A DNA stretch of 64,000 bases from Mobula hypostoma (lineage: Eukaryota). Below, one piece after another: positions 1 through 64,000 of the stretch (positions within the stretch are counted from its first letter, which is position 1; every line of letters starts with the position of its first letter). The position numbers and the translations under genes were made by a program. Location of the stretch: assembly GCF_963921235.1 (NCBI RefSeq), contig NC_086097.1:167588001-167652000 (forward strand), written 5' to 3'. The notes under the pieces were generated by a model. It made no database searches. It was not told the origin of the DNA and saw nothing but the letters and a program-made list of their open reading frames with translations.

Positions 1-842
1 GTTGGATGCATCAGCAAGGGAGATGAGGCTGAGTACAGGGCTATGGTAGGAAACTTTGTCACATGGTGTGAGCAGAATTATCTGCAGCTTAATATGAAAA
101 AGACTAAGGAGCTGGTGGTAGACCTGAGGAGAGCTAAGGTACCGGTGACCCCTGTTTCCATCCAGGGGGTCAGTGTGGACATGGTGGAGGATTACAAATA
201 CCTGGGGATACGAATTGACAATAAACTGGACTGGTCAAAGAACACGGAGGCTGTCTACAAGAAAGGTCAGAGCCATCTCTATTTCCTGAGGAGACTGAAG
301 TCTTTTAACATCTGCTGGACGATGCTGAGGACGTTCTACGAGCCTGTGGTGGCCAATGCTATCATGTTTGCTGTTGTATGCTGGGGCAGCAGGCTGAGGG
401 TGGCAGACACCAACAGAATCAACAAACTCATTCGTAAGGCCAGTGATGTTGTGGGGATGGAACTGGACTCTCTGACGGTGGTGTCTGAAAAGAGGATGCT
501 GTCCAAGTTGCATGCCATCATGGACAATATCTCCCATCCACTACATAATGTACTGGGTGGGCACAGGAGTACATTCAGCCAGAGACTCCTTCCACCGAGA
601 TGCAACACAGAGCGTCATAGGAAGTCATTCCTGCCTGTGGCCATCAAACTTTACAACTCCTCCCTTGGAGGGTCAGACACCCTGAACCAATAGGCTGGTC
701 CTGGACTTATTTCATAATTTACTGGCATAATTTACATATTACTATTTAACTATTTATGGTTCTATTACTATTTATTATTGATGGAGCAACTGTAATGAAA
801 ACCAATTTCCCCCAGGATTAATAAAGTATGACTATGACTATA
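1..842 (+). mobile_element. Rex1/Babar-type non-LTR retrotransposon, 3' end (RT C-terminus, 3' UTR, tail)
   Basis: ORF 43-693 has RT C-terminal motifs (LQLNMKKTKELVVD, YKYLG, LYFLRRL) and ends in AATAAAG plus an (TATGAC)n tail. A near-identical 3' end occurs at 24735-25096. Confidence 0.85.
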
Positions 843-1435
843 TTCCTTATTGTAATTTATAGTGTTTATAATTATGTATTTCAATGTACTGCTGCTGCAA
901 AACAACAAATTTCATGACATATGCCAGTGATATTAAACCTGATTCTGAATCTGTTTCTGAATATATTATGAATTGCAGTAAGTACATACAGCATAAAAAT
1001 GAGTAGTGCAAAAGCAGAGCAAAATAATGAGGTGGTGTTCGTGCAGAAATGTGATGGTGGAGGGGAAGAAGCTGTCTGTGAAGTGCTGGATGTTTGGTTT
1101 CAAGCTGCTGCATCTCCTCCCTGATGGTATTAATGAGAAGGTCCCGCATGGAGATGGTATGTCACAATGGAAGTGACCTTTTGAGGCATTGCCTTTTGAA
1201 GATGCCCCCGATGCTGTGGAGGCGAGTGGCCATGGTGGAGATGGCCGAGTTTACAAACTCTGCAGCTTCCTCCGATCCCTGTGTATTCGTGCCACCGTAC
1301 CGGACGATGATGTAAACGATTAGAATGCTCTCCAATGACATAACAATTCTCCTCAAATTCCTAATGGAATATAGCCACTGATGTGCCTTTTTTGCATTTG
1401 CATTACCACTCACCCCCACACATTAACAAAACATC

Positions 1436-1750
1436 CAGTGAGGCACCTCTGAAGTGTGGACCTCATTGTACCCTGGGCAACATGGCAGCCATCTGTGCAC
1501 AGTAAGCTCCCACAAACAGCTGCACACTGACGACCAGACAATCTGTATTTAGTGACTGAAAGATAAATATCATCCTGAGGGTTTAACACCAACTCAGGCT
1601 GCTTTCTTTCAGAATAGTCCTGTGGAATTGTTTCCTTCCATACGAGAAGGTGGGTCATATCTGTGACTGTGTGTCCATCCCTCAGTCCCACACTGAAGGG
1701 TCACCTTGGAGTTTTGACTCCATGTTGAGGGTAGGACCAGCTGAATCGGG
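1436..1750 (-). mobile_element. Degenerate DeuSINE (SacSINE1-like) fragment
   Basis: The sequence GGCAGCCATCTGTGCACAGTAAGCTCCCACAAACAGC...GACCAGACAATCTG...CCCTCAGT resembles the reverse-complemented Deu-domain SINE body as recalled; no alignment was run. Confidence 0.5.
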
Positions 1751-1834
1751 AACAAGTATGTCCTCTGCTGGGTTACAGTTCAAGGTTTGCTGTCAGCAGG
1801 TATATAGATTCTGTAGTGCTTCCTCTACAAGCCC

Positions 1835-2330
1835 ATAAGATACAAGAGCAGATTTGTCCATTCAGACCATCAGATCTGCTTCATCATTCAATCAAGGCTG
1901 ATTATCTTTCAACCTCATTCTCCTGCTTTCTCCCCAATGGCCCTTAACCCCTTTAACAATCAAGGTATTCTTAAATACCCCCCAATGACTTGGCCTCCCT
2001 GCCCTCTGTGGCAACGAAGTCCACAGATTGACTAATATCTGGCAGAAGAAATTCCTCATCTCAGATTTGATGGGTAGTTCCTTCATTCAGAGGCTGTTGT
2101 CTCAGAATTCAGTTTCTCCTACCAATATCTTTTCCACATTCACTATATCGAGTCCTTTCGGTATCCGGCAATCCACAATGAGAATATCCCCCTCATCCTT
2201 CCAAACTCCATCAAGTACAGGCCCAGTGACATCAGTCCCTACGTATACATTTAGGATTTCACTCCTGGGGTCATTCTTGTGAACTTCCTCTGAATCTGCT
2301 CCAGGGCCAACACATCTTTCCTTAGATTTT
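1835..2330 (-). mobile_element. CR1-type LINE 3' fragment
   Basis: Minus-strand translation EMRNFFCQILVNLWTSLPQ is a typical CR1 ORF2 C-terminus. Confidence 0.75.
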
Positions 2331-2899
2331 GGTAAATTGGTCTATTATTGTTAGAAGTACCAAGGTACATAGTGCAGTAAAAAATTGTTTTACATGCCAT
2401 CCACACAGATCATTTAATCACATTTGTGCATTAAGGTAGTACAAGGGAAAACCAATATCATGCAGAATAAAGTGTTACACTTTCGGAGAAAACGCACTGA
2501 AGGTAGACAATAAGGTATACAGCCATAATGAGATAGATTGTGAGGTCAAGAGTCCATCTTATTGTACTAGGAAAATATTCAATAGTCTTATAACAGCAGG
2601 ATGCAAGCTGCTCTGAGCCTGGTGGTACAAGCTTTCGAACTTTCTGCCTTCTGCCAAATGGGAGGGGGAAGAAAAGAAAATGTCTGGGTCTTTCATTGTG
2701 TTGGCTGCTTTACAGAGGTCATGAAAAGTTTAGAAAGAGTCCATGAAGGGGAAGTTGGTTTCCATGATGTACCGATCTGTGTTTATAATTCTCTGCAGTT
2801 TCTTACGGCCATGGACGGAGAAGGTGCCATACCAAGTGATGTTTCAGAAACAGCTTCTTCCCCTCCACCAACAGAATTCAAAGGGTCCATGAACCCACT

Positions 2900-3134
2900 T
2901 GTGCTAAATCATATATATATATGTTGTAACTGGGTTACCTGTCTGGACGCGCCCCTCTGCTGACTGCTCCTGTGGCTCCTCCCACAGACCCCTGAATAAA
3001 GGCGATTGTGCCACTGCTCCTCCTCTCAGTCCAGGGCAGACACTCAGCATGGTCGAGGTCACACTTTACTGCTAATAAAAGCATTTCAGTGTTTACTCTA
3101 CTTTCAGTTTTTTGGAGTTATCGATGGTGCATCA
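2900..3134 (+). mobile_element. Solo LTR (235 bp)
   Basis: Starts TG, ends CA, is flanked by a perfect 5-bp TSD CCACT (2895-2899 / 3135-3139), contains two AATAAA motifs and interrupts a LINE 3' UTR. Confidence 0.75.
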
Positions 3135-4189
3135 CCACTACCTTGTTATTCCTTATTTTGCATTATTGATTTTTGTAATTTATTGTTATTTTATTCATTA
3201 GCAATGTATTGCTGTCGCAAAATGACAAATTTCACATCATATACATAAATGACAATAAATCTGGTTCTAATTCTGATGCATCTGGATAGGATGCTTTCTA
3301 AGGTGCGAGGGTAAAATAATGAGGGTCAAATAGGACATTCCAAATTTCTTTAGTCTGCTGAGGAAGTAGAGGCACTGTTGTATTTTTCAGACCATGGCGT
3401 CTATGTAGTTGGACTAAGACAGTCCATTGATGACGTTCACTCCTAGGAACCTGTAGCTTTCAACCTTCTCAATTTCAGCACCATTGATGTAAACAGGATT
3501 GTGTGCACCACCTTCCTTTGTGAAGTCAATGTCCATCTCTTCTGTCTGCTGACATGGAGGGAAAGGTTGCTGTCATGACATCATGCCACTTGGCTCAATA
3601 TCTCCTTCCTGTACTCTGACTCACTATTATCTGAAATTCACCACATGATGGTTGTGTCATCTGCAAACTTGCAGATAGAGTTAAATACAGGGCCCAAAGT
3701 TGCTCACCTTAAATTTGATTACCAAAATCCTTCTTCTATAGGGAAGACTGCACTGAGGCACTTAAACTGAATTTCACAATGGCCGCCACACCTATGGAAA
3801 GCTGAGGACTGGGGGAAGAAATGAGTGGCTGGGGGCAGATATTCTTCAGCAATGGATCTGGTCCTGTCAGGTGATGAACCAATTTTCCTTCACCAGTCCT
3901 TTCCCTGGATTCAGGATACTTAGGGTGGGATGACAGAAGAGGGGAAAAGAAGAAGAGATCATTGTAAGATTTAGAAGATGCTTGTTCCTTATTGATGGGT
4001 TTGGAAAGTGACTGCTTGAAATGTCTTTTTCTGCTTTCTTAATACCTAGACAGAAAAACAAATAAGCAAGGATAACATACTCCTATTGACACAGTTCTAA
4101 ATAGTCTGCAGGATTACAATGATCTAGCAGGATGTGTGCACAGATCTCTGAAAATAGCCGGACACTGACAAGTTTGCGCATGGTGGATC

Positions 4190-5113
4190 CTGTGGAAAAT
4201 TAGATCAGGTGGGACCCAGGGAGAACTGACTAATTGGACGCACAGTTGGTTTGAAGGTAGGGAGCAGAGTGTGATGGAGGGAGGTTGCTTTTCAGTCCAG
4301 AGGCCTGTGACTAGTGGTATGCCTCAGGTGTCAGTGCTAGGCCCATCGATATTTGTCATCTGTATCAATGATTTGGATGAGAATATACAGGCATGAATAG
4401 TAAGTGTGCAGATAAGACCATGCTGAGGGAGTATCATAGAGTCAGAGACTAAAGCAGCAAGAAACAGTTCCTTCGGCCCACACAGAAAAGTTACCCACCC
4501 AATCCAGTCCCATTTGCCTATGTTTGGCCCTTTTTCGATCCATGTACCTATCCAACTGCCTTTGAAATAGTGTTATTGTAACCGCCTACTTGCTCTGGCA
4601 GCCTGTTCAACATACACACCACCCTCAGCATAAATAAGTTCCCTCTGAGGTCACCTTTAAGTCATAAACAAAGCCCTTGCCATCCTGGAATTCAAAATAG
4701 ATTCATAACATAATCTGGAAAGATTTACAAGGATGGTGTCAGAACCCGAGGCACTGGGTTACAGGGAGAGGTTGGATAGGTCAAAACTCTATTTCTTGGA
4801 GCATAATAGATTGATAAGTGATCTTAGAGAGATGCATAAAGTCATGAGGGGCAGGGATAGGGTGATAGTGCACAGTCTTTTCTTCCAGGGTTGAAGAATC
4901 AAGAGCTAGTGCATATATATAAGTCAAAGTTAAGAGGGAAAAGATTTAATAGGAAGTTGAGAGGCAAATTTTCAGGCACAAACAGTATTACGTATATGGA
5001 ATAAGCTGCCATAGGAAGCAAGTGAGGCAGATACCTTAACAGAATTTAAAAGGAACTTGTACAGGTACATGGATCGGAAAGGTTCAGAAGGTCATGGGCC
5101 AAATGCCAGGTAC
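4190..5113 (+). mobile_element. Degenerate CR1 fragments (with an opposite-strand piece at about 4440-4660), interrupted at 5113
   Basis: Decayed GxPQVSVLGP RT motif near 4317-4345 and a CR1 3' region that resumes at about 7217 after the Rex1 insert. Confidence 0.65.
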
Positions 5114-7215
5114 CATCTCCGCCCTTAAGCACATGAACAAGTGTGTAGATAGAGTGACATCACAAAAACAAATAAAAGCTTTCCCCAATCAGAAACCATG
5201 GATGAACAGAGAACAACAGGAATTCTGCAGATGCTGGAAATTCAAGCAACATACATCAAAGTTGCTGGTGAACGCAGCAGGCCAAGCAGCATCTATAGGA
5301 AGAGGCGCAGTCGACGTTTCAGGCCGAGACCCTTCGTCAGGACCCATGAACAGAGAACAGAGAAGTTCGCCTCCTGCTCAAAGCCAGAGATTCAGCTTTC
5401 AGGTCTGGAGACCAGGAGGCTTACAGCTCAGCCAGGGCCAACCTGAGGAGGGGAATCTCTCAGGTTAAACACATATACAAACAGAGAATCGAGGAGCATT
5501 TCAACTCCTTGGACCCCCGGCACATGTGGCATGGCATACAGGTCATTACAGACTTCAAACCACCTAGTACTGTGCCCCTTTCCAGCTCTGCTTCCCTCCC
5601 TGATGAGCTCAATTACTTGTACGCTCGCTTTGACCGAGAGATCAAGGAGGTCACCCTCAAAGCGGATCTCCCACCTGGTGAACTGCCTCTCTCACTTTCC
5701 ACCTCCGATGTTTGTGCCACCCTGAGCAGGGTGAATGTACGGAAGGCAGCTGGTCCGGATGGAATACCTGGCCGTGTGCTCAGAGTCTGTGCAGGACAGT
5801 TGGCCAGGGTCTTCACGGACATTTTTAATCTGTCCCTGGCCCAGGCAGTTGTCCCCACAAGCTTCAAGATCGTCACCATCGTGCCAGTGCCGAAGCATTC
5901 CACTGCCACAGGCCTGAATGACTTCTGTCCAGTTGCACTCACCCCCATCATTGCAAAGTGCTTTAAGAGACTGTTCTATCACATCTGAAATCCTGTCTGC
6001 CCACTACCCTGGACCCCAGTCAATTTGCCTATTGCACCAACAGGTCAACAGAGGATGCTATCTCCACAGCACTTCACTCTGCCCTGACCCACTTGGGCAG
6101 CCCTTACGGCAGAATGCTGTTCATTGAATGTTCGGCATTCAATACTGTGATCCCCTCCAAGCTGATCGCCAAACTTTGCCAGCTTGGTATCAGTTCATCC
6201 CTCTGCAATTGGACCTTGAACTTTCTGACTAACAGACACCTATCAGTTAAGTTAGACAACCTCTCCTCCTCCACTCTCACCCTGAACACTGGCGTGCCTC
6301 AAAGCTGTGTGCTGAGCCCTCTTCTGTACTCCCTTTTCACCTATGACTGCATTCCTGTACATAGTTCTAACTTCATAATCAAGTTCGCAGATGACACCAC
6401 AGGGTTGGCCTGATCAGAGGGGATGACGAGACAGCCTACAGGGACAAGGTCCAGCACCTGGCTGTGTAATGTGCCGACATCAACCTGGCCCTTAACACCC
6501 AGAAGATCAAAGAGATCATTGTGGACTTCAGGCATGCTAGGAGCCACACTCACATCCCAATCTACATCAACGGAGCTGTAGTGGAGCGTGTATCAAACTT
6601 CAAATTCCTTGGTGTCCACATTTCCGAGGATCTCACCTGGTCCCTGAACTCCTCCATCCTGATCAAAAAGACGCAATAGTGCCTTTATTTCCTGCGGAGC
6701 ATCAAGAAAGCTCACCTCTGTCCCAGGATACTGATGGACTTTTACCGTTGTACCATTGAGAGCAGACTCACCAACTGCATCTCAGTGTGGTATGGCAATT
6801 GTCCCATATCGGACCGCACCCAATTGCCCACCATTGAGAACATCTACCATAAACGCTGCCTGGGCAGGGCGAAAAGCTTTATCAAAGATGCATCTCACCC
6901 TAACCATGGACTTTTTACTCTCCTCCCATCCGGTAGGTGCTACAGGAGCCTCCGCTTCCGCACCAGCAGGCACAGGAAGAGCTTCTTCCCTGAGGCTGTG
7001 ACCCTGCTGAACCTCACATCACAGCGCTAAGCAGTATTGCACCCATATTGTACTGTCTCAGTACTTTCATATTTGTATACTGTAGCACTTACTTTTTATT
7101 CGCGGTTATTTTGTAAATAACATTATTCTTTGCATTTCTGATCAGATGCTAACTGCATTTCGTTGGCTTTGTATCTGTACTCAGCACAATGACAATAAAG
7201 TTGAATCTAATCTAA
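5114..7215 (+). mobile_element. 5'-truncated Rex1/Babar-type LINE with disrupted RT
   Basis: ORF pieces: [63 protein letters not shown]. Frameshifts and stops are present. Ends AATAAAGTTGAATCTAATCTAA. Confidence 0.9.
5308..5343 (-). ncRNA. Minimal type I hammerhead ribozyme motif inside a ~130-bp PLE-derived insert (about 5216-5343)
   Basis: Minus strand reads GUC CUGACGA AGGGUCUCGGCCU GAAAC GUC GAC: conserved CUGANGA/GAAA core, stem II, palindromic ACGU stem III, GUC cleavage triplet and GUC/GAC stem I. Confidence 0.75.
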
Positions 7216-8114
7216 TGAGACTAACTTGGATGGGCATCCTGCTGAGCACGGACCAACTGGGCTGAAGGGTTTGTTTCCATGCTGTATGACACTATGACCC
7301 CACCAGTGCCCAGTTTGGTCTTCACCAGGAGCACTTGCCTCCTGGCCTCATCACAGCCTTGGTTCAAACATGGGGTGAGATGACTGCCAAGATATGCTTG
7401 CTGGTGGGAGCTTGTTGTGCCTGAATTAGCCTCAGAATTTCTTACATCAGTGACCACACTTCAAAATACTTCAGTGGCTGTAAAGTACTTTGGACGGTGA
7501 TAGCTAAATGCACCTTGTTTCAACTTCAGGTGAGATGAGTTTCCAGCCTGATGCTTTTTCAAACAATGTTCATGCCATTGATTAGCTATAGGTTTAGAAA
7601 TTCCATTATAGATACTGAATGAAGAACCCAAAACCTACTTAGACTGTCACTTGCTATTTGCTTTCACTTATAAAATCTGTGAAACAACAAATGCCAACCA
7701 TGTAGAAATACATCTTAATTTACTTTACTAAAAGAATCCGTCACATAGGCTTTAGAATTGGTAGTTAGGCTCCTGACTAGTTCCACTAGATTCTGCTATG
7801 TGCTGGGCAGCATGGAATAGATAGTGATACATATATTTTAATGAATTTTTGATTATGAACATGTTTGCTTTATTTTCACCACCAAATTTACTGAAATTTG
7901 CACTTTATTAAAACTAAAAGTTGGTGCGGCTCTTCACCGAAGTTTATTCTTAACCAGAAAAACAATTGCCAAATACTCATAACTGGAACAAAAAAATTTA
8001 AACACAAGATCCATTCAAGTCCTGAACATAAAGTGGATCCTATGGAAAACTAATCCAAATGGCACTGAAGTCCAAATCAGCAATCAGTATTTTAAAATGA
8101 GCAATTACAATGTG

Positions 8115-8211
8115 TGCAACACACACAAAATGCTAGAGGAACTCAGCAGACCGGACAGTATCTATGGAAAAGAGTACAGTTGACGTTTCGGGCTGAGACC
8201 CTTCAGCAGGA
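8115..8211 (-). mobile_element. PLE 3' terminal fragment with a mutated hammerhead core (CUGCUGA)
   Basis: Same family as 11625-11720; minus strand reads CCTGCTGAAGGGTCTCAGCCCGAAACGTCAAC. Confidence 0.7.
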
Positions 8212-8714
8212 TAAGGTGATAGTGCACAGTCTTTTTTCCAGGGTTGAAGAATCAAGAGCTAGAGCATATATATAAGTTGAAGTTAAGAGGGAAAAGATTT
8301 AGTAGGAAGTTGAGAGGCAAATTTTCAGGCACAAACGGTATTACATATGTGGAATAAGCTGCCACAGGAAGCAAGTGAGGCAGATACATTAACAAAATTT
8401 ATAAGGAACTTGTACAGGTACATGGATAGGAAAGGTTCAGAAGGTCATGGGCCAAATGCCAGGTAGTGGGACTAACTTGGATGGACATTATAATGTGAAC
8501 AAGTTTTCTCTGGTAAATCTACATCTCTCTGGTACAGACACTATATTTAAATTCATTCATATTCAATTACTTGCAGTATTTGACTTATTTTATTTGGTGA
8601 TTCATGTAATCTGTCTGTAATAAATGCAGTTGGCAGCAGAGGGCACTTTATATCACAATCAAGAGCACTGGAGAAGTAAAACCAGGTGTAAATCTTCAGG
8701 ACAGATATACAAGT

Positions 8715-9263
8715 CCCCTAATCTGAGGACAGGCATTCTTGCCGTAGAGGGAGTACAAAGAAGGTTCACCAGATTGATTCCTGGGATGGCAGGACTTTCA
8801 TATGATGAAAGACTGGATCAACTACGCTTATACTCGCTGGAATTTAGAAAATTGAGGGAGGATCTTATTGAAACGTATAAAATTCTAAAGGGATTGGACA
8901 GGCTAGATGCAGGAAGATTGTTTCCGATGTTGGGGAAGTCCAAAACCAGGGGTCACAGTTTGAGGATAAAGGGGAAGCCTTTTAGGACCGAGATGAGGAA
9001 AAACTTCTTCACACAGAGTGGTGAATCTGTGGAATTCTCTGCCACAGGAAACAACTGAGGCCAGTTCATTGGCTATATTTAAGAGGGAGTTAGATATAGC
9101 CCTTGTGGCTAAAGGGATCAGGGGGTATGGAGAGAGGGCAGGTACAGGGTTCTGAGTTGGATGATCAGCCATGATCATACTGAATGCCGGTGCAGGCTCG
9201 AAGGGCCGAATGGTCTACTCCTGCACCTATTTTCTATGTTTCTCTGTTTCTATGTTTCTATGT
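8715..9263 (+). mobile_element. CR1 LINE 3' end with (TTTCTATG)n tail
   Basis: VQRRFTRLIPGMAGLSYDERL...TRGHSLRI...FRTEMRKNFFTQ, followed by an octamer tandem tail at 9231-9263. Confidence 0.9.
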
Positions 9264-9799
9264 AAGACACAAATATACTTTTTAATCATTGTTGAATTTT
9301 TACCAGCCATAAAAAAATGTGACAAATAGACATTAACTTCTGTCCTTCACTGACACTGATGGTGGATTTGAGGTGAATCAACCATTTGAAGTTCAGCCAA
9401 CCACAGACTTCACGTTCCTGTGCTCCAGCTTCCCACATGGCCACTAAGCCTGGTAGGGGAGCAGGATGCATTTCGCATCTGGGCCTCAACTTCACCCTAT
9501 GCTCAGATGGTGTATGATGGGTTACAGACTGTAGAGTATTCCAGAGACCACTACCTGAGGCCAATGTGCCTGTGCAAGTCCTCTTTGCTTCCTGAGATGA
9601 CTGTTAGTTATGAAGGATCAACCTACTTAAACACCCAATGGAAGAGATAAGCCCAGTCAGGGAAGTGGTAGACATGGGCACCGGGCTGGACCCTGGACAA
9701 TCCAGTCCAAGGAAATCACCTGTTGGGATGGACAGCCAATACGTGTAACACCTGATCAATGCCAGTTACCAAGATGTCCATTGCATCATAGCTTTAAAC

Positions 9800-10535
9800 T
9801 GAAGTCAGGAACTAAACCAAAGAGGAAAATATGCAGTAAGTGGCAGGAAGCTTAGAAACTTTGATGTACAGAGGGGTCTCAGGGTACAAGGCCATAGCTG
9901 TCTTAAAGTGGCAACACAAGTAGACTGAGCAGCAAGGAAGGTGTACAGCAGCCTTGCCTCTATCAGTTGGTGCATTGTGTATAAACATTGGGAAGTCGTG
10001 TTGAAGCTGTATAAAGTTTTGGTTAGGTCACTTTGGGGGTAGTGCGTGCAGTTCTGGTTTCTACACTGTAGAAAGGATGCGGAAGCTTAGAGCAGTGCAG
10101 AAGAGGTACAGACAGATGGTTCCTAAATTGGGGTGTGTTATTGTAATAAGAGGTCGGACAAACGGATTGTTTTCTCTACAGTGTCAGAAGCTGAGAGGAG
10201 AACTGGTGAGAGGCACAGATGGGGAAGATACAGTCTTAAATACTAGTAATCTTAAATACTAAAGGGAATAGGTTTAAGGTAAGAGGGGAGAAGTTCAAAG
10301 GAGAAGCAGGTTTATTTTTACACAAAGAGTAGCAAATACCTGGAATGTGATGCCAGGGGAAGTGGTAGGAGCAGATATGATGGCAATATTTACAGACATT
10401 TATGCAGACACATGAACGGGCAGGGAACAAGAAATAAGGAAGATGTAAAGACAGATAGGATTAGTTAGACTAGTATGGTCGTCAAAGACACGATGGGCTG
10501 AAGGGTCAGTTCCTATGAACTGTTATATGTTCTAG
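9800..10535 (+). mobile_element. Degenerate CR1 3' fragment
   Basis: Decayed CVQFW / VQKR motifs and a CR1-type 3' UTR. Confidence 0.65.
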
Positions 10536-10599
10536 GTTCAAAGAGGAAAGAAAATCCCAAACAGACTCATCCAGATGTGCAAGAAGGCTATTTAAGTCG

Positions 10600-11100
10600 T
10601 AGAGTCGTAAGCATTACAGAACAGAATCAGGCCCTTTGGCCCAGCTAATTTGTGCTGACCTATTTCTGTGCCTAGTTCCATCTACCTGAACCCAGGCAAT
10701 AGTCCTCCACACCCCTCTCATCTCTTAAGTGCAATATATAGAACCCACATCTATCACCTCCGCTTGTTCCACATTCACACCACCTTCTGAGTGAAAGGAT
10801 CCCCCTAAATATTTCACCTCAACCTATGAACTCCAGTTCTAGTCTCACCCAACCTCAGGGAAAAAGATACATGTATTTACCCTATCTATACTCCTCATAA
10901 TTTTGTACATCTCCCCTCATTTTGTAGATCTTTCCTCAATCTCCTATGTGCCAGGGAATAAATTCCTAGCCCATTCAATCTTTCCCTATAACTGAGGTCC
11001 TGAAGACCCGGCAATATCCTTGTAAATTTTCTCTGCATTCTTTCAACTTACCTGCAGGATGATGAATAGAACTGGACAAAACACTCCAGATTGAGCCTCA
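10600..11100 (-). mobile_element. Degenerate CR1 3' fragment
   Basis: Reverse complement of the CR1 3' region seen elsewhere in the window. Confidence 0.6.
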
Positions 11101-11154
11101 TCTATATCAGTTCAATTGCTTATAGGAAAGGGCCACTTTGGTCTCCAAAACAAA

Positions 11155-11395
11155 TGACCGGAGTTCAATTCCCATCGCTGACTGTAAGGAGTCTGCACGT
11201 TCTCCCTGTGACTGTGTGGGTTTCCTCAGGGGGCTCCGGTTTCCTCCCACATTCAGCGATGTACAGGTTTGGGTTAGTAAGTTGTGGGCATGCCAGAAGC
11301 ACACTTGCGGCCTACCCCCAGCACTGTGTGGGTCCTTGGTGCAATTTCACTTTATGTTCTGATGTACACGTGACAAATGAAGCTAATTTTAAGAT
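11155..11395 (+). mobile_element. V-SINE-like element
   Basis: V-domain-like core GTAAGGAGTCTGCACGTTCTCCCTGTGACTGTGTGGGTTTCCTC...CTCCGGTTTCCTCCCACA after a B-box-like GTTCAATTCC. Related pieces occur at about 22240-22390, 24360-24510 and 62830-63070. Confidence 0.65.
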
Positions 11396-11624
11396 TAACA
11401 TCTTCACCTTACTTGCCAGCGAGCAGGCAGGATGTAGGCAGAGCCACTAACACATTAAGTATCATTGGGGTAGAGTCAAGATATCATCTTCCTTCCAGCA
11501 ACAAGACTGAGAGTTAGTGAACCCTATCTTTCTCTTTCCTTCTGTAAGATCTGAACCACATGAAACTGCAGAGAGTTGTGGACACTGCTCAGCACATCAT
11601 GGAAAACAATCTCCCTTCCATGGA

Positions 11625-12244
11625 ACACACATCAAAGTTGCTGGTGAACGCAGCAGGCCAGGCAGCATCTCTAGGAAGAGGTACAGTCGACTTTTCAGGC
11701 CGAGACCCTTCGTCAGGACTAACTGAAGGAAGAGCTAGTAAGAGATTTGAAAGTGAGAGGGGGAGGGGGAGATCCAAAATGATAGGAGAAGACAGGAGGG
11801 GGAGGGATGGAGCCAAGAGCTGGACAGGCGATTGGCAAAAGGGATATGTGAGGATCATGGGACAGGAAGCCCAGGGAGAAGGAAAAGGGAGGGGACCCAA
11901 AGGATGAGCAAGGGGTATAGTCAGAGGGACAGAGGGAGAAAAAGGAGAGAGAGAAAAAGAATGTGTGTATATAAACAAATAACAGATGGGGTTGAGGGGG
12001 AGGTGGGGCATTAGCGGAAGTTTGAGAAGTCAATGTTCATGCCATCAGGTTGGAGGCTACCCAGATGGAATATAAGGTGTTGTTCCTCCAACCTGAGTGT
12101 GGCTTCATCTTTACAGTAGAGGAGGCCGTGGATAGACATATCAGAGTGGGAATGGGACGTGGAATTAAAATGTGTGGCCAGTGGGAGATTCTGCTTTCTC
12201 TGGCGGACAGAGCGTAGGTGTTCAGCAAAACAATCTCCCAGTCT
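11625..12244 (-). mobile_element. Penelope-like element 3' part (GIY-YIG C-terminus, 3' region, hammerhead variant at 11685-11720)
   Basis: Reverse complement of about 13398-14030. The hammerhead reads AGUC CUGACGA...GAAAA GUC GACU, with stem III mutated. Confidence 0.85.
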
Positions 12245-13201
12245 TCAGCAAGGCATTTGTTAAGGTACCTCATGCAAGGCTTATTCAGAAAGTAAGGAGG
12301 CACGTGATCCAAGGGGACATTGCATTGTGGATCCAGAACTGGCTTGCCCACAGAAGGCAAAGAGTGGTCGCAGATGGGTCATATTCTGCATGGAGGTCGA
12401 TCACCAGTGGTGTGCCTTAGGGATCTGTTCTGGGACCCCTACTCTTCACGATTTTTATAAATGACCTGGATGAGAAAGTGGAGGGATGCATTAGTAAATT
12501 TGCTGATGACGCAAATGTTGGGGGTGTTGTGGATAGTGTGAAGAGCTGTCAGAGTTTACAGCGGGACATTGATAGGATGCAAAACTGGGCTGAGAAGTGG
12601 CAGATGGAGTTCAACCCAGATAAGTGTGAGGTGATTCATTTTGGTAGGTCATATATGATGGCAGGATATAGCACTAATGCCAAGACTCTTGGCAGTGTGG
12701 AGGATCAGAGGAATCTTGGGGTTTGAGTCCATAGGATACTCAAAGCTGCTACACAAGCTGACTGTGTCGTTAAGAAGGTTTACGGTACATTGGCCTTCAT
12801 CAACCGTGAGATTAAGTTTAAGAGCCGAGAGGTAACGTTGCAGCTATATAGGACCATGGTCGAACCCCACTTGGAGTACTGTGCTCAATTCTGGTCACCT
12901 CACTCCAGGAAGGACATGGAAACCATGGAAAGGGTACAGAGGAGATTTACAAGGATGTTGCCCAGATTGGGGAGCATGTCTTATGAGAATAGGTTGAGTG
13001 AACTCGGCCTTTTCTCTTTGGAGCGATGGAGGTTGAAAGGTGCCCTGATAGAGGTGTATAAGATGATGAGAGGCATTGATCGTGTGGATAGTCAGAGACT
13101 TTTACCCAGGGCTGAGATGGCTAGCATGAAAGGGCACAGTTTTAAAGTGCTTGGAGGTAGGTACAGAGGAGATGTCAGGGGTAAAATTTTTACGCAGAGA
13201 G
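12245..13201 (+). mobile_element. Internal CR1 RT fragment, truncated at both ends
   Basis: FSKAFVKVPH, WIQNWLAHRRQRVV, ISKFADD, PHLEYCAQFWSP; in-frame stops are present. Confidence 0.9.
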
Positions 13202-13202
13202 A

Positions 13203-14060
13203 AGGCCACATCCTATCTCCCTCCTGGCACTTATCCTTGTAAGCGGAACAAGTGCTACACTTCCTCCCTCACTACCATTCAGCACCCCAGACAGTCCTTT
13301 CAGGTGAGGCGACACTTCAACCTGTGAGTCGGCTAGGATGATATACTGCGTCCGGTGCTCCCAATGTGGCCTTCTATATATTGGTGAGATCTGACGCAGA
13401 CTGGGAGATCATTTTACTGAACACCTACGCTCTGTCCGCCAGAGAAAGCAGGATCTCCTAGTGGCCACACATTTTAATTCCATGTCCCATTGCCATTCTG
13501 ATATGTCTATCCACGGCCTTCTCTACTGTCAAGATGAAGCCACACTCAGGTTGGAGGAACAACACCTTATATTCCATCAGGGTAGCCTCCAACCTGATGG
13601 CATGAACATTGACTTCTCAAACTTCCGCTAATGCCCCACCTCCCCCTCGTACCCCATCCATTATTTGTTTATATACACACACTCTTTTTCTCCCTCTCCT
13701 TTTTCTCCCTCTGACCCTCTCACTATACCCCTTGCCCAGCCTCTGGTTTCCCCCGCTCCCCCTTTTCTTTCTCCCTGGGCCTCCTGTCCCATGATCCTCT
13801 CATATCCCCTTTGCCAATCACCTGTCCAGCTCTTGGCTCCATCCCTCCCCCTCCTGTCTTCTCCTATCATTTTGGATCTCCCCCTCCCCCTCCCACTTTC
13901 AAATTTCTTACTAGCTCTTCCTTCAGTTAGTCCTGATGAAGGGTCTCAGCCCGAAACATCGCCTGTACTTCTTCCTAGAGATGCTGCCTGGCCTGCTGTG
14001 TTCACCAGCAACTTTTGTGTGTGTTGCTTGAAATTCCAGCATCTGCAGATTTCCTCGTGT
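13203..14060 (+). mobile_element. Penelope-like element 3' part with GIY-YIG endonuclease remnant
   Basis: Translation IYCVRCSQCGLLYIGE...EHLRSVRQ...HFNS...RLEEQHLIF...GMNIDFSNFR ends at TAA 13629-13631 and is followed by a pyrimidine-rich 3' region and a hammerhead motif. Confidence 0.88.
13929..13965 (+). ncRNA. Hammerhead ribozyme motif (diverged copy) in the PLE sense strand
   Basis: AGUC CUGAUGA A GGGU CUCA GCCC GAAAC AUC GCCU: the core is intact, stems I and III carry mismatches. Confidence 0.6.
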
Positions 14061-14901
14061 TCCCCTCCATGGACACTGTCTGCACCTCTCACGACCAATA
14101 TAATCAAAAGCTCACCCATCCTGGACTCCAGAACTTTTCTCTCCCCTCCCATTGGACAGAAGATACTAGAATTTGAAAGCACATGCCACCAGCCTCAAAG
14201 CCAGTTTCTACTCCATTATTGTAGGAGTACTGAATGACCTCTTGTACAAAAAGGTGGACTTTACAATCTACCTCATCATGGCCTTGCACCTTATTGTCCT
14301 CCTGCACTGCATGTTCTCTGTAACTATAACCTTATACCCTATGATAACAGCAACAAGAACAATTCTTTAAAGATAGTCTAATGTGAAACAGCATTAATGC
14401 TGGAATCACAAAATAAAATGACCAGGGCCAAACACACGTTCCAATATCTAGGTACCTAATGTGGATCTGGTGTTTTGACTTGTCCTTCAGTTTTCAGATT
14501 GAAATGCTTGGACTGACAAAGGCATGGTGAAGGAAAGGAGACTTGGGTCAAAACAGCCTCCCAAGGGAGATCTTTTTTTCTTTTTCATTCCATTGTCACT
14601 TTCTGCAATAAAATGACATGGTAGCTTGTAAGATACTTTGTGTATTTAATGATGCAGAATCATTTGGTAACATTTATTTGGTTGTACAACTTAAGCCTGA
14701 GAACTCAGGGTCAATTGTTTCACAAAACTTTTAAATTGGTGAAATCAGTATTTCCAGTGATTACAGTACATTTATTTGCCACTTTCTACCATAAAACATA
14801 TTGTAAACTTCTTCATCACTTTTCTTCTTCAGGATTATGACAGGATTCACTTTCTAAGACCCACTTGCAATCTGAACAATTTGTAATTCACAAATGTACA
14901 G

Positions 14902-15240
14902 AAACACACACAAAATGCTGAATGAACTCAACAGGCCAGGCAGCATCTATGGAAAGGAATAGAATCAATGTTTCGGGCCGAGATCCTTCATCCGGACTGG
15001 AAAGGAAGGGGAAGAAGCCAGAATAAGAAGCTGAGAGGAGGAGAAGGAATACAAACTAGAAGGTAATAGGTAAGGCCAGGTGAGGGGGAAGGTAGGTGAA
15101 GGGGGAGGAATATGAAGTGAGAAACTGGGAGGTGATAGGTGAAAAAGGTAAATGGCTGAAGAAGAATGAATTCAATAGGAGACGAGAGAGTACCATAGGA
15201 GAAAGGGAAGGAGAGAGAGAGGTGAAAGGAGAAGGAAAGT
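14902..15240 (-). mobile_element. Older PLE-derived 3' fragment
   Basis: CACACAAAATGCTG...CAGCATCTATGGA terminus, a degenerate hammerhead at 14963-14998 and a purine-rich tract. Confidence 0.65.
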
Positions 15241-15321
15241 TCGTTTTTTACACAATTTGATTTTCAGACATCATCAAATTGTTAAAGATGACTCTTGATG
15301 TTGGATTTCAAGCAACACACA

Positions 15322-15463
15322 TAAAAATTGCTGGTGAACTCAGCAGGCCAGGCAGCATCTATAAGAAGAGGTACAGTCGACGTTTCAGGTCTCGACCGGA
15401 AACGTCGACTGTACCTCTTCCTATAGGTGCTGCCTGGCCTGCTGCGTTCACCAGCAATTTTTA
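15322..15463. repeat. Inverted repeat (65-bp arms, 12-nt loop) made of two PLE termini
   Basis: 15322-15386 is the reverse complement of 15399-15463 with about 3 mismatches. Confidence 0.9.
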
Positions 15464-15538
15464 AGTGTTCAATGAGAGCTGGTTAGGTGAGATACTTTGT
15501 TGTGAAGCTCATAACACAACTTTCACCCAAATACTATA

Positions 15539-18308
15539 CACTGGGCAACAATGATTTTGCTTCCTGAATACTTTTGGTGTGTCTAATGGATTTGGGGATA
15601 CTGATCATGAAAATTGCCATGATATTTCCCTATCACAGACCATTTTTTTTTTGAAATTGCCTATATTTGTTATTTCAGCTCATAATTCAGGTCAATTAAA
15701 ATGTTGCCCACAATGTAAGCTGAAAAGTTTTCTATGCTACCATTAATAGACCATATTACTCAACTTTCATCTAAATGGTTTCCTTTATATTTAACTTTGA
15801 TTGGTCGTATTAATGCAGTTAAGATTTTTTTTTGCCAAAATTTTTATATGTGTTTCAGGCATTACCAATTTTTGTTCCAAAATCTTTCTTTGATAAAGTT
15901 GACTCTAAAATTTCTTCATTTATTTGGCAGAATAAAAATCCGAGACTGGGTAAAATACATTTACAGAAAGCTAAGAGAGATGGAGGTTTAGCATTACCTA
16001 ACTTTAGATTCTATTATTGGGCAATTAATAAATTAATATTCGACATATGAAATTTTGGTTACTTGACCAGGATATACTATCTATTCCTAAATGGGTAGCA
16101 TTGGAACTACAATCTGTTCAGGGCTATACACTTGGCTCTATTTTAGGTTCCTCTCTCCCTTTTGATTCGAAACGCCTTAAGCAGGTGTCTAACCCGATAG
16201 TTAAATATGCTTTGCGTATTTGGTTTCAATTCAGAAAATTTTTTGATCTTAATCAATTCGGGTTAGCGATTCCTATTTTAGGTAACATATTTTTTCCTCC
16301 CTCTTTTACGGATCGCGCTTTTCAAACTTGGAAGACTAAGGGTATTTTACGGTTTTTGGATTTATTTTTAGATGGTTCCCTTATGTCTTTTGAACAACTA
16401 TCTAACAAATATAATTTATCAAGAATACATTTTTTTAGATATTTGCAAGTTAGAAATTTCCTAAGTACTATACTTTCTTCCTTTCCAATGCTTCCTCCTA
16501 CATATATTTTAGATTCGATAATTAACCTTAATCCATGTCAGAAAGGTGCATCGGCTATGATTTATAATATTATTATGAAACTTAGGAAAGCTCCATTTGA
16601 TAAGATTAGGGTAGATTGGGAACAGGAATTGGGGCTTACCATTTCTGTGGATGATTGGGGGCAGATTTTACAATTAGTTAATACTTCCTCTATTTGCGCT
16701 AAACATTCCCTAATTCAATTTAAAGTTGTTCATAGAGCACATATGTCCAAAGATAAGTTAGCGCGTTTTTACTTGCATATTAATCCTTTTTGTGATAGAT
16801 GTTCGGGGCAGATAGCCTCTTTAACTCATATGTTTTGGTCTTGCCCTACTTTGGAAACTTTTTGGAGAGATATTTTTAATATTATTTCTGAGGTATTAAA
16901 TATAGATATCTCTCCTCACCCTATTACTGCTATCTTTGGACTACCTAAAATTTCTAGTAATCTTTCCCCTTCAGCCCGTAGAATGATTGCATTTCTTACT
17001 TTAATGGCGAAAAGATGTATTTTACAACATTGGAAAGAGCTTAATGCTCCAACTACCTTTTTTTGGTTCTCTCAGACGATATTATGTTTGAATCTGGAGA
17101 AAATTAGAAGTAACCTTTATGATTCTTCATTTAAATTTGAACAGATTTGGGGATCTTTTATTCGATATTTTCATTTAATGTAATATATACCCTTCTTGTT
17201 TTTTTTTCACTGTTTTTAATGGAGGTCGAGATTGAGGACGTGATTTTAAGTTTAACTCTGTTTGGTTTCAAGTTAGCCCATTGCTTTGCTTTGCTTTTAG
17301 TTAGTTGCACGGTGGGTTTTTTTTGGGGGGTTTTTTTTCTTTTTTTCTATCGATATATATATAAAATTAGTATACTATTATGTTACCTTGGTATGTTATG
17401 TTTAAATTACATTGTAGTATTTTTTTTGCATTAATATCTTCTGTAATTTTATTATATTCTAACAGTGTATTAGTGTCTATATGGCTTACCTTTTTGTATA
17501 CTTATTCAATAAAAAGATTTAAAAAGAAAAGAAAAGTTTTCTATCTTGTCCAGGCATGCCTGGGCATGCTTAGGCAGGTGGATGCTGCATGGCAGGACAG
17601 ATTTTAGAGAGGCTATAAATTTCCATGAAGGATTTTGATATTTGAGATAGATGTTTCCAAGAATAACTGATGCCAAGAATAAGGAAGGCATTTTTGTTGG
17701 TCCACAAATCAAACAGGTCATCAATGACAGGCAATTTGAAGAACTTCGTGAGATCAGTGAAAGTCACATGGAAGGCAGTCAAGGATGCTGTTGAAAATTT
17801 TTTTGGCAACTACAGAGCAACGAACTACATGCAGCTGGTTGACAATATGTTTCAACATGCAATGCCATGATGTGCAACATGTCACTAAAGATTCATTTGC
17901 TGCATTCCCATTTAGACTTCTTCATTGCAAATCTTGGTGCTGTCAGTGACGAGCATGGTGAAAGGCTTCACCAGGACATTGCGGTTATGGAAGAATGGAA
18001 TAAGGGCAACTGGAATCAATCAATGTTGGCCGATTGTTGTTGGACACTTAATTAAGAAGTCTCAGACACTGGGTACAAATGGAAATCAGCAACAAAATAT
18101 TTTTAGCTTTGTTGAACTATTGCAAAGGATCAGCACTGTTAGGCAATTAAACACATTACATTCAATAAAAGTTAATTTCTTGTTTCTCAGAAATTCCTAT
18201 GTCATACAAGTAGTCTGAAATTATATTGGTGTTCAGGTTCAAGTGGTCTATCAGAAACAAAAATAATTCTGAGGAAGCAACACTTTCAAAAAACTTTGTT
18301 GTCCAATG
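15539..18308 (+). mobile_element. Internally deleted Chapaev3-like (CMC) DNA transposon, interrupted by an L1-type LINE
   Basis: Terminal inverted repeats (TIRs) CACTGGGCAACAA / TTGTTGTCCAATG, 3-bp TSD ATA, and a transposase C-terminal remnant at about 17600-18055 (EGIFVGPQI, MSLKIHLLHSHLDFF, AVSDEHGERLHQDI, MLADCCWTL). Family name is from motif recall. Confidence 0.75.
15736..17530 (+). mobile_element. 5'-truncated L1/Tx1-clade LINE
   Basis: LTLIGRINAVK, PKFLYVFQALP, GGLALPNFRFYYWA, and a 378-aa ORF (16047-17183) with the zinc knuckle CDRC...HMFWSC. AATAAA and an A-rich tail follow; perfect 14-bp TSD GAAAAGTTTTCTAT (15722-15735 / 17531-17544). Confidence 0.92.
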
Positions 18309-18819
18309 ATATTGGACACTTAAATTTCATCATAGGTCCTTTTTACATCTGGAGACACTGTACTATTTATCCACAGACAACAACTTTCAGCATCCAGCAA
18401 AACCCAGTCAATGTCTTACTTACATTACTAGAATGGCTTGGCCAATATACAGCAAGTCTCTTGATCTCCTTAAAATGCCAAAGTTCTTTTTAAACTTAAG
18501 TGGCATCAGCTGAGTCAGGTAACCTCTGTGATGAAAAACAACTGAGGTTAATCTTTCAGCTTAAACATTTCATCAGACCTGCAAAAATCTGAAGATTAAA
18601 CAAGTTTTAAGACCAGAAGGAAAGGTCTGCAGAAGGAAATGGGATGGGGGTGAGATAGATTCCATGTCAAAAAAGGCAGAGGTAGAATGGCCAACATTTT
18701 CAGTTTTTATTTTAGGTTTCTCGAATTTGGAATGAGTTGCCAGAGAAAGAAGCAGACTGGGTATAATTACAATATTCAAAAGATACTTAGACATGTGGAT
18801 GGGTTGGAAAGGTTTAGAG

Positions 18820-19843
18820 CAGGGGCAGCCAACCGATGGTGCATATGCCAAAAGTGGCGTATTGGATGATTAGAAGTGGCACATTGCACCCCAGTGATAA
18901 TAATAAAAAAGTAAACCTACTTATGCAAAAAGTATTAACCAAAAACCGACCTGTAGAAATAAAATCTGTAACAGGAATTCAAGCAGCTTAGAGCTAGAAA
19001 TGGGTTTTACTGAGAATAAATCTAAAATTTAGCAATTATTTTTAGTGATGTTAGTATCTTGTGCACATCTACTGGCGAATGTTATCTTCTTTTACAAAAA
19101 TCTGTTTTCAATTTTTAAAGATGTTCAATGAGTCAAACTAGGAAAGAAGGACTTTTGTTCTGCAGTCGTTCCATAACTGTTCAATACACGTTTGATACTT
19201 GTTTGAGCCTGAGGCGCCAGGTGTCTACACCAACGGTGCGTCACAGGTTTTTGCCAGTCAGTTTACGATTGACATTCGTGCGCTACCGAGTTGTGCTTTG
19301 TTCGTCATTTGTGAACATTTGCAGTTTTGTACTTTTTCGAAAATTAAGCCTTGTTTTTACATTCAGTTACCCATCACGGTGCAAAAGAAAATGAGCAAAA
19401 GTAAAGCAGAAAGTGATAGTAAGCGTGAATTCAATGAACAGTGGGAAAATGAGTTCTTATTTATAAGAATCCGTCAGGAAAACCGTTGTGCATTGTTTGT
19501 GAAAACACTTTCTCACATAATAGAAGACATGATCTTAATAGACACTATAAAACACAACATCAGACTGAAGTAGAAGTGCTTGGGTTTGAGTTACGGAAAG
19601 AATATGTGATTAAGAAAAAGGAAGAAATCAAAAGAAGACAAAATATATCAGTTAAAAGTCTCATTAAGGTAAATAATGTTTATCTTGTTTTATATTAAAT
19701 CAATATATCATGTAAAAATGCTAAACATGTCTATATTAACATATTTTTACAAGAATTGAATGGGAGTACAAGAGTAGTATGGCGCATCTGAACTCGTGCG
19801 TGAAAAAATTGACGCATGGAATGTAAAAGGTTGGCCACCCCTG
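18820..19843 (+). mobile_element. Non-autonomous hAT (Charlie/Buster-type) DNA transposon
   Basis: TIRs CAGGGGCAGCCAACC / GGTTGGCCACCCCTG, perfect 8-bp TSD GTTTAGAG with a central TA, and a frameshifted transposase N-terminus at 19391-19670 (KREFNEQWENEFLF, CIVC...LNRHYKTQH). Confidence 0.92.
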
Positions 19844-20204
19844 GTTTAGAGGGATATGGGCAAAAGGGACTAACCGAGGTAGACAACTTGGTTGGCATGG
19901 ATCAGATGGGCCAAAGGGTCTATTTCCACACTGTATAACTTTCTTACTCTGTGACACTTGCAGTACTTTTCTTCTGTAACTTCGATATTAAGTAGTGTTT
20001 TGCATTTTGTGCATTTCTTACAAGGTATGCATCTCAAATTCTACAGACATATCAAAGTTTCTTTGTTTACAACCTTAACATAGGAAAACATGGAATAAGA
20101 AATAGGGAGAATTCTTGTGTGATGCCCGGTCCACACATAACACATGCAGTCTTCTTAATACCAGTCCTTAACTTATTAATTCCTTCAAGTGAAAGGAACA
20201 TTTA

Positions 20205-21181
20205 CTATGGAAAGCAAGGGAAAAGATTTCTGGATTTCTGGTGATGATCCTTGCATCCTCATTGGCCACATAAGTAGTTCCAGGAGATTGGAGGATGGCA
20301 AATGTTATTCCTTTGTTCAAGAAAGTTAATAATGATAATCCTGGGAATCATAGATTTACATCAGTGATAAATAAACTATTGGTGAGGATTCTTAGAGATG
20401 GGATTTATGCGCATTTGGAGAAGCATAGTCTGATTAGGGATAGTCAGCATACCTTTGTGAGGGTCAAGTTCTACCTCATGAGCTTAATTGAATTCTTCCA
20501 GGATGTGACAAAACATATTGATGAAGATAAAGCAATGGATGTGGTGAATTAGGATTTTAGTGAGATGTTTGATAAGATTCCCCATTGTAGGCTAATTCAG
20601 AATATCAGCAGGCATAGGATGCAGGTAATCTTGGCTGTGTGGATTCAGAATTGTCTTGCCCAGAGAAGGATGGTTGTAAATGGAGTGTATTCTGCCTGGA
20701 GGTCAGTAACCAATAGTGTTCCACAGAGATCTTTTCTGGGACACCTGCTCTCTTGAGATTTTTATAAACAACTTGGATGAGGAAGTGGAAGAATGAGTTA
20801 GTAAGTTTACACATGACACAAATGTTGGCAATGTTGTGGATAGGGTAGAAGGTTGTCATAGGTTACAGCAGAATATTGATAGGAATAAGAGTTGGGCTGA
20901 AAGTTGCAGATTGCATTCAACCCATAAAATTGTGGTGATACACTTCGGAAGGTCAAACTTGAAGGCAGAGTATAGGGTTAATGGCAGGATTCTTAGCAGT
21001 GTGAAAGAACAGAGGGATTTTTGGGGTCCATATTCTTACAGCCCTCAAAGTTGCCCACAAGTTGATAAAGTTGTTAAGAAGGCATATAGTGTATTGACCT
21101 CTTTTAGTCAGGGAATTGAGTTCAAGATCCACAAGGTAATGTTGTGAGATCTATGAAACTCTGTTTACACTGCACTTTGAG
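20205..21181 (+). mobile_element. Degenerate CR1 RT fragment (resumes at 22015-22125)
   Basis: ANVIPLFKK, DSQHTFV, FDKIPH, VPQRSFLG; many stops. Confidence 0.85.
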
Positions 21182-22014
21182 AAGAGCAACCGAAGCTTGA
21201 ACGTGGAGAAGACAAAGGGAATCACTGAGGACTTCAGGAAGGTTGAAATGAACCCCTCCCCCCCATGAATACATGGCTCCTTGATAAAGAGAGTTAGGTG
21301 CACCAAGTTCCTGGAAATTCACATCACAGATGACTTCACCTAGTTCCTTAATATCACCTCTCTGTACAAGAAGGCACAGCAGCGCCTTCAATTCCTGAGA
21401 AGATTGAGGCAAGCAAGGCTCCCACCCCCAAGCTTAATTGTATTTTACAGGAGCACCACTGAGAGCATCCTGACAAGTTGTATCTCCATCTAGTACGGGT
21501 TCAGTCAAGCATTGGACCAGATCTCCCCACAAAGGATTGTGAGAACAGCTGAGAGGATCATAGGGGTCTCCCTACCATCCATCGGGGACATTTAGCAGGA
21601 GTGCTGCATGAACAGAGCCCTTAGTATTATTAAGGATCCCACCCAACCGTCCAGCATCCTCTTCGACTTTCTACCATTAGGCAGGAGACTACGATGCATA
21701 AAAACAAGAACAGTCAGGAGGAGAAACAGCTTCTTCCCCCAGGCCATTAGACTTCTGAACTCCCTGCCGCATAGTATTCAAAGCGTCACTGGTTATCTGT
21801 GCCATACCTTCCAATATTTAAAATTCATGCACTTTAGTTTGTGATTTATGTGTGATTCATCTGTAGATTTTATCTGTACCTCCACAAGTTATCATGTGTT
21901 ATGGGTTATACTTTACACCCTGGTTCAAAGAAACGTAGTCTTGTTTCTATATATGGTTATACACATTACATACATGTAGATAGTTAAAAGACGATAAACT
22001 TGACTAGACTTGAC
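21182..22014 (+). mobile_element. Rex1/Babar-type LINE 3' end nested in CR1
   Basis: KAQQRLQFLRRL, RALSIIKDPTQPS...NSFFPQAIRLLN and a (GACTT/GACTA)n tail. Confidence 0.8.
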
Positions 22015-22587
22015 TATTGTGTTCAATTCCAGTCGTCTCACTATAAGAAGGACGTGGAAGAGTGTAGAGGAAATTGACCAGGATGTTGCCTGAACGAGAG
22101 AGTGTGTCTTATGAGGAAAGGTTGATCTTAACTTAGCATATGGCTTTCAGACAATCCCTATCAGTCCAATTCCCCCACTAACTTCCCATTGTTTCTCATG
22201 CACCTATCAACTCCAAGCAAATGCACCTGTCATCTGTCTGCATGAAGAGTAAAGTACATTGGCCAACTAACCAACCAACTTTTGGTGTGTGGAAATAACG
22301 TGGCTTAACCAGGAGAAACCTACATAGTGACAAGGAAAACCTGCAAACTCCACATGGACAGTGTCCAAGGTCAGGAGTGAACCGGCTACACCACCTCACA
22401 GCTTTTTTCCCCTTGGTCCTAGTTTCCCTGCTTATTTCCCCACACCCCTGTAACACTGTGTCTCTCTTTCTCAATGTTTCAAGTAAATTTATTGTCAAAA
22501 TACTTATATATTCTCATATGCTACCTTGGGATTCATATTTTTGCATAACTTACAGGGAAAAACATACAATAGATTTTTATGAAAACC

Positions 22588-23372
22588 TACATTTTGGTAG
22601 GACTAATCAAAATAGGACATACATGGTAAATGGTAGGGCATTGAGGAATGCAGTAAAACAGAGTGATCTGGGAATAATGGTGCATAGTTCCCTGTAGGTG
22701 GAATCTCATGTGGATAGGGTGGTGAAGAAAGCTTTTGGTATGCTGGCCTTTATAAATCAGAGCATTGAGTATAGGAGTTGGGATGTAATGTTAAAATTGT
22801 ACAAGGCATTGGTGAGGCCAAATTTGGAGTATTGTGTACAGTTCTGGTCACTGAATTATAGGAAAGATGTCAACAAAATAGAATGAGTACAGAGGAGATT
22901 TACTAGAATGTTACCTGGGTTTCAGCACCTAAGTTGCAGAGAAATGTTGAACAAATTAGGTCTTTATTCTTTGGAGCGTAGAAGGTTGAGAGGGGAACTG
23001 GATAGAGGTATTTAAAATTATGAGGGGGATAGATAGAGTTAACATGGATAGGCTTTTTCCATTGAGAGTAGGGGAGATTCAAACAAGAGGACATGAGTTG
23101 AGAGTTAAGGGGCAAAAGTTTAGGGGTAACACGTGGGGGAACTTCTTTACTCAGAGAGTGGTAGTTGTGTGGAACGAGCTTCCGGTAGGAGTGGTAGAGG
23201 CAGGTTCGATGTTGTCATTCAAAAAAAAATTGGACAGGTATATGGACAGGAAAGGAATGGAGGGTTATGGGCTGAGTGCAGGTCAGTGGGACTAGATGAG
23301 ATTAAGAGTTCAGCACGGACTAGAAGGGCCGAGATGGCCTGTTTCCGTGCTGTAACTGTTATATGGTTATAC
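22588..23372 (+). mobile_element. CR1 LINE 3' end
   Basis: LHFGRTN, LVRPNLEYCVQFWS, TRGHELRV...FFTQRVV..WNELP; tail GTTATATGGTTATA. Confidence 0.9.
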
Positions 23373-24734
23373 ATAAACAAAGACCGACAAATAACTAATG
23401 CGTGAAAGCAGAGTAACACTGTAAATAAAAATAACACTGAGAACATGAGCTGTAAAGAGTTCTTGAAAGTGAATCTGTAGGACATAGAAACAACTCAGAG
23501 TAGTGGTGATTAAAGTTAACCATGCCTGTTGGTTGTAGGGTAATAACTGTTCCTGAGCCTGATGTTGTGGGTCCTAAGGCTTTTGATAGCAGTGAGAAGA
23601 GGGCATGGCCTGGATGGTGATGGTCTTTAATGATGGATGCATGGATGCTGCTTTCCTGTGGCAGTGTTCCATTGAAACGTACTCAATGGCGAAAAGGGCT
23701 TTACCCACTGACTGCTTTATTTTACAACTAACCCATTCTAGTGAGGAAACCAGCACACACAGGGGAAACCCACACAGTCACAGTGAGAGCCTACAAGCCC
23801 CATCGATACAACACCAGAGTCCGTTATCAAACCAAAATTTCTCTCTAGCACCTGCTCCACCATGCCACTGTTGTGGAGGCTTTGCAACTTTTTAGATATT
23901 TATAGCAGATCTGCTTTTAGCTGTCAGTAACAAAGGAGGCTTCAAAATCAAGACTGACAGTATGCACACCTCAGGGGATTTCCATTCTGCTGGTGACTTC
24001 CTCAATGTGACACCATAAAAAAGTCTGTAGAACAATTTGCATTAAGTTTAAATACAAAATGCTGCTTTTGTGCAGAAATATTGTTGACTTCAGATTTAGC
24101 TGGGATGAGTTCAGTTTAAGAATAGAATCAGAATTATTAGCATTGACTTATATGATGTGAAATTTGTTGATTTGTGGCAACAGTTCAGTACAAAGACATT
24201 AAATTACTGTAAATTACAAAATAAGTAAATAATAAATTAAAAACCGTTAAATAATGAATTAATAGTTCAATAAAAAGGAAAAACAAAGTAGTGTTTATGG
24301 ATGACATCTAATGGCAGGGGAAAAGAAGCTGGTTCTAAATGATTGAGTGTTGATCCTAATGTGTGAGGAAATTAGAGCATCCTGAGGAAAGCATTGTGGT
24401 GACAAAGAGATAAGGTGTAAACTCCACACAGTAAGCACTGGAGGTCAGGATTGACCTTGAGTCACTGGAGCTATGAGGCAGTAGTTCCACCAGTTGTACC
24501 ACTGTGCTGCAAGAGAAAATGGAAGGAAAACCCTTAACAACTTGAGCTGCCGTGTTGCCATCTTACGCACAAAGTGCATAGATTTAAAGTAAAGGGTAGG
24601 AGGTTGAGAGGAGATCAGAGGAAAAACTTTTTATCCCCCTAAAGCATGTTTGGAATCTGGAACACACTCCCTGACCGAGTGGTGGAGAAAGATACTCTCA
24701 CAATATTTAGGAAGAACTTTAAATTCCTCTGTGT

Positions 24735-25096
24735 TGATGCTGTCCAAGTTGCATGCTATCTTGGACAACGTCTCCCATCCACTACATAATGTACTGGTTG
24801 GGCACAGGAGTACATTCAGCCAGTGACTCATTCCACCGAGATGCAACACTGAGCGTCATAGGAAATCATTCTTGCCTGTGGCCATCAAACTTTACAACTC
24901 CTCCCTTGGAGGGTCAGACACCCTGAGCCAATAGGCTGGTCCTGGACCTATTTCCTGGCATAATTTACATATTATTATTTAACTAATTATGGTTTTTATA
25001 TTGCTATATATCTATACTCTGTTCTTGGTTGGTGCAACTGTAACGAAACCCAATTTCCCTCGGGATCAATAAAGTATGACTATGACTATGACTATG
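24735..25096 (+). mobile_element. Short 3' copy of the Rex1-type family at 1-842
   Basis: Near-identical to about 495-842, including the (TATGAC)n tail. Confidence 0.88.
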
Positions 25097-25893
25097 TTAT
25101 CATTTCGGAGGACCTGTCCTTGGCCCAGCATGTAAGTACAATTACAAAGAAAGCACGGCAACACCTCTACTTCCTCAGAAGTTTGCGAAGATTCAGCATG
25201 ACATCTAAAACTTTGACAAAATTCTGTAAATGTATGGTGGAGAGTATATTGACTGATTGCATCACAGCCGGGTATGGAAACACTAAAATTCAAAGTACAT
25301 TTATTAACAAAGTATAAAGAGTACGTCTTGGTATAATGTCCTTGAATGGAAAATCCTACAAGAAGTAGTGGATATGGCCCAGTACATCACAGGTAAAGCC
25401 CTCCCCACTACTGAGCACATCTACGTGGACCACTGTCACAGGAAAGCAGTAGCCATCATCAAGAGCCCCCACCACCTAGGCCATGCTTTCTTCTCACTGC
25501 TGCTACGAGGAAGAAGGTACAGGAGCCTCAGGAGCCTCAGGACCCACACCATCAAAGTTGAGGAATAGTTATTATCCCTCAACCATCAGGCTCTTGAACC
25601 GGTGGTGATAACTTCACTCGCCCCATCATTGAACAGTTCCCACAATCTATGGACTCATTTTCAAAGACTCTTCATCTCATGTTCCGATATTTATTGCCTT
25701 TTTTTTTCTTTTGTATTTGCACAGTTTATTGTCGTTTGCACATTGGTTATTTGTCAGTCCTGTTGGGTATGGTCTTCCACTGGTTCTATTATGTTACTTG
25801 GATTTACTGCATATGCCCGCAAGGAAATGAATTTCAATGTTGTATATGGTGACATATACGGTATATACTTTGATAATAAATTTAATTTGAACT
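25097..25893 (+). mobile_element. Rex1/Babar-type LINE 3' fragment
   Basis: KKARQHLYFLRSLRRF, CMVESILTDCIT, IIKSPHHLGHAFFSLL and an (ACTTTG)-like tail. Confidence 0.75.
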
Positions 25894-26719
25894 TTGGACA
25901 AGTACCTGAACCACCAAAGCTGGTAGATGGGATAGGTAAAAATGGGTTCTTAATGGTTGACATAGACATGGTAGGTGCATGTGCTTGTTTCTGTATTGTG
26001 TGACTCTAAGCCTTGATGGAAGTGGTAAAGTTGAAATCTTCCCATTCCTGAAATGTGCTGCTCTCACCAAAAACCAGTGCCTAACCTGCTGGGTATGTGC
26101 AGTATTCCAGATCTCCAGCATCTGTGGTATCTGAAATCAGTTCCTGGGTGAGCAAGCCAAAAGCCTGCTGGTCTTGATCCTGGAGGTTGACTCTCACTAT
26201 GATAGCTGGGGGATTTAAACAAGTAATTTCCAAAGGGGTGCTAATTGGTAGATTAATTGGCAACTGTAAATTAACCCTGGCGTGGGTAGGTGACAGGGTA
26301 TCAGTGGAAAGCTGATGGACATCTGAGAAAGAATACATTACAGTGGAATAATCTGGGAAGGGAGATAGTTGAGAATGCAAGAGAATGCAGATGCTGGAAA
26401 CTTGAGCAGCAAACAAAATCCTGGAGAATTCAACAGGTTAGGAAGTATCTGTGGAGGGAAATAGACAGTCACCATTCTAAGTCGAGATCTTTAATCTCAA
26501 CAGAGTGGTTGCCTAGTCTGTGCTTGGCCTCACTGACATAGAGGAGGACTCATCAAGACCAAGGAGAGCGGTGCATATGAATGCCTACCTCCCCTGGAAA
26601 GGAGCAGAGATCCTGGGAATCGGCAGAAATGCCTGCTTAAGGTTAAATCAGGTCAATCTTCATCTTTTTCTCTGGTGGAGCAAACCTGAGTGTTCGACTG
26701 CCCCTCTCCTGCCCCTAAT

Positions 26720-27385
26720 TATGGCAGTAAAAGTCAATATGGAGATAAAGAAGGCGTATGGCATGCTTGCCTTTTTTAGTTGAGGAACTGAATTCTAAAG
26801 CCAGGAGGTTATGTTACAGCTTCATAAACACTAGTTAGGCCACATCTGGGGTATCGCATTCGATTCTGGTCACTCCCAATTATAAGGACGATGTGGAAGC
26901 TTTGGAGAGGGTGCAGAAAAAGTTTCCTAGGACGCAGCCTAGATAAGAGTGTGCTATATCGAGACATTGTACAAACATGGCTTGTTTTCTCTGGAGCAGC
27001 AGAGACTGAGGGGAGACTGGCAGAAGTTTATAAAATTATCAGAGGTATACACAGACAGCTAGTAACTTTTTCCGAGGACCTAAATATCTAATATTAGAGG
27101 GCACAGGTTTAAGGTGAGGGGAGAAACTTCAAATGAGATGTGAGGGGCAAGGTTTATTAAACAGAGAATGGTGGTATCTGGAATTTGCTGTCAGGGTCAT
27201 GGTGGAGGCAGATCTGATAGAGGCATTAAAAAGTTCTTAGAAAGGCACATAAATACACAGAGAACAGAGGGATATGGACATTGAGTAGGCAGAAGGGATT
27301 AGCAACCAGCTTAATTTGTTTTGCACAACACTGTGGGCTGAATGTCCTGTCCTGCGCTGCAATGTTCCACTTTCTATATTCTATT
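26720..27385 (+). mobile_element. Degenerate CR1 3' fragment
   Basis: KKAYGMLAF and a decayed CR1 C-terminus and 3' UTR. Confidence 0.7.
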
Positions 27386-27869
27386 TGTCAATAAAAGGTG
27401 TTAGCTCCCCATAACAAGGCTGGTAAACTTCCTTCAGGAACAGAAGTCCTTCCCAATTCCAGGCTCCACAGTGTGAACCGGCTTTAAACACCCTTCAGCC
27501 ACTGAACTCAAAGTGAAGGTGGCCTATTAATTTTGCTCGTATCTGCTTTTACTTTGCAAGAATAGAGAACAAAATTGCAATAGCGGTATCTCATATTTAA
27601 GCGGAGGTTTAAAGGCGATTCTAGAAGACGAGGAAGTGGTGTAGACCATTGTTAACCTCCGGTGGGAAGGTTGCTTGTAGAGGAAGCTTTACTGCTTGCT
27701 CAGTGAGCTGGCTGTTTGCAGCATTTACGGTAAGGTGGACCACTCGGTGGCTGTGGATCAGCTGATCTGTGCCTCCAACGTCGGCCCAGCTGATTTCACA
27801 ATGGAAAACTGGCCATTTTAAATAAATTTGTATTATATCTTATTTTTTATTTTTTTCTGTATGTGTAGA

Positions 27870-28400
27870 GATACTTAAAAAGGACGTCTCCGGCTGCATT
27901 CGTGAGCTTGCAAACGTGAGGATGAGGCGCTGATGGAAGGGGTTGCGGCAGGGAGGGGGTATACCTGCTTCCTGAGACATGGGGATGTGTTACAGCTTGC
28001 GACCGCGGCTCTTCAGCGATCCCTCCAGCGGCGGCCCCGACACGGAGCTGCGCCCTGGAGCGGGGGCCGAGCAGCCACACCAGGGGGACACGGCAACCAG
28101 GCTACGGAGCGCCGACGGCCCCGGGCTGCAGCTCCGCCGCAGGGAGACGGACTGGCAGCCGCAGCAGAACGGCGCAGAGGGAGAGCGGGCGCCTCCGCCT
28201 CTGCAACTGGGCAGCAAAGGGCCGGACAGGGACAAGCACAAGGGCGACAAGCCCCGGCCGCAGGACGCAGAAGCAGACAGAGAGGCCAAGAAGGTCAGCA
28301 AATGCATCGACAAGATGTTAAAGCAACAGAAACGCGAGTACAAGCAGACCCACCGCCTGCTGCTCTTGGGTAAGGTCTCTGTAGCCACCTGCGTGGAAGG
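27870..28400 (+). promoter_or_regulatory. CpG island over the putative GNAL XL promoter and first exon
   Basis: Abrupt GC- and CpG-rich tract in an otherwise CpG-depleted window, coinciding with a first coding exon. Confidence 0.75.
27979..28369 (+). CDS. GNAL: First coding exon of an extra-large Gs-family G-alpha subunit (XL-Golf, long GNAL isoform); partial CDS
   Basis: Begins MGMCYSLRPRLF, like the long GNAL N-terminus MGLCYSLRP as recalled, and ends EAKKVSKCIDKMLKQQKREYKQTHRLLLLG (G-alpha N-helix and beta-1). Strong Kozak GACATGG, in-frame upstream TGA at 27931, and a phase-1 donor G|GTAAGG at 28369/28370, the conserved Gs/Golf exon-1 boundary. Confidence 0.9.
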
Positions 28401-28574
28401 AAAGATGTGGGTTGGTTGGAACCCCATTTCTTCACAAAACCATACTCTCCTAAACATCAGTTCTAACATTTTGTGTAAAAGCACTTTCAAGCCTTTTATT
28501 TTGCTAAACCGACCGATTTCTAACCACTGTCTAGAATTTGGGTTTCCTTCCGTAAGGATCTGCTAACCGTTTTG

Positions 28575-29060
28575 GTCACGGCTTTGAAGGGGGTGCAGAG
28601 GAGGTTTACCAGGTTGCTGCCTGGATTAGAGGGTATTAGTTGTGAGGAGATGTTGGTCAAACCTCGACTGTTTTTTCTGGAGTATGGGATACTGAGGGGG
28701 GACTTGAATGAGGTTTGTAAAATTCAGAGAGGTGTTGACAGGTTAGATGATCAGTGTCTTTTTCCCAGTGTGGGAATGTCAAATATCGGAAGGCATGGCT
28801 TTAGGCTGAGGGAAGGATGTTTAAAGATGTATGAGGTAAGGTTTTTTTTTTAAAACAGAGTGTGGTTGATGCTGGGTATGTGCTACCAGGTTTCTGGTGG
28901 TGGATGCAGATCCCATGGTGGTGTTTGAGGCATTTGGACAGGGTCATGAACATGCATGGAATGGAGGGATGGGGGTCAGATGCAGTTTAATTTGGCATCA
29001 TGATTGGTACAGACATCTTGGGTTGAAGGGCCTGTAACCTCCTTTATTGTTTTATGCTCC
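28575..29060 (+). mobile_element. Degenerate CR1 3' fragment (intronic)
   Basis: GVQRRFTRLLPGLEGISCEE...LRGDLNEV. Confidence 0.8.
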
Positions 29061-32000
29061 ATGCACTCGTGTTCAGGCAAGGAACACCAGTCTGTACCTG
29101 GTGTAAAGAGATGGCCTCAAGAGGCAAGGTTAACCTACCTGGGCCTGTGGTCTCTGAGGTTCAGGAGCTGGAGTTGGAGTTCATGAGGTAAACTGAGAGA
29201 ATGTTTCCCATTCCTGGTGGAATATTGAAGAAGGGGATAATTTCAGAATAAGGGATCATCCATTAAAATAGAGGTGAAGGGGAATTTCATCGAGAGGATG
29301 GTGATTCTGGAATTCTCTACACCAGAGAGTTGTAGTATTAGGTGTGAGATTCTCAGCATATGAGGAAGTCAAGGATTTGTGAGGATCAGGGTGGAAGATG
29401 GTGCCAAAGCAAAGATCAGATGAGCTGTGTTCTTACTGAATGGTTTAGGGGCTGTATGACCTACTTCTGCTCCTGTTTCCATGTTTGTCCCATTGAAGCT
29501 TCAGCACACTCCTAAGAATGTGTAATGGATTTCCATTTGAATCTTCAAATGCTGAGGCACTCTTCTGGAGAATATTTTGGGCACACATCCTGAGAAGTCA
29601 GATTGTGTATTTTAGAATTTAGCAAATCCTTGAGGTTTTGTCTTCATTCTGATTTCACTCATCTCTGTACTGATTATTTTTGGTTCCCTGTATATTCATT
29701 AAATGATTTCATGCTCCATAGTTTATTGTGACAGACCTGTCCACATTTGAACTTTTGTTGCTTCTATAGGCTGTGCTGTTAGTTTGAACACATTGCTGCT
29801 CAATCGTAAAGCAGATGCATATCGTGTTTCTAATAGCCTGCATTTTTAAAAAATGCTTATGAAATTTGAAGTGAAACAGAGAATCCCTTGTTATTCAAAG
29901 CTAAAGCAAAATGGGACAGGAGGAGGCAAGGGAATTACCTCATTTTTTAATTCTTCCTAGATAGTGACACTGTAGTCTTTCTCCTTCAACAATTAGCCAT
30001 TTAATTAATTCCAGTGCTATGGTGGCTCCCATTATTCTAGGTAATGCCTTCCAGCTGTTGATTTATTTAAAATAATTATTTCCTGAAGTGAGGTCTAAAC
30101 TTGTTCATCCCTTGAGTTAGGTGAACTGTAACACAGGTAATTAGAGAGGGGCCCAAGGAGAATTTCAAAAATATCATAGTCATGATAGTAATAGAAAAAA
30201 TATAATAGAAGAAGCCATTTGATGCTCTACCAATTGCACAAGCTATTTAATTTAATCAGTGGCAGTGGAAAAGGCTGCAATAGTTTAGAAATGCAAAGTT
30301 ATTGTTCCATATCTAAATAATAAAGGCTACCTACAATAATAACCTGATTTTCCTAATTAGAAACCACATTCAAAATTAGAACAAATTAAAACAGTATTCA
30401 TTAATATATTACAGCAAGTGATCAAAATTTGTCTGATCCACTGTAAACTATTTTCAGGGCACAGACAAATCACTGGGATAAATGAAGCCAGAAAACTGTT
30501 GACACTGTATGACTGGAGAAATTCTTCATGAACCAAGTTTTGTTGTGACGGTACACTGAGTGTGTGAAGCAAGGCTCTGAAGGAATGGTGTGGAGGTGTT
30601 TTATCAAGTGCGCCATGCCTGGATGAGTAATGGAGGGAGAAATGACCCACTGTCCCGAGTGTACAGAAGTGACCTGGATTCCCTATTGCACATGGTGGAT
30701 AAATGATCAAATGGCTGAAGTCAGATTTGGAGAAGAAAGCCAAATGTTTTGCATGATGTCAGTGACATTAGTGTGGATTGAAAAAAAAATTTGAATTTGT
30801 ATAGTATTTTGCACAACCACAGCCAAAGTCTCGGGTAGAATGCAGTCACTGTTGTGCATCGTAATGTGCCAAAGGAGAACTTTGACACCTGGTAGCTTTA
30901 GTTACCCTCTTGCTTATGATGAAAACATTACTGTCAGTAGCAAGTGGGAGGAGAACAGGTTGTAGATTGTTCGAGTTAAGGTCTGCAACCTTGTCATCAG
31001 TGAACAACTGTCCTGAATGTTCCCACTGTCCTGGCATTCAGTCCTTTCAGGAAGGATGTTATCGGTTTCCTGCAGCCTTGGTTTGGAGAAAGAGCTTCCT
31101 GATTTCATTTCTAAATGGCCTGCTTCTGGTTTGGATATTACACCCTCCTATTTTTGAATGTTAAGGCAAAAGAATTAATTCTCCATTATCATTTTGTGGA
31201 ATCTGGATATAGGTTGTATCTCAACTGTTAAACTTGGGAGGCAATATTAGTTTTGGCATGATTTAGTCCTTCAGTATCTGATTTGGTCATGGGTGTATCC
31301 TCACTCCAAGCCAGTGTATTCTCCTTGGACTTTGTTTGTGACGTCATTTTATTTTCTTTATGATAAAGACCAACTTCTTGTTAGATCTTTGATCACTGTT
31401 TGCATCTTGGAGCTTATGTCCACTTGGGACAAATCCCTGTCCTAAACCAGAACAACCTTTTTCTCACTATTGAATCACACATCCTAATGTTGTGTTGGAT
31501 CCATCGCTTGCTTTACTGCTTGTTAAACTGCCTGTAGTCTCTGCTGACAGCTACACAACATGCTATAACTCCTAACTTGGCAGTTCCGCAAACTTGGACA
31601 TAGAGCTCTTCATTCCTTCAGCTGGCCTGGATGAAAAGTAGAGGCTTCAGAAGTTGAGAGTGAGGCAGACCAGAGGGTCTGATACAAAATACACAGTTCT
31701 GGAAGTACTCAGCAGACCATGTCACTGGTGAAGAAAGAAACCGTTCACACCACTCCTTGCAGTGCTGCCAGCCCTGAGCATTTGCAGTATTTTGTTTCAT
31801 TTGTCCGAGCACTTACCCTTGGGGGAACACCACTTTCCACACACCTTGCCAAATTGGGTGGCAAAATTTTGTCCTTGCTGTTTGTTTCCAACCTTCCCAA
31901 AAGTCTTGACTTGTATCGCATGTTATCTTAATTCAATCCACATCAATTTTTGTGAATGATCCCTGTTGGAAATTTTATCAGATTTCCTAAAATTGCAATG

Positions 32001-35000
32001 TAATTAGTCAGCACTTTTGGTGAGGCCCAAAAGTGGGCTTAAAGAAGGCTGGCCTACTTATCTGGAGTTATCCTTTGAAATCCCACCACAGAGGAAGGGG
32101 AATATAAATTGTAATAACGAAGGCTGGTCTCAAGAAGATGGACTACAGGATTGTTTTTATTTTTTCAAAATCCATTTTTGAATTCCTCAGAGAAAGAAAT
32201 GCAGCATTCTAGGCCAGTTTGGCCTATGTATGACTCCAGATCCATGGTACTGTAGTTGTCTACTGAAATGAACCAACACGTCACTTTTACGAGCCTCTTT
32301 GATAAGCAAATGAATATACAGCCAATCAAAGCTCAAAGTAAACTTATATATGTGTCACCATATACTGCCCTGAGATTCATTTTCTTGCAGACGTTCACAG
32401 TTGACCAAAGAAATCCAGGAGAATCAAGGAAAAACTACATGCAAACTAAGACTGACAAACAACCACTGTACAAAAGTAGACAACCTGTGCAAAAGCAAAG
32501 ACATAAGACATAATAATAAATTAATGCAGAGAACATGAGTTGTAGAGTCCTTGAAAGTCCATAGGCTGTGGAATCAGTTCATGAATTGAGTTGAGTAAAT
32601 GGAGGGATATGGACCACCTGAAGAGGCAAAGGAGGTTGGGTGAGTAATTATTTTGGTAAAACATCATTGACAGACGAGCTTATTCTGTGCTGTATTAGTT
32701 GCTCAGTTCAGAGGTAGTCATATTAGTAAATTGGTTTATCATTGCCACGTTTATTTTGCCTGCCATCCATACAGATTATTTCGTCACCTCAGTACATTGA
32801 GGTAATACACAGGAAAAGCAATAACAGAACGTGGAATATGAGAAAATGCAGTGCCGGCAGACGATAAGTTGCAAGGCTATAGTGCGATGGGCTTTTGATC
32901 TCAGAATCTATCTTAATGTGCAAGAGGGCCAGTTAATAGTCTTGTAATAGCAGAATAAAAGCTGTCCTTGAGCCTGGCTATACGTGCTTTCAGGCTTCTG
33001 TACCTTCTGCCTGTTGGGAGGGGTGAGAAGAGCGAACATCCGGGTGGGTGGGATCTTTGATTATGCTGGCTGCTTTACCAAGGCAGCGGGAAGTGTAGAC
33101 AGAGTCCCTGGAAGGGAGGTACGATCTCATGATGTGCTGAGCTGTGTCCATAAACCCTCTGCAGTCTCAGCTAGAGCAGTTGCCATACCAAACCATGATG
33201 TTGCTACGATTTTAAGAATTGTTAAGTGCCCACCGGGTCATACTAAATTTCTTTTGCCTCCTAGAAAAACTTGAGACACTAGTGTACTTTCTAGGCCGTG
33301 GTGCCCACATGGTTTGTCCAGGACAGGCCATTGGTGATGTTCAAATAGATAGGGATGGGTACTAACTGTCGGGCCATGCCAGTGATGCCACTAAATGTGC
33401 ATGTATGAAGAAAATTAGTTTCCCTTCTTTTATCTAACATGTTGGTAATTTCATCCAAAAAAGTAGACTGTAGACAAACTCTACCTCTCCTTCACCAATC
33501 CTCTCTGACTGTCCTTCATAAGTAGACATTTGCCTTAATGTTCATTTACTCTCTGACAGACTTTAGTAATTTGCTCAGAACTGGCCTTGAATGTGAAGGT
33601 TTCTATGATGTTATTGTGTTGCTTATGGTACTGATTGCCACTAGGTTCTGAGAGACAGTGTGGGAGAGTGACCTGGCTTGTTAGTTATCTGAGGAATGAT
33701 TTAATAAAGACATATTTAGCTTCTGAACAATTTGTGTAATATGCACATTTAAAATAGAGCAAATAAACCCAGAATAACTCTTGCAGACCACCGGAGGTAC
33801 AGTCAGGAGAGCAGGTTAAAGGTATGTTCAAACATAATCTGAGAAATGGAAGCAAGAGCAACATGCACAAAGTGCTGGAGCAGGTCAGACAGCATTGATG
33901 GAGGGGAGAGAATGCTGGATGCTTTGGACCAAGAGCCTTCCTCAAGAATGGGGGGGGGTAAAAAGGGCAGAAGCCAGGATAAGAGGTTGGGAGAAGCACA
34001 AGCTGGTGAGTGAACCTGTATCCAGGTGAGGGCTAGAAGTAGGAACGTGATATCTGTACCTGCCTGTGCTTTCCCTTCCTTCTTATCAATCCCTGACACC
34101 TGTCCCACTGTTCATTATGGTTGATCCTGATCCTCCTCCTGTCTCCAAAACCTTGCCAAATCCAGCCTTGAATATACTCGATGCTGGTCCATCCCCATTC
34201 CTCTCTTGGTTGGTTACAGCCTTCTGAACAAACATTATATTCCTCAATTCAGTCCTAGACGGCCAACCCCTTAGCCTGAGTTGTGCCCCTTTGTTTTAGG
34301 CTGTCCTGCATGATAAGAATACTTTCCCCACCTACCCTGTCAGTCCTTCGCTGAGTCAATGCGTCAGGATGTGACAGAGGGTGCTCTGTTTGAATGAGAG
34401 GAGGTATGCTTTGGAGTTCAGAAGAATGAGGGGCTATTGTATCAAAACGTATAACATCCCGATGGTACATGACAAGGTAGATGTTGAAATAATATCACAT
34501 ACGGAAAATCGTAAACGGGGGCACATTTAAAACTGAGGTACATGGAAATTCCTTCTCACAGAAAGGAGTGGATTTTTAGAATTTGCTGCTCCAGAGACTT
34601 ATGCTGGCTAGCTCACGAGAAGTATTTAAAGTGAAGATGGATAAATCTTTGAAAGGGGTTTGTGGCCTATGGGGTTGCAGCACAGGGAATGAGTTGAAGC
34701 CTGGAGACGATCAGCCATGAGCCGATCGAATGGCAGCACAGCGTTGAGGAACCTTGTGATCTACTCCTGCTTTTAGTTCCTTGTATGCAGCGTGGTTAAG
34801 AATTTTTGAGTAAAACTTGTAGTACCAAAGTTGAATTGATGGATGGAAGGCCATTTGGCACAGGGACTGCTTTCAGACACTGATTCCTCTCTCCTTTCTA
34901 TTGTGTGGGACTAGTTTAACACACCTTTACTGGCCACTAATTGAAGCTCGAGGCCTATTATACCCTTTCAACAACTTGTTGTAATAATTTGTGTGATAAA

Positions 35001-37564
35001 TTAGATGCATCTTTAACCTAATTGTTTAAATGGTTAGAGGTGTGTGGGAGGAGAGAGGCCTTATTCACAGTGTATTCAGCTTGCTGTCTGTGACTCACCA
35101 TTATCTTCCACTCCAGCTTAAAGTTGTTTGTGGATGTGTGTGTGTGTGTGCTCATAAACCTAAGTGTTACATTTTTAATGCAGAGCTATGAATTCCTAAT
35201 GTACAGTAAGGAACATTGAGCGATCAAACAGTAGTTTGTGGTGTATGTAATGAGGAGGAGATGGAAAGACTCTGTTTAATCAATATGACTGTTTGTTTCA
35301 ATATTAATGTTCTATTTCTGTGCAACTGCTTCATCACCAGTGTCCTTATAAAGGACATTGCCTCAGTTTGAAAACAATAGGCCTGCACACTCCTTGTGAC
35401 CTTTGCAAATGTTGCATGAAAAGTACTGGGCTAATTTTTTTTTTGCAGTCTGTTTTAATGCTGGGCCAGCTTTGTAAAGACTGCTGTTATTTTTGACTGA
35501 ATTAGCAGTGATGCATTGGATACTGTGCACAGGATCACAGTGAAACTAAATGACGTCAACTCAGACTTTATATACTGAGTGAAGTAAAATGGGGATTGCT
35601 GGAAACACCTTGCAGGTCAGGCAGTGTGTGTGGAGAAAAGAAAACTGGTTGATGACCGTCCATTAGTACCTGGGAAATAAAAATTATAATGAAAAGAAGC
35701 CGGGGGAGGGGAGCAAAAAAGGGGAAGATTTGAGAGAGGAGTAGGCAGAAGAGGAAATAATCAATAAATACATTGGAAAATTTGTTTATTTTGTAATACA
35801 TTGTGATGTGTATTGTAAAACCATTTTGCATGCCATCCATACTGATCATTTTATCATACTGCGTTGCAGTAGTACAAAGGAAAGCTAACAGTACAGAATA
35901 AAATGTTACGGATACAGAACAAGTGGAATGCAGGCTGACAATAAGGTACTAGGCCTCGATGAGGCAGATTGAAGTCAAGAGTCCATCTTGACTTTCTAGG
36001 GGACTGTTCAATGCTGTGGAATAGAAGCAGTCCTTGAGCCTGGTGGTGTGAGCTTTCAGGCTTTCGTGCCTTCTGCCTGATGGGAAAGAGGAGAAGAGAA
36101 AATGTCCAGGGTGGGTGGGGTCATTGTTTATACAGGCTGCTTTATTGGGTCCATGGCAGTTACTGTAAAAGGCTTGTGAGGAGGTTAGTGAATGACAATG
36201 ATAGTCTAGTGCAAAATGGTTCTCTGAAATTACCAGAAGCAGCAGCAATTGTTTATTGTTGACCAAGTCTCCAATGGTCATTTGACCCATCAGGGACCTT
36301 GTGACCGGTCTGAATGTCCCACGTTCTCCTTGTCAGTCACCTCAGAAGCCACAAACTGGGGTGGAAGCAAGTCAATCTCGATTCTGGGGGACTGTCTGAG
36401 AAGGCAATTAGTCATCATCGTCAGAGGAATCACTTCCTTTCTTTTCTCATTGCCTTGTAAATTGTTGCCTTTCAGATCCTTCCAAATGCTGCAGCTGAAT
36501 CCACCTCTGGGAGTGCCTTCCATACCTAAAGTGCTCACAGTACAAAATAAAATCTTCCTCTCAGTCATTGTTTCCCTCCATATCACCTTCATCTTTGTAG
36601 TAATCCACACAGAATGGTGGAGGAACCCAGCAGGTTAGTTCACATTTATTGCAACAGTTAACAGAATATCACTTATTAAGAAACTGTCATTTAAGAGAAA
36701 AACATACATTGAAAAATTTAAATGAGGTTCAGATAGGTGCGTGGATGAAAGGGGTATGGAGTGCTATGGCTTGGGTGTGTGTAGATGGGACTAGGCAGAA
36801 CAACGGGTTGTCCCCGGTCAGATGGGCCAAAGGGCCTGTTTCTGTGCTGAACAAAGACAAAGGTCATGCAGAATCTATATGCTCTTAAATCTATATATGC
36901 TTGTATCTATATGCAATCTTTGCCTCCTAGTTCTTGAACCCTTAGTTGTTGGAACAGTTAGTCCATAAATTTAGTGATTTTTTTTTAAACCTTTTAAAGA
37001 CCTAGATAATGTGTGTGGAGAGGTGTACAAAATTATGAGGGATATTAATAAGATAAATACATGCAGGCTTTCTCCCTTGATGTTGGGCGATACTAGAATT
37101 GAATGTCATAGGTTTCAAAGGTACATTTAATGTCAGAGCAATGTATACAATATACATCCTGAAATTCTTTTTCTTCACAACCATCCACGAAAACAGAGGA
37201 GTGCCCCAAAGAATGAATGACAGTTAAATGTTGGAACCCCAAAGCCCCCGCAGCTCCCCCCATCCACGCATAAGTAGCAGCAATGTGACGATCCCCCCTC
37301 CCCCACCAGCAAAATGTCATTGGTGCTCCCCCAAGCATGCAGCAAAACAACAATAAAGACAGACTTGTTGTTCCCCAGAGATTACTTGTTCACCCGGTAG
37401 TTTGACATGCCACAGCCTCCCCCTCCCCCTCTCCCTGGCACGCCAGTCTTCTAGGCTGTGTCCTTGGTATAGGGTGAGAGGTGAAATATTTAAGGGGAAC
37501 TTGACGGGGAACTCCTCACTCAGAGTAGTGGCATGAGTTACCGGGCAATAGAGGCATGGAGCAA

Positions 37565-40500
37565 TTAAAACAGAAAGCAACAAATATTGGACTGCAAGTG
37601 TTGTATCTGAATGCACCCTGCATAAGGAGTAAAATGGACAGTCTTGAACTTCAGCAACAGATTGGCAAATATGACATTGTGGCCGTCTCTGAAACTTGTC
37701 TAAAGGATGGCAGCCATTAGGAGCTGAGCGTCCAAGGATATATGGTATATCAGAAAGATAGGTTAGTAGGCAGAGGGGATGGTGAGGCTTTGTGTATAAG
37801 AAATAATATAAAATTAGGAAGAGATGACCTAGGATTGGAAGGTGTAGGGTCTCTGTGTTGAGTTAAGAAATGGCAAAGGTAAAAGGACCTTAATGGCAGT
37901 TCTATACAGGCCTCCAAACAGCAGCCGGGATGTGGATTACAAATTATAGCGGGAGATAGACATGGTGTGTCAGAAAGGCAATGTCATGGTAATCGTTGAG
38001 GATTTTAACATGAAAGCGGATTGGGAAAACCAGGTCCGTAATGGACCTCGAGAGAGAATTTGTAGAATGTCTAAGGGATGGCTTTTTAGAATGGCTTGTT
38101 GTTGAGCCCACTAGGGGATCGGCTGTGCTGGATTGGGTGTTGTGCAATGATCCAGAGGTGATAAGAGAGCTTAAGGTTAAGGAACCCTTGGGGAACAGTG
38201 ATCACGATATGATCGAGTTCACATTGGATTTTATTTTTTTCCCTCTCAAATTTCATTGTGTTGGTATTTCAGTGGAATAGAGGAAATTACAATGGCATGA
38301 GAGGGGAACTGGCTGAAGTTGACTGGAAAGGGACATTTGCAGGAAGGACAGCAGAGCAGCAATGGCTGGAGTTTTTGCAAAAAATGATGGAAGTGCAAGA
38401 CAGATAAATTCCAAATAAGAAATTTTCAAAGGGAAGAAGGAAGTGAAGTCAGAACCAAAGTAAAAGCAAAAGAGAGGGCATACAAGGAAGCCAGGGCTAG
38501 TGGGAAGATAGAGGATTGGGGAGCTTTTTAAAAGCTAGCAGAAGGAAACTAAGAAGGTCATTAGGAAGGAAAAGATGGGCTGGCTGGTGGCACAATGACA
38601 TCAGCGCCAGACCCCGGAACAGAAGTTCCCGGGTTCGAATCCCGAGTACGTTTTCCATCCATGCTGGGTTGAGTGTCGAGATCGCAACTCGATCTTGTAA
38701 AATAAAAACAGAAGGGAAAAATACTGCGAAAGTGTCTGCGTGAGGAGTGGCGTGCCACACAGTCTCTCTCTCTCTCTCGTTCCGCGCCTTGTAAAGGCTT
38801 GAAAAAGACATCATCGCACAGACGCACACGCCAAAAAAAGGAAGAAAAAGATGACTTATGAAAGGAAGCTGGCGACTAATATCAAAGAAGATACTCAAAA
38901 CTTGTTTAAGTATATAAAGGGTAAAAAAGAGTCGAGGGTAGATATAGAGCCAATACAAAATCATGCTGGAAATACTGTAATCAGAGATGGCAGAGGAACT
39001 GAATGCGTATATTGCATCAGTCTTCACAGTGGAAGATGTCTGCAGTATACTGGACATTCAAGAGTGTCAGGGAAGTGAAGTATGTACAGTGAAAATTATG
39101 ACTGAGAAGGTGCTCAGGAAGCTTAATGGTCTGAGGGTGGATAAATCTCCTCACCTGAAGGAATACTGGAGAGATTGCGGAGGCATTAACGTTGATCTTT
39201 CAAGAATAGATGGATTCTGGCATTGTACCGGATGACGGGAACATTGCAAATGTTACTCCACTAAGAAAGGTGAGAGGCAGCAGAAAGGACACTATAGACC
39301 TGTTCACCTAACATCAGTGGTTGGGAAGTTGTTGGAATCTATTGTTAGGGATGAGATTACAGAATACCTGCAGGCACATGACAAGATGGCTCAAAGCCAG
39401 CATGGTTTCCTGAAAGGAAAATCCTGTCTGACTAACCTATTGCAATTTTTTTGAGGAAACTTCGAGCAGGGATGACAAAGGAGATGTAGTAGATGTGATG
39501 TACTTGGATCTTCAGAAGGCCTTTGACAAGGTGCCGTACATGAGGCTGCTTAGCAAGATAAGAGCCCATGGAATTACAGGGGAGTTGCTCGCATGGGTGA
39601 AGCATTGGCTGGTCAGCAAAAAACAGAGAGTGGGGATAAAGGGATCCTATTCTGGCTGGCTGCTGGTTACCAGCGGAGTTCCAAGGGGGTCGGTGTTGGG
39701 ACCGCTGGTTTTTACAATGTATGTTAATGATTTGGACTATGGTATTAATGGATTTGTGGCTAAATTTGCCATTGATATAAAGTTAGGTGGAGGAGCAGGT
39801 AGTGTTGAGGAAACAGACTGCAGAGAGACTTAGATAGTTTAGGGGAATGGGCAAGGAAGTGGCAAATGAAATACAATGTTGGAAAGTGTATGGTCATGCA
39901 TGTTGGTGAAAGCAATAAATGGGCAGACTATTATTTAGATGGGGATAGAATTCAAAATGCAGAGATGCAAAGGGACTTGGGAGTCCTTGTGCACGATACC
40001 CTAAAAGTTAACCTCCAGGTTGAGTCAGTGGTGAAGAAGGTGAATGCAATGTTGGCATTCGTTTCTAGAGGTATAGAATATAAGAGCAGGGATGTGATAT
40101 TGAGGCTCTATAAGGCACTCATGAGACTACATTTGGAGTATTGTGTGCAGTTTTGGGCTCCTTATTTTAGAAAAGGATATACTGACATTGGAGATGGTTC
40201 AGAGATGATTCACAAGAATGATTCCAGGAATGAAAGGGTTACCATATGAGGAACGTCTGGCAGCTCTTGGGCTGTATTCCCTGGAGTTCAGGAGAATGAG
40301 GGGGGATCTCATAGAAACATTCTGAATGTTAAAAGGCCTGAACAGATTAGATATGGCAAAGTTATTTCCCATGGTAGGGGATTTTAGGACAAGAGGGCAC
40401 AACTTCAGGATTGAAGGACGTCCTTTTAGAACTGAGATGCAGAGAAATTACTTTAGTCAGAGGGTGGTAAATCTGTGGAATGTGTTGTCACGAGTGGCTG

Positions 40501-40697
40501 TGGAGGCCAAGTCATTGGGTGTTTTTAAGGCAGAGATAGATAGGTTCTTGATTAGCCAGGGCATCAAAGGGTATGGGGTGAAGGTAGGGGAGTGGGGATG
40601 ACTGGAAGAATTGGATCAGCCCATGATTGAATGGCAGAGTAGTCTCGATGGGCCAAATGGCCTGCTTCTGCTCCTATTTCTTTTGGTCTTGTGGTCT
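37565..40697 (+). mobile_element. Near-complete but disrupted CR1 ORF2 (APE endonuclease + RT)
   Basis: Endonuclease motifs (YRPP, PTRGSAVLDWVLCN, LGNSDHDMIEF), RT motifs (YLDLQKAFDKVP, GVPRGSVLGP, HLEYCVQFWAP) and a (TCTTNTGG)n tail; many frameshifts. Confidence 0.93.
38578..38838 (+). mobile_element. tRNA-derived SINE inserted in CR1
   Basis: A box TGGCACAATG (38588), B box GGTTCGAATCC (38632-38642), short A tail, and a 15-bp TSD AGGAAG(G/A)AAAGATG (38563-38577 / 38839-38853). Confidence 0.88.
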
Positions 40698-43299
40698 AAA
40701 TGTGGAATGAGCTGCTAAGGTCGGTTGTGGATGCAAATTCAATTGTAACATTTATGGTAAGCTTTTTAAGTATATTGATGGGAGAGGTATGGAGGGCTAT
40801 GGTCTGGATATGAGTAGATGGAACTAGGCAGGAAAACAGGTTGGCATGGTGTAGATGGGCTGAAGGGCCTGTTTCTGTGCTCTATGACATCAGAACAAAT
40901 GCCAGCACATAATGTGTGTGCATGCAGCTACATTTCAGATCCACTGCACCAGGGACGGGGCAATTTCCACATCACACTGAGTTCCAAGCCAGGCATCAAA
41001 GAGTGACTGTGCAATAAAAATACTATTGCACTTCCCAGCCTCATCGTTGTGCTGAGGTAGTACATGTCAATAAGAATATTTACAGTTAGCTTGCTTTGTT
41101 GCTGCTTTACAAAGAGCCTTTTCCTTTGTAAAATGGGTGCAAAACATAATTGGGCAGGATAAATTGTTGGTCGTTGTGCTGGTAAATACCTTGGGGCAGG
41201 GTTGTTTTGGAGGCTTGTAGTTTGAGTGCTGTAGCTGTGGACCTCCTCATTTGGGGGGGGGGAGTGTGTGTGTATGTTTTGAGCTAATGTTTATCAGTTA
41301 CCTATCTGCATCATTGACACAGGGAAGCCTTTGAAATGTTGGTAGTTGGGATAATCCTTTCTAGCCAAGGTTTCACTTGTAGGGTTAATGTGGCTTTCTT
41401 ATTTTGATACTCCATGATCCATATGGACTCCTGCACATTGGAATCAGCCCTGTTAGCTTAATTTGTCTGTGCCAACTGTACCCATTGGCACATGTTTGGC
41501 ACCCAACTCTCTCTATTGTCTCTATCTGCACTGCTCTTTTTCTGCATCCGTAACACTATATTCTGCATTTTAGTGAGGGATATAGAGATATAGATCCTTG
41601 TGCATGTGACAATAATAAATGAATTAACGTACATAAACTTCCAAGAATCACATCGTGATTAAGTACTTTAAAGCTTCTGTGCAGCCAGTCTGGTGTATTT
41701 GAGCTGAGATTTATTTTGAGCTCTGAGGAATTGAGCATTGAGATCACAAAAGATATTTGAATGGCCCAGTGTTTAGAAGCACTTTTAATTTGAAGCCAAT
41801 AACTGACTTGAGTGCCTGTACCTATATTATTTTTGTTGCCTGAGACGTTGATGTCTAGTCTATTAGACTGATTGTGAAGATTGGCAATTTGTACTCTCAA
41901 GTTTTTGGTATCTTGGTCACTGATTCTAGATTTCAGCTTTGGGAAAACTGAGGATGTACATTTGTACATCCGGGAGCCCTGAGAAGAGGTGTTACATGCT
42001 TGTCCATTCTTGTCTAATTATGACATTTGTTACTATTATTATCTTCCAGTGTTGGCGGGGACTTGCATTTCTAGCTCAGAGAATCAGAGTTCAAGAGAAA
42101 TGGCAATGAAATGTCAGTGATGGATTAATAGAAACTTATTGACTTGTATGAAAATATCTGCCTAGTGTAGGCGGATGGCCAGACTCCTCTGAGTTCTGCC
42201 TTGGTTGCCTAGCAACCTGAAATGAAAGCGAGTGGTGGTTAAAGTTGTGCTGACAAAGGTATCACTGGTTTTTTTTAAAGAGTCCATTCATTTCCCAGGA
42301 TTTGCACTTGTTGTCCTTGATGGTTACCACAGTTAAATGATGGTTCTTGAGGCAATCCATGTGGTAAAACTAGTGCCACAGTACTGAGTATTGAGTTACA
42401 GATTTCAATCCACAATCTGCTTCCAGATGGCCCATGTTCCACCTGCTGTTGTACTTCCTAGTGGTAGAAGTTTTGTGTTTGGGAAGTGCTGTCGGAGTTG
42501 TCCGGAATTGGAACTGGTTTGTTATTGTCACGTAGATGCACTGAAAAGCTTGTTTACACAGATCACGTCATTACACATTGCAGTAGAGGTACGAGGAGAA
42601 CATAGAGAACAAGGTAAAACGACAACAATTCAGAATAAAGTACAACACCATAAAGAGAGTGCAGGTAAACAGTAAAATGAGGTAGATTGTGAGGTCAAGA
42701 ATCTGTCTCATCGTACAAGGAAACCATTTAATACCTTTTATAAAAGCAGGGTAGAAGCTGGTAAGTGTTTCCAGGATTTTGAATCTTCTGCCAATAGAAG
42801 AGCAGAGAAGAGATCATGTCTGGGGTGTATGGAGTCTTTGATAATGCTGCTGCTTCACTGAGCGAAGTATAGACGGGAAGCTGGTTTCCATGATGTGCTG
42901 AACTGTCCACAACTCTACAGTTTCCTGCAGTCAGGTGCAGAGCAGTTACCGTGCTAAGCTATGATGCATCTGCATAAGATGCTTTCTATGATGCATCAAT
43001 CGAAATTAGTTAGAGTTGACTTGCCAACAATGGGCATAATTCCAGGGTCAAGTAAGGGCAGTGCATTTATCAGATAGTACACACTCTAGCCACTGTGCGC
43101 CATTGGCAGAGCAAATGATCATATTAGAGATAATAGGCTGCTCTTTCCTGGGTGGTGTAAAATCTGTTGGTCCTTCAACTACACAGGCATGTGAGGAGTA
43201 GCTCATCGCACTTGTAATTTGTACTTTGTAGGTTGGAACATCCCACAGTAATAATTATTCCTAGACATTTGTTCATCCTGGCAAAAAAAAAATCGGAGT

Positions 43300-44040
43300 C
43301 AACTTGCTATCAAGGTATGTATGTATCACCAAATACTGTCCTGAGAATCAGTTTCTTGTAGGCATTCACAGTGGAATCAGTGGAAAAACTACACCCAAAT
43401 AAAGATGACAAGCAACCAATGTACAAAAGAAGATAATCTGTGCAAATAGCAATAATAATACTGAGACCACAAGCTATGGAATCCTTGAATGGAGTCAGTA
43501 GGTTGCATTCAGTGATGTGGTGAGTGAAGTTATCCACGCTGGTTCAGGAGCCTGGTGGCTGAAGGATAATAACTGTTCCTGAGGCTCCTGTACGTCCTTC
43601 CTGATGGCCTCAGCAAGAAGAGAGTATGTCCTGGATGATGGGGGTCCTTCATGGATACTGATACCTTATGACAATGCATTTTGTAAATGTGTTCAGTGAT
43701 GGGGAGGGCTTTGTCTGTGATGAACTGACTTTGTCTGTTACGTTTTTGTAGCCTTTTTTTTCCTGTGCTTGTGCAGTGATGGTTCCATACCAGGCCGTGA
43801 CATCACCAGACAGGATACTCTGCATTGTGCATCTATAGATGTTTGCTAAAGTTTTAGATGATGTGCCGAAAGTGCGCAAGCGTCTAAGAAAGTAAAGGCA
43901 CTACCGTGCTTCCATTGAAATGGCACTTATGTGCTGGTTCCAGGACAGATCCTCTGATATTATAATGGCCAGGAATTTAAAGTTACTGACCCTCTCCATC
44001 TCAAACCCCCTAATGAGCACTGGCTCATGGATCCCAGATT
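43300..44040 (-). mobile_element. Rex1/Babar-type LINE 3' fragment
   Basis: Minus ORF RTFGTSSKTLANIYRCTMQSILSGDVTAWYG. Confidence 0.75.
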
Positions 44041-44804
44041 TCTTCAGCTTAGTAAAGCAGCCTAATGTGTCACTTGTTAAATAGTTGGTGACGTCACAAG
44101 TGAATCTGTAGCTTGAAACTAATGTTTTGGTTCTGTGTTATAGCAGTTCTTGTATCGGGAATTCATCAATCACAACTCACTGCCAACGTAAAAATTACTA
44201 ATAAAAATTCACTTTCATAAAGCCATAACATAGGAGCAGAATCAATCCATTCAGCTTATTGGTTGTCCCGCCATTCAAACATGGCAGACTTTTTTCTCAC
44301 AAAGAAGAGAAAATCTGCAGATGCAGGAAAGCTGAGCAACACGCACAAAATGATGGAGGAACTCAGCAGCTCAGGCAGCATCTATGAAAAAGAGTACAGT
44401 GGACACTTTAGGCCAAAACCTTTCGACAGGATATTTTTTTTTCTCAGTCGCATTCTCCTACTATATCCCTTAACTTCCTTTCCAATCAAACTTTTCAATC
44501 TTTGCCTTAGAATCCATAGCTCTCTATGGGAATGAATTCACCGTCCTCAAGCTGAAGAAAGACCTCCTCATCTCAGTTTAAGAAGGACACCCATTTATTC
44601 TGAGGCTGTGCCTGTGGATCCTAAACTATCCTAATAATAAATGATCCTTTCCACATCCACTCTAGACAGGCCTTTCAGTATTCTCTAAGTTTCAGTGAGA
44701 TTTCAACCTAATTCTTTCCCACCCCCCCCCCCCAACACACACATACACCCTCGTCCTTGTGAATTTTATCAAGTACGGGATCGGAGAAACTTGTCATTCG
44801 TCAT

Positions 44805-45155
44805 ACACAGAAAACCTGCAGCACAATACAGGCCCTTCGGCCCACAAAGCTGTGTCGAAAACATATTTACTTTAGAAATTACCTAGGGTTACCCACAGTC
44901 CTTTATTTTCTAAGCTGCATGTACCTATCCAAGAGTCTCTTAAAAGACTCTGTTGTATCTGCCTCCACCACTGTCGCTGGCAGCCCATTCCATGCACTCA
45001 CCACTCTGCATTAAAAAAAATTTACCTCTGATCTCTTCTGTACCTACTTCCAAGCAGCTTAAAACTGTGCCCTCTTGTGTTAGCCATCCCAGCCCTGGGA
45101 AAAAGCCTCTGACTATCCACACGATCAATGCCTCTCGTCTTATACACCTTGCATA
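44805..45155 (-). mobile_element. CR1 3' fragment
   Basis: Reverse complement similar to 13075-13200, plus a CR1 3' UTR. Confidence 0.7.
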
Positions 45156-46999
45156 TTAAGCTTTTCACTCCTGGGGTCATTCCTGAGCCTCCTGGACCTT
45201 CTCCAGAACCAGCACATCATTCCGTGGATCTGGAGTAGTGTTCAAGGACCACTCACAAATCTGGAGGCAGAGGGGAGGAAGCTTTTGAAATTTCTGTATT
45301 GTGAATTGTAGGTCTTGGGGCTCCTGCGTCACCTCCCTGTTGGTAATAGTGAGAAGAGGGCAGGTCCCAGACGGTGAGCTCCCTACATGATGGATGCTAC
45401 TTGCTTGAGTCACTGCGTTTTGAAGGTGTCCTTGATGGTGTGGAGGGTTGTGCCCATGATGCAGCAAGCTGAGTCTACACCCCTTTGTGATCCTGTGCAT
45501 TGGAGTCTCAGTACCAGCCAGTGATGCAACCGGTCAGAATGGTCTCCACTGTACATGTATAGAAATGTAAAAATCCTCAAACTTGTGATGAAGTAGAGCC
45601 TCTGCATGCCTTCTTTGTGATGGCATCCCTGCGTGGGTTCGGAATAGGTCTTCTGAAATGTTCATGAAATGGTTGGGCAGTTGGAGAGGCAAAGTTTTCA
45701 CTCTGTAACATTGTTTGTCTGTGTTGGGCTCGGGTCTCTGATACAACTGAAGCCAACTGGTCAGCTTTTCACTCACTGACCAATATCCATGGCAATTGTT
45801 GCTGCTGAAGTAATTTGTATTATTCATCAGCCAAAATCCTCCAGTTGCTGCTAAATTATGCAAAAGCTAAATGCTGTGGGTATTGGAAATCTGAAAGAAA
45901 ACCCAGAAAATCCTTTAAGTGTTCTGCAGGTCAGTTAACATTGGTCGAGAGAGTTCATGATTGAGTCTATCTCCAGTTACTCAAGGAAGCAATTATTGGA
46001 TAGGCCATTGAATAGTAACTAAACTGTTTCATATAATATGCTTTTCAAAAAAGGGTTTCCTCATTTGGATGTTTGTGCTTGTCAAAATATCTGTTTTTTT
46101 GTTATAAGTTCCTCTTCATTCCTGTGGGTTTTGGATGTGATGGAGGAGGAGCGGGACAAAGGTGGAATGTAAGCTGTATGGTATTCTGGTGGAGAATTGG
46201 CCATGGCTATGTTTCTCATATGACTGAGGAGGGAAGAGTAAGGGAGATCTGACCTGGGGAACAGTTTGGAACAGGGAATTATTACCAACTTGCCAAAAAA
46301 TAAAATCAGAATTATATAACCAGAGAGAGTAAGAGAACTGAAAACTGCTGGAGATTTCTTCCTGGTATAAAGTTGTTGGGAGGGGGAGGGAGAGAGAATG
46401 AACAAATAAATAAATAAATAAATAAATATGATTTGGCCCATCAGATTAGTGCTAGCTCATTGAAAGAGGTATCCACTTCATCCCATTCATCTCTAATGCT
46501 GCATTTCATTTCACTTTTCCAACCATTTCTCCAATTCCCTGTTGAAGCGTAATGCTCAGTCCATTTGGGTAACAAATAATCATTCTCAGCATTTGTTGAA
46601 GGCAGACCTCCTCACTTTCCTCTTGCCCAAATGTTTTGGAATTTAAAAGGGTTCTTAGATCATATTCTTTCCCCACAACCAGTGGAACCATTTGCTTCTG
46701 CCTCCCTTTTTTTTAAAGCAGAATGTCTACTGAACTAGTCCCATTTGCCTGTATTTGGCCCATATCCATCTAACTCCTTCCCAGCCAAACTCTTTGTTAA
46801 TGCTGTAACTGTTCCCAACTTTATCTGCCAGCTTTTTTTCCATATACTCCCCACCCTCTGTGTGGGGGGAAAAGTTTCCACCTCGGGTCCCTTTTAAATC
46901 TTTTCCCTCTCCCATTAAACTAATTTTGGATTCTTTTACCCCGGGGAAAAGACTTTGGCTATTCACCTTATCTATGCCCCTTATGATTTCAGAACCAGA

Positions 47000-48575
47000 A
47001 TTGGAGTCAGAATCAGGTTTAATATCACTGGTATATAGTATGTTGTTTTGAGCAGCAGTACAATGCAATACATAATAAAATGCTATAAATTACAATAAGA
47101 AATATATGTTTAAATAAAATTAGATAAGTAGAGCGAGAAAGTAAAAGAAAAGTGATGCAGTGTAATGAGTTACTTGTCCATCCAGAAATCTGATGGCAGC
47201 GGGAAAGAAGCTATTCCTGAAATATTGTGTGTGTCTTCAGCCTCCTGTACCTCTTCCCTGATGGTAGTAATGAGAAGAGCGCATGCCCTGGCTGATGGGG
47301 GCCCTTAATATTGTGTGTGTCTTCAGCCTCCTGTACCTCTTCCCTGATGGTAGCAATGAGAAGAGCGCATGCCCTGGCTGATGGGGGCCTTTAATATTGT
47401 GTGTGTCTTCAGCCTCCTGTACCTTTTCCCTGATGGTAGCAATGAGAAGAGCGCATGCCCTGGCTGATGGGGGCCCTTAATATTGGATGCTGCCTTTTTG
47501 AGACATTACTTTTTGAAGGTGTCCTTGGTGCTGGAGCCCATAATAGACCTGGCTGAGATTGTAAATTTTTGCAGCTTTTTCCAGCCCTGTGCAGTGGCCC
47601 CTCCATGCCAGACGATGATGTAATCAGAAGGATTGCTCTCCGTGGTACATTTGTAGACATTTGTGAGAGTCTTTGGTGATATACCAAGTTACCTCAAACT
47701 CCCAATGAAATGTAGCCACCTTTGTAATTGCATCAGTATGTTGGGCCCAGCATAGAGTTTCAGAGATGCTGAAACCCAGAAACTTTAAACTGTTCACCCT
47801 TTCTACTGCTGATCCCTCAATAAGGACTGTATGTTCCCTCGACTTTCCCCTCCTAAAGTCCACAATCAATTGCTTGGTCTTACTTTGTTGAGTACAAGGT
47901 TGTTGTTTTGACACCACTCAACCAGCTGTTCTATCTCAATCACTACGCCTCCTCCTCTCCATCTGAAATTCTGCCAACAATAGTTATATCATTGGCAAAT
48001 TTATAGATTGTGTATGAGCTATGCCTAACCACACAGTCGTGGGTGTAGAGAGAATAGAACAGTGGGCTAAGCACACACCCTTGAGTTGCGGCAGTGTTGA
48101 TTGTCAGCGAGGTGGAGATGTTATTTCTGATCCATACTGTTTGTGGTCTTTCGATGAGGAAGTCAAGGAGCCAGTTGCAGAGGGAAGTAGAGAAGACCAG
48201 GCTTTGGATCTTATTGGTTAACACTGAGGATATGATCGTGTTTGAATGCTGAGCTGCAACCATTAAACAGCAGCCTGATAAAGGTATTACTATTGTCCAA
48301 GAGATCCAAGTGGAAAGCCAGTGAGGTTGTATCTACTATAGACCTAGTGTGTCGATAGGAAAATTGCATCAGGTCCAGGTCCTTGCTTAGGCAGGAGTTG
48401 ATTCTGCCCATAACTAATCTCTCAAAGCACTTCATCACAGTAGATGTGAGTGCCACTGGGTGATGGCCTTTGAGGCAGCTAGCCCTGCTCTTCTTGGGCA
48501 CTGCTATAATTGTCACTCTTTTGAAGTAGGTGGGAGCCCCCAACTGCAGCATTGCGAGATTAAAGAATTTATAAA
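47000..48575 (-). mobile_element. Rex1/Babar-type LINE with degenerate RT
   Basis: Minus ORFs PVALTSTVMKCFERLV, QGCVLSPLFYSLYTHDC, KFANDITIVG, KTKQLIVDFRR. Confidence 0.88.
47221..47485. repeat. Tandem triplication of an 86-bp unit
   Basis: Units start at 47221, 47307 and 47393; AATATTG recurs at each junction and at 47479. Confidence 0.95.
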
Positions 48576-49772
48576 TCTGTAGGGTCACTCCTCACCCTCC
48601 TATCATCCAGGGAAAAAAGATATTCTGAGCCCATCCAGTCTCTCGTTATAACTCAAGTTTTCCAATCCCAAGTAACATCCTTGTGAATCCTTTTACTTCA
48701 ATGAGGAGTGAATGAGCTAGTAGAAAAGCTGCTCATGCGAGTTTATAACGAGTGGCTACACATAAAAGGTTCTCAGTGAGATTGACAGGGTAAAAGCTGA
48801 CAGGATATTTTGCTTGTTGGTGTCGTAGATCACGGAGACATCATTTCAAATTAAGGGTCACCGATTTAATATGGAGATAACGAATTTCTTCAGAGTGTTG
48901 GCCGTTCCCTTTCCTACAAATTCACAGATCCCTGTGTCCGTCCTTTATGCCTTTTTTCTTGGAGTCCCTCTCCTATCCCTGTAGGATTATGTAATCCAGA
49001 AAGATGTAGAACCTGTACATTGAGGTTTTTGGACTGAAGGGCAATCAAGGTTTATGAAACAGGCAGTGACTTAGAGTTGAGGTTAAGGTAAGATCAACCC
49101 TGATTTTGTGGAAAAGCCTCAATGGAAAATGAGGCTCTTTTCCTTCAATAAATAGGGATCAGCAGATGCTGGGAATCTGTGGGGGGGGGGGAATGCTGAA
49201 AACACTCAATAATTCACATTGCATTAGTGGAAAGAGAAAGGGTTAACCTTTTGGGTCAAAGACCCTTAGTCAGAACTCTCCTTTTTGTTCTGTACCTGGG
49301 GTTGAAAGAAGCAGGCCAAGTTTTCTGTCAGCATTGAGATGGGCTGAATGGCTTACTTGTGCTTGATCAAAGTCCCTCAGTTTGAATAAGTACAGACTCA
49401 GACCAAAAATTTCCTGTGTGGCCAGGTGTTGTGGCAAAACTTACTGGGTTACTGGTTTTATGTTGGTCGCTTCTAAGTAACTGTATACAATGTCTTTGAC
49501 AATTTTTTGCACGTACACAGATGCTACTAGACCAGTTGAGTTCCTCCAGCAAATTGTTCGTTTGCTCTAGGTTCCTGCATCTTTTGATGGTCAGGTGCAG
49601 CTTTTTGATCAATGGCTTCAACAACCACTAGGTGGTGCAGTGATATATATTTTAATTCCAGAGCAATGATACCTAGTTTTTGAATTGGAATCAGGTTTTA
49701 TTTTTACTGACGTATGTCATGAAATTTGTTCACAGCAATACAATGCAATACATAAAGGTTACAATAAGGAAT

Positions 49773-50380
49773 ACAGTGGATTCTGTTTAATTAGGACTCA
49801 CCGGGACCCATACGTTTTGGCTCAATTAAGCGGCTTTCCCAATTAGCTCAAGTTTAATGGAAATACGAAGTTAAAAAACCAAACTGCTATTTTAAACTGA
49901 GTAACAAATAGTGTATTTAAATGAAAAACAGAAAATAAATTTACACTAGAAAAACTGCTGCACTACTATAAAACTGTTTTAGTCCCTAAAAGTTATCAAC
50001 AGAGGAATCCATCCAGTGTATGCTGCCATGTTATTTTGATTGACAGGAAATGAAAGCACAATAGTACAGGCACCTAGTGCAAATAATCGATCAATTATAC
50101 AATCCTTTGCTTTCTTTGGACCTGATAGTGTTGTGTATTCGGGGAGTTTTGTAGATTTCCATGTTTCTGCATGTACAGTCTCCGCATGTGCTTTCTTGAA
50201 TGTAATGCGGTGCCAACATTTCCATTCAGGCAATTATACAGGAGCCTAAGGATGTACACTCAGTATTTTAGGAATTGCTCTTCCCTTCCAACATCAGATT
50301 TCTTAGTAGTTCATGAATTTTACCCCACTATTTTGTTCTTTTGGCACTACCAACCTTTTATATACAGTGGATTCCTTCCA
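49773..50380. mobile_element. Possible Tigger/pogo-like DNA transposon remnant
   Basis: TA|CAGTGGATTC terminus-like motifs at 49773 and about 50364; no matching inverted end was found. Confidence 0.35.
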
Positions 50381-51050
50381 ATGTAGCCAGCCATTTCTAC
50401 TCTTTTTTTAAAAAAAAAATAATTATTATAACATAGTACCCATTCGACTGACTTTTTCCCCTTGCGTGAAAAAGAACCTTGTCACACTGCTTTTTAACTG
50501 GACCAATGTTTTCTTTTTTTAAAAAAAACTCGAATGCCTCACTGTACTTCAACAGGTAGGTAGACATCTTGAGTTTGTTTAAAACTTCTTTGTTGCCATT
50601 GTTATGTTTTCCTCATTTGCTCATCACCTCCCTCTAGTTTCCCCCTCCTTCCCTTTCTTCCATGGTTCACTGTCCTCTCCTATTACGTTCCTCCTTCTGC
50701 AGCCCATTACCTCTTCTACTTGTCCTCTCCCAACTGCTTACTTCATCCTTCCTCCCCCCACCTATATTCTCACATTTGATTGCTCGGGGTATAATTAGCT
50801 GATGTATACTGAGCGAATTGAACAGTATTTTGAAGCAAATGAAATAGCCAATGATAAGCAAGTGCCAGTTTTGCTGAATGCACAGGGGTTAAAAGGCATA
50901 CTGTTTGCTTAGGAATTTAACTGCTCCAACCAAGCCTGCTGAAATGAGCTTTGCTGATACTGTGAAAGTAACGCAGAAATATTTAGAAACAAAACCATTG
51001 TTGATTGCAAAACACTTTAGGTTTCTGAAGCAAAATTAAAAGGAAATGGA

Positions 51051-51313
51051 AGCAACATACATCAAAGTTGCTGGTGAACGCAGCAGGCCAGGCAGCATCT
51101 CTAGGAAGAGGTGCAGTCGACGTTTCAGGCCGAGACCCTTCGTCAGGACTAACTGAAGGAAGAGTGAATAGGAGATTTGAGTAAGAGAGGTCTCGGCCTG
51201 AAACGTCGACTGCACCTCTTCCTAGAGATGCTGCCTGGCCTGCTGCGTTCACCAGCAACTTTGATGTGTGTTGCTTGAATTTCCAGCATCTGCAGAATTC
51301 CTGTTGTTTGCGT
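51051..51313. mobile_element. Palindromic PLE-terminus insertion
   Basis: 88-bp inverted arms 51050-51137 / 51189-51276 (1 mismatch) and a 15-bp TSD TTAAAAGGAAATGGA (51036-51050 / 51314-51328). Confidence 0.9.
51115..51150 (-). ncRNA. Minimal type I hammerhead ribozyme motif (intact)
   Basis: AGUC CUGACGA AGGGUCUCGGCCU GAAAC GUC GACU; 4-bp stem I AGUC/GACU. Confidence 0.8.
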
Positions 51314-51995
51314 TTAAAAGGAAATGGAGCCTGTTTTAGCATGTGTGGCTGAACTGAAGTTGTCTCAGCATTGTCAGTTCAGTAAAGGGGATAATAACGC
51401 ACTGAGATGTTGTTTAGTTTGTGGAATCTTAGAAGAAAACATTCAAGAAGTGGCTCCTAACTGCAGCAAAAAGAGCAGATGAAATAGCTATGTCAATGGA
51501 AACAGCAGACAGAGACACCATTGAGTTGTAGTCAGGAATGAAGGTGAGCGTGAACAAAATTGCAAAGTCTAAACAGAAACCGGCCTGGCCAAACAAATTG
51601 TATTACCATTGTGGCAGGGGCTCCTATACACCAGACCCAAGCAGGTTTAAAGATGGAACTTGCAGAAAATGGCACGAAGTGGGACAAAAGCATGTCAGGC
51701 AGACCAAAATAAATGGACTATGCAGGAAAGAGAAAAAGATAAAATACCAAAAAGCCAAGTTGCACTAATCTGCATGCTGTTGATGAAAAGTCTGATAATG
51801 ATAAGAATGACACAGGACTGAGTAGCCTTAAGATTTACAGTGTGAAAACTGACAATAGACAAGCAATATGGCTCACACCAGAAGTGAGCAGTAAATTAAT
51901 TAAAATGGAATTGGCTGTTTCAGTCATTCCACAAGATGAGTATGAACAGCATTTCAAAGATACTGAACTGAAGCCTGCAGATATCCAACTAAGGA

Positions 51996-53980
51996 CTGGC
52001 CATTCCTGGATATGTACTGTCTCGCCAGCAGGACAGACCGAGCAGAGGTCTGTGGTATACAGCAGAGAGAGAGAGTTGCCCTGGCAACTCTCAACATTGA
52101 CTCTGGACCTCATAAAGTCTCATGGCACCAGGTGAAACATGGGCAAGAAAGCCTCCTGCTGATTACCACGTACTGTCCTCCCTCAATTGCTGAATCAGTA
52201 CTTCATGTTGAGCAGCACTTGGAGGAGATATTGAGAAGGCAAGGGCACAGAATGTACTCTGGGTGGGGGACTTCAATGTCCATCACCAGGAGTGGCTCAG
52301 TGGTACCACCACAGACTGAGCTAGTCTGGTCCTACTGGACATAGCTACTAGACTGGGACTACAGCAGGTGGTGTGGAAACCAACAAGGGGGAAAAATACA
52401 CTTGACCTCATTCTCACCAACCTGCCTGCCACGGAAGCATCTGTCCATGACAGCACTGGTAGAAGTGACCACCACACAGAATTTGTGGAGACTAAATCCC
52501 AGCTCCACATTGAAGAGACCATGTTGTGTGGCACTACCACCATGCTAAATGGGATAGGCTTTGAACAGATCTAGCAGCCGAAGACTGGGCATCTATGAGG
52601 TGCTGTGGGCCATCAGCAACAGCAGAATTGTACTCAACTATAATCTGTAACCTCATGGCCCAGCGTATTCCCCACTCTAACATTACCACCAGGCCAATGG
52701 TTCAACTCTGGTTCAATGAAGAGTGCAGGAGGGCACACTGAGGGCAACACCAGGCATGCCTCAATATGAGGTGTCACCCTGGTGAAGCCACAATACAGGA
52801 CTACTAGCATGCCAAACACCATAAGCAGCAAGTAATAGAGCTAAGGGGTCCCACAACCAACAGATCAGATCCAAACTCTGTAATCCTGCCACATCCAGCC
52901 ATGAATGGTGTTGGACAATCAATTAACTCTCTGGATGAGGAGGCTCCACAAATACCCCCATCCTCAATGATAGAGAAGCCCAGCAAACCTGTGCAAAAGA
53001 CAAGGCTGAGGCATTTGCAACAATCTTCAGTCAGAAGTGCTGAGTAGATGATCCAGCTCGGCCTCCTCCAGAAGTCCCCAGCTTCCCAGATGTCAGTATG
53101 CAGACAATCCGATTCACTCCACGTGATATCAAGAAACAGCTGAAAGCACTGGATACTGCAAAGGCTATGGGCCCAAACAAAATCCCAGTAGTAGTTCTGA
53201 AAACATGTGCTCCAGAACTTGCCAAACCACTAGCCAAGCCTTTTCAGTACAACTACAACACCGGCATCTACCTGGCAATGTGGAAAATTACCCAGGTATG
53301 TCCTGTACACAAGAAACAGGATGTCCAACACAGCCAATTACCACCCTATCAGCCTATTCTCAATCATCGGCAAAGTCATGGAAGGGGTCATAACAGTGCT
53401 ATCATGCAACACCTGCTCAACAATAACCTGCTTACGGATGCCCAGTTCGGGTTCCATCAAGGCCACTCAGCTCCTGGCCTCATCACCTCCTTGGTCTAAA
53501 CATGGACCAAAGATCTAAATACCAGAGGTGAGATGAGAGTGACAGCCCTCGACATCAAGGCAGCATTTGACCAAGTATGGCATCGGGGTGCCCTAGCTAA
53601 AAGGGAATTAGGGGGAAAACGCTCCACTGGTTGCAATCAGACCTAACACAAAGGAAGACGGTTGTGGTGGTTGGAAAGTCAATCATCTCATCCTCAGGAC
53701 ATCACTGCAGGAGTTCCTCAGGGAAGTGTCCTAGGACCGCCCCCCCCCCCCAATCTTCAGCTGTTTCGTCAATGATTTTCCTTCTGTCATAAGGTCAGAA
53801 GCGGGGATGTTCACAGATGACTGTACAATGTTCACTATGTGAGGAGTCATGGAGTACCGTCTACACACAGTGTCTACGATCTACAAGATGCACTGCAACA
53901 ACACACCAAAGTTCCTAAAGCAGCAGCTTCCAGAACCACAACCACTCCCATCTAGAAGGACAAGAACAGCAGCTGCCTGT
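51996..53980 (+). mobile_element. CR1-clade/jockey-like LINE with degenerate endonuclease and RT
   Basis: PTRGKNTLDLILTN, GRSDHH, KAMGPNKIPVVVLKTCAPELAKPL, NYHPISLFSII, LDIKAAFDQVWH, GVPQGSVLGP. Confidence 0.88.
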
Positions 53981-54236
53981 AAGGTTATTGCATGAACTTC
54001 AAGTGGGAGACAAAATGCTGTTTTTAAAAGTAAATGTACTTAACATCTCCCAGGTGGATTAATGGAAGGCCAAAAAGAAAGGAGTCAATGGAGATACAAA
54101 AAGAGCGAACTCATCAGATGATGTTGTGGATGAGGAAACCAAGAGGAGAGATCAGATTATAAAGGGGGCAATAGAAGGATTAATAAGAGAATACTCCATG
54201 AACTAAATCCCAAGCTCAAGGAAAGAGAAGAAAGGT

Positions 54237-55130
54237 AAACACAAAGTCTGCAGGTGCTGCAAAACCAAAGCAACACACACAAAATGCTGGAAGAATTCAG
54301 TAGGTCAGGCAGTATCTATGGAAATGAATAAACAGTCAACGTTTCAGGCCACGACCCTTCTTCAGGTTTGAAATGAAAGGGGAAAGGTGACAGAATAAAA
54401 AGGTGGGGAAAGGGAAGGAGGACTAGCTAGAGGGTGATGGATGAAACCAGGTGGGTTCAGAAGATAAAGGGGTGGAGAAAAAGGAATCTGAGAGGAGAGT
54501 GGACCATAAGAGAAAGGGAAGGAGGAGGGGACCCAGGAGTGATTAGCCAGTGAGAAGAGGTAAAAGGTCAGAGTGGGAAATAGATGAGGGGAGGGGTGGG
54601 GGAGGGAAAAGTAAAATTTTATCGGAAGGAGAAATCAATATTCATGCAATTAGGTTGGAGACTACCGAGATAGAATATAAGGTGTTGCTCCTCCACCCTG
54701 AGCGTGGCCTCATCTTGGCAGAGAGGACCGACGTCAGAATGGGAATCAGAATTAAAAAGTTTGGTCACCGGGAAGTTCCGCTTTTGGTAGATAGAGCGGA
54801 GGTGCTTGAGAAATCGGTCCCCCAATTTACAATAGGTCTCACCAGTGTAATGGAGGCCACAGCGGGAGCGCCGGATACAACAGACGACCCAAGCAGATTC
54901 TCAGGTGAAGTGTTGCCTCACCTGGAAGGACTGCTTGGGGCTCTGAATGGAGGTGAGGGAGGAGGTGAACTGGTTGGTGTAACACTTGGGCCTCTTGCAG
55001 GAGCATTAGTGGGAGGGGTGAATGGATATGGGAACTGCAGAGGGAGAAATCCCTACAGAAAGCAGTGGGGGCAAGGGGAGGAGGTAACGATATGTTTAGT
55101 GGTGGGATCCCTTTGGAGATGGCAGAAGTC
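54237..55130 (-). mobile_element. Penelope-like element 3' part (second subfamily) with a hammerhead variant at 54334-54366
   Basis: Minus ORF GDRFLKHLRSI...DEATLRVEEQHLIFYLGSLQPNCMNIDFS; hammerhead CUGAAGA AGGGUCGUGGCCU GAAAC GUU GACU. Confidence 0.85.
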
Positions 55131-57789
55131 TAGAGCTGTCAGAACCACTCCCTGCATTCTCAAAGTCAACTCCTGCAACCATCACAATGGGAGCTTCAGA
55201 ACCTGAGACTGTTTTCACAGCAGAAAGTCTCACCTGCCAAGCAGAGTGACCTGCCCTGTCAGGCAAGATGTTGTCCCACAAGAGGTTTGATTATGCATTC
55301 TTGTTTGCTTAAATAATTCATCTTGAGTTGCATGATTTAAAAAAAAAAGTCAATTGCATACATCATGATGCTACCACAGGATAGATGTGTCCCTCGCTAA
55401 ACGTAAAAACGAATGTACACAAATTATCTCCCGGCTTCCTTATTTCCCTTGTAATTAGTTTTCATGTTTTGGAGTTACAAATCATAACAAGGAGAAGAAA
55501 AGGGACGAGAGGGTAACCAGAGTTAGGAATGGAAAAAAGAGAGAAGGGGTGAGGGGAAAGAAGTTACCAGATTGGAAAAGTCAATGTTCTTGCCAACAGG
55601 CTCATGACCAAATGGATGAAGTAACACTTCCTTTTAACTTTAATGCTTTAAGATGATCCCTCTGTGTTTTCTCTCCCTGAGCATGAAAACACTGGGCCAC
55701 ATCCATAACATCCACCCCCACCTAGTCATCTCAACAGGATCAAAGCCAGCCTTGTGTTCTGCATGCCTTGCATTTGCCTGTCACACAGCTCTCCGTTCAG
55801 CTCTTGAGTTTTGGGAATGTAAATTGCCACACAGACTACAGTGAGGACATGCACACAGTCTAATCACCCATTTCTACTCCGTTTTGGAAAGCACAAGTCA
55901 AAAATCACACAGGACGGGGCAGTTGAATCAATAATATTTCCACCATAAATGACTGCTTTAACTTGCCATTGAATATGGTAGATTGTGGCCTACCCTGTCT
56001 GGATTTGACTGCAGCAATAAAGGGAGCTGGTGATGCGTCAGTGCTGAATTGAGAATAGGGCATCAGACACCAAGGCTTGAGATGGAAAGAAACAGATGAA
56101 TTTTTAATGGCCCGATTATATTTTGCAGCTCCATTTCTGCTTGAGGTGAGGCTTTGATCAATCAGGAAAGCTCCTTGCCCACTTTCCTTCTCTTCTAATG
56201 GCACTGCTGCTGCCCAAACTATTTTGTGGTAAGATTTTGAAGTGACACCTCAGTCATTTCTGGTGAGTCTCTCCTCTCTGTTCCACCAACAATGGAACCC
56301 CAGGCTGCCAGCTTTTTTTAAAATCATAATTCAGGCTCTCAGTTCCCCCTCTCTTTAGCTATGCGTGCTATTTTTAATTATGTTCAAAGTAAATTTGTTA
56401 TCAAACTACATGTGTATGTGTCACCATATACAGCCCGGAGATTCACTTTCTTGCAGGCATACTCAATAAATCCAATAACCATAATAGAATCGATGAAAGA
56501 CCACAACAACAGAGTGGCTAACCAGTTTGCAAAAGGCAACAAACTTTGCAAATACAAAACAAAAAGAATAAGTCAATAAGCAATAAATATCGAGAACATG
56601 AGATGAAAAGTCCTTGAAAGTGAGTCTATAGGTCCCCCTTCCTCTGCCACACCTTCCCTTTTCTTCCCCCCCCCCACACCTGCCCTACATACTCCTATCA
56701 CAGTGTGCCTCCCTACTCTCCAGGGTAGGGTGTGGTTTGTTTCCTTCCTCCACTAGAGTAGACCTATTCTATCTTTCCCTAACTAAGCCCTGTATTCACT
56801 GAGGTGTTCCATTCCTTTCCAAGAAGCCAGACTACCTCCTGACCTCAATAGCACTCAAACAGCACACTTAATCTTGACTGCTGTGTGCTCCACCACAAGG
56901 GATGAACTATTTAATAAGAAAACTTGTGCTGCCTTAATGAACTCCTGGTGTCAGCAGGTCTACACCGTAGCCTCCATTGCTGTGGCACAGCCAAGTTGAC
57001 TGAGGAATTAATTTAAATGCCACCTAGTGTGGCTGTCAGTAGAGCAGGTTTTTCTCTGCCCGTAGCTGCACAACCATTCCCTCAAAATGGCTGCACACAT
57101 CCCAATGCCAATCGTAACCCACGCAAGATCTTCCCTAACTGTGCATTTTGCTTTGTGAAATTACACGACTGAGCTGAAAGTTTGAATTTGCTTTTGGCTC
57201 CATGGAATTGAGCACAGTACAGCATAGGAGTAGGTCTTTCAGCCCACCCAACACCAAGTTAAATTCCATCTCTTCTGCCAGTACATGATCCAAATCCATC
57301 CATTCCCTGCACATTATTTTCTCTATCTAACAGCCACCCAAGCACCACAATTGTAACTGCTTCCACCAGTAAATAAGACTGTGGCAACTGTAGAAGGGTC
57401 TCCATGTTGTCTACCAATATCACCCTATGGCAACAGCCCATTTCAGGCATCCACCACTCTCTGTGTAAGGAGAAAACAACTTGGCCTACACATCCCTCAA
57501 ACTTTCTCTCTCCCATCTTAAATGCATATCCTCCAGTACTTGACATTCCTACTGTGGGAGAAAGGTTCTTTTTCAGCTGTAATTTCTGTAAATAACTTTG
57601 AAAGTACCAAAGCCATTGGCTGGGATTTGTCTTCTTGAGGTGTGTTATTATAAAATCATGAGGTGCGTTGCAAATTTGTGGATCGTGCCAATTTGCTTTA
57701 AGAAGTGCCTGTGTACAAATCTGCTCTTACTAGTAAGTGCACAATGGTGCTGGTGATGTAATGATTAATGGGTCACACATTTAAGCTCA

Positions 57790-58815
57790 AAACTATCTCG
57801 TTACAGGCCATTACAGAGACTTGGATGGCTCAAGGGCAGGAATGGTTACTTCAAGTGCCAGGCTTTAGATGTTTCAGAAAGGACAGGGAGGGAGGCAAAA
57901 AAAAGGTGGGGGGTGTGGCACTGTTGATCAGAGATAGTGTCACGGCCGTAGAAAAGGGAGAAGACATGGAGGGATTGTCTACGTAGTCTCTGTGGGCGGC
58001 AGTTAGGTACAGGAAGGGGTCAATTACTCTACTGGGTGTTTTTTTTTTAATAGACCACTCATAGGAACAGGGACATCGAGGAGCAGACAGGGAGGCAGAT
58101 TCTGGAAAGATGTAATAATAACAGAGTTGTTGTGGTGGGAGATTTTAATTTCCCAAATATCGATTGGCATGTCCCTAGAGCGATAGTTTAGATGGGGTGG
58201 AGTTTGTTAGGTGTGTTCAAGAAGGTTTCTTGACAATATGTAGATAAACCTACAAGAGGAGAGGCTGCACTTGATCTGGTATTTTGAAATGAACCCGGTC
58301 AGGTGTCAGATCTCTCAGTGGGAGAGCATTTTGGAGACAGTGATCAGAGCTCTATCTCCTTTACCACAGCATTGGAGAGAGATAAGAACAGACAAGTTAA
58401 GAAAGTGTTTAATTGGAGTAAGGGGAAATATGAGGCTATCAGGTAGGAACTTGGAAGCATAAATTGGAAACAGATGTTCTCAGTGATCGTAAAATAGGCA
58501 TACAAGATGAACAAATATGGTGAATTATGGGCATTGATACGGTGAAAACACATAAATAATTTTCCCAAGGCGAAAGTGCTAAAAATGAAAGGTTTAAGAT
58601 CTGATCTAAGCGATCGGGGCAGCTTCTTCGTGCAAAGAATGGTGCGTATTGTGAGTGAGCTGCCATAAATAGTAGTTGAGAAAGGCACAGTAGCAAGTTT
58701 TAAAAGCCATCAAGATAGGTATATGAATAGAAGAGGTTTAGAGTGGTGTGGGCAGATGGAATCAGCTGACTGGGCAACACGGTTGGGCTGAAGTTCCTGT
58801 TTCCATGTTGTGTGA
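57790..58815 (+). mobile_element. CR1 endonuclease fragment joined to a CR1 3' end
   Basis: AITETW...VPGFRCFRKDR...GGVALLI, VVVGDFNFP. Confidence 0.8.
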
Positions 58816-58824
58816 CTAATTCTA

Positions 58825-59425
58825 TCTGGATGCAGAGGAGCTGGGTATGGCAGCTCTCTGCCCGGGACTGTAAGAAACTGCAGAGAGTTGTGGACATGGT
58901 TCAGAACATCATGGAAACCAAGCTTCCCCTCTTCTCTCCTCCCCCCCCCCCCCCCCCAGCCATCAGCTCTGTCTGTACTTCTCACAGCCTTGGAAATGCA
59001 GTCAACATAATCAAAGACGTTCACCTTCCACCACAGACATTCTTTCATCTTTCCCCCTCTCCCACTGGGCAGAAGATATCAAGAGCTGAAAGCACATACT
59101 ACCAGCCTCAAGGATGGCTTTTATACCACTGTTAAAAGTCTACTGAACAGACCACTTTTATCCTAAGATGAACTTGTATATCTCCTCGTGGCTTAGTACC
59201 TTATTACCTGCCTGCACTGCCCTTTCTCTGTAATTGTAAAACTTTATAATCGATACCTGTACTCAGCTGGATGCCCGAGAAGAGTTCATTTGTTTATTTG
59301 CATTGTAATTATTTTCACTTGTGCAACCTCAGTACACTGATGTGATGACATGATCTGTATGGATGGCATAGAAAACAGAAGTTTGTCATTGTTGCTCAGT
59401 ATATGTGACAATAATAAACCAATTT
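58825..59425 (+). mobile_element. Rex1/Babar-type LINE 3' fragment
   Basis: SARDCKKLQRVVDMVQNIM...NIIKD and a 3' UTR ending AATAAACCAATTTACC. Confidence 0.7.
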
Positions 59426-59979
59426 ACCTCCTCCCCTTAATCTTTACAGATATCATAGTTGTTACTGTCCATCATCTACTGTCTGTGTGAATAATTATAC
59501 CCCTTACTGCAATTCCTGCTGACGACAAAGTGGGACCCACCATTCTCCCCTTCCTCTTCTGGAGCAAATAAAATCCTTCTAGCTGTAGAAATTGTCTTGA
59601 GTGTGAATCTTCGAGCAGCTCTAATCAGGCAGGAGGTACAGAAGCCTGAAGTTCCACACCAGGTTCAAGAGCATGGTTTTTCTCTTCAGTCATTCAGTTC
59701 TTGAACCAACTGGCACAACCTAACCACTACTTTATTATAGCAACATTATCACCCCTTTGCACGAGAAATGGACTGTGGATATTTTTTCTGTTCTAATTTT
59801 CTCTTTCTTGTATAATATGTCTTGTATCTTTTTTGTTCAAGTCTTCCTCAATCCAGATTTTGACTTTGAGGAAGACTTCAGAGACTTTCTTGGCAACTAT
59901 TCTGTTCCTGACGCGAATGCCCTTGCTTCCATCACACAGCAGCATGCTCAGTCCAGGCTTTCCCTGCTCCTGACTCATA

Positions 59980-60210
59980 GGGACAAAGAACAGTGAGAAA
60001 TTTGTAATGAAAACTGGGGCAGAAAATTTCCAGCTTGAAGTTCTGAAGCTTGGCGATGAAGAGCTTCAGTCACCAATCCACAATTTTACTGTCCACATCA
60101 GGGAAGGAGAAGTATATACTGGGACCTAAATGTTATCATTGTGATTAACTGCATGGAGGAGGATAAATCCACTGTGGAAACTACAGAGAGGTCTCTCTGT
60201 TGTCAACTAA
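59980..60210 (+). mobile_element. Old RTE-like RT fragment
   Basis: GGAAACTACAGAGAGGTCTCTCTGTTGTCA translates to GNYREVSLLS, the RT-upstream NYRxISLL motif. Confidence 0.4.
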
Positions 60211-63200
60211 GAGAAGGTAATCACCAGATAGCTGGGTGACCACACTGTACTCCAAGTGTGGTCTTGCCAAAAACTTGTGCAGTGATAACATGAATCCCCA
60301 GCTCTTGCACTCAGTGCCCTGACTGACGAAAGCAAGCCTTTCATCCGGAAGATGCACGGCCTGAATAACTGGCAAAAGGAAAATGCCATATCTTCCCACT
60401 ATCCAAAGGCCAATCCTATCAAACACCTCTTGCCCCCATCTCATATGAATGCATCCTATGTTAGCCGTGGGGGCCACCTCAGAGCCCAGAAACTTGGGTT
60501 GGAGGCAAGTTATCCTAGATTCTGAGGGACTACTAAAGAAAAAATAGGAAGTGTTTCCTTGATTGCTTCCCATATCAATGGCAGAGCTAAATCAACACTC
60601 AGACATGTCACTTGAGGTGGTAAAGGAAGAGCCAGTCCTCTAACCTAGCACTTGAATAAACTTGCGTGATGTCACTCATTTCTGGGAGTTCTCTGTTGTC
60701 TGGGCTGAACTCCAAAGGCATGACAGATTGTGTTCTGAGTCTACATTGGTACTGCAACTATGGAAAAGTTTGTAGAAAATATGAGCCAAGTCTTGTGTCT
60801 CAACCGACTGGCATCTTTTATTAACGAGAGAACTGCACTGATTTAATGCAGAAATCATTTTGCTTTTGGTATCTCATGAAAAGGGATCGGAGGTGCAGGA
60901 AATGTTGAATCTAGACTAATAACAAAGTCATACTGCAACTTCCCAAGAAGCAAAAAAAATTTGAAACAAAAGTTTTGAAATCTTGCGGTGTTTGATTGCA
61001 CATAATTAGAATGGAACTTGTATTACGCTGTGAAAAGCTGTAACAAACAGGCATGTGGTTTTTAGTCAGTGTGGACTTCCTGCATCTTAAACGCGTATCA
61101 TTGTTTAAATACAAGGTCAGGACAAAGCTCTTCTCACCCTAGTGCAATTGAAGTTTCCAAAGTAAGTCAGTTATAGAAAGTGGGAAAGCTTTCAGTGCAC
61201 TGTGAAACCTCAATGATCTGCTAAACATTTAGTTCAGAAACACTGGGATTTGGCATTTGGGTCATTGAGTCCTGGTTCCCACACTCCCTCCAACGCACCA
61301 TGCTCCCTTTAAATTCTAGATGAGTCCAGCTAAAGTGTAGCAAGCTGAAATGTAGACTATTTCCCTCTACCGATGCTGCCTGACCTGATGATTTCCTTCA
61401 GTACTTTGTGTTGCCTCAGATTCCAGCATCTCTTGTGTCTATTTTGAAACTTGCTGAGTTTATTCAAATTGAGTAAACATTTCTTTAAGTTTTCCTATCT
61501 AAGTAGTAAGTAAAAACTATGGTTTGAGTATTAATTGAAATAATATCCGATGGAAAATCTCTTGGTCCAGCAGCACCAAACTCCCTACTGTTCTAGATTA
61601 TCAGAGCTTTGCTCTTCTTGGCCTTTTAGGTCAATTGGGCTACTCTTGAGCTGTAGAGAAATTGGCAAACTGCTCTACTAACCTGTTATCATTTCAAGGT
61701 GCACTGTCCCAATTAACTGGATGTAATATTCTTAAAGTAATTTTTGATGAATTTCGTTTAGGTTATATTTGGATTTCTATTGTGTTCAAGTTCTAAGTTT
61801 GAACTTTGATATAAACAGTTACTGAGGTTTACCCACATACATTATTTTCCCGATGAAGAGTATTAACTCTTCTGCATTTCCTGTTACCAGCCCTTTTAAA
61901 AATAATGATATTTTATGTTCAAAATCTTTTGCATGAAAGTGAGAAACAACAAAGGACATTGAGTTTACTAGGCATTGTGAAACTTTCTCCAATGAATGCA
62001 CGTTAGCACTTGCACTCATTCTGATTATATTGCAAAAGTTCTGCAAAACTAATGATACTCCATCAACTATATTAAAACATTGCTGCAAAGTTAGGCCTTT
62101 CCGTGCTGAGCTGACAATTTTGAACTTTTCCTATTTTTCAGTAATGTCAGTCATAAGGATTAGACATCACTTGAAGGGGAAAACAATTAGTAAGTTCTTT
62201 TAACTTTTGAACAAGCATTGATCAAAGATTCTTTCTATATTACATACAATGCCAATCGTTCAAGAGTACTTTTGGTTGTAAATGGCTTTGAGGTGTCATG
62301 AAAGCTTCATTCTTTTTTTTCTTTCTGAAGTATAGTGTATGCAATGACACATCTGCACCCTCTGCAATTGAATGAAGGTCAGACTGGTGTCTGGGTTGAA
62401 CAAGTTGATGCCCTAGTGTTCTCTTCATAAGCTAAGAAATGTTTGACTTTCCTTTGCCCCCTAAAATTTACAACTTACAGCCTTGATGAGCACTTTGTGA
62501 CACTGAGGTGTTAAATGTCAGCCATAAAAACTAGCTATCCTTATTTCCTTGAGGTACTAAAGCGTACTTCATAGATACCTCCTTTATGCATGTTATAAGC
62601 AGCCGTTCCTTCACGTGGATTTGCCCAAGCTTATTCTATATATTTGTTTTGCTTCCCATTATTTTGATTCTTCCTTGCCACACAGAAGATCAATCAGCCC
62701 ATCTGGTCTATACCAACTTGCGGAACAATCCCATCTCCCTAAAACCTATCCTCCCTATAGTCTCAGCAGCTGCCCCTTCTTCTTTAAAAAATTTCCTCTC
62801 ATCTACACACTAGTGACGTTGTTTATTGACCAATTAACCTATCAGACTGCACAACTTTAGGACATGGGAGGAAATGGGAGCACCAGGAGGTTGCAGGGAG
62901 GCATGACTAGTAGAGGATCAATCCTGACTTTGGAAGCTCTCTGTGCGTGGTTTGTGTGTTCCTTCTGTGACTGCTAGAGCTTCTGGGTGCTCCAATTTCC
63001 TCCCACATCTCAAAGATGACAAGTTACGCAGGTTAATTGACTGCTGCATATTGTTACTAGTGTGTGGGTGAATGTTGATATCTGGGAATGGGGATATTAC
63101 TGGGAATAAAAGGAAAATAAAATGATTCAGATATGAATTGTATGAGGTTTTGGACCATCTGTAATTTGTGAGGGAGCTGATAGTTTTACTCAAGGAACTT

Positions 63201-63484
63201 TCCTTACACGGAGGAGTCTCCATATTGAAAACAACCTTCTGCCACAATAAAGCCACAAATAGTTGTGCAGATTATTCATCAGGTTATGCATTTTGAAAAG
63301 ATGTGCACGGAACCTAGACCATGGCATTGAAATGGACTTTTTCCACATTCTAGAAACTTCATGCTTAGACAATGAAGCCCTTAAACCAATAGTGGGAACA
63401 TCTAGGACCAGAGATCACAGCCACAGAAGATGTAGGATCGGTTCATCCCAAAGAAGAAGAAGAAGCCTTATAAAGGGAGGATGA

Positions 63485-64000
63485 GGCAATGTGGTTCACA
63501 AGGAAAATCAAAGTCAGCATAAAAGCAAAAGAGAGGGCATAAAATATAGCAAAAATTAGTGGGAAGTTAAATGATTGGGAATCTTAAAAAAAATCAACAG
63601 AAGGCAATTAAAAAAGCAATAAGGACAGAAAAGATGAAATACGAATGTTATCTAGACAATAATATAAAAGAGCATCCCAAAAGTTTATTTTCAGTTATGT
63701 GTAAGGTAAAGAGAGGGGTAGAAATGGGGAACAAAGAATTGGCAGATGAACTGAACAAGTATTTTTGTCAGTTTTCACTGTGGAAGACACCAGCAGTATG
63801 AACAAATTTGGTAATTGGGGGTAGGAGAGAGTGTTGTTGCTATTACCAATGAGAAGGTGCTTGCGAAGTTGAAAAGGTCTGAAGGTAGATAAAGAGGTGG
63901 CTAAAGAGATTGTGGAGGCATGAGTAGTGATCTTTCAAGCATCACTGGATCCTGGAATGGTTCCAAAGGACTGGTAAATTTGAGATATCACTCCAATCTT
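63485..64000 (+). mobile_element. Degenerate CR1 ORF2 fragment running off the window
   Basis: Similar to 38440-39260 (ADELNKYF..., KxLF). Confidence 0.75.

Follow-up and report, generated by a model that had tools for sequence, protein, structure and literature searches.

Minimal hammerhead motifs, mostly decayed, at the 3' ends of a probable Neptune-type Penelope-like element family in Mobula hypostoma

Results

The window analysed here, a 64,000-nt stretch of the Mobula hypostoma genome (NC_086097.1, 167,588,001-167,652,000; GCF_963921235.1), was examined along its whole length and holds 16 copies or arms of one repeat family. The family very probably represents the 3' end of a Neptune-type Penelope-like element (PLE), with at least two subfamilies and a very abundant parent. 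Its anatomy, boundaries, homology and motif integrity can be read directly from the window: a broken GIY-YIG frame is followed by a pyrimidine-rich UTR of 250-300 nt, a hammerhead motif and a tail. Judged by its sequence, the motif is a type I hammerhead of the minimal kind whose stem III is the palindrome ACGU, in agreement with the consensus for PLE ends (PMC4209133, Fig. S3; here and below, comparisons refer to the accessible parts of the published sources), and an earlier note on this DNA had identified it correctly as such. Since all copies descend from one element, they count as one case and not as independent ones.

Three copies retain endonuclease sequence. The best-preserved long remnant (13206..14062, plus strand) comprises linker and GIY-YIG fragments at 13223-13631, interrupted by a frameshift and an in-frame stop, the UTR, a hammerhead at 13929-13965 with broken stems I and III, and a long tail. 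On the minus strand, a 5'-truncated PLE (11624..12244) keeps the last 77 endonuclease codons (stop ends at 12011), the UTR, a hammerhead at 11685-11720 and a short tail, and a 5'-truncated member of the older subfamily (54238..55120) keeps linker and GIY-YIG fragments (stop ends at 54619), the UTR, a hammerhead at 54334-54366 and a long tail. A further older-subfamily remnant (14900..15233, minus) consists of UTR, hammerhead (14963-14998) and short tail.

Shorter insertions begin near the hammerhead itself. A solo insertion of 132 bp (5212..5343, minus), made up of hammerhead and long tail, sits within a LINE reverse-transcriptase fragment (RVT_1 at 5967-6410), its start lying 3 nt ahead of C3, and its flanks have a 14-letter word in common as target-site duplication. 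It carries an intact minimal hammerhead (5309..5344, minus) with a 4-bp stem I, a bulged A, a 4-bp stem II and the ACGU stem III. Two other solo copies are damaged: a remnant with short tail (8116..8211, minus), whose 5' bases may be LINE sequence, the LINE paralogue at 4855-5112 being nearly identical at that point, and a decayed hammerhead with long tail (44302..44431, minus), with 3 of 11 core letters changed, a 10-bp target-site duplication and a start 2 nt before C3. Two insertions have inverted arms. The head-to-head insertion at 51036..51328, bounded by a 15-bp target-site duplication (51036-51050 and 51314-51328), joins a minus arm (51051-51188; full hammerhead and short tail) to a plus arm (51189-51313; half hammerhead and long tail) that differs from it at 1 of 88 bases; it contains the second intact hammerhead (51114..51151, minus), with a 5-bp stem I. 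In the fold-back insertion at 15297..15468, two arms of half-hammerhead and tail are joined through GG/CC of stem II, and neither has CUGANGA. An old decayed copy lies at 61323..61431 (plus), with similar ones at 26386-26492(-), 33850-34039(-), 49150-49277(-) and 49496-49573(+). One more weak match, at 45869-45934 (E 0.003), falls outside the 16 copies counted. A strand bias among single-armed copies (9 of 12 on minus, p = 0.15) was considered and rejected.

The seven motifs listed in the earlier note were all recovered at the positions and on the strands it had given; the list itself was incomplete, as nine more copies or arms align, namely 44431(-), 51189(+), 15397(-) and 15388(+) and, among older sequences, 61323(+), 33940(-), 26492(-), 49277(-) and 49496(+). 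A descriptor specifying stem I of at least 3 bp, CUGANGA, stem II of at least 3 bp, GAAA, an N:N' pair and UH matched the window exactly twice, at 5309-5344(-) and 51114-51151(-), against a chance expectation of 0.01 matches on average and none of 100 simulated windows of matched dinucleotide content with two or more. From these matches, the predicted minus-strand cuts fall at 5313/5312 and 51119/51118, precisely where they had been placed before. Both copies had also been called fully canonical, and they do pass the descriptor with a full core, but they have G.U at 10.1/11.1 and are minimal hammerheads without loop 3, not canonical ones. The other five of the seven fail because the core or one of stems I and III is damaged: 15.2 is A at 11720(-), at 13929(+) 16.2 is A and stem I is down to 1 bp, U4 is changed at 14998(-), A6 and 1.1 are changed at 8211(-), and 54366(-) has an intact core and 1 bp of stem I, the 5' strand of which is altered. 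The 11 core letters are thus unbroken in five of the seven, and core plus stems I and II are complete in two. The ACGU palindrome is kept in four (5343, 8211, 51150, 54366) and gone in 11720, 13929 and 14998. All eight aligned copies share the bulged A, an unpaired base between 9 and 10.1, and the 10.1/11.1 pair is G.U in four of them, G-C in three and A-U in one. A hammerhead search had been proposed as a check; the descriptor gave its two matches, and an Rfam scan of the window yielded 12 matches at E <= 10 with zero hammerhead models among them. The top Rfam matches were miRNA models fitting the palindrome 15348-15437, and were rejected.

Covariation in stems I and II, another test put forward in the earlier note, did not appear: none of nine pairs shows two-sided change among eight closely related copies, a set with little power, and the covariation score was not above shuffles (343/500) in these eight, two of which have flank-derived 5' bases. 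An apparent covariation between N7 and 16.2 (C-G in four and U-A in two of eight copies) was rejected, and is a lead only, as it was not above shuffles (197/500 two-sided cells) and both sites are CpG. The core is better conserved than the tail with borderline significance only (4/33 vs 74/260, p = 0.058; p = 0.87 in the oldest four copies). Pattern scans for further copies returned 0 in viral contigs and 0 in metagenome contigs (two patterns), so that covariation and end counts are those of the window.

In all three endonuclease-bearing copies, the hammerhead lies on the GIY-YIG strand 297, 290 and 249 nt past the stop, in line with the earlier figure of about 300 nt, and all three frames are broken. 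The proteins closest to the translated fragments are ray proteins (78-85% identical, best E 2.5e-50) whose sequences carry an RT motif, a CX5CxxC linker and GIY-YIG; a tblastn search with one of them, P0003, gave 78% identity over 161 aa (E 4e-67). The Pfam GIY-YIG domain is recognised in P0003 (E 4.6e-4) and P0012 (E 1.5e-6) and is below cut-off in the window fragments (E 0.057 in one, no match in the other). The linker is complete in homologues P0003, P0004, P0005 and P0009, and the copy in the window (13223-13318) has had its last Cys removed by a deletion. A Zn-finger-like linker, CX2-5CxxC in Neptune, is a mark of the Neptune and Nematis clades (PMC8557442). The PLE RT-coding part was not found in the window, matches to P0003 beginning at residue 176, nor was a complete or tandem PLE or a partial tandem with direct terminal repeats (pLTRs), and the clade is therefore set from the linker of the homologues and not from a tree. 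A domain scan of 54 of the 78 window ORFs of at least 100 aa identified no host exon; its matches were RT or RT-associated, apart from two to ALKBH8_N, which we take to be LINE-derived, and a sub-threshold MATH match (E 0.0047) that was rejected as a host gene on reading the frame.

The 3' ends form two groups, +92 to +96 (four copies) and +127 to +132 (five copies) from C3, corresponding to tail ends about 65 or 100 nt past the predicted cut, and this agrees with published PLEs, in which RT has two start sites and a tail of 30-40 bp is optional. Inverted 5'-truncated arms and target-site duplications are both present. None of the 16 copies in the window starts at the predicted cut site, which argues for reverse transcription templated by uncut RNA, as for the anole PLE (PMC11167929). 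Self-comparison of the window revealed no head-to-tail units of the motif, and 45.8 kb separates the two intact motifs. As a separate observation and a small lead, the points where copies end are concentrated at stems I and II.

As monomers of 37-38 nt, the two intact copies are predicted to have the core paired with the cleavage triplet (P 0.88-0.99), and in genomic context the predicted probability of stem I is at most 0.06. The 51114 copy is buried in a predicted 88-bp hairpin with its own inverted arm (-201 kcal/mol), with which the 3' two-thirds of the hammerhead would pair. A nested double-hammerhead fold can be drawn, at a predicted -11.5 kcal/mol; two monomers in the inactive form score -22.0 and a dimer in that form -30.3, tertiary terms being outside the model. 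Folding z-scores of the seven motifs, from -0.8 to +0.9, are uninformative. Since neither the tertiary core nor proteins enter the folding models, 'inactive' is here a prediction.

The family is abundant in public sequencing data: the 857-bp remnant (13206..14062) aligned to 9,494-81,291 contigs per run in four public runs, with the stem I-pairing base at position 13962 at 97-99% of depth. These are assembled contigs that carry no end or strand information, and the counts thus have no bearing on expression or cleavage.

Discussion

Hammerheads of this kind have been known since 2014 (PMC4209133), and the window holds mostly decayed single copies of them. The likeness to the minimal hammerhead ribozymes (min-HHRs) of metazoan PLEs extends to CUGANGA-H, a G-started stem II, GAAA and UH, a palindromic CG without loop 3, a short stem I and a U-rich upstream flank, to the position in the pLTR past the endonuclease, to the prevalence of solo copies of truncated elements and to a second, opposite-strand motif within 100-700 bp (PMC4209133). 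Stem II has 4 bp in the Mobula copies vs 7-8 bp in Schistosoma and is variable in Fig. S3, the rows of which, in the accessible part of that source, include no shark, ray or chimaera; G.U at 10.1/11.1, found in the young Mobula subfamily, departs from the G-C of the published consensus and occurs in some published rows (PMC4209133). With Neptune-clade PLEs, the family shares a C-terminal GIY-YIG, the CX2-5CxxC linker, 5' truncation, an adjacent inverted truncated copy and a 30-40 bp tail at one end, whereas the window has no full element, RT or partial tandem, and Nematis too has the linker motif (PMC8557442). With Poseidon of Anolis carolinensis (PAc), it shares, for Mobula as read from sequence alone, two RT start sites past the hammerhead that define an optional tail, AT-rich targets, cutting and extension of both strands and uncut RNA as template; PAc, in which stem II contains the start of the ORF, belongs to the Penelope/Poseidon clade, whereas the Mobula homologues have a Neptune-type linker and the intact copies no ATG in the core (PMC11167929).

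By analogy with published PLEs, from which internal initiation and dependence on a dimer or protein are carried over, we infer that the Mobula family behaves in the same way and that its genomic copies are inert. The pLTR of the parent element would carry the minimal type I hammerhead, which, having no loop 3, would need for cleavage after GUC either a double hammerhead formed through the ACGU palindrome or folding help from the element's protein. The RT-GIY-YIG protein would nick AT-rich DNA, and reverse transcription would initiate within the RNA past the ribozyme, using either of two start points separated by about 35 nt. cDNA synthesis would then run back through the uncut hammerhead and usually stop early, leaving solo pieces made of hammerhead plus tail, some of them joined to an inverted second arm within one target-site duplication. 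Once inserted, copies would decay, most being unable to cleave.

Cleavage of such motifs requires a dimer or the element's protein (PMC4209133, PMC11167929), and the predicted folds make cleavage by the genomic copies unlikely when neither is at hand. The designation as self-cleaving RNAs in the earlier note is accordingly unsupported for these copies, five of the seven being broken and two intact without a tandem partner and with predicted inactive folds. It is improbable, in our view, that the solo intact copies at 5309 and 51114 act as ribozymes and cleave read-through transcripts of host or element, whether by ACGU pairing in trans to the many other family copies or aided by protein. Their full cores, the abundance of the family in the four runs, the drawable double-hammerhead fold and the anole PLE hammerhead, which cleaves once PLE protein is added (PMC11167929), speak for such activity. 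Against it stand the predicted energies, which favour the inactive forms over the double hammerhead, the low predicted stem I probability in context, the hairpin around 51114, the Schistosoma min-HHR, of which a single motif does not cleave and dimers do so little (PMC4209133), and the lack of a host exon in the 54 of 78 long ORFs scanned. We consider it extremely unlikely that the hammerhead likeness arose by chance and that the element retains this stretch solely for protein binding or as a promoter signal: the lack of Rfam hammerhead models at E <= 10, the absence of covariation and the anole PLE, whose insertion in vitro is unimpaired by hammerhead mutants (PMC11167929), would agree with this, but the motif agrees in all 11 letters of the core, in stems I and II, in the bulge and in the palindrome with a consensus from 40 animal species, at the same element position (PMC4209133).

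Non-LTR retrozymes carry type I hammerheads derived from PLE pLTRs and are reported from one sampled chondrichthyan (10.64898/2026.07.22.740005). That the Mobula copies are such a family, or a SINE, with a merely borrowed PLE end is nevertheless very improbable, as retrozymes form tandem arrays with a hammerhead per unit, whereas the copies here are dispersed solo or inverted fragments without head-to-tail units; these run on into the endonuclease-coding part, their 5' ends are ragged and their hammerhead is minimal. A rather unlikely reading is that the solo pieces of about 130 nt are a defined product, the RNA 5' end (transcription start or splice acceptor) lying at stem I, where tail-primed synthesis runs off, and stem II being a stop or template-switch point that makes inverted arms. 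The starts of copies 5343 and 44431, both enclosed by target-site duplications, lie 3 and 2 nt ahead of C3, and that of 8211 falls within about 10 nt of there. G10.2 is the stopping point of both inverted arms, and the same base (13942) recurs at one of the three opposite-strand joints listed. Directly upstream of TCC lies a pyrimidine tract with CAG or TAG, which may resemble initiator or splice-acceptor consensus patterns. The 3' end of the D. virilis Penelope intron, moreover, maps to helix I (PMC4209133). Such a product is opposed by tiny numbers, with 316 joints beyond the three listed, by microhomology with the flank at every junction (TC, TCC, CC) and by six copies that reach well upstream (51150, 33940, 14998, 11720, 13929, 54366).

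Extending this thought, the hammerhead might mark cDNA ends whether or not it cuts, with the RNA starting or being spliced at stem I to give a 'ribozyme + tail' run-off of about 130 nt, stem II triggering a template switch that yields inverted pLTRs, and GACG/CGUC (or GAUG/CAUY) pairing of core and triplet locking the monomer off until protein or a partner opens it. We regard this as speculative and distinctly doubtful; if true, a defined run-off product would account for the abundance of solo minimal hammerheads in animal genomes.

Returning to the reading of a PLE family that inserts from uncut RNA, the window adds a ray-type Neptune family to the class described in 2014 and, as found, no new biology. 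The literature has yet to settle the role of the PLE hammerhead (PMC8557442, PMC11167929). The insertions of a family that is very abundant and was recently active keep a trace of the points, with respect to the ribozyme, at which reverse transcription begins, ends and switches. Counts of copy ends across the assembly would bear on whether cut RNA serves as template and whether the stems set the ends of insertions.

Hammerhead motifs and their integrity

All seven hammerhead motifs listed in the earlier note lie at the positions that it gave, 5308-5343(-), 8178-8211(-), 11685-11720(-), 13929-13965(+), 14963-14998(-), 51115-51150(-) and 54334-54366(-), and it was right to call them minimal hammerheads of Penelope-like element (PLE) ends, the motif fitting the 2014 consensus (PMC4209133). 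Self-comparison of the window showed them to belong to a longer repeat, with each running on into a common downstream tail of 65-100 nt, and that the family extends beyond this list. We examined 16 copies or arms, namely the seven named motifs, three arms with half a motif (51189(+), 15397(-) and 15388(+)), 44431(-) and five old copies; a weak hit near 45900 was excluded. A minimal type I descriptor gave two hits in the window, 5309-5344(-) and 51114-51151(-), which reproduce the predicted cuts at 5313/5312 and 51119/51118, while 100 simulated windows yielded a mean of 0.01 hits and none contained two. An Rfam scan of the window returned no hammerhead match at E <= 10, presumably because the Rfam models depend on a genuine stem III.

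Of the seven named motifs, five are broken: 11720 by A at position 15.2, 13929 by A at 16.2 and a stem I of 1 bp, 14998 by a changed U4, 54366 by a stem I of 1 bp, and 8211 by changes of A6 and 1.1. The LINE flanking 8211 has a paralogue at 4855-5112 with nearly identical letters at that point, and the first bases of the 8211 motif may therefore be flank sequence. This LINE-like stretch of 258 bp is present in two copies, 4855-5112 and 8209-8465 (94.6% identity, 3.3 kb apart), one of which adjoins the 8211 PLE remnant.

Pairing in eight aligned copies was 97% for stem II and 71% for stem I; none of the nine stem pairs showed two-sided changes, and the covariation score was no higher than in shuffles. 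In three copies of the older subfamily, core letters differed less than tail letters (4/33 vs 74/260, p = 0.058), and in the four oldest copies the core was no less divergent than the tail (p = 0.87). Four public runs contained 9,494-81,291 contigs each that matched 13206-14062. Among the differences listed, 97-99% of the depth at 13962 had the stem I-pairing base, and the break at this position is thus specific to the 13929 copy. In two copies N7 and 16.2 (13937/13958 and the matching bases of 14998) change jointly from C/G to U/A, which preserves an inactive pairing between core and cut site; as both are CpG sites, the joint change may be decay.

Carrier element and neighbouring repeats

The proposed link to a GIY-YIG ORF was borne out, since three copies extend upstream into a broken same-strand frame, with 297, 290 or 249 nt between its stop and the motif. 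The translated fragment 13320-13628, with X at the stop, matched 12 proteins among 83 candidates, and the best three, named from rays, were 78-85% identical, a sign that the host is ray-like. In the matched proteins an RT motif is accompanied by a CX5CxxC linker and a GIY-YIG domain. A Zn-finger-like linker is described in Neptune and Nematis, with CX2-5CxxC in Neptune (Craig et al., PMC8557442); no PLE RT core was found in the window, and the carrier is therefore putatively assigned to Neptune from the linker only. One match, the ray protein P0006, contains this PLE endonuclease (73% identity) under the annotation of a divergent protein kinase domain 1C isoform, and another, P0008, fuses a LINE-type RT to the same endonuclease; both are probably gene-model artefacts or exonised element. 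Beyond the ray-named matches, P0011-P0013 are 42% identical relatives from ENA assemblies (contigs of 0.5-1.6 Mb) with the same linker-endonuclease layout.

Pieces of the PLE UTR and of the endonuclease end, lacking hammerhead and tail, also lie at 50612-50777(+) and 55496-55600(-). A 383-codon open frame at 16032-17183(+), in an AT-rich stretch, has a zf-RVT domain (E 1.1e-6) and represents the C-terminal end of a LINE ORF2. Pfam ALKBH8_N scored above cut-off at 6680-7027(+) and 24964-25314(+); the former comes after an RT fragment, so both look like LINE C-termini, not host genes. About three 86-bp units (98% identity) are repeated in tandem at 47221-47485, with dispersed relatives near 43582 and 45334.

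Insertion anatomy

The 3' ends lie either at +92 to +96 from C3 (short tail: 8116, 11624, 14900 and 51050) or at +127 to +132 (long tail: 5212, 14062, 44302, 54238 and 51312). These two groups are about 35 nt apart, in agreement with the optional PLE tail of 30-40 bp; in the anole element, the Poseidon PLE of Anolis carolinensis, this tail is the interval separating two internal RT start sites (PMC11167929). Behind 14061, loose contig ends from two runs agree for about five further letters before they diverge into AT-rich sequence, a weak hint of the same long end. Target-site duplications surround 5212-5343, 44302-44431 and the two-armed 51036-51328, which joins a short-tail arm to an inverted long-tail arm (1 of 88 bases differs) in the published inverted PLE arrangement (PMC8557442). 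In the segment 15297-15468 the paired GG/CC of stem II links two half-hammerhead arms into a fold-back, with no clear target-site duplication found; the segment's Rfam matches to the miRNAs mir-5681 and mir-2131, below gathering score, are false.

None of the 16 copies or arms starts at the cut site (+28), which argues for templates left uncut at that site, as with the anole element, whose insertion was unaffected by hammerhead mutants (PMC11167929). Stems I and II might set the copy ends, with an RNA 5' end or splice acceptor at stem I and a turning point at stem II. The start of copy 5343 lies 3 nt, and that of 44431 2 nt, before C3, and 8211 begins within about 10 nt of this point; a pyrimidine tract with CAG or TAG closes the upstream UTR, the D. 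virilis intron has its 3' end at helix I (PMC4209133), and promoter and intron have been located in the PLE terminal repeat (PMC2377424). Both inverted arms (51189, 15388) stop at G10.2 of stem II, as does one of the three opposite-strand contig joints listed (13942, run X1). The numbers are tiny, however, every junction shows microhomology and six copies extend further upstream, and we consider this explanation rather unlikely.

Activity and place among known elements

The minimal hammerhead lacks loop 3; in Schistosoma a single motif gave no cleavage and dimers cleaved weakly (PMC4209133), and the anole motif cleaved only with PLE protein added (PMC11167929). As monomers of 37-38 nt, the two intact motifs are predicted to pair G5-G8 with CGUC at the cut (P 0.88-0.99), with stem I at a probability of <= 0.06 in contexts of 100-600 nt, and in minus-strand read-through the 51114 motif would be enclosed in a hairpin of -201 kcal/mol that it forms with its own inverted arm. 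In models that omit tertiary core, proteins and folding order, the double hammerhead reached -11.5 kcal/mol, as compared with -22.0 for a pair of monomers and -30.3 for an inactive dimer. The claim that these genomic copies self-cleave is thus unsupported, most named motifs being broken and the intact pair being predicted to fold inactive. It seems improbable to us that the two intact copies are active, be it in trans or helped by protein. We infer, with considerable confidence, that in the parent element's tandem transcript the motif would act as a conditional ribozyme, and that the solo copies in the window would be inert by-products of 5'-truncated insertion.

Fish elements of the Neptune, Poseidon and Xena types carry the motif according to the 2014 consensus paper, which also reports thousands of solo copies per genome and has no cartilaginous fish among the rows of its Fig. 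S3 (PMC4209133). Hammerhead retrozymes have been reported from one chondrichthyan in a 2026 preprint (10.64898/2026.07.22.740005), the supplements of which may cover the ray family; our literature search found no paper devoted to this family, which does not prove that there is none. On its sequence, the ray family would be a further example of the already described PLE minimal hammerheads.

What the first reader, a model, noticed from the sequence alone, without database searches (positions are those of the whole stretch)
8104..8497. PLE end fused to a copy of DNA from 3.3 kb upstream, inside one TSD
Seen: 8212-8465 closely matches about 4858-5113, including the idiosyncratic decay of that old CR1 copy. 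It is joined directly to a PLE terminus (8115-8211) that stops at the hammerhead's 5' edge, and the unit is flanked by ATTA(C/T)AATGTG (8104-8114 / 8487-8497). Inference: one PLE-driven integration switched template onto neighbouring DNA or its transcript, making a retroelement-mediated local duplication.
Basis: partly seen in the sequence, partly recalled or inferred. Interest (0 to 1): 0.72.

Follow-up and report, generated by a model that had tools for sequence, protein, structure and literature searches.

The report
Penelope stub with copied neighbouring DNA
In a vertebrate genome (likely a ray), a 97-base stub of a Penelope-type jumping gene is joined to a 277-base copy of DNA that likely lay about 1 kb away at the time, all inside one short target duplication, most likely because the stub's loose end copied its neighbourhood while the insertion was being closed; such local duplications are already known from human L1 elements and DNA-break repair.

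Summary
Real. 8212-8488 is a 277-bp direct copy (15 substitutions in 276) of one local CR1-type relic, 4858-5112 plus 7217-7237. The copy lacks the 2.1-kb LINE that now splits the donor, so the donor started about 1.15 kb from the nick, not 3.3 kb. It abuts a 97-nt Penelope 3' stub through microhomology (GGA exact; GCAGGA/GCAGGGA gapped) inside an 11-bp duplication (1 of 62,800 control positions). A dispersed subfamily is not supported: a close relative shows two contigs' depth in the diagnostic stretch. All 4 organisms with flank coverage carry both ends; no empty or half-filled allele was seen, so one event (about 0.8) is inferred, not shown. Best model (0.45): the finished cDNA end primed on upstream DNA, copied 277 nt and landed on the second target end. 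Rivals: copy primed from the second end (0.3); later repair patch (0.17; the stub looks slightly older, not significantly). It works like templated local insertions at L1 sites and repair-mediated duplications; my nine searches found no Penelope case with a mapped local donor. The scan noted similar captures before, in this genome and another. No function implicated.

The parts
8104..8114 (+). Left copy of the target-site duplication (8101-8114 if the stagger was 14 nt and the first bases were absorbed in the right-hand seam; inferred)
8115..8211 (-). Tail-less 3' stub of an endonuclease-bearing Penelope-like element; element 3' end at 8115/8116, 5' break at 8211
   Evidence: sense strand fixed by the GIY-YIG frame of the copy at 13203-14062; loose ends pile up at 8115/8116 in all runs
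8177..8211 (-). Minimal hammerhead-like motif, 5' strand of helix I cut off and 3' strand mutated; predicted inactive
   Evidence: no Rfam match
8206..8211 (+). Left seam: stub end GCAGGA against donor GCAGGGA (4851-4857); GGA exact
8212..8488 (+). 277-bp direct copy of the local CR1-type relic in its unsplit state
8487..8497 (+). Right copy of the target-site duplication; its first two bases (AT) are shared with the end of the copied DNA
4858..5112 (+). Donor, first part (decayed CR1-type LINE 3' region; family label recalled, not from a library)
7217..7237 (+). Donor, last 21 nt; the relic itself goes on to about 7300
5113..7216 (+). Later LINE insertion (Rex1/Babar-like, label recalled) that split the donor; time stamp for the duplication
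   Evidence: RVT_1 and PF09004 hits; family 3' end at 7216 (joints); tail not matched by the orthologous contig of organism D
5212..5343 (-). Second, younger Penelope stub nested in that LINE, breaking 1 nt from the same point as the stub at 8211

Best explanation
A 97-base Penelope stub and a 277-base copy of nearby DNA sit inside one target duplication, most likely made in one insertion in which the loose end of the stub's new DNA strand likely paired with a short look-alike about 1.15 kb upstream and copied onward from there. Steps: (1, inferred from family biochemistry) the element's endonuclease cut both strands of an AT-rich site 11-14 nt apart; (2, inferred; orientation shown) the top-strand end at 8114 primed reverse transcription at the tail-less start and the cDNA ended after 97 nt at a point where other copies also end (shown for 3 of 10 ends in the window); (3, inferred; microhomology shown) the free end ...GCAGGA paired with GCAGGGA in the then unsplit CR1-type relic and was extended 277 nt on genomic DNA, probably by a host repair polymerase; (4, inferred; microhomology shown) the extended end ...GCAT paired with the overhang of the second target end (GCAAT...) and fill-in fixed the duplication; (5, order shown by the copy, supported by organism D) a 2.1-kb LINE later split the donor. 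One event about 0.8; this exact geometry 0.45.
For: Single local donor: 94.5% vs 60-72% for other long matches; 28 shared vs 2+2 private states; at position 8329 depth in organism B is 19.2 against 10.0 single-copy, i.e. the two listed contigs, copy and donor. TSD beyond chance. The copy fills exactly the space between stub end and TSD; a control stub at 44300-44431 ends at the same base and is followed, after 2 nt, by its duplicated target. Left microhomology by chance 0.02 exact, 0.0013 gapped (pattern chosen after seeing it). At both seams the top-strand version of a gapped match is the one kept, which is what a top-strand primer moving left to right would leave, and it makes the stagger 14 nt, in line with 13 and 15 bp at two other insertions here. 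Both ends present in 4 of 4 organisms with flank coverage, flanks 0-8.7% apart; B and F contigs cross the stub/copy seam (27-29 letters on the short side, under the tool's 31-letter rule). PAc cuts and extends both strands at AT-rich DNA and starts at two internal sites (PMC11167929). L1 insertions with sequence templated near the site and 824 proximal repair duplications peaking near 1.2 kb are published.
Against: No empty site: C and E have no flank coverage, the other four all postdate the event. The stub has 7 private-looking changes in 96 nt (5 outside CpG) against about 2.7% per lineage for the copy: p=0.19-0.20 for non-CpG, p=0.035 for all, measured against a majority, not the true master. 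D's donor differs from A's copy at 27 of 192 against about 17 expected (p=0.017), so clocks are noisy or conversion has occurred. In run X1 depth at 8329 is 77.5 against 13.6, of which the four listed contigs explain 52; table 8 showed only 32 of about 136,900 pieces. The model needs the strand behind the primer (loop-back or sister chromatid), which is less simple than annealing to resected DNA. PMC11702581 attributes such L1 cases to the reciprocal end.
Confidence: 0.45

Rival explanations
1. One event, but the copy was primed from the second target end: its bottom-strand overhang annealed by AT to the top strand of the donor exposed by resection, was extended 277 nt leftwards (host polymerase, or the element's RT on a + strand RNA in place of the usual inverted second arm) and then annealed to the stub's cDNA end at GCA(G)GGA.
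For: Needs no strand invasion: donor on the opposite side of the break, direct orientation. A primed end keeps its overhang, and the TSD is kept (argument in PMC11702581). The same paper assigns locally templated L1 additions to the reciprocal end. PAc extends both strands; two-armed insertions in this window (11616-14062, 15297-15468, 51042-51308) show that the second end is often extended.
Against: Needs an 11-nt stagger (short against 13 and 15 bp) and a 2-nt primer match, and leaves the GCA shared by donor end and target flank as coincidence; with a 14-nt stagger it predicts an extra A at the right seam that is absent.
Confidence: 0.3
2. Two events: a plain stub (or a two-armed insertion) landed first with its TSD, and a later break at its 5' edge was patched from the neighbouring relic by synthesis-dependent repair.
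For: Stub looks up to twice as diverged as each paralog lineage. Repair-mediated duplications of this size and distance occur without any retroelement, and 5 of 39 proximal ones show microhomology plus a TSD (PMC2671141 Table 1). Earlier notes e1-9806703 and e1-9396630 reached this reading for other loci (unchecked).
Against: The patch would have to begin at the family break point and end within 0-2 nt of the TSD, deleting neither; a single arm forms no hairpin to attract a break. The age gap is not significant for non-CpG changes. None of 4 organisms shows stub without copy at the ends that their contigs cover.
Confidence: 0.17
3. The copied piece was taken from RNA: either an antisense transcript across the relic onto which the RT jumped, or a cryptic exon spliced to the acceptor-like site at the stub's 5' edge and then retrotransposed.
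For: The stub's 5' break coincides with a pyrimidine tract plus AG in longer copies. L1 co-insertion of nearby pre-mRNA has been seen once (PMC10191854).
Against: No GT donor follows the copied segment on the minus strand at the donor, and the 2.1-kb gap has no GT-AG or CT-AC ends. No host-gene domain among 103 frames scanned; the 8 with hits are all retroelement-type domains (short exons would be missed). No RNA run holds the stretch.
Confidence: 0.05
4. The CR1-type piece belongs to a dispersed subfamily or to a ready-made chimeric element, and the nearby match is chance.
For: No whole genome could be searched; short pieces of 85-87% likeness to 8342-8437 exist elsewhere.
Against: Depth at 8329 equals two contigs in B and one each in F and D; all long listed pieces are the copy or the donor; the donor lies about 1 kb away.
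Confidence: 0.03

Closest known systems
L1 insertions carrying sequence templated from DNA near the integration site (Mendez-Dorantes et al., PMC11702581; passages and section 7 read, Fig. S10 not seen) and L1 co-insertion of nearby pre-mRNA (Nam et al., PMC10191854; passages read)
   Same: Retroelement cDNA plus a locally templated segment at the 5' seam of one insertion; microhomology at the joints; TSD kept.
   Different: Element is Penelope-like (GIY-YIG, no poly-A, internal start); germline and fixed across species; the cDNA is a 97-nt stub ending at a family break point; the copy is almost three times the length of the element part.
Repair-mediated duplications, Pace et al. 2009 (PMC2671141; parts 1-2 of 8 and passages read)
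   Same: Single donor within 5 kb (peak near 1.2 kb, which the authors say may be a method artefact), size within range (mean 162, max 619 bp), microhomology at breakpoints, no poly-A; chimeric acceptors exist.
   Different: The break here carries the marks of a Penelope endonuclease and cDNA; RDs were defined after retrotransposition events were filtered out.
Complex insertions of endonuclease-bearing Penelope-like elements (PMC3846280, PMC8557442, passages; PMC11167929, parts 1-2 of 4)
   Same: 5' truncation, optional tail, hammerhead in the pLTR, TSD, microhomology 5' junctions; unrelated DNA captured between solo pLTRs within TSDs and host-DNA spacers are reported in Adineta.
   Different: One arm only; the captured DNA has a mapped donor about 1 kb away in direct orientation; the passages read name no local donor.

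Membership tests
EN+ Penelope-like element (stub) | Belongs to an element with a C-terminal GIY-YIG endonuclease with two cysteines between the motifs | tested here: met
   Stub is 81% like the 3' end of 13203-14062, which translates to IYCVRCSQCGLLYIGE; that 27-aa piece gave no Pfam hit
EN+ Penelope-like element (stub) | Hammerhead motif in the terminal repeat, sense strand | tested here: inconclusive
   Core, helix II and short palindromic helix III visible as described in PMC4209133; no Rfam match; no cleavage test
EN+ Penelope-like element (stub) | Optional 30-40 nt tail, 3' ends at two start sites | tested here: met
   Tail present at 5212, 14062, 44300, 51308 and absent here; loose ends at 8115/8116 with mixed tail consensus
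EN+ Penelope-like element (stub) | PLE-type reverse transcriptase and clade (Poseidon, Neptune, Nematis) | not tested
   No RT part of this element was identified or examined in the window
Repair-mediated duplication (Pace 2009) | Exactly one donor in the genome, within 5 kb, at least 50 bp | tested here: met
   genome-wide uniqueness only through contig depth and listed pieces, not by BLAST
Repair-mediated duplication (Pace 2009) | Microhomology, filler or deletion at breakpoints; no poly-A/T | tested here: met
   GGA and AT seams, no tract
Repair-mediated duplication (Pace 2009) | Empty orthologous site defining the breakpoints | tested here: inconclusive
   4 of 6 organisms filled, 2 of 6 without flank coverage
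Repair-mediated duplication (Pace 2009) | Not a product of retrotransposition | tested here: not met
   A Penelope cDNA end and TSD bound the unit; it works like an RD but is not filed as one
Templated local insertion at a TPRT site (L1 type) | Retroelement 3' end at one TSD copy, local DNA at the 5' seam, one TSD around both | tested here: met
Templated local insertion at a TPRT site (L1 type) | Both parts arise in one event | tested here: inconclusive
   No half-filled allele in 4 organisms, but no empty site; age test p=0.19
Templated local insertion at a TPRT site (L1 type) | Identity of primer end, template (DNA or RNA) and polymerase | not testable with these tools
   Needs many cases or a cell assay
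Spliced chimeric retrocopy / transduction | Splice donor at the end of the captured segment, or donor flanking a source element | tested here: not met
   No GT after the segment on the minus strand and no Penelope copy adjoining the donor start at 4858

The most novel reading that the evidence does not exclude
Penelope integration routinely leaves a free DNA end at a fixed point beside the hammerhead, and that end (or the second cut end), extended by the element's own enzyme, copies neighbouring DNA in a few percent of insertions, making Penelope elements a main generator of small local duplications in ray genomes and giving the duplications a datable, countable cause.
Probability: 0.2. Interest if true: 0.65.

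Novelty: new member of a known kind. Interest (0 to 1): 0.38.

Why it matters
How the 5' end of a Penelope insertion is closed is experimentally unsolved (PMC11167929 leaves these steps open). This locus is a clean single-armed example with a mapped donor, microhomology at both seams, an internal time stamp and orthologs, so it is a good test case for which end primes and how far it reaches. It also links two separately described things, proximal repair duplications and retroelement cuts, in a lineage where these elements are very abundant. The copied DNA here is a dead LINE fragment, so no function is at stake at this site.

Tried and rejected
Whole-genome BLAST and the genome-wide chimera count could not be run: no genome is held. 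Empty-site search: organisms C and E (X9, X14) hold only pieces of the CR1-type part (8247-8438 with 2 differences; 8305-8459 with 4) and no flank; no joint across the unit was among the 15 of 126 and 15 of 131 joints shown. Assembly artefact: rejected, 5.4% divergence and presence in relatives. Splicing as the reason why the copy lacks 2.1 kb: rejected, no splice ends, and other CR1-type copies run straight through this point. Spliced-exon capture: rejected (no GT). Joints clustering at 8204-8211 (8 of 15 shown) were not used as proof of a family break point because the reference stub itself ends there. Rfam gave only unrelated hairpin families. Folding did not recover a full hammerhead as monomer. 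Host gene: none found among 103 frames (102 of the 117 listed, with one 27-aa piece added; overlapping frames in repeats were left out). Look-up by sequence in earlier findings gave nothing. Literature searches; three returned no paper; none listed a Penelope insertion with a mapped local donor; subscription journals are mostly not covered.

Full report
What is there. The unit runs from 8104 to 8497. From left to right on the + strand: an 11-nt target copy, a 97-nt piece of a repeated element on the minus strand (8115-8211), 277 nt of CR1-type LINE 3' region (8212-8488; the family label is recalled, not from a library), and the second target copy, whose first two bases overlap the end of the copied DNA. 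An 11-mer with at most one mismatch at this spacing occurs at 1 of 62,800 control positions, 25 with +/-3 nt slop.

The donor. 8212-8465 matches 4858-5112 at 94.5% (13 substitutions and one gap) and 8468-8488 matches 7217-7237 at 19 of 21. Other CR1-type ends in the window reach 60-72% over long stretches. Against eight such copies, donor and copy share a non-majority state at 28 of 119 informative columns and have 2 private states each. No genome is held, so uniqueness was tested on contigs of public runs. At position 8329 the depth in organism B is 19.2 against 10.0 in unique flank, the sum of the two listed contigs (copy, 3 differences in 259; donor, 17 in 251); F and D show one contig each. 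In the run of organism A the depth is 77.5 against 13.6, of which four listed contigs explain 52, so a few short look-alikes are unlisted; only 32 of about 136,900 pieces were shown. Pieces from other loci reach 85-87% over about 95 nt. A dispersed subfamily is therefore unlikely but not excluded by BLAST.

The time stamp. Between the two donor parts lies a 2,104-bp LINE (RVT_1 and PF09004 hits; its family ends at 7216; Rex1/Babar-like by recall). The copy reads through this point as other CR1-type copies do, and the gap has no splice ends, so the LINE arrived later. In organism D the orthologous contig matches only from 7245 and its first 99 letters do not fit the LINE tail, whereas the contigs of A and B carry 109 letters before 7300, which would start them at 7191, inside the tail; what D's 99 letters are was not shown. 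Before the LINE, the donor started 1,152 bp from the nick and ended 877 bp from it.

The stub. It is the 3' end of an endonuclease-bearing Penelope-like element: the longer copy at 13203-14062 carries a GIY-YIG frame followed by the same end. It lacks the optional tail. Its 5' break falls on the first bases of a minimal hammerhead-like motif (description in PMC4209133, passages; Rfam negative). Of 10 ends aligned, 3 break within 1 nt of this point (8211, 44431, 5343), 2 break inside helix II at fold-back centres and 5 run further. Loose ends behind 8211 agree only 0.37-0.43 with their consensus against 0.59-0.73 at internal branch points, which fits many copies leaving the element near here. 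The stub at 44300-44431 ends at the same base and is followed after 2 nt by its duplicated target: the same stub without a patch. So the break point is a family trait, not something special to this locus; note e1-9943904 said the same.

The seams. Left: stub end GCAGGA against donor GCAGGGA, 3 nt exact (chance 0.02) or 6 of 7 with one gap (0.0013; pattern chosen after the fact). Right: AT exact (0.075), or donor GCAT against target GCAAT with one gap, which would make the stagger 14 nt; two other insertions here have 13 and 15 bp. At both seams the version kept is the one on the incoming top strand.

Relatives. One search listed 18 runs, 15 holding some of the stretch, from 6 organisms. Seven runs were laid. 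Flank divergence from A is 2.4% (B), 5.2% (F) and 8.7% (D). In A, B, F and D the left-flank contig runs 28-31 nt into the stub, and a contig crosses from the copy into the right flank; B and F also cross the stub/copy seam, with 27-29 letters on the short side. C and E have no flank cover. No empty or half-filled allele was seen. Paralog divergence in A is 5.4% (3.1-8.8), about equal to the A-F split, so the event is about that old or a little older. Against the one-event reading: the stub shows 7 private-looking changes in 96 nt (8150, 8153, 8159 confirmed against the family majority; the others read), 5 outside CpG, against 2.7% per lineage (p=0.19-0.20 non-CpG, 0.035 all). D's donor differs from A's copy at 27 of 192 against 17 expected (p=0.017); rate noise or partial conversion between neighbours in the A lineage could explain both, untested.

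Mechanism. PAc, the one PLE purified active, cuts and extends both strands at AT-rich DNA, starts at two internal sites that explain the tail, and inserts uncleaved RNA (PMC11167929, parts 1-2 of 4 read); the stub running through the predicted cleavage point fits that. I infer one integration (about 0.8) because the copy occupies exactly the interval between the family break point and the TSD. A later patch gets 0.17. An RNA template has no support: no splice donor, no host gene among 103 frames, no RNA run. Which polymerase copied the DNA is not testable here; a host repair polymerase is my guess.

What is known. Pace et al. found 824 proximal duplications, mean 162 bp, donor distance peaking near 1.2 kb, with microhomology, 5 of 39 examined also with a TSD (PMC2671141, parts 1-2 of 8 and passages). 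Three L1 insertions with sequence templated near the site are reported in PMC11702581 (section 7; Fig. S10 not seen) and one with nearby pre-mRNA in PMC10191854 (passage; Extended Data Fig. 9g not seen). For Penelope elements, capture of host DNA and of unrelated sequence between solo pLTRs inside TSDs is reported in Adineta (PMC3846280, passages); general structure in PMC8557442 (passages); bioRxiv 10.64898/2026.07.22.740005 (passages) added nothing on junctions. Nine searches listed no Penelope insertion with a mapped local donor; supplements were not read and could hold such cases. Earlier notes of this scan describe at least five local captures at Penelope insertions in this genome and 4 of 73 insertions in another genome; these are unchecked and are leads only.

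Verdict. Observation confirmed with two corrections; interpretation partly supported. It is a new member of a known kind, a local templated duplication at a retroelement insertion, unusual mainly for being a Penelope element, single-armed, and internally dated. Interest 0.38.

Noticed in passing
window 8211, 44431, 5343, 14995, 13931 (5' edge of the hammerhead-like motif): The common break point coincides with a 3' splice-acceptor-like site in longer copies: a pyrimidine tract, then AG, then the first base of the stub. In D. virilis Penelope the intron ends at the 5' end of helix I (PMC4209133). The break point may be a splice junction and not a transcript start.
   Followed up: partly
window 44300-44431: Clean tailed Penelope stub ending at the same base as 8211, with a T-rich target duplication of about 10 bp and a 2-nt TA filler; the stub at 8211 is also followed by TA.
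   Followed up: partly
window 5212-5343: Young tailed stub nested in the LINE; its duplicated target carries an extra 7-nt repeat at the 5' seam, a miniature templated addition.
   Followed up: partly
window 11616-14062: Two inverted Penelope arms (92% over 636 nt) around about 960 nt of CR1-type RT, 13-bp TSD; no close donor for the CR1 piece in the window (best 86% over 140 nt). Already noted as e1-9374415.
   Followed up: partly
window 15297-15468 and 51042-51308: Fold-back Penelope stubs with centres at or near helix II of the hammerhead; 15-bp TSD at the second, none seen at the first.
   Followed up: partly
window 47221-47485: Young tandem repeat with a period of about 86 bp, 98% identical.
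   Followed up: no
window 4330-4860 and 4470-4660: The donor relic is itself interrupted by an inverted CR1-type 3' fragment (4532-4614 matches the donor at 75% on the minus strand).
   Followed up: no
window 7150-7216: Summed depth on the LINE's tail is about 26 times higher in the run of organism F than in that of D, hinting at a lineage-specific burst of this LINE; the tool warns that such depth is no copy number.
   Followed up: no
window 16032-17183: 383-aa open frame with a zf-RVT hit, an L1/Tx1-type LINE end by recall.
   Followed up: no

Follow-up and report, generated by a model that had tools for sequence, protein, structure and literature searches.

A Penelope-like fold-back insertion in Mobula hypostoma with a LINE reverse transcriptase fragment near its seam

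The 64,000-nucleotide stretch of Mobula hypostoma analyzed here (the window) is repeat-rich animal DNA, and at 11612-14073 it contains a unit in which an inverted pair of Penelope-like element (PLE) pieces and a LINE reverse transcriptase (RT) fragment are enclosed by a single 13-bp duplication. The RT fragment, or cargo, is putatively of the CR1 type. The locus raises the question of how foreign sequence came to lie within an insertion with one target-site duplication (TSD), and whether it was caught during or after integration. The composite structure at 11612-14073 is real, and its parts are as follows.

11545-11611, plus strand: host non-LTR element, left part (3' end of the ORF), by alignment to four of the six window paralogues tried.
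11612-11624, plus strand: left TSD copy, last base also compatible with the PLE, by paralogue alignment and junction statistics.
11625-12244, minus strand: left PLE arm, with a tail-less 3' end, a 3' UTR with a hammerhead-like motif (one core base changed) and the C-terminal part of the endonuclease.
12245-13201, plus strand: LINE RT fragment of 957 bases, both ends missing, without tail or TSD, replacing 22 bases of the left arm.
13200-13212, minus strand: what remains of the inner end of the left arm, corresponding to 13375-13363, by a 12-base exact match; its first two bases are common with the CR1 end.
13213-13214, no strand: true head-to-head seam of the arms, two bases of uncertain origin, after which plus-strand PLE homology starts.
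13215-14024, plus strand: right PLE arm, with the cysteine linker, the GIY-YIG endonuclease and a 3' UTR with a hammerhead-like motif.
14025-14060, plus strand: PLE tail of 36 bases, on the right arm only; family copies extend about 5 bases more.
14061-14073, plus strand: right TSD copy, first base also compatible with the tail, by paralogue alignment and junction statistics.
14074-14340, plus strand: right part of the host element, aligned in register with its left part, with a deletion of about 14 bases near 14091.

The outer frame was found much as the initial annotation had described it. The arms, which had been called inverted copies over about 620 bp, aligned over 620 bases (11625-12244, minus strand, against 13398-14024) with 40 substitutions (28 transitions; 12 of CpG type) and seven gap columns. 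The claimed duplication was also recovered, as its copies (11612-11624 and 14061-14073) are identical at 12 of 13 positions and both fall on the same 13 paralogue bases. Aligned separately, the two copies met these 13 bases in two of the six window paralogues tried (2752-2740 and 33117-33105), the remaining four alignments not spanning the TSD site, and an equally good TSD match was given by 12 of 200,000 random junction pairs. The host element, presumably of the Rex1/Babar type, runs continuously across the unit, as had been proposed, with its right part in register with the left part in the paralogue alignments. Its flanks were linked to a long copy at ~5113-7212, which carries RVT_1 and PF09004, via a paralogue (32800-33700) that matches the long copy at the protein level (E 2e-18); direct tblastx of the flanks gave no match. 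Without its cargo, the element amounts to a fold-back of 1,501 bases whose spacer measures 150 bases, and the CR1 patch lengthens this spacer to 1,153 bases. An inverted truncated copy, a one-sided tail of 30-40 bases and one TSD constitute the standard layout of a PLE insertion (PMC3846280, PMC8557442). The outer frame at 11612-14073, with its one-sided 36-base tail, is a textbook PLE fold-back, and the frame and the TSD were made in a single PLE event. The unit as a whole is dead sequence with no function.

Relatives were compared through contigs from four of the 23 listed runs, and the comparison covered 15 of 2,021 joints, 40 of the 193 rows of variants and 32 of ~519,000 contig pieces. 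Among the joints listed, short PLE fold-back joints were present in all four runs. Two smaller fold-backs were noticed in the window. One, at 51036-51328, is free of cargo and has a tail-less left arm, a tailed right arm, arms that are 97% alike, a short filler at the seam and a perfect 15-base TSD. The other, at 15297-15468, has almost no spacer, and no TSD was seen by eye.

The PLE, of which the locus contains no RT, is probably an EN+ PLE of the Neptune/Nematis type. The right-arm piece is 87% identical to P0001, and among named sequences those nearest to the endonuclease belong to Mobula hypostoma (87%) and Hypanus sabinus (81-83%). The C-terminus of P0001 matched GIY-YIG with an E of 4.6e-4 and 20.9 bits, below the cut-off of 22.6, and the truncated PLE pieces of the locus alone gave no Pfam match. 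A CX2-5CxxC motif within the linker that joins RT to EN is a feature of EN+ PLEs (PMC8557442). This motif is complete in P0001, P0002 and P0006; the linker at the locus retains the first two cysteines, the third having gone with a 12-base deletion at 13260, and has one extra base at 13319. A hammerhead core pattern matched the right arm and two other window copies but not the left arm, and Rfam gave no hammerhead match, only two weak and irrelevant ones; the motif is covered in PMC4209133. Elsewhere in the window, an older and diverged PLE copy covering the endonuclease lies at 54547-55206 on the minus strand (73% to the right arm), and a short tailed PLE end with a duplication of about 14 bases lies at 5211-5345 within the presumed Rex1-type element.

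Whether the arms had one template or two was addressed with the sites at which the letter of each arm is present in other family copies. There were four such sites, namely 11633/14016, 11697/13952 (a CpG), 11840/13809 and 12112/13530; at the last, Lys is found in the left arm and P0001, and Gln in the right arm, P0002, P0003 and P0006. Judged from these letters, the two arms are likely to have been copied from two RNA templates. This step is weakened by the CpG among the four sites and by a rare letter at 11976/13667 that both arms share (~0.3% of the family depth; chance 0.04-0.14). The arms differ by 6.5% (CI 4.7-8.7), while the flanks of the window differ from those of organism B at 16 of 988 bases (1.6%) and from those of organism F at 40 of 588 (6.8%). 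The arm divergence lies between the two flank values, and both arms can therefore postdate the split from organism F. Furthermore, both arms carry a letter at 11728/13921 that accounts for ~54-61% of the family depth in organisms A and B and at most 3% in F and J. The initial annotation had named arms too diverged to be contemporaneous as evidence against its single-event reading; with a divergence within the B-F bracket and the shared letter at 11728/13921, the arms are not of this kind. Gene conversion between the arms was considered for 11996-12110 (one change in 115 bases) and is not claimed, as the length of the longest identical stretch is within expectation (p 0.15).

The cargo (12244/5-13201) is one reading frame of 319 codons with two stops, at 12418 and 12724, matches RVT_1 and, as previously noted, has neither tail nor TSD of its own. 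It is 66-69% identical to the APE-endonuclease and RT proteins P0012, P0015 and P0016, and its ORF ends short of the C-terminus of the homologues. In all four runs compared, the family of the cargo continues past 13201 (as loose ends), which indicates that the 3' end of the RT piece is missing. The features of canonical CR1 retrotransposition, an intact 3' end with a tail and an own TSD, are thus absent. On the other hand, the cargo shows the features of class-2 templated insertions, with no TSD or poly(A), a loss of 22 bases, and microhomology of 1-2 bases at 12243-12244 and 2 bases at 13200-13201. The loss and the microhomology are the signature of a repair-type templated patch and would also fit a later, second step. 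No donor was found within the 64-kb window, where the best match was 86% over 140 bases, and exact-pattern scans of the viral, metagenome and prokaryote collections yielded 0 loci each. A protein clock gave no separation between the cargo and the arms (19 of 159 against 19 of 207 conserved columns, p 0.39), the CR1 homologues being distant. The depth of the CR1 piece is similar in all four runs and the bins of the PLE 3' UTR drop sharply in organisms F and J; contig depth being no copy number, this does no more than hint at a greater age of the CR1 family. We also observed that P0010 and P0015, which are 67-73% identical to the LINE RT piece, come from records labelled Klebsiella and Carnobacterium; they are probably fish DNA contaminating bacterial assemblies.

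The position of the cargo is decided at the seam. The initial annotation had the right arm run from 13203 to 14060. The end at 14060 was confirmed, whereas protein homology puts the start at ~13213-13215, within the codon for Asp in the T-D-L motif (P0001, P0002 and P0006). The bases before it, 13200-13211, are the exact reverse complement of 13364-13375, that is, of the continuation of the left arm, which stops at the equivalent of 13398, only 22 bases short of this 12-base remnant. Among 121,246 control 15-mers, four hit the 50-base zone with 12 letters and nine hit anywhere in the 183-base continuation; the thirteenth base of the remnant follows from an Arg codon in P0001 and P0002 and from the copy at 54619-54967. 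As 13200-13211 continues the left arm after a 22-base gap, the CR1 piece lies within the left arm, at a distance of about 11 bases from the seam proper at 13213-13214. The earlier reading, two PLE ends capturing about 1 kb in one event, therefore holds for the single-event frame and TSD and fails for the placement of the cargo, which interrupts the left arm instead of lying between two PLE ends; a cargo between intact terminal repeats, the rotifer-type feature, is absent. A local snap-back was tried as the source of the remnant in CR1, in the two flanks and in the arm's sense strand. The best matches there were 5-7 bases, against 10 on the antisense strand, and a snap-back from those sources was rejected.

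Altogether, we lean towards a single Penelope-like integration, in which the CR1 patch was probably copied in while two cDNA ends were being joined. Capture at integration is favored because the interruption falls within 35 bases of the seam, a zone covering 4.7% of the cargo-free element. According to PMC11167929, the PLE tail marks two reverse-transcription start sites, and the purified PLE enzyme, a predicted dimer, cuts and extends both strands; the integration steps after priming are stated there to be unvalidated. The event began with a cut inside the old LINE with the 13-base stagger that the TSD records. Following PMC11167929, both 3' ends would then have primed reverse transcription on PLE RNA, the right one at the tail start site and the left one at the tail-less site, with the cDNAs growing toward each other, and, with moderate confidence, on two RNAs from different sub-lineages of the family. 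The left cDNA reached at least the equivalent of 13363, and 957 CR1 bases now replace 22 of its bases 11 bases from the seam. During end-joining, one end may have paired with the tip of the other cDNA and copied about a dozen bases. A microhomology of 1-2 bases may then have let it switch to a CR1 template, either RNA or a genomic copy already present, from which it copied 957 bases before rejoining the left cDNA 22 bases further on. L1 offers precedents, namely additional RT pieces where an inverted insertion has its internal junction, and insertions from two RNAs (PMC11702581).

The locus at 8104-8497, which the initial annotation cited as a similar case, differs in having one PLE end, not two. 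There, microhomology links a tail-less PLE end of an older subfamily to a stretch of about 280 bases whose source is a decayed LINE 3' piece, all within an 11-base TSD; the copied part matches 4851-5112 and 7213-7237, about 1 kb upstream, at 95% (13 substitutions in 260). A PLE end and a copy of nearby DNA within one TSD indicate that in this genome PLE insertions can contain templated copies. At a later time, the 2.1-kb element that we take to be Rex1-type split the donor, so that the events can be ordered.

The alternative that survives best, although we regard it as unlikely, has two steps, a cargo-free 1.5-kb PLE fold-back and a later double-strand break in its left arm that was repaired with the CR1 patch, by a class-2 templated insertion or an endonuclease-independent LINE insertion. 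It would produce the same final sequence, from which the timing of the patch is not readable. The left arm is continuous on both sides of the patch, and every class-2 feature listed in PMC5110952 is present (no TSD, no tail, a small deletion, microhomology). As to position, a random break would come this close to the seam about once in 20. Palindrome junctions were rearranged in mice (PMC8701086), which would favor a later break, but the same paper has spacer inclusion as uncommon at transgene palindromes, and spaced inverted repeats are not preferred targets of breakage or repair in PMC3300023. Work cited by the latter found no fork stalling at inverted repeats with a 52-bp spacer; with the 150-base spacer here, later fragility explains the position of the patch poorly.

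Compared with capture at integration, it is quite improbable that the composite was built at another locus and arrived here whole, copied from transcripts of that locus by PLE enzymes working in trans, as in the rotifer model. PLE ends do mobilize unrelated sequence within one TSD in Adineta vaga (PMC3846280), and arms of different sub-lineages would suit a locus assembled over time. However, the two tail-out arms would not both be primable from one RNA strand, and such a transfer would probably require two opposite transcripts. Neither inner junction was seen a second time, a weak result in data that cover no whole genome.

It is very improbable that CR1 retrotransposed into the PLE pair in the ordinary way and then lost its 3' end, tail and TSD to a deletion. 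The window is dense in LINE insertions, yet such a deletion would have had to remove the whole 3' end of CR1 and at most 22 bases of PLE, and there is no TSD remnant at 12244.

A contig of organism B crosses 14060/14061 by 24 letters, below the 31-letter standard, and no contig bridging 11624, 12244 or 13201 was seen among the 32 of ~519,000 pieces listed. A contig of organism F at single-copy depth (275 letters, depth 9.7) has two letters in common with the orthologue in organism B and matches 14061-14291 from letter 43 onward only. Its fit begins at the first base of the right TSD copy and leaves 42 letters unplaced, as a putative empty site would. The flanks of organism A show no differences over 816 bases; this may be the assembly's own sample and was not counted as support. 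No relative with or without the CR1 piece at the locus was seen among the 15 of 2,021 joints and the 32 of ~519,000 pieces listed. An assembly artefact joining repeat copies is hardly credible, even though inverted PLE structures trouble assemblies (PMC8557442) and the inner junctions are unbridged in the contigs listed, as the arms differ at 40 sites and the TSD copies at one, the remnant resumes in register 22 bases on and the organism B contig crosses the right junction.

Some further features of the window lie apart from the insertion. A GC-rich open frame at 27976-28500 ends like the first exon of a long isoform of a G-protein alpha chain (Gs/olf class); it matched a Gs-alpha chain weakly (E 0.003) and gave no Pfam match, and we presume it to be GNAL. 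Two young 5'-truncated copies at 495-841 and 24736-25089, ~95% alike over 219 bases, represent the 3' end of another LINE with a short tandem tail. At 47216-47490, an 86-base unit from a LINE 3' region is present in three tandem copies that are 95-98% alike.

Taken alone, the unit is one dead insertion with a dead LINE piece, and as an instance of foreign DNA trapped in the course of integration or afterwards it is not very unusual. The seam, with a 13-base remnant of the left cDNA tip beyond the foreign patch, records how the two ends were joined. We tentatively raise the idea, which may well not hold, that in cartilaginous fishes PLEs routinely integrate by priming at both ends of the target on two separate RNAs, and that the gap between the cDNAs is filled by copying other DNA, whether from close by (8104-8497) or from far off (11612-14073). 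If seam patching were routine, the PLE family, which is very abundant, would act in the germline as a constant means of duplicating arbitrary genomic sequence, and the route would differ from the read-through framed by pLTRs that has been proposed for rotifers. In a series of such loci, PLE end-joining and PLE-driven duplication in vertebrates could become countable genome-wide.

The fold-back frame has been described before, and so has capture between PLE ends (PMC3846280). Our literature search, which covered few subscription papers and no supplements, found no report of cargo nested in a PLE arm or of PLE capture in sharks or rays. The locus resembles the inverted-pLTR insertions of EN+ PLEs such as Pen2a_Av (PMC8557442, PMC11167929) in its inverted 5'-truncated copy, one-sided tail of 30-40 bases and one TSD. 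It departs from them in the 957-base foreign RT fragment in the inverted arm near the seam and in arms that look like two sub-lineages. It shares with the captures in Adineta vaga an unrelated sequence and PLE ends within one TSD; those described in PMC3846280 are an NRPS gene and non-coding sequences between solo pLTRs, and the gene, lying between direct pLTRs, was read as mobilization in trans. Here, in contrast, a dead LINE piece forms the cargo and is nested in one arm, where 22 bases were lost, and the arms contain coding sequence for the endonuclease. The patch is also like the class-2 templated insertions in PMC5110952, which lack a TSD and a tail, show a microdeletion and microhomology and have LINE fragments among their templates; the experimental ones measured 73-414 bp, against 957 bases here, at the retroelement's own integration seam. 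Finally, the non-canonical L1 insertions described in PMC11702581 include twin priming with extra RT pieces, two-RNA insertions and locally templated DNA, and they share with this locus inverted outer pieces, a foreign piece at the inner junction and joints with microhomology. Those are human cases in cultured cells, in which one break was primed twice on poly(A) RNA, whereas the locus in M. hypostoma represents a germline PLE event in a cartilaginous fish.
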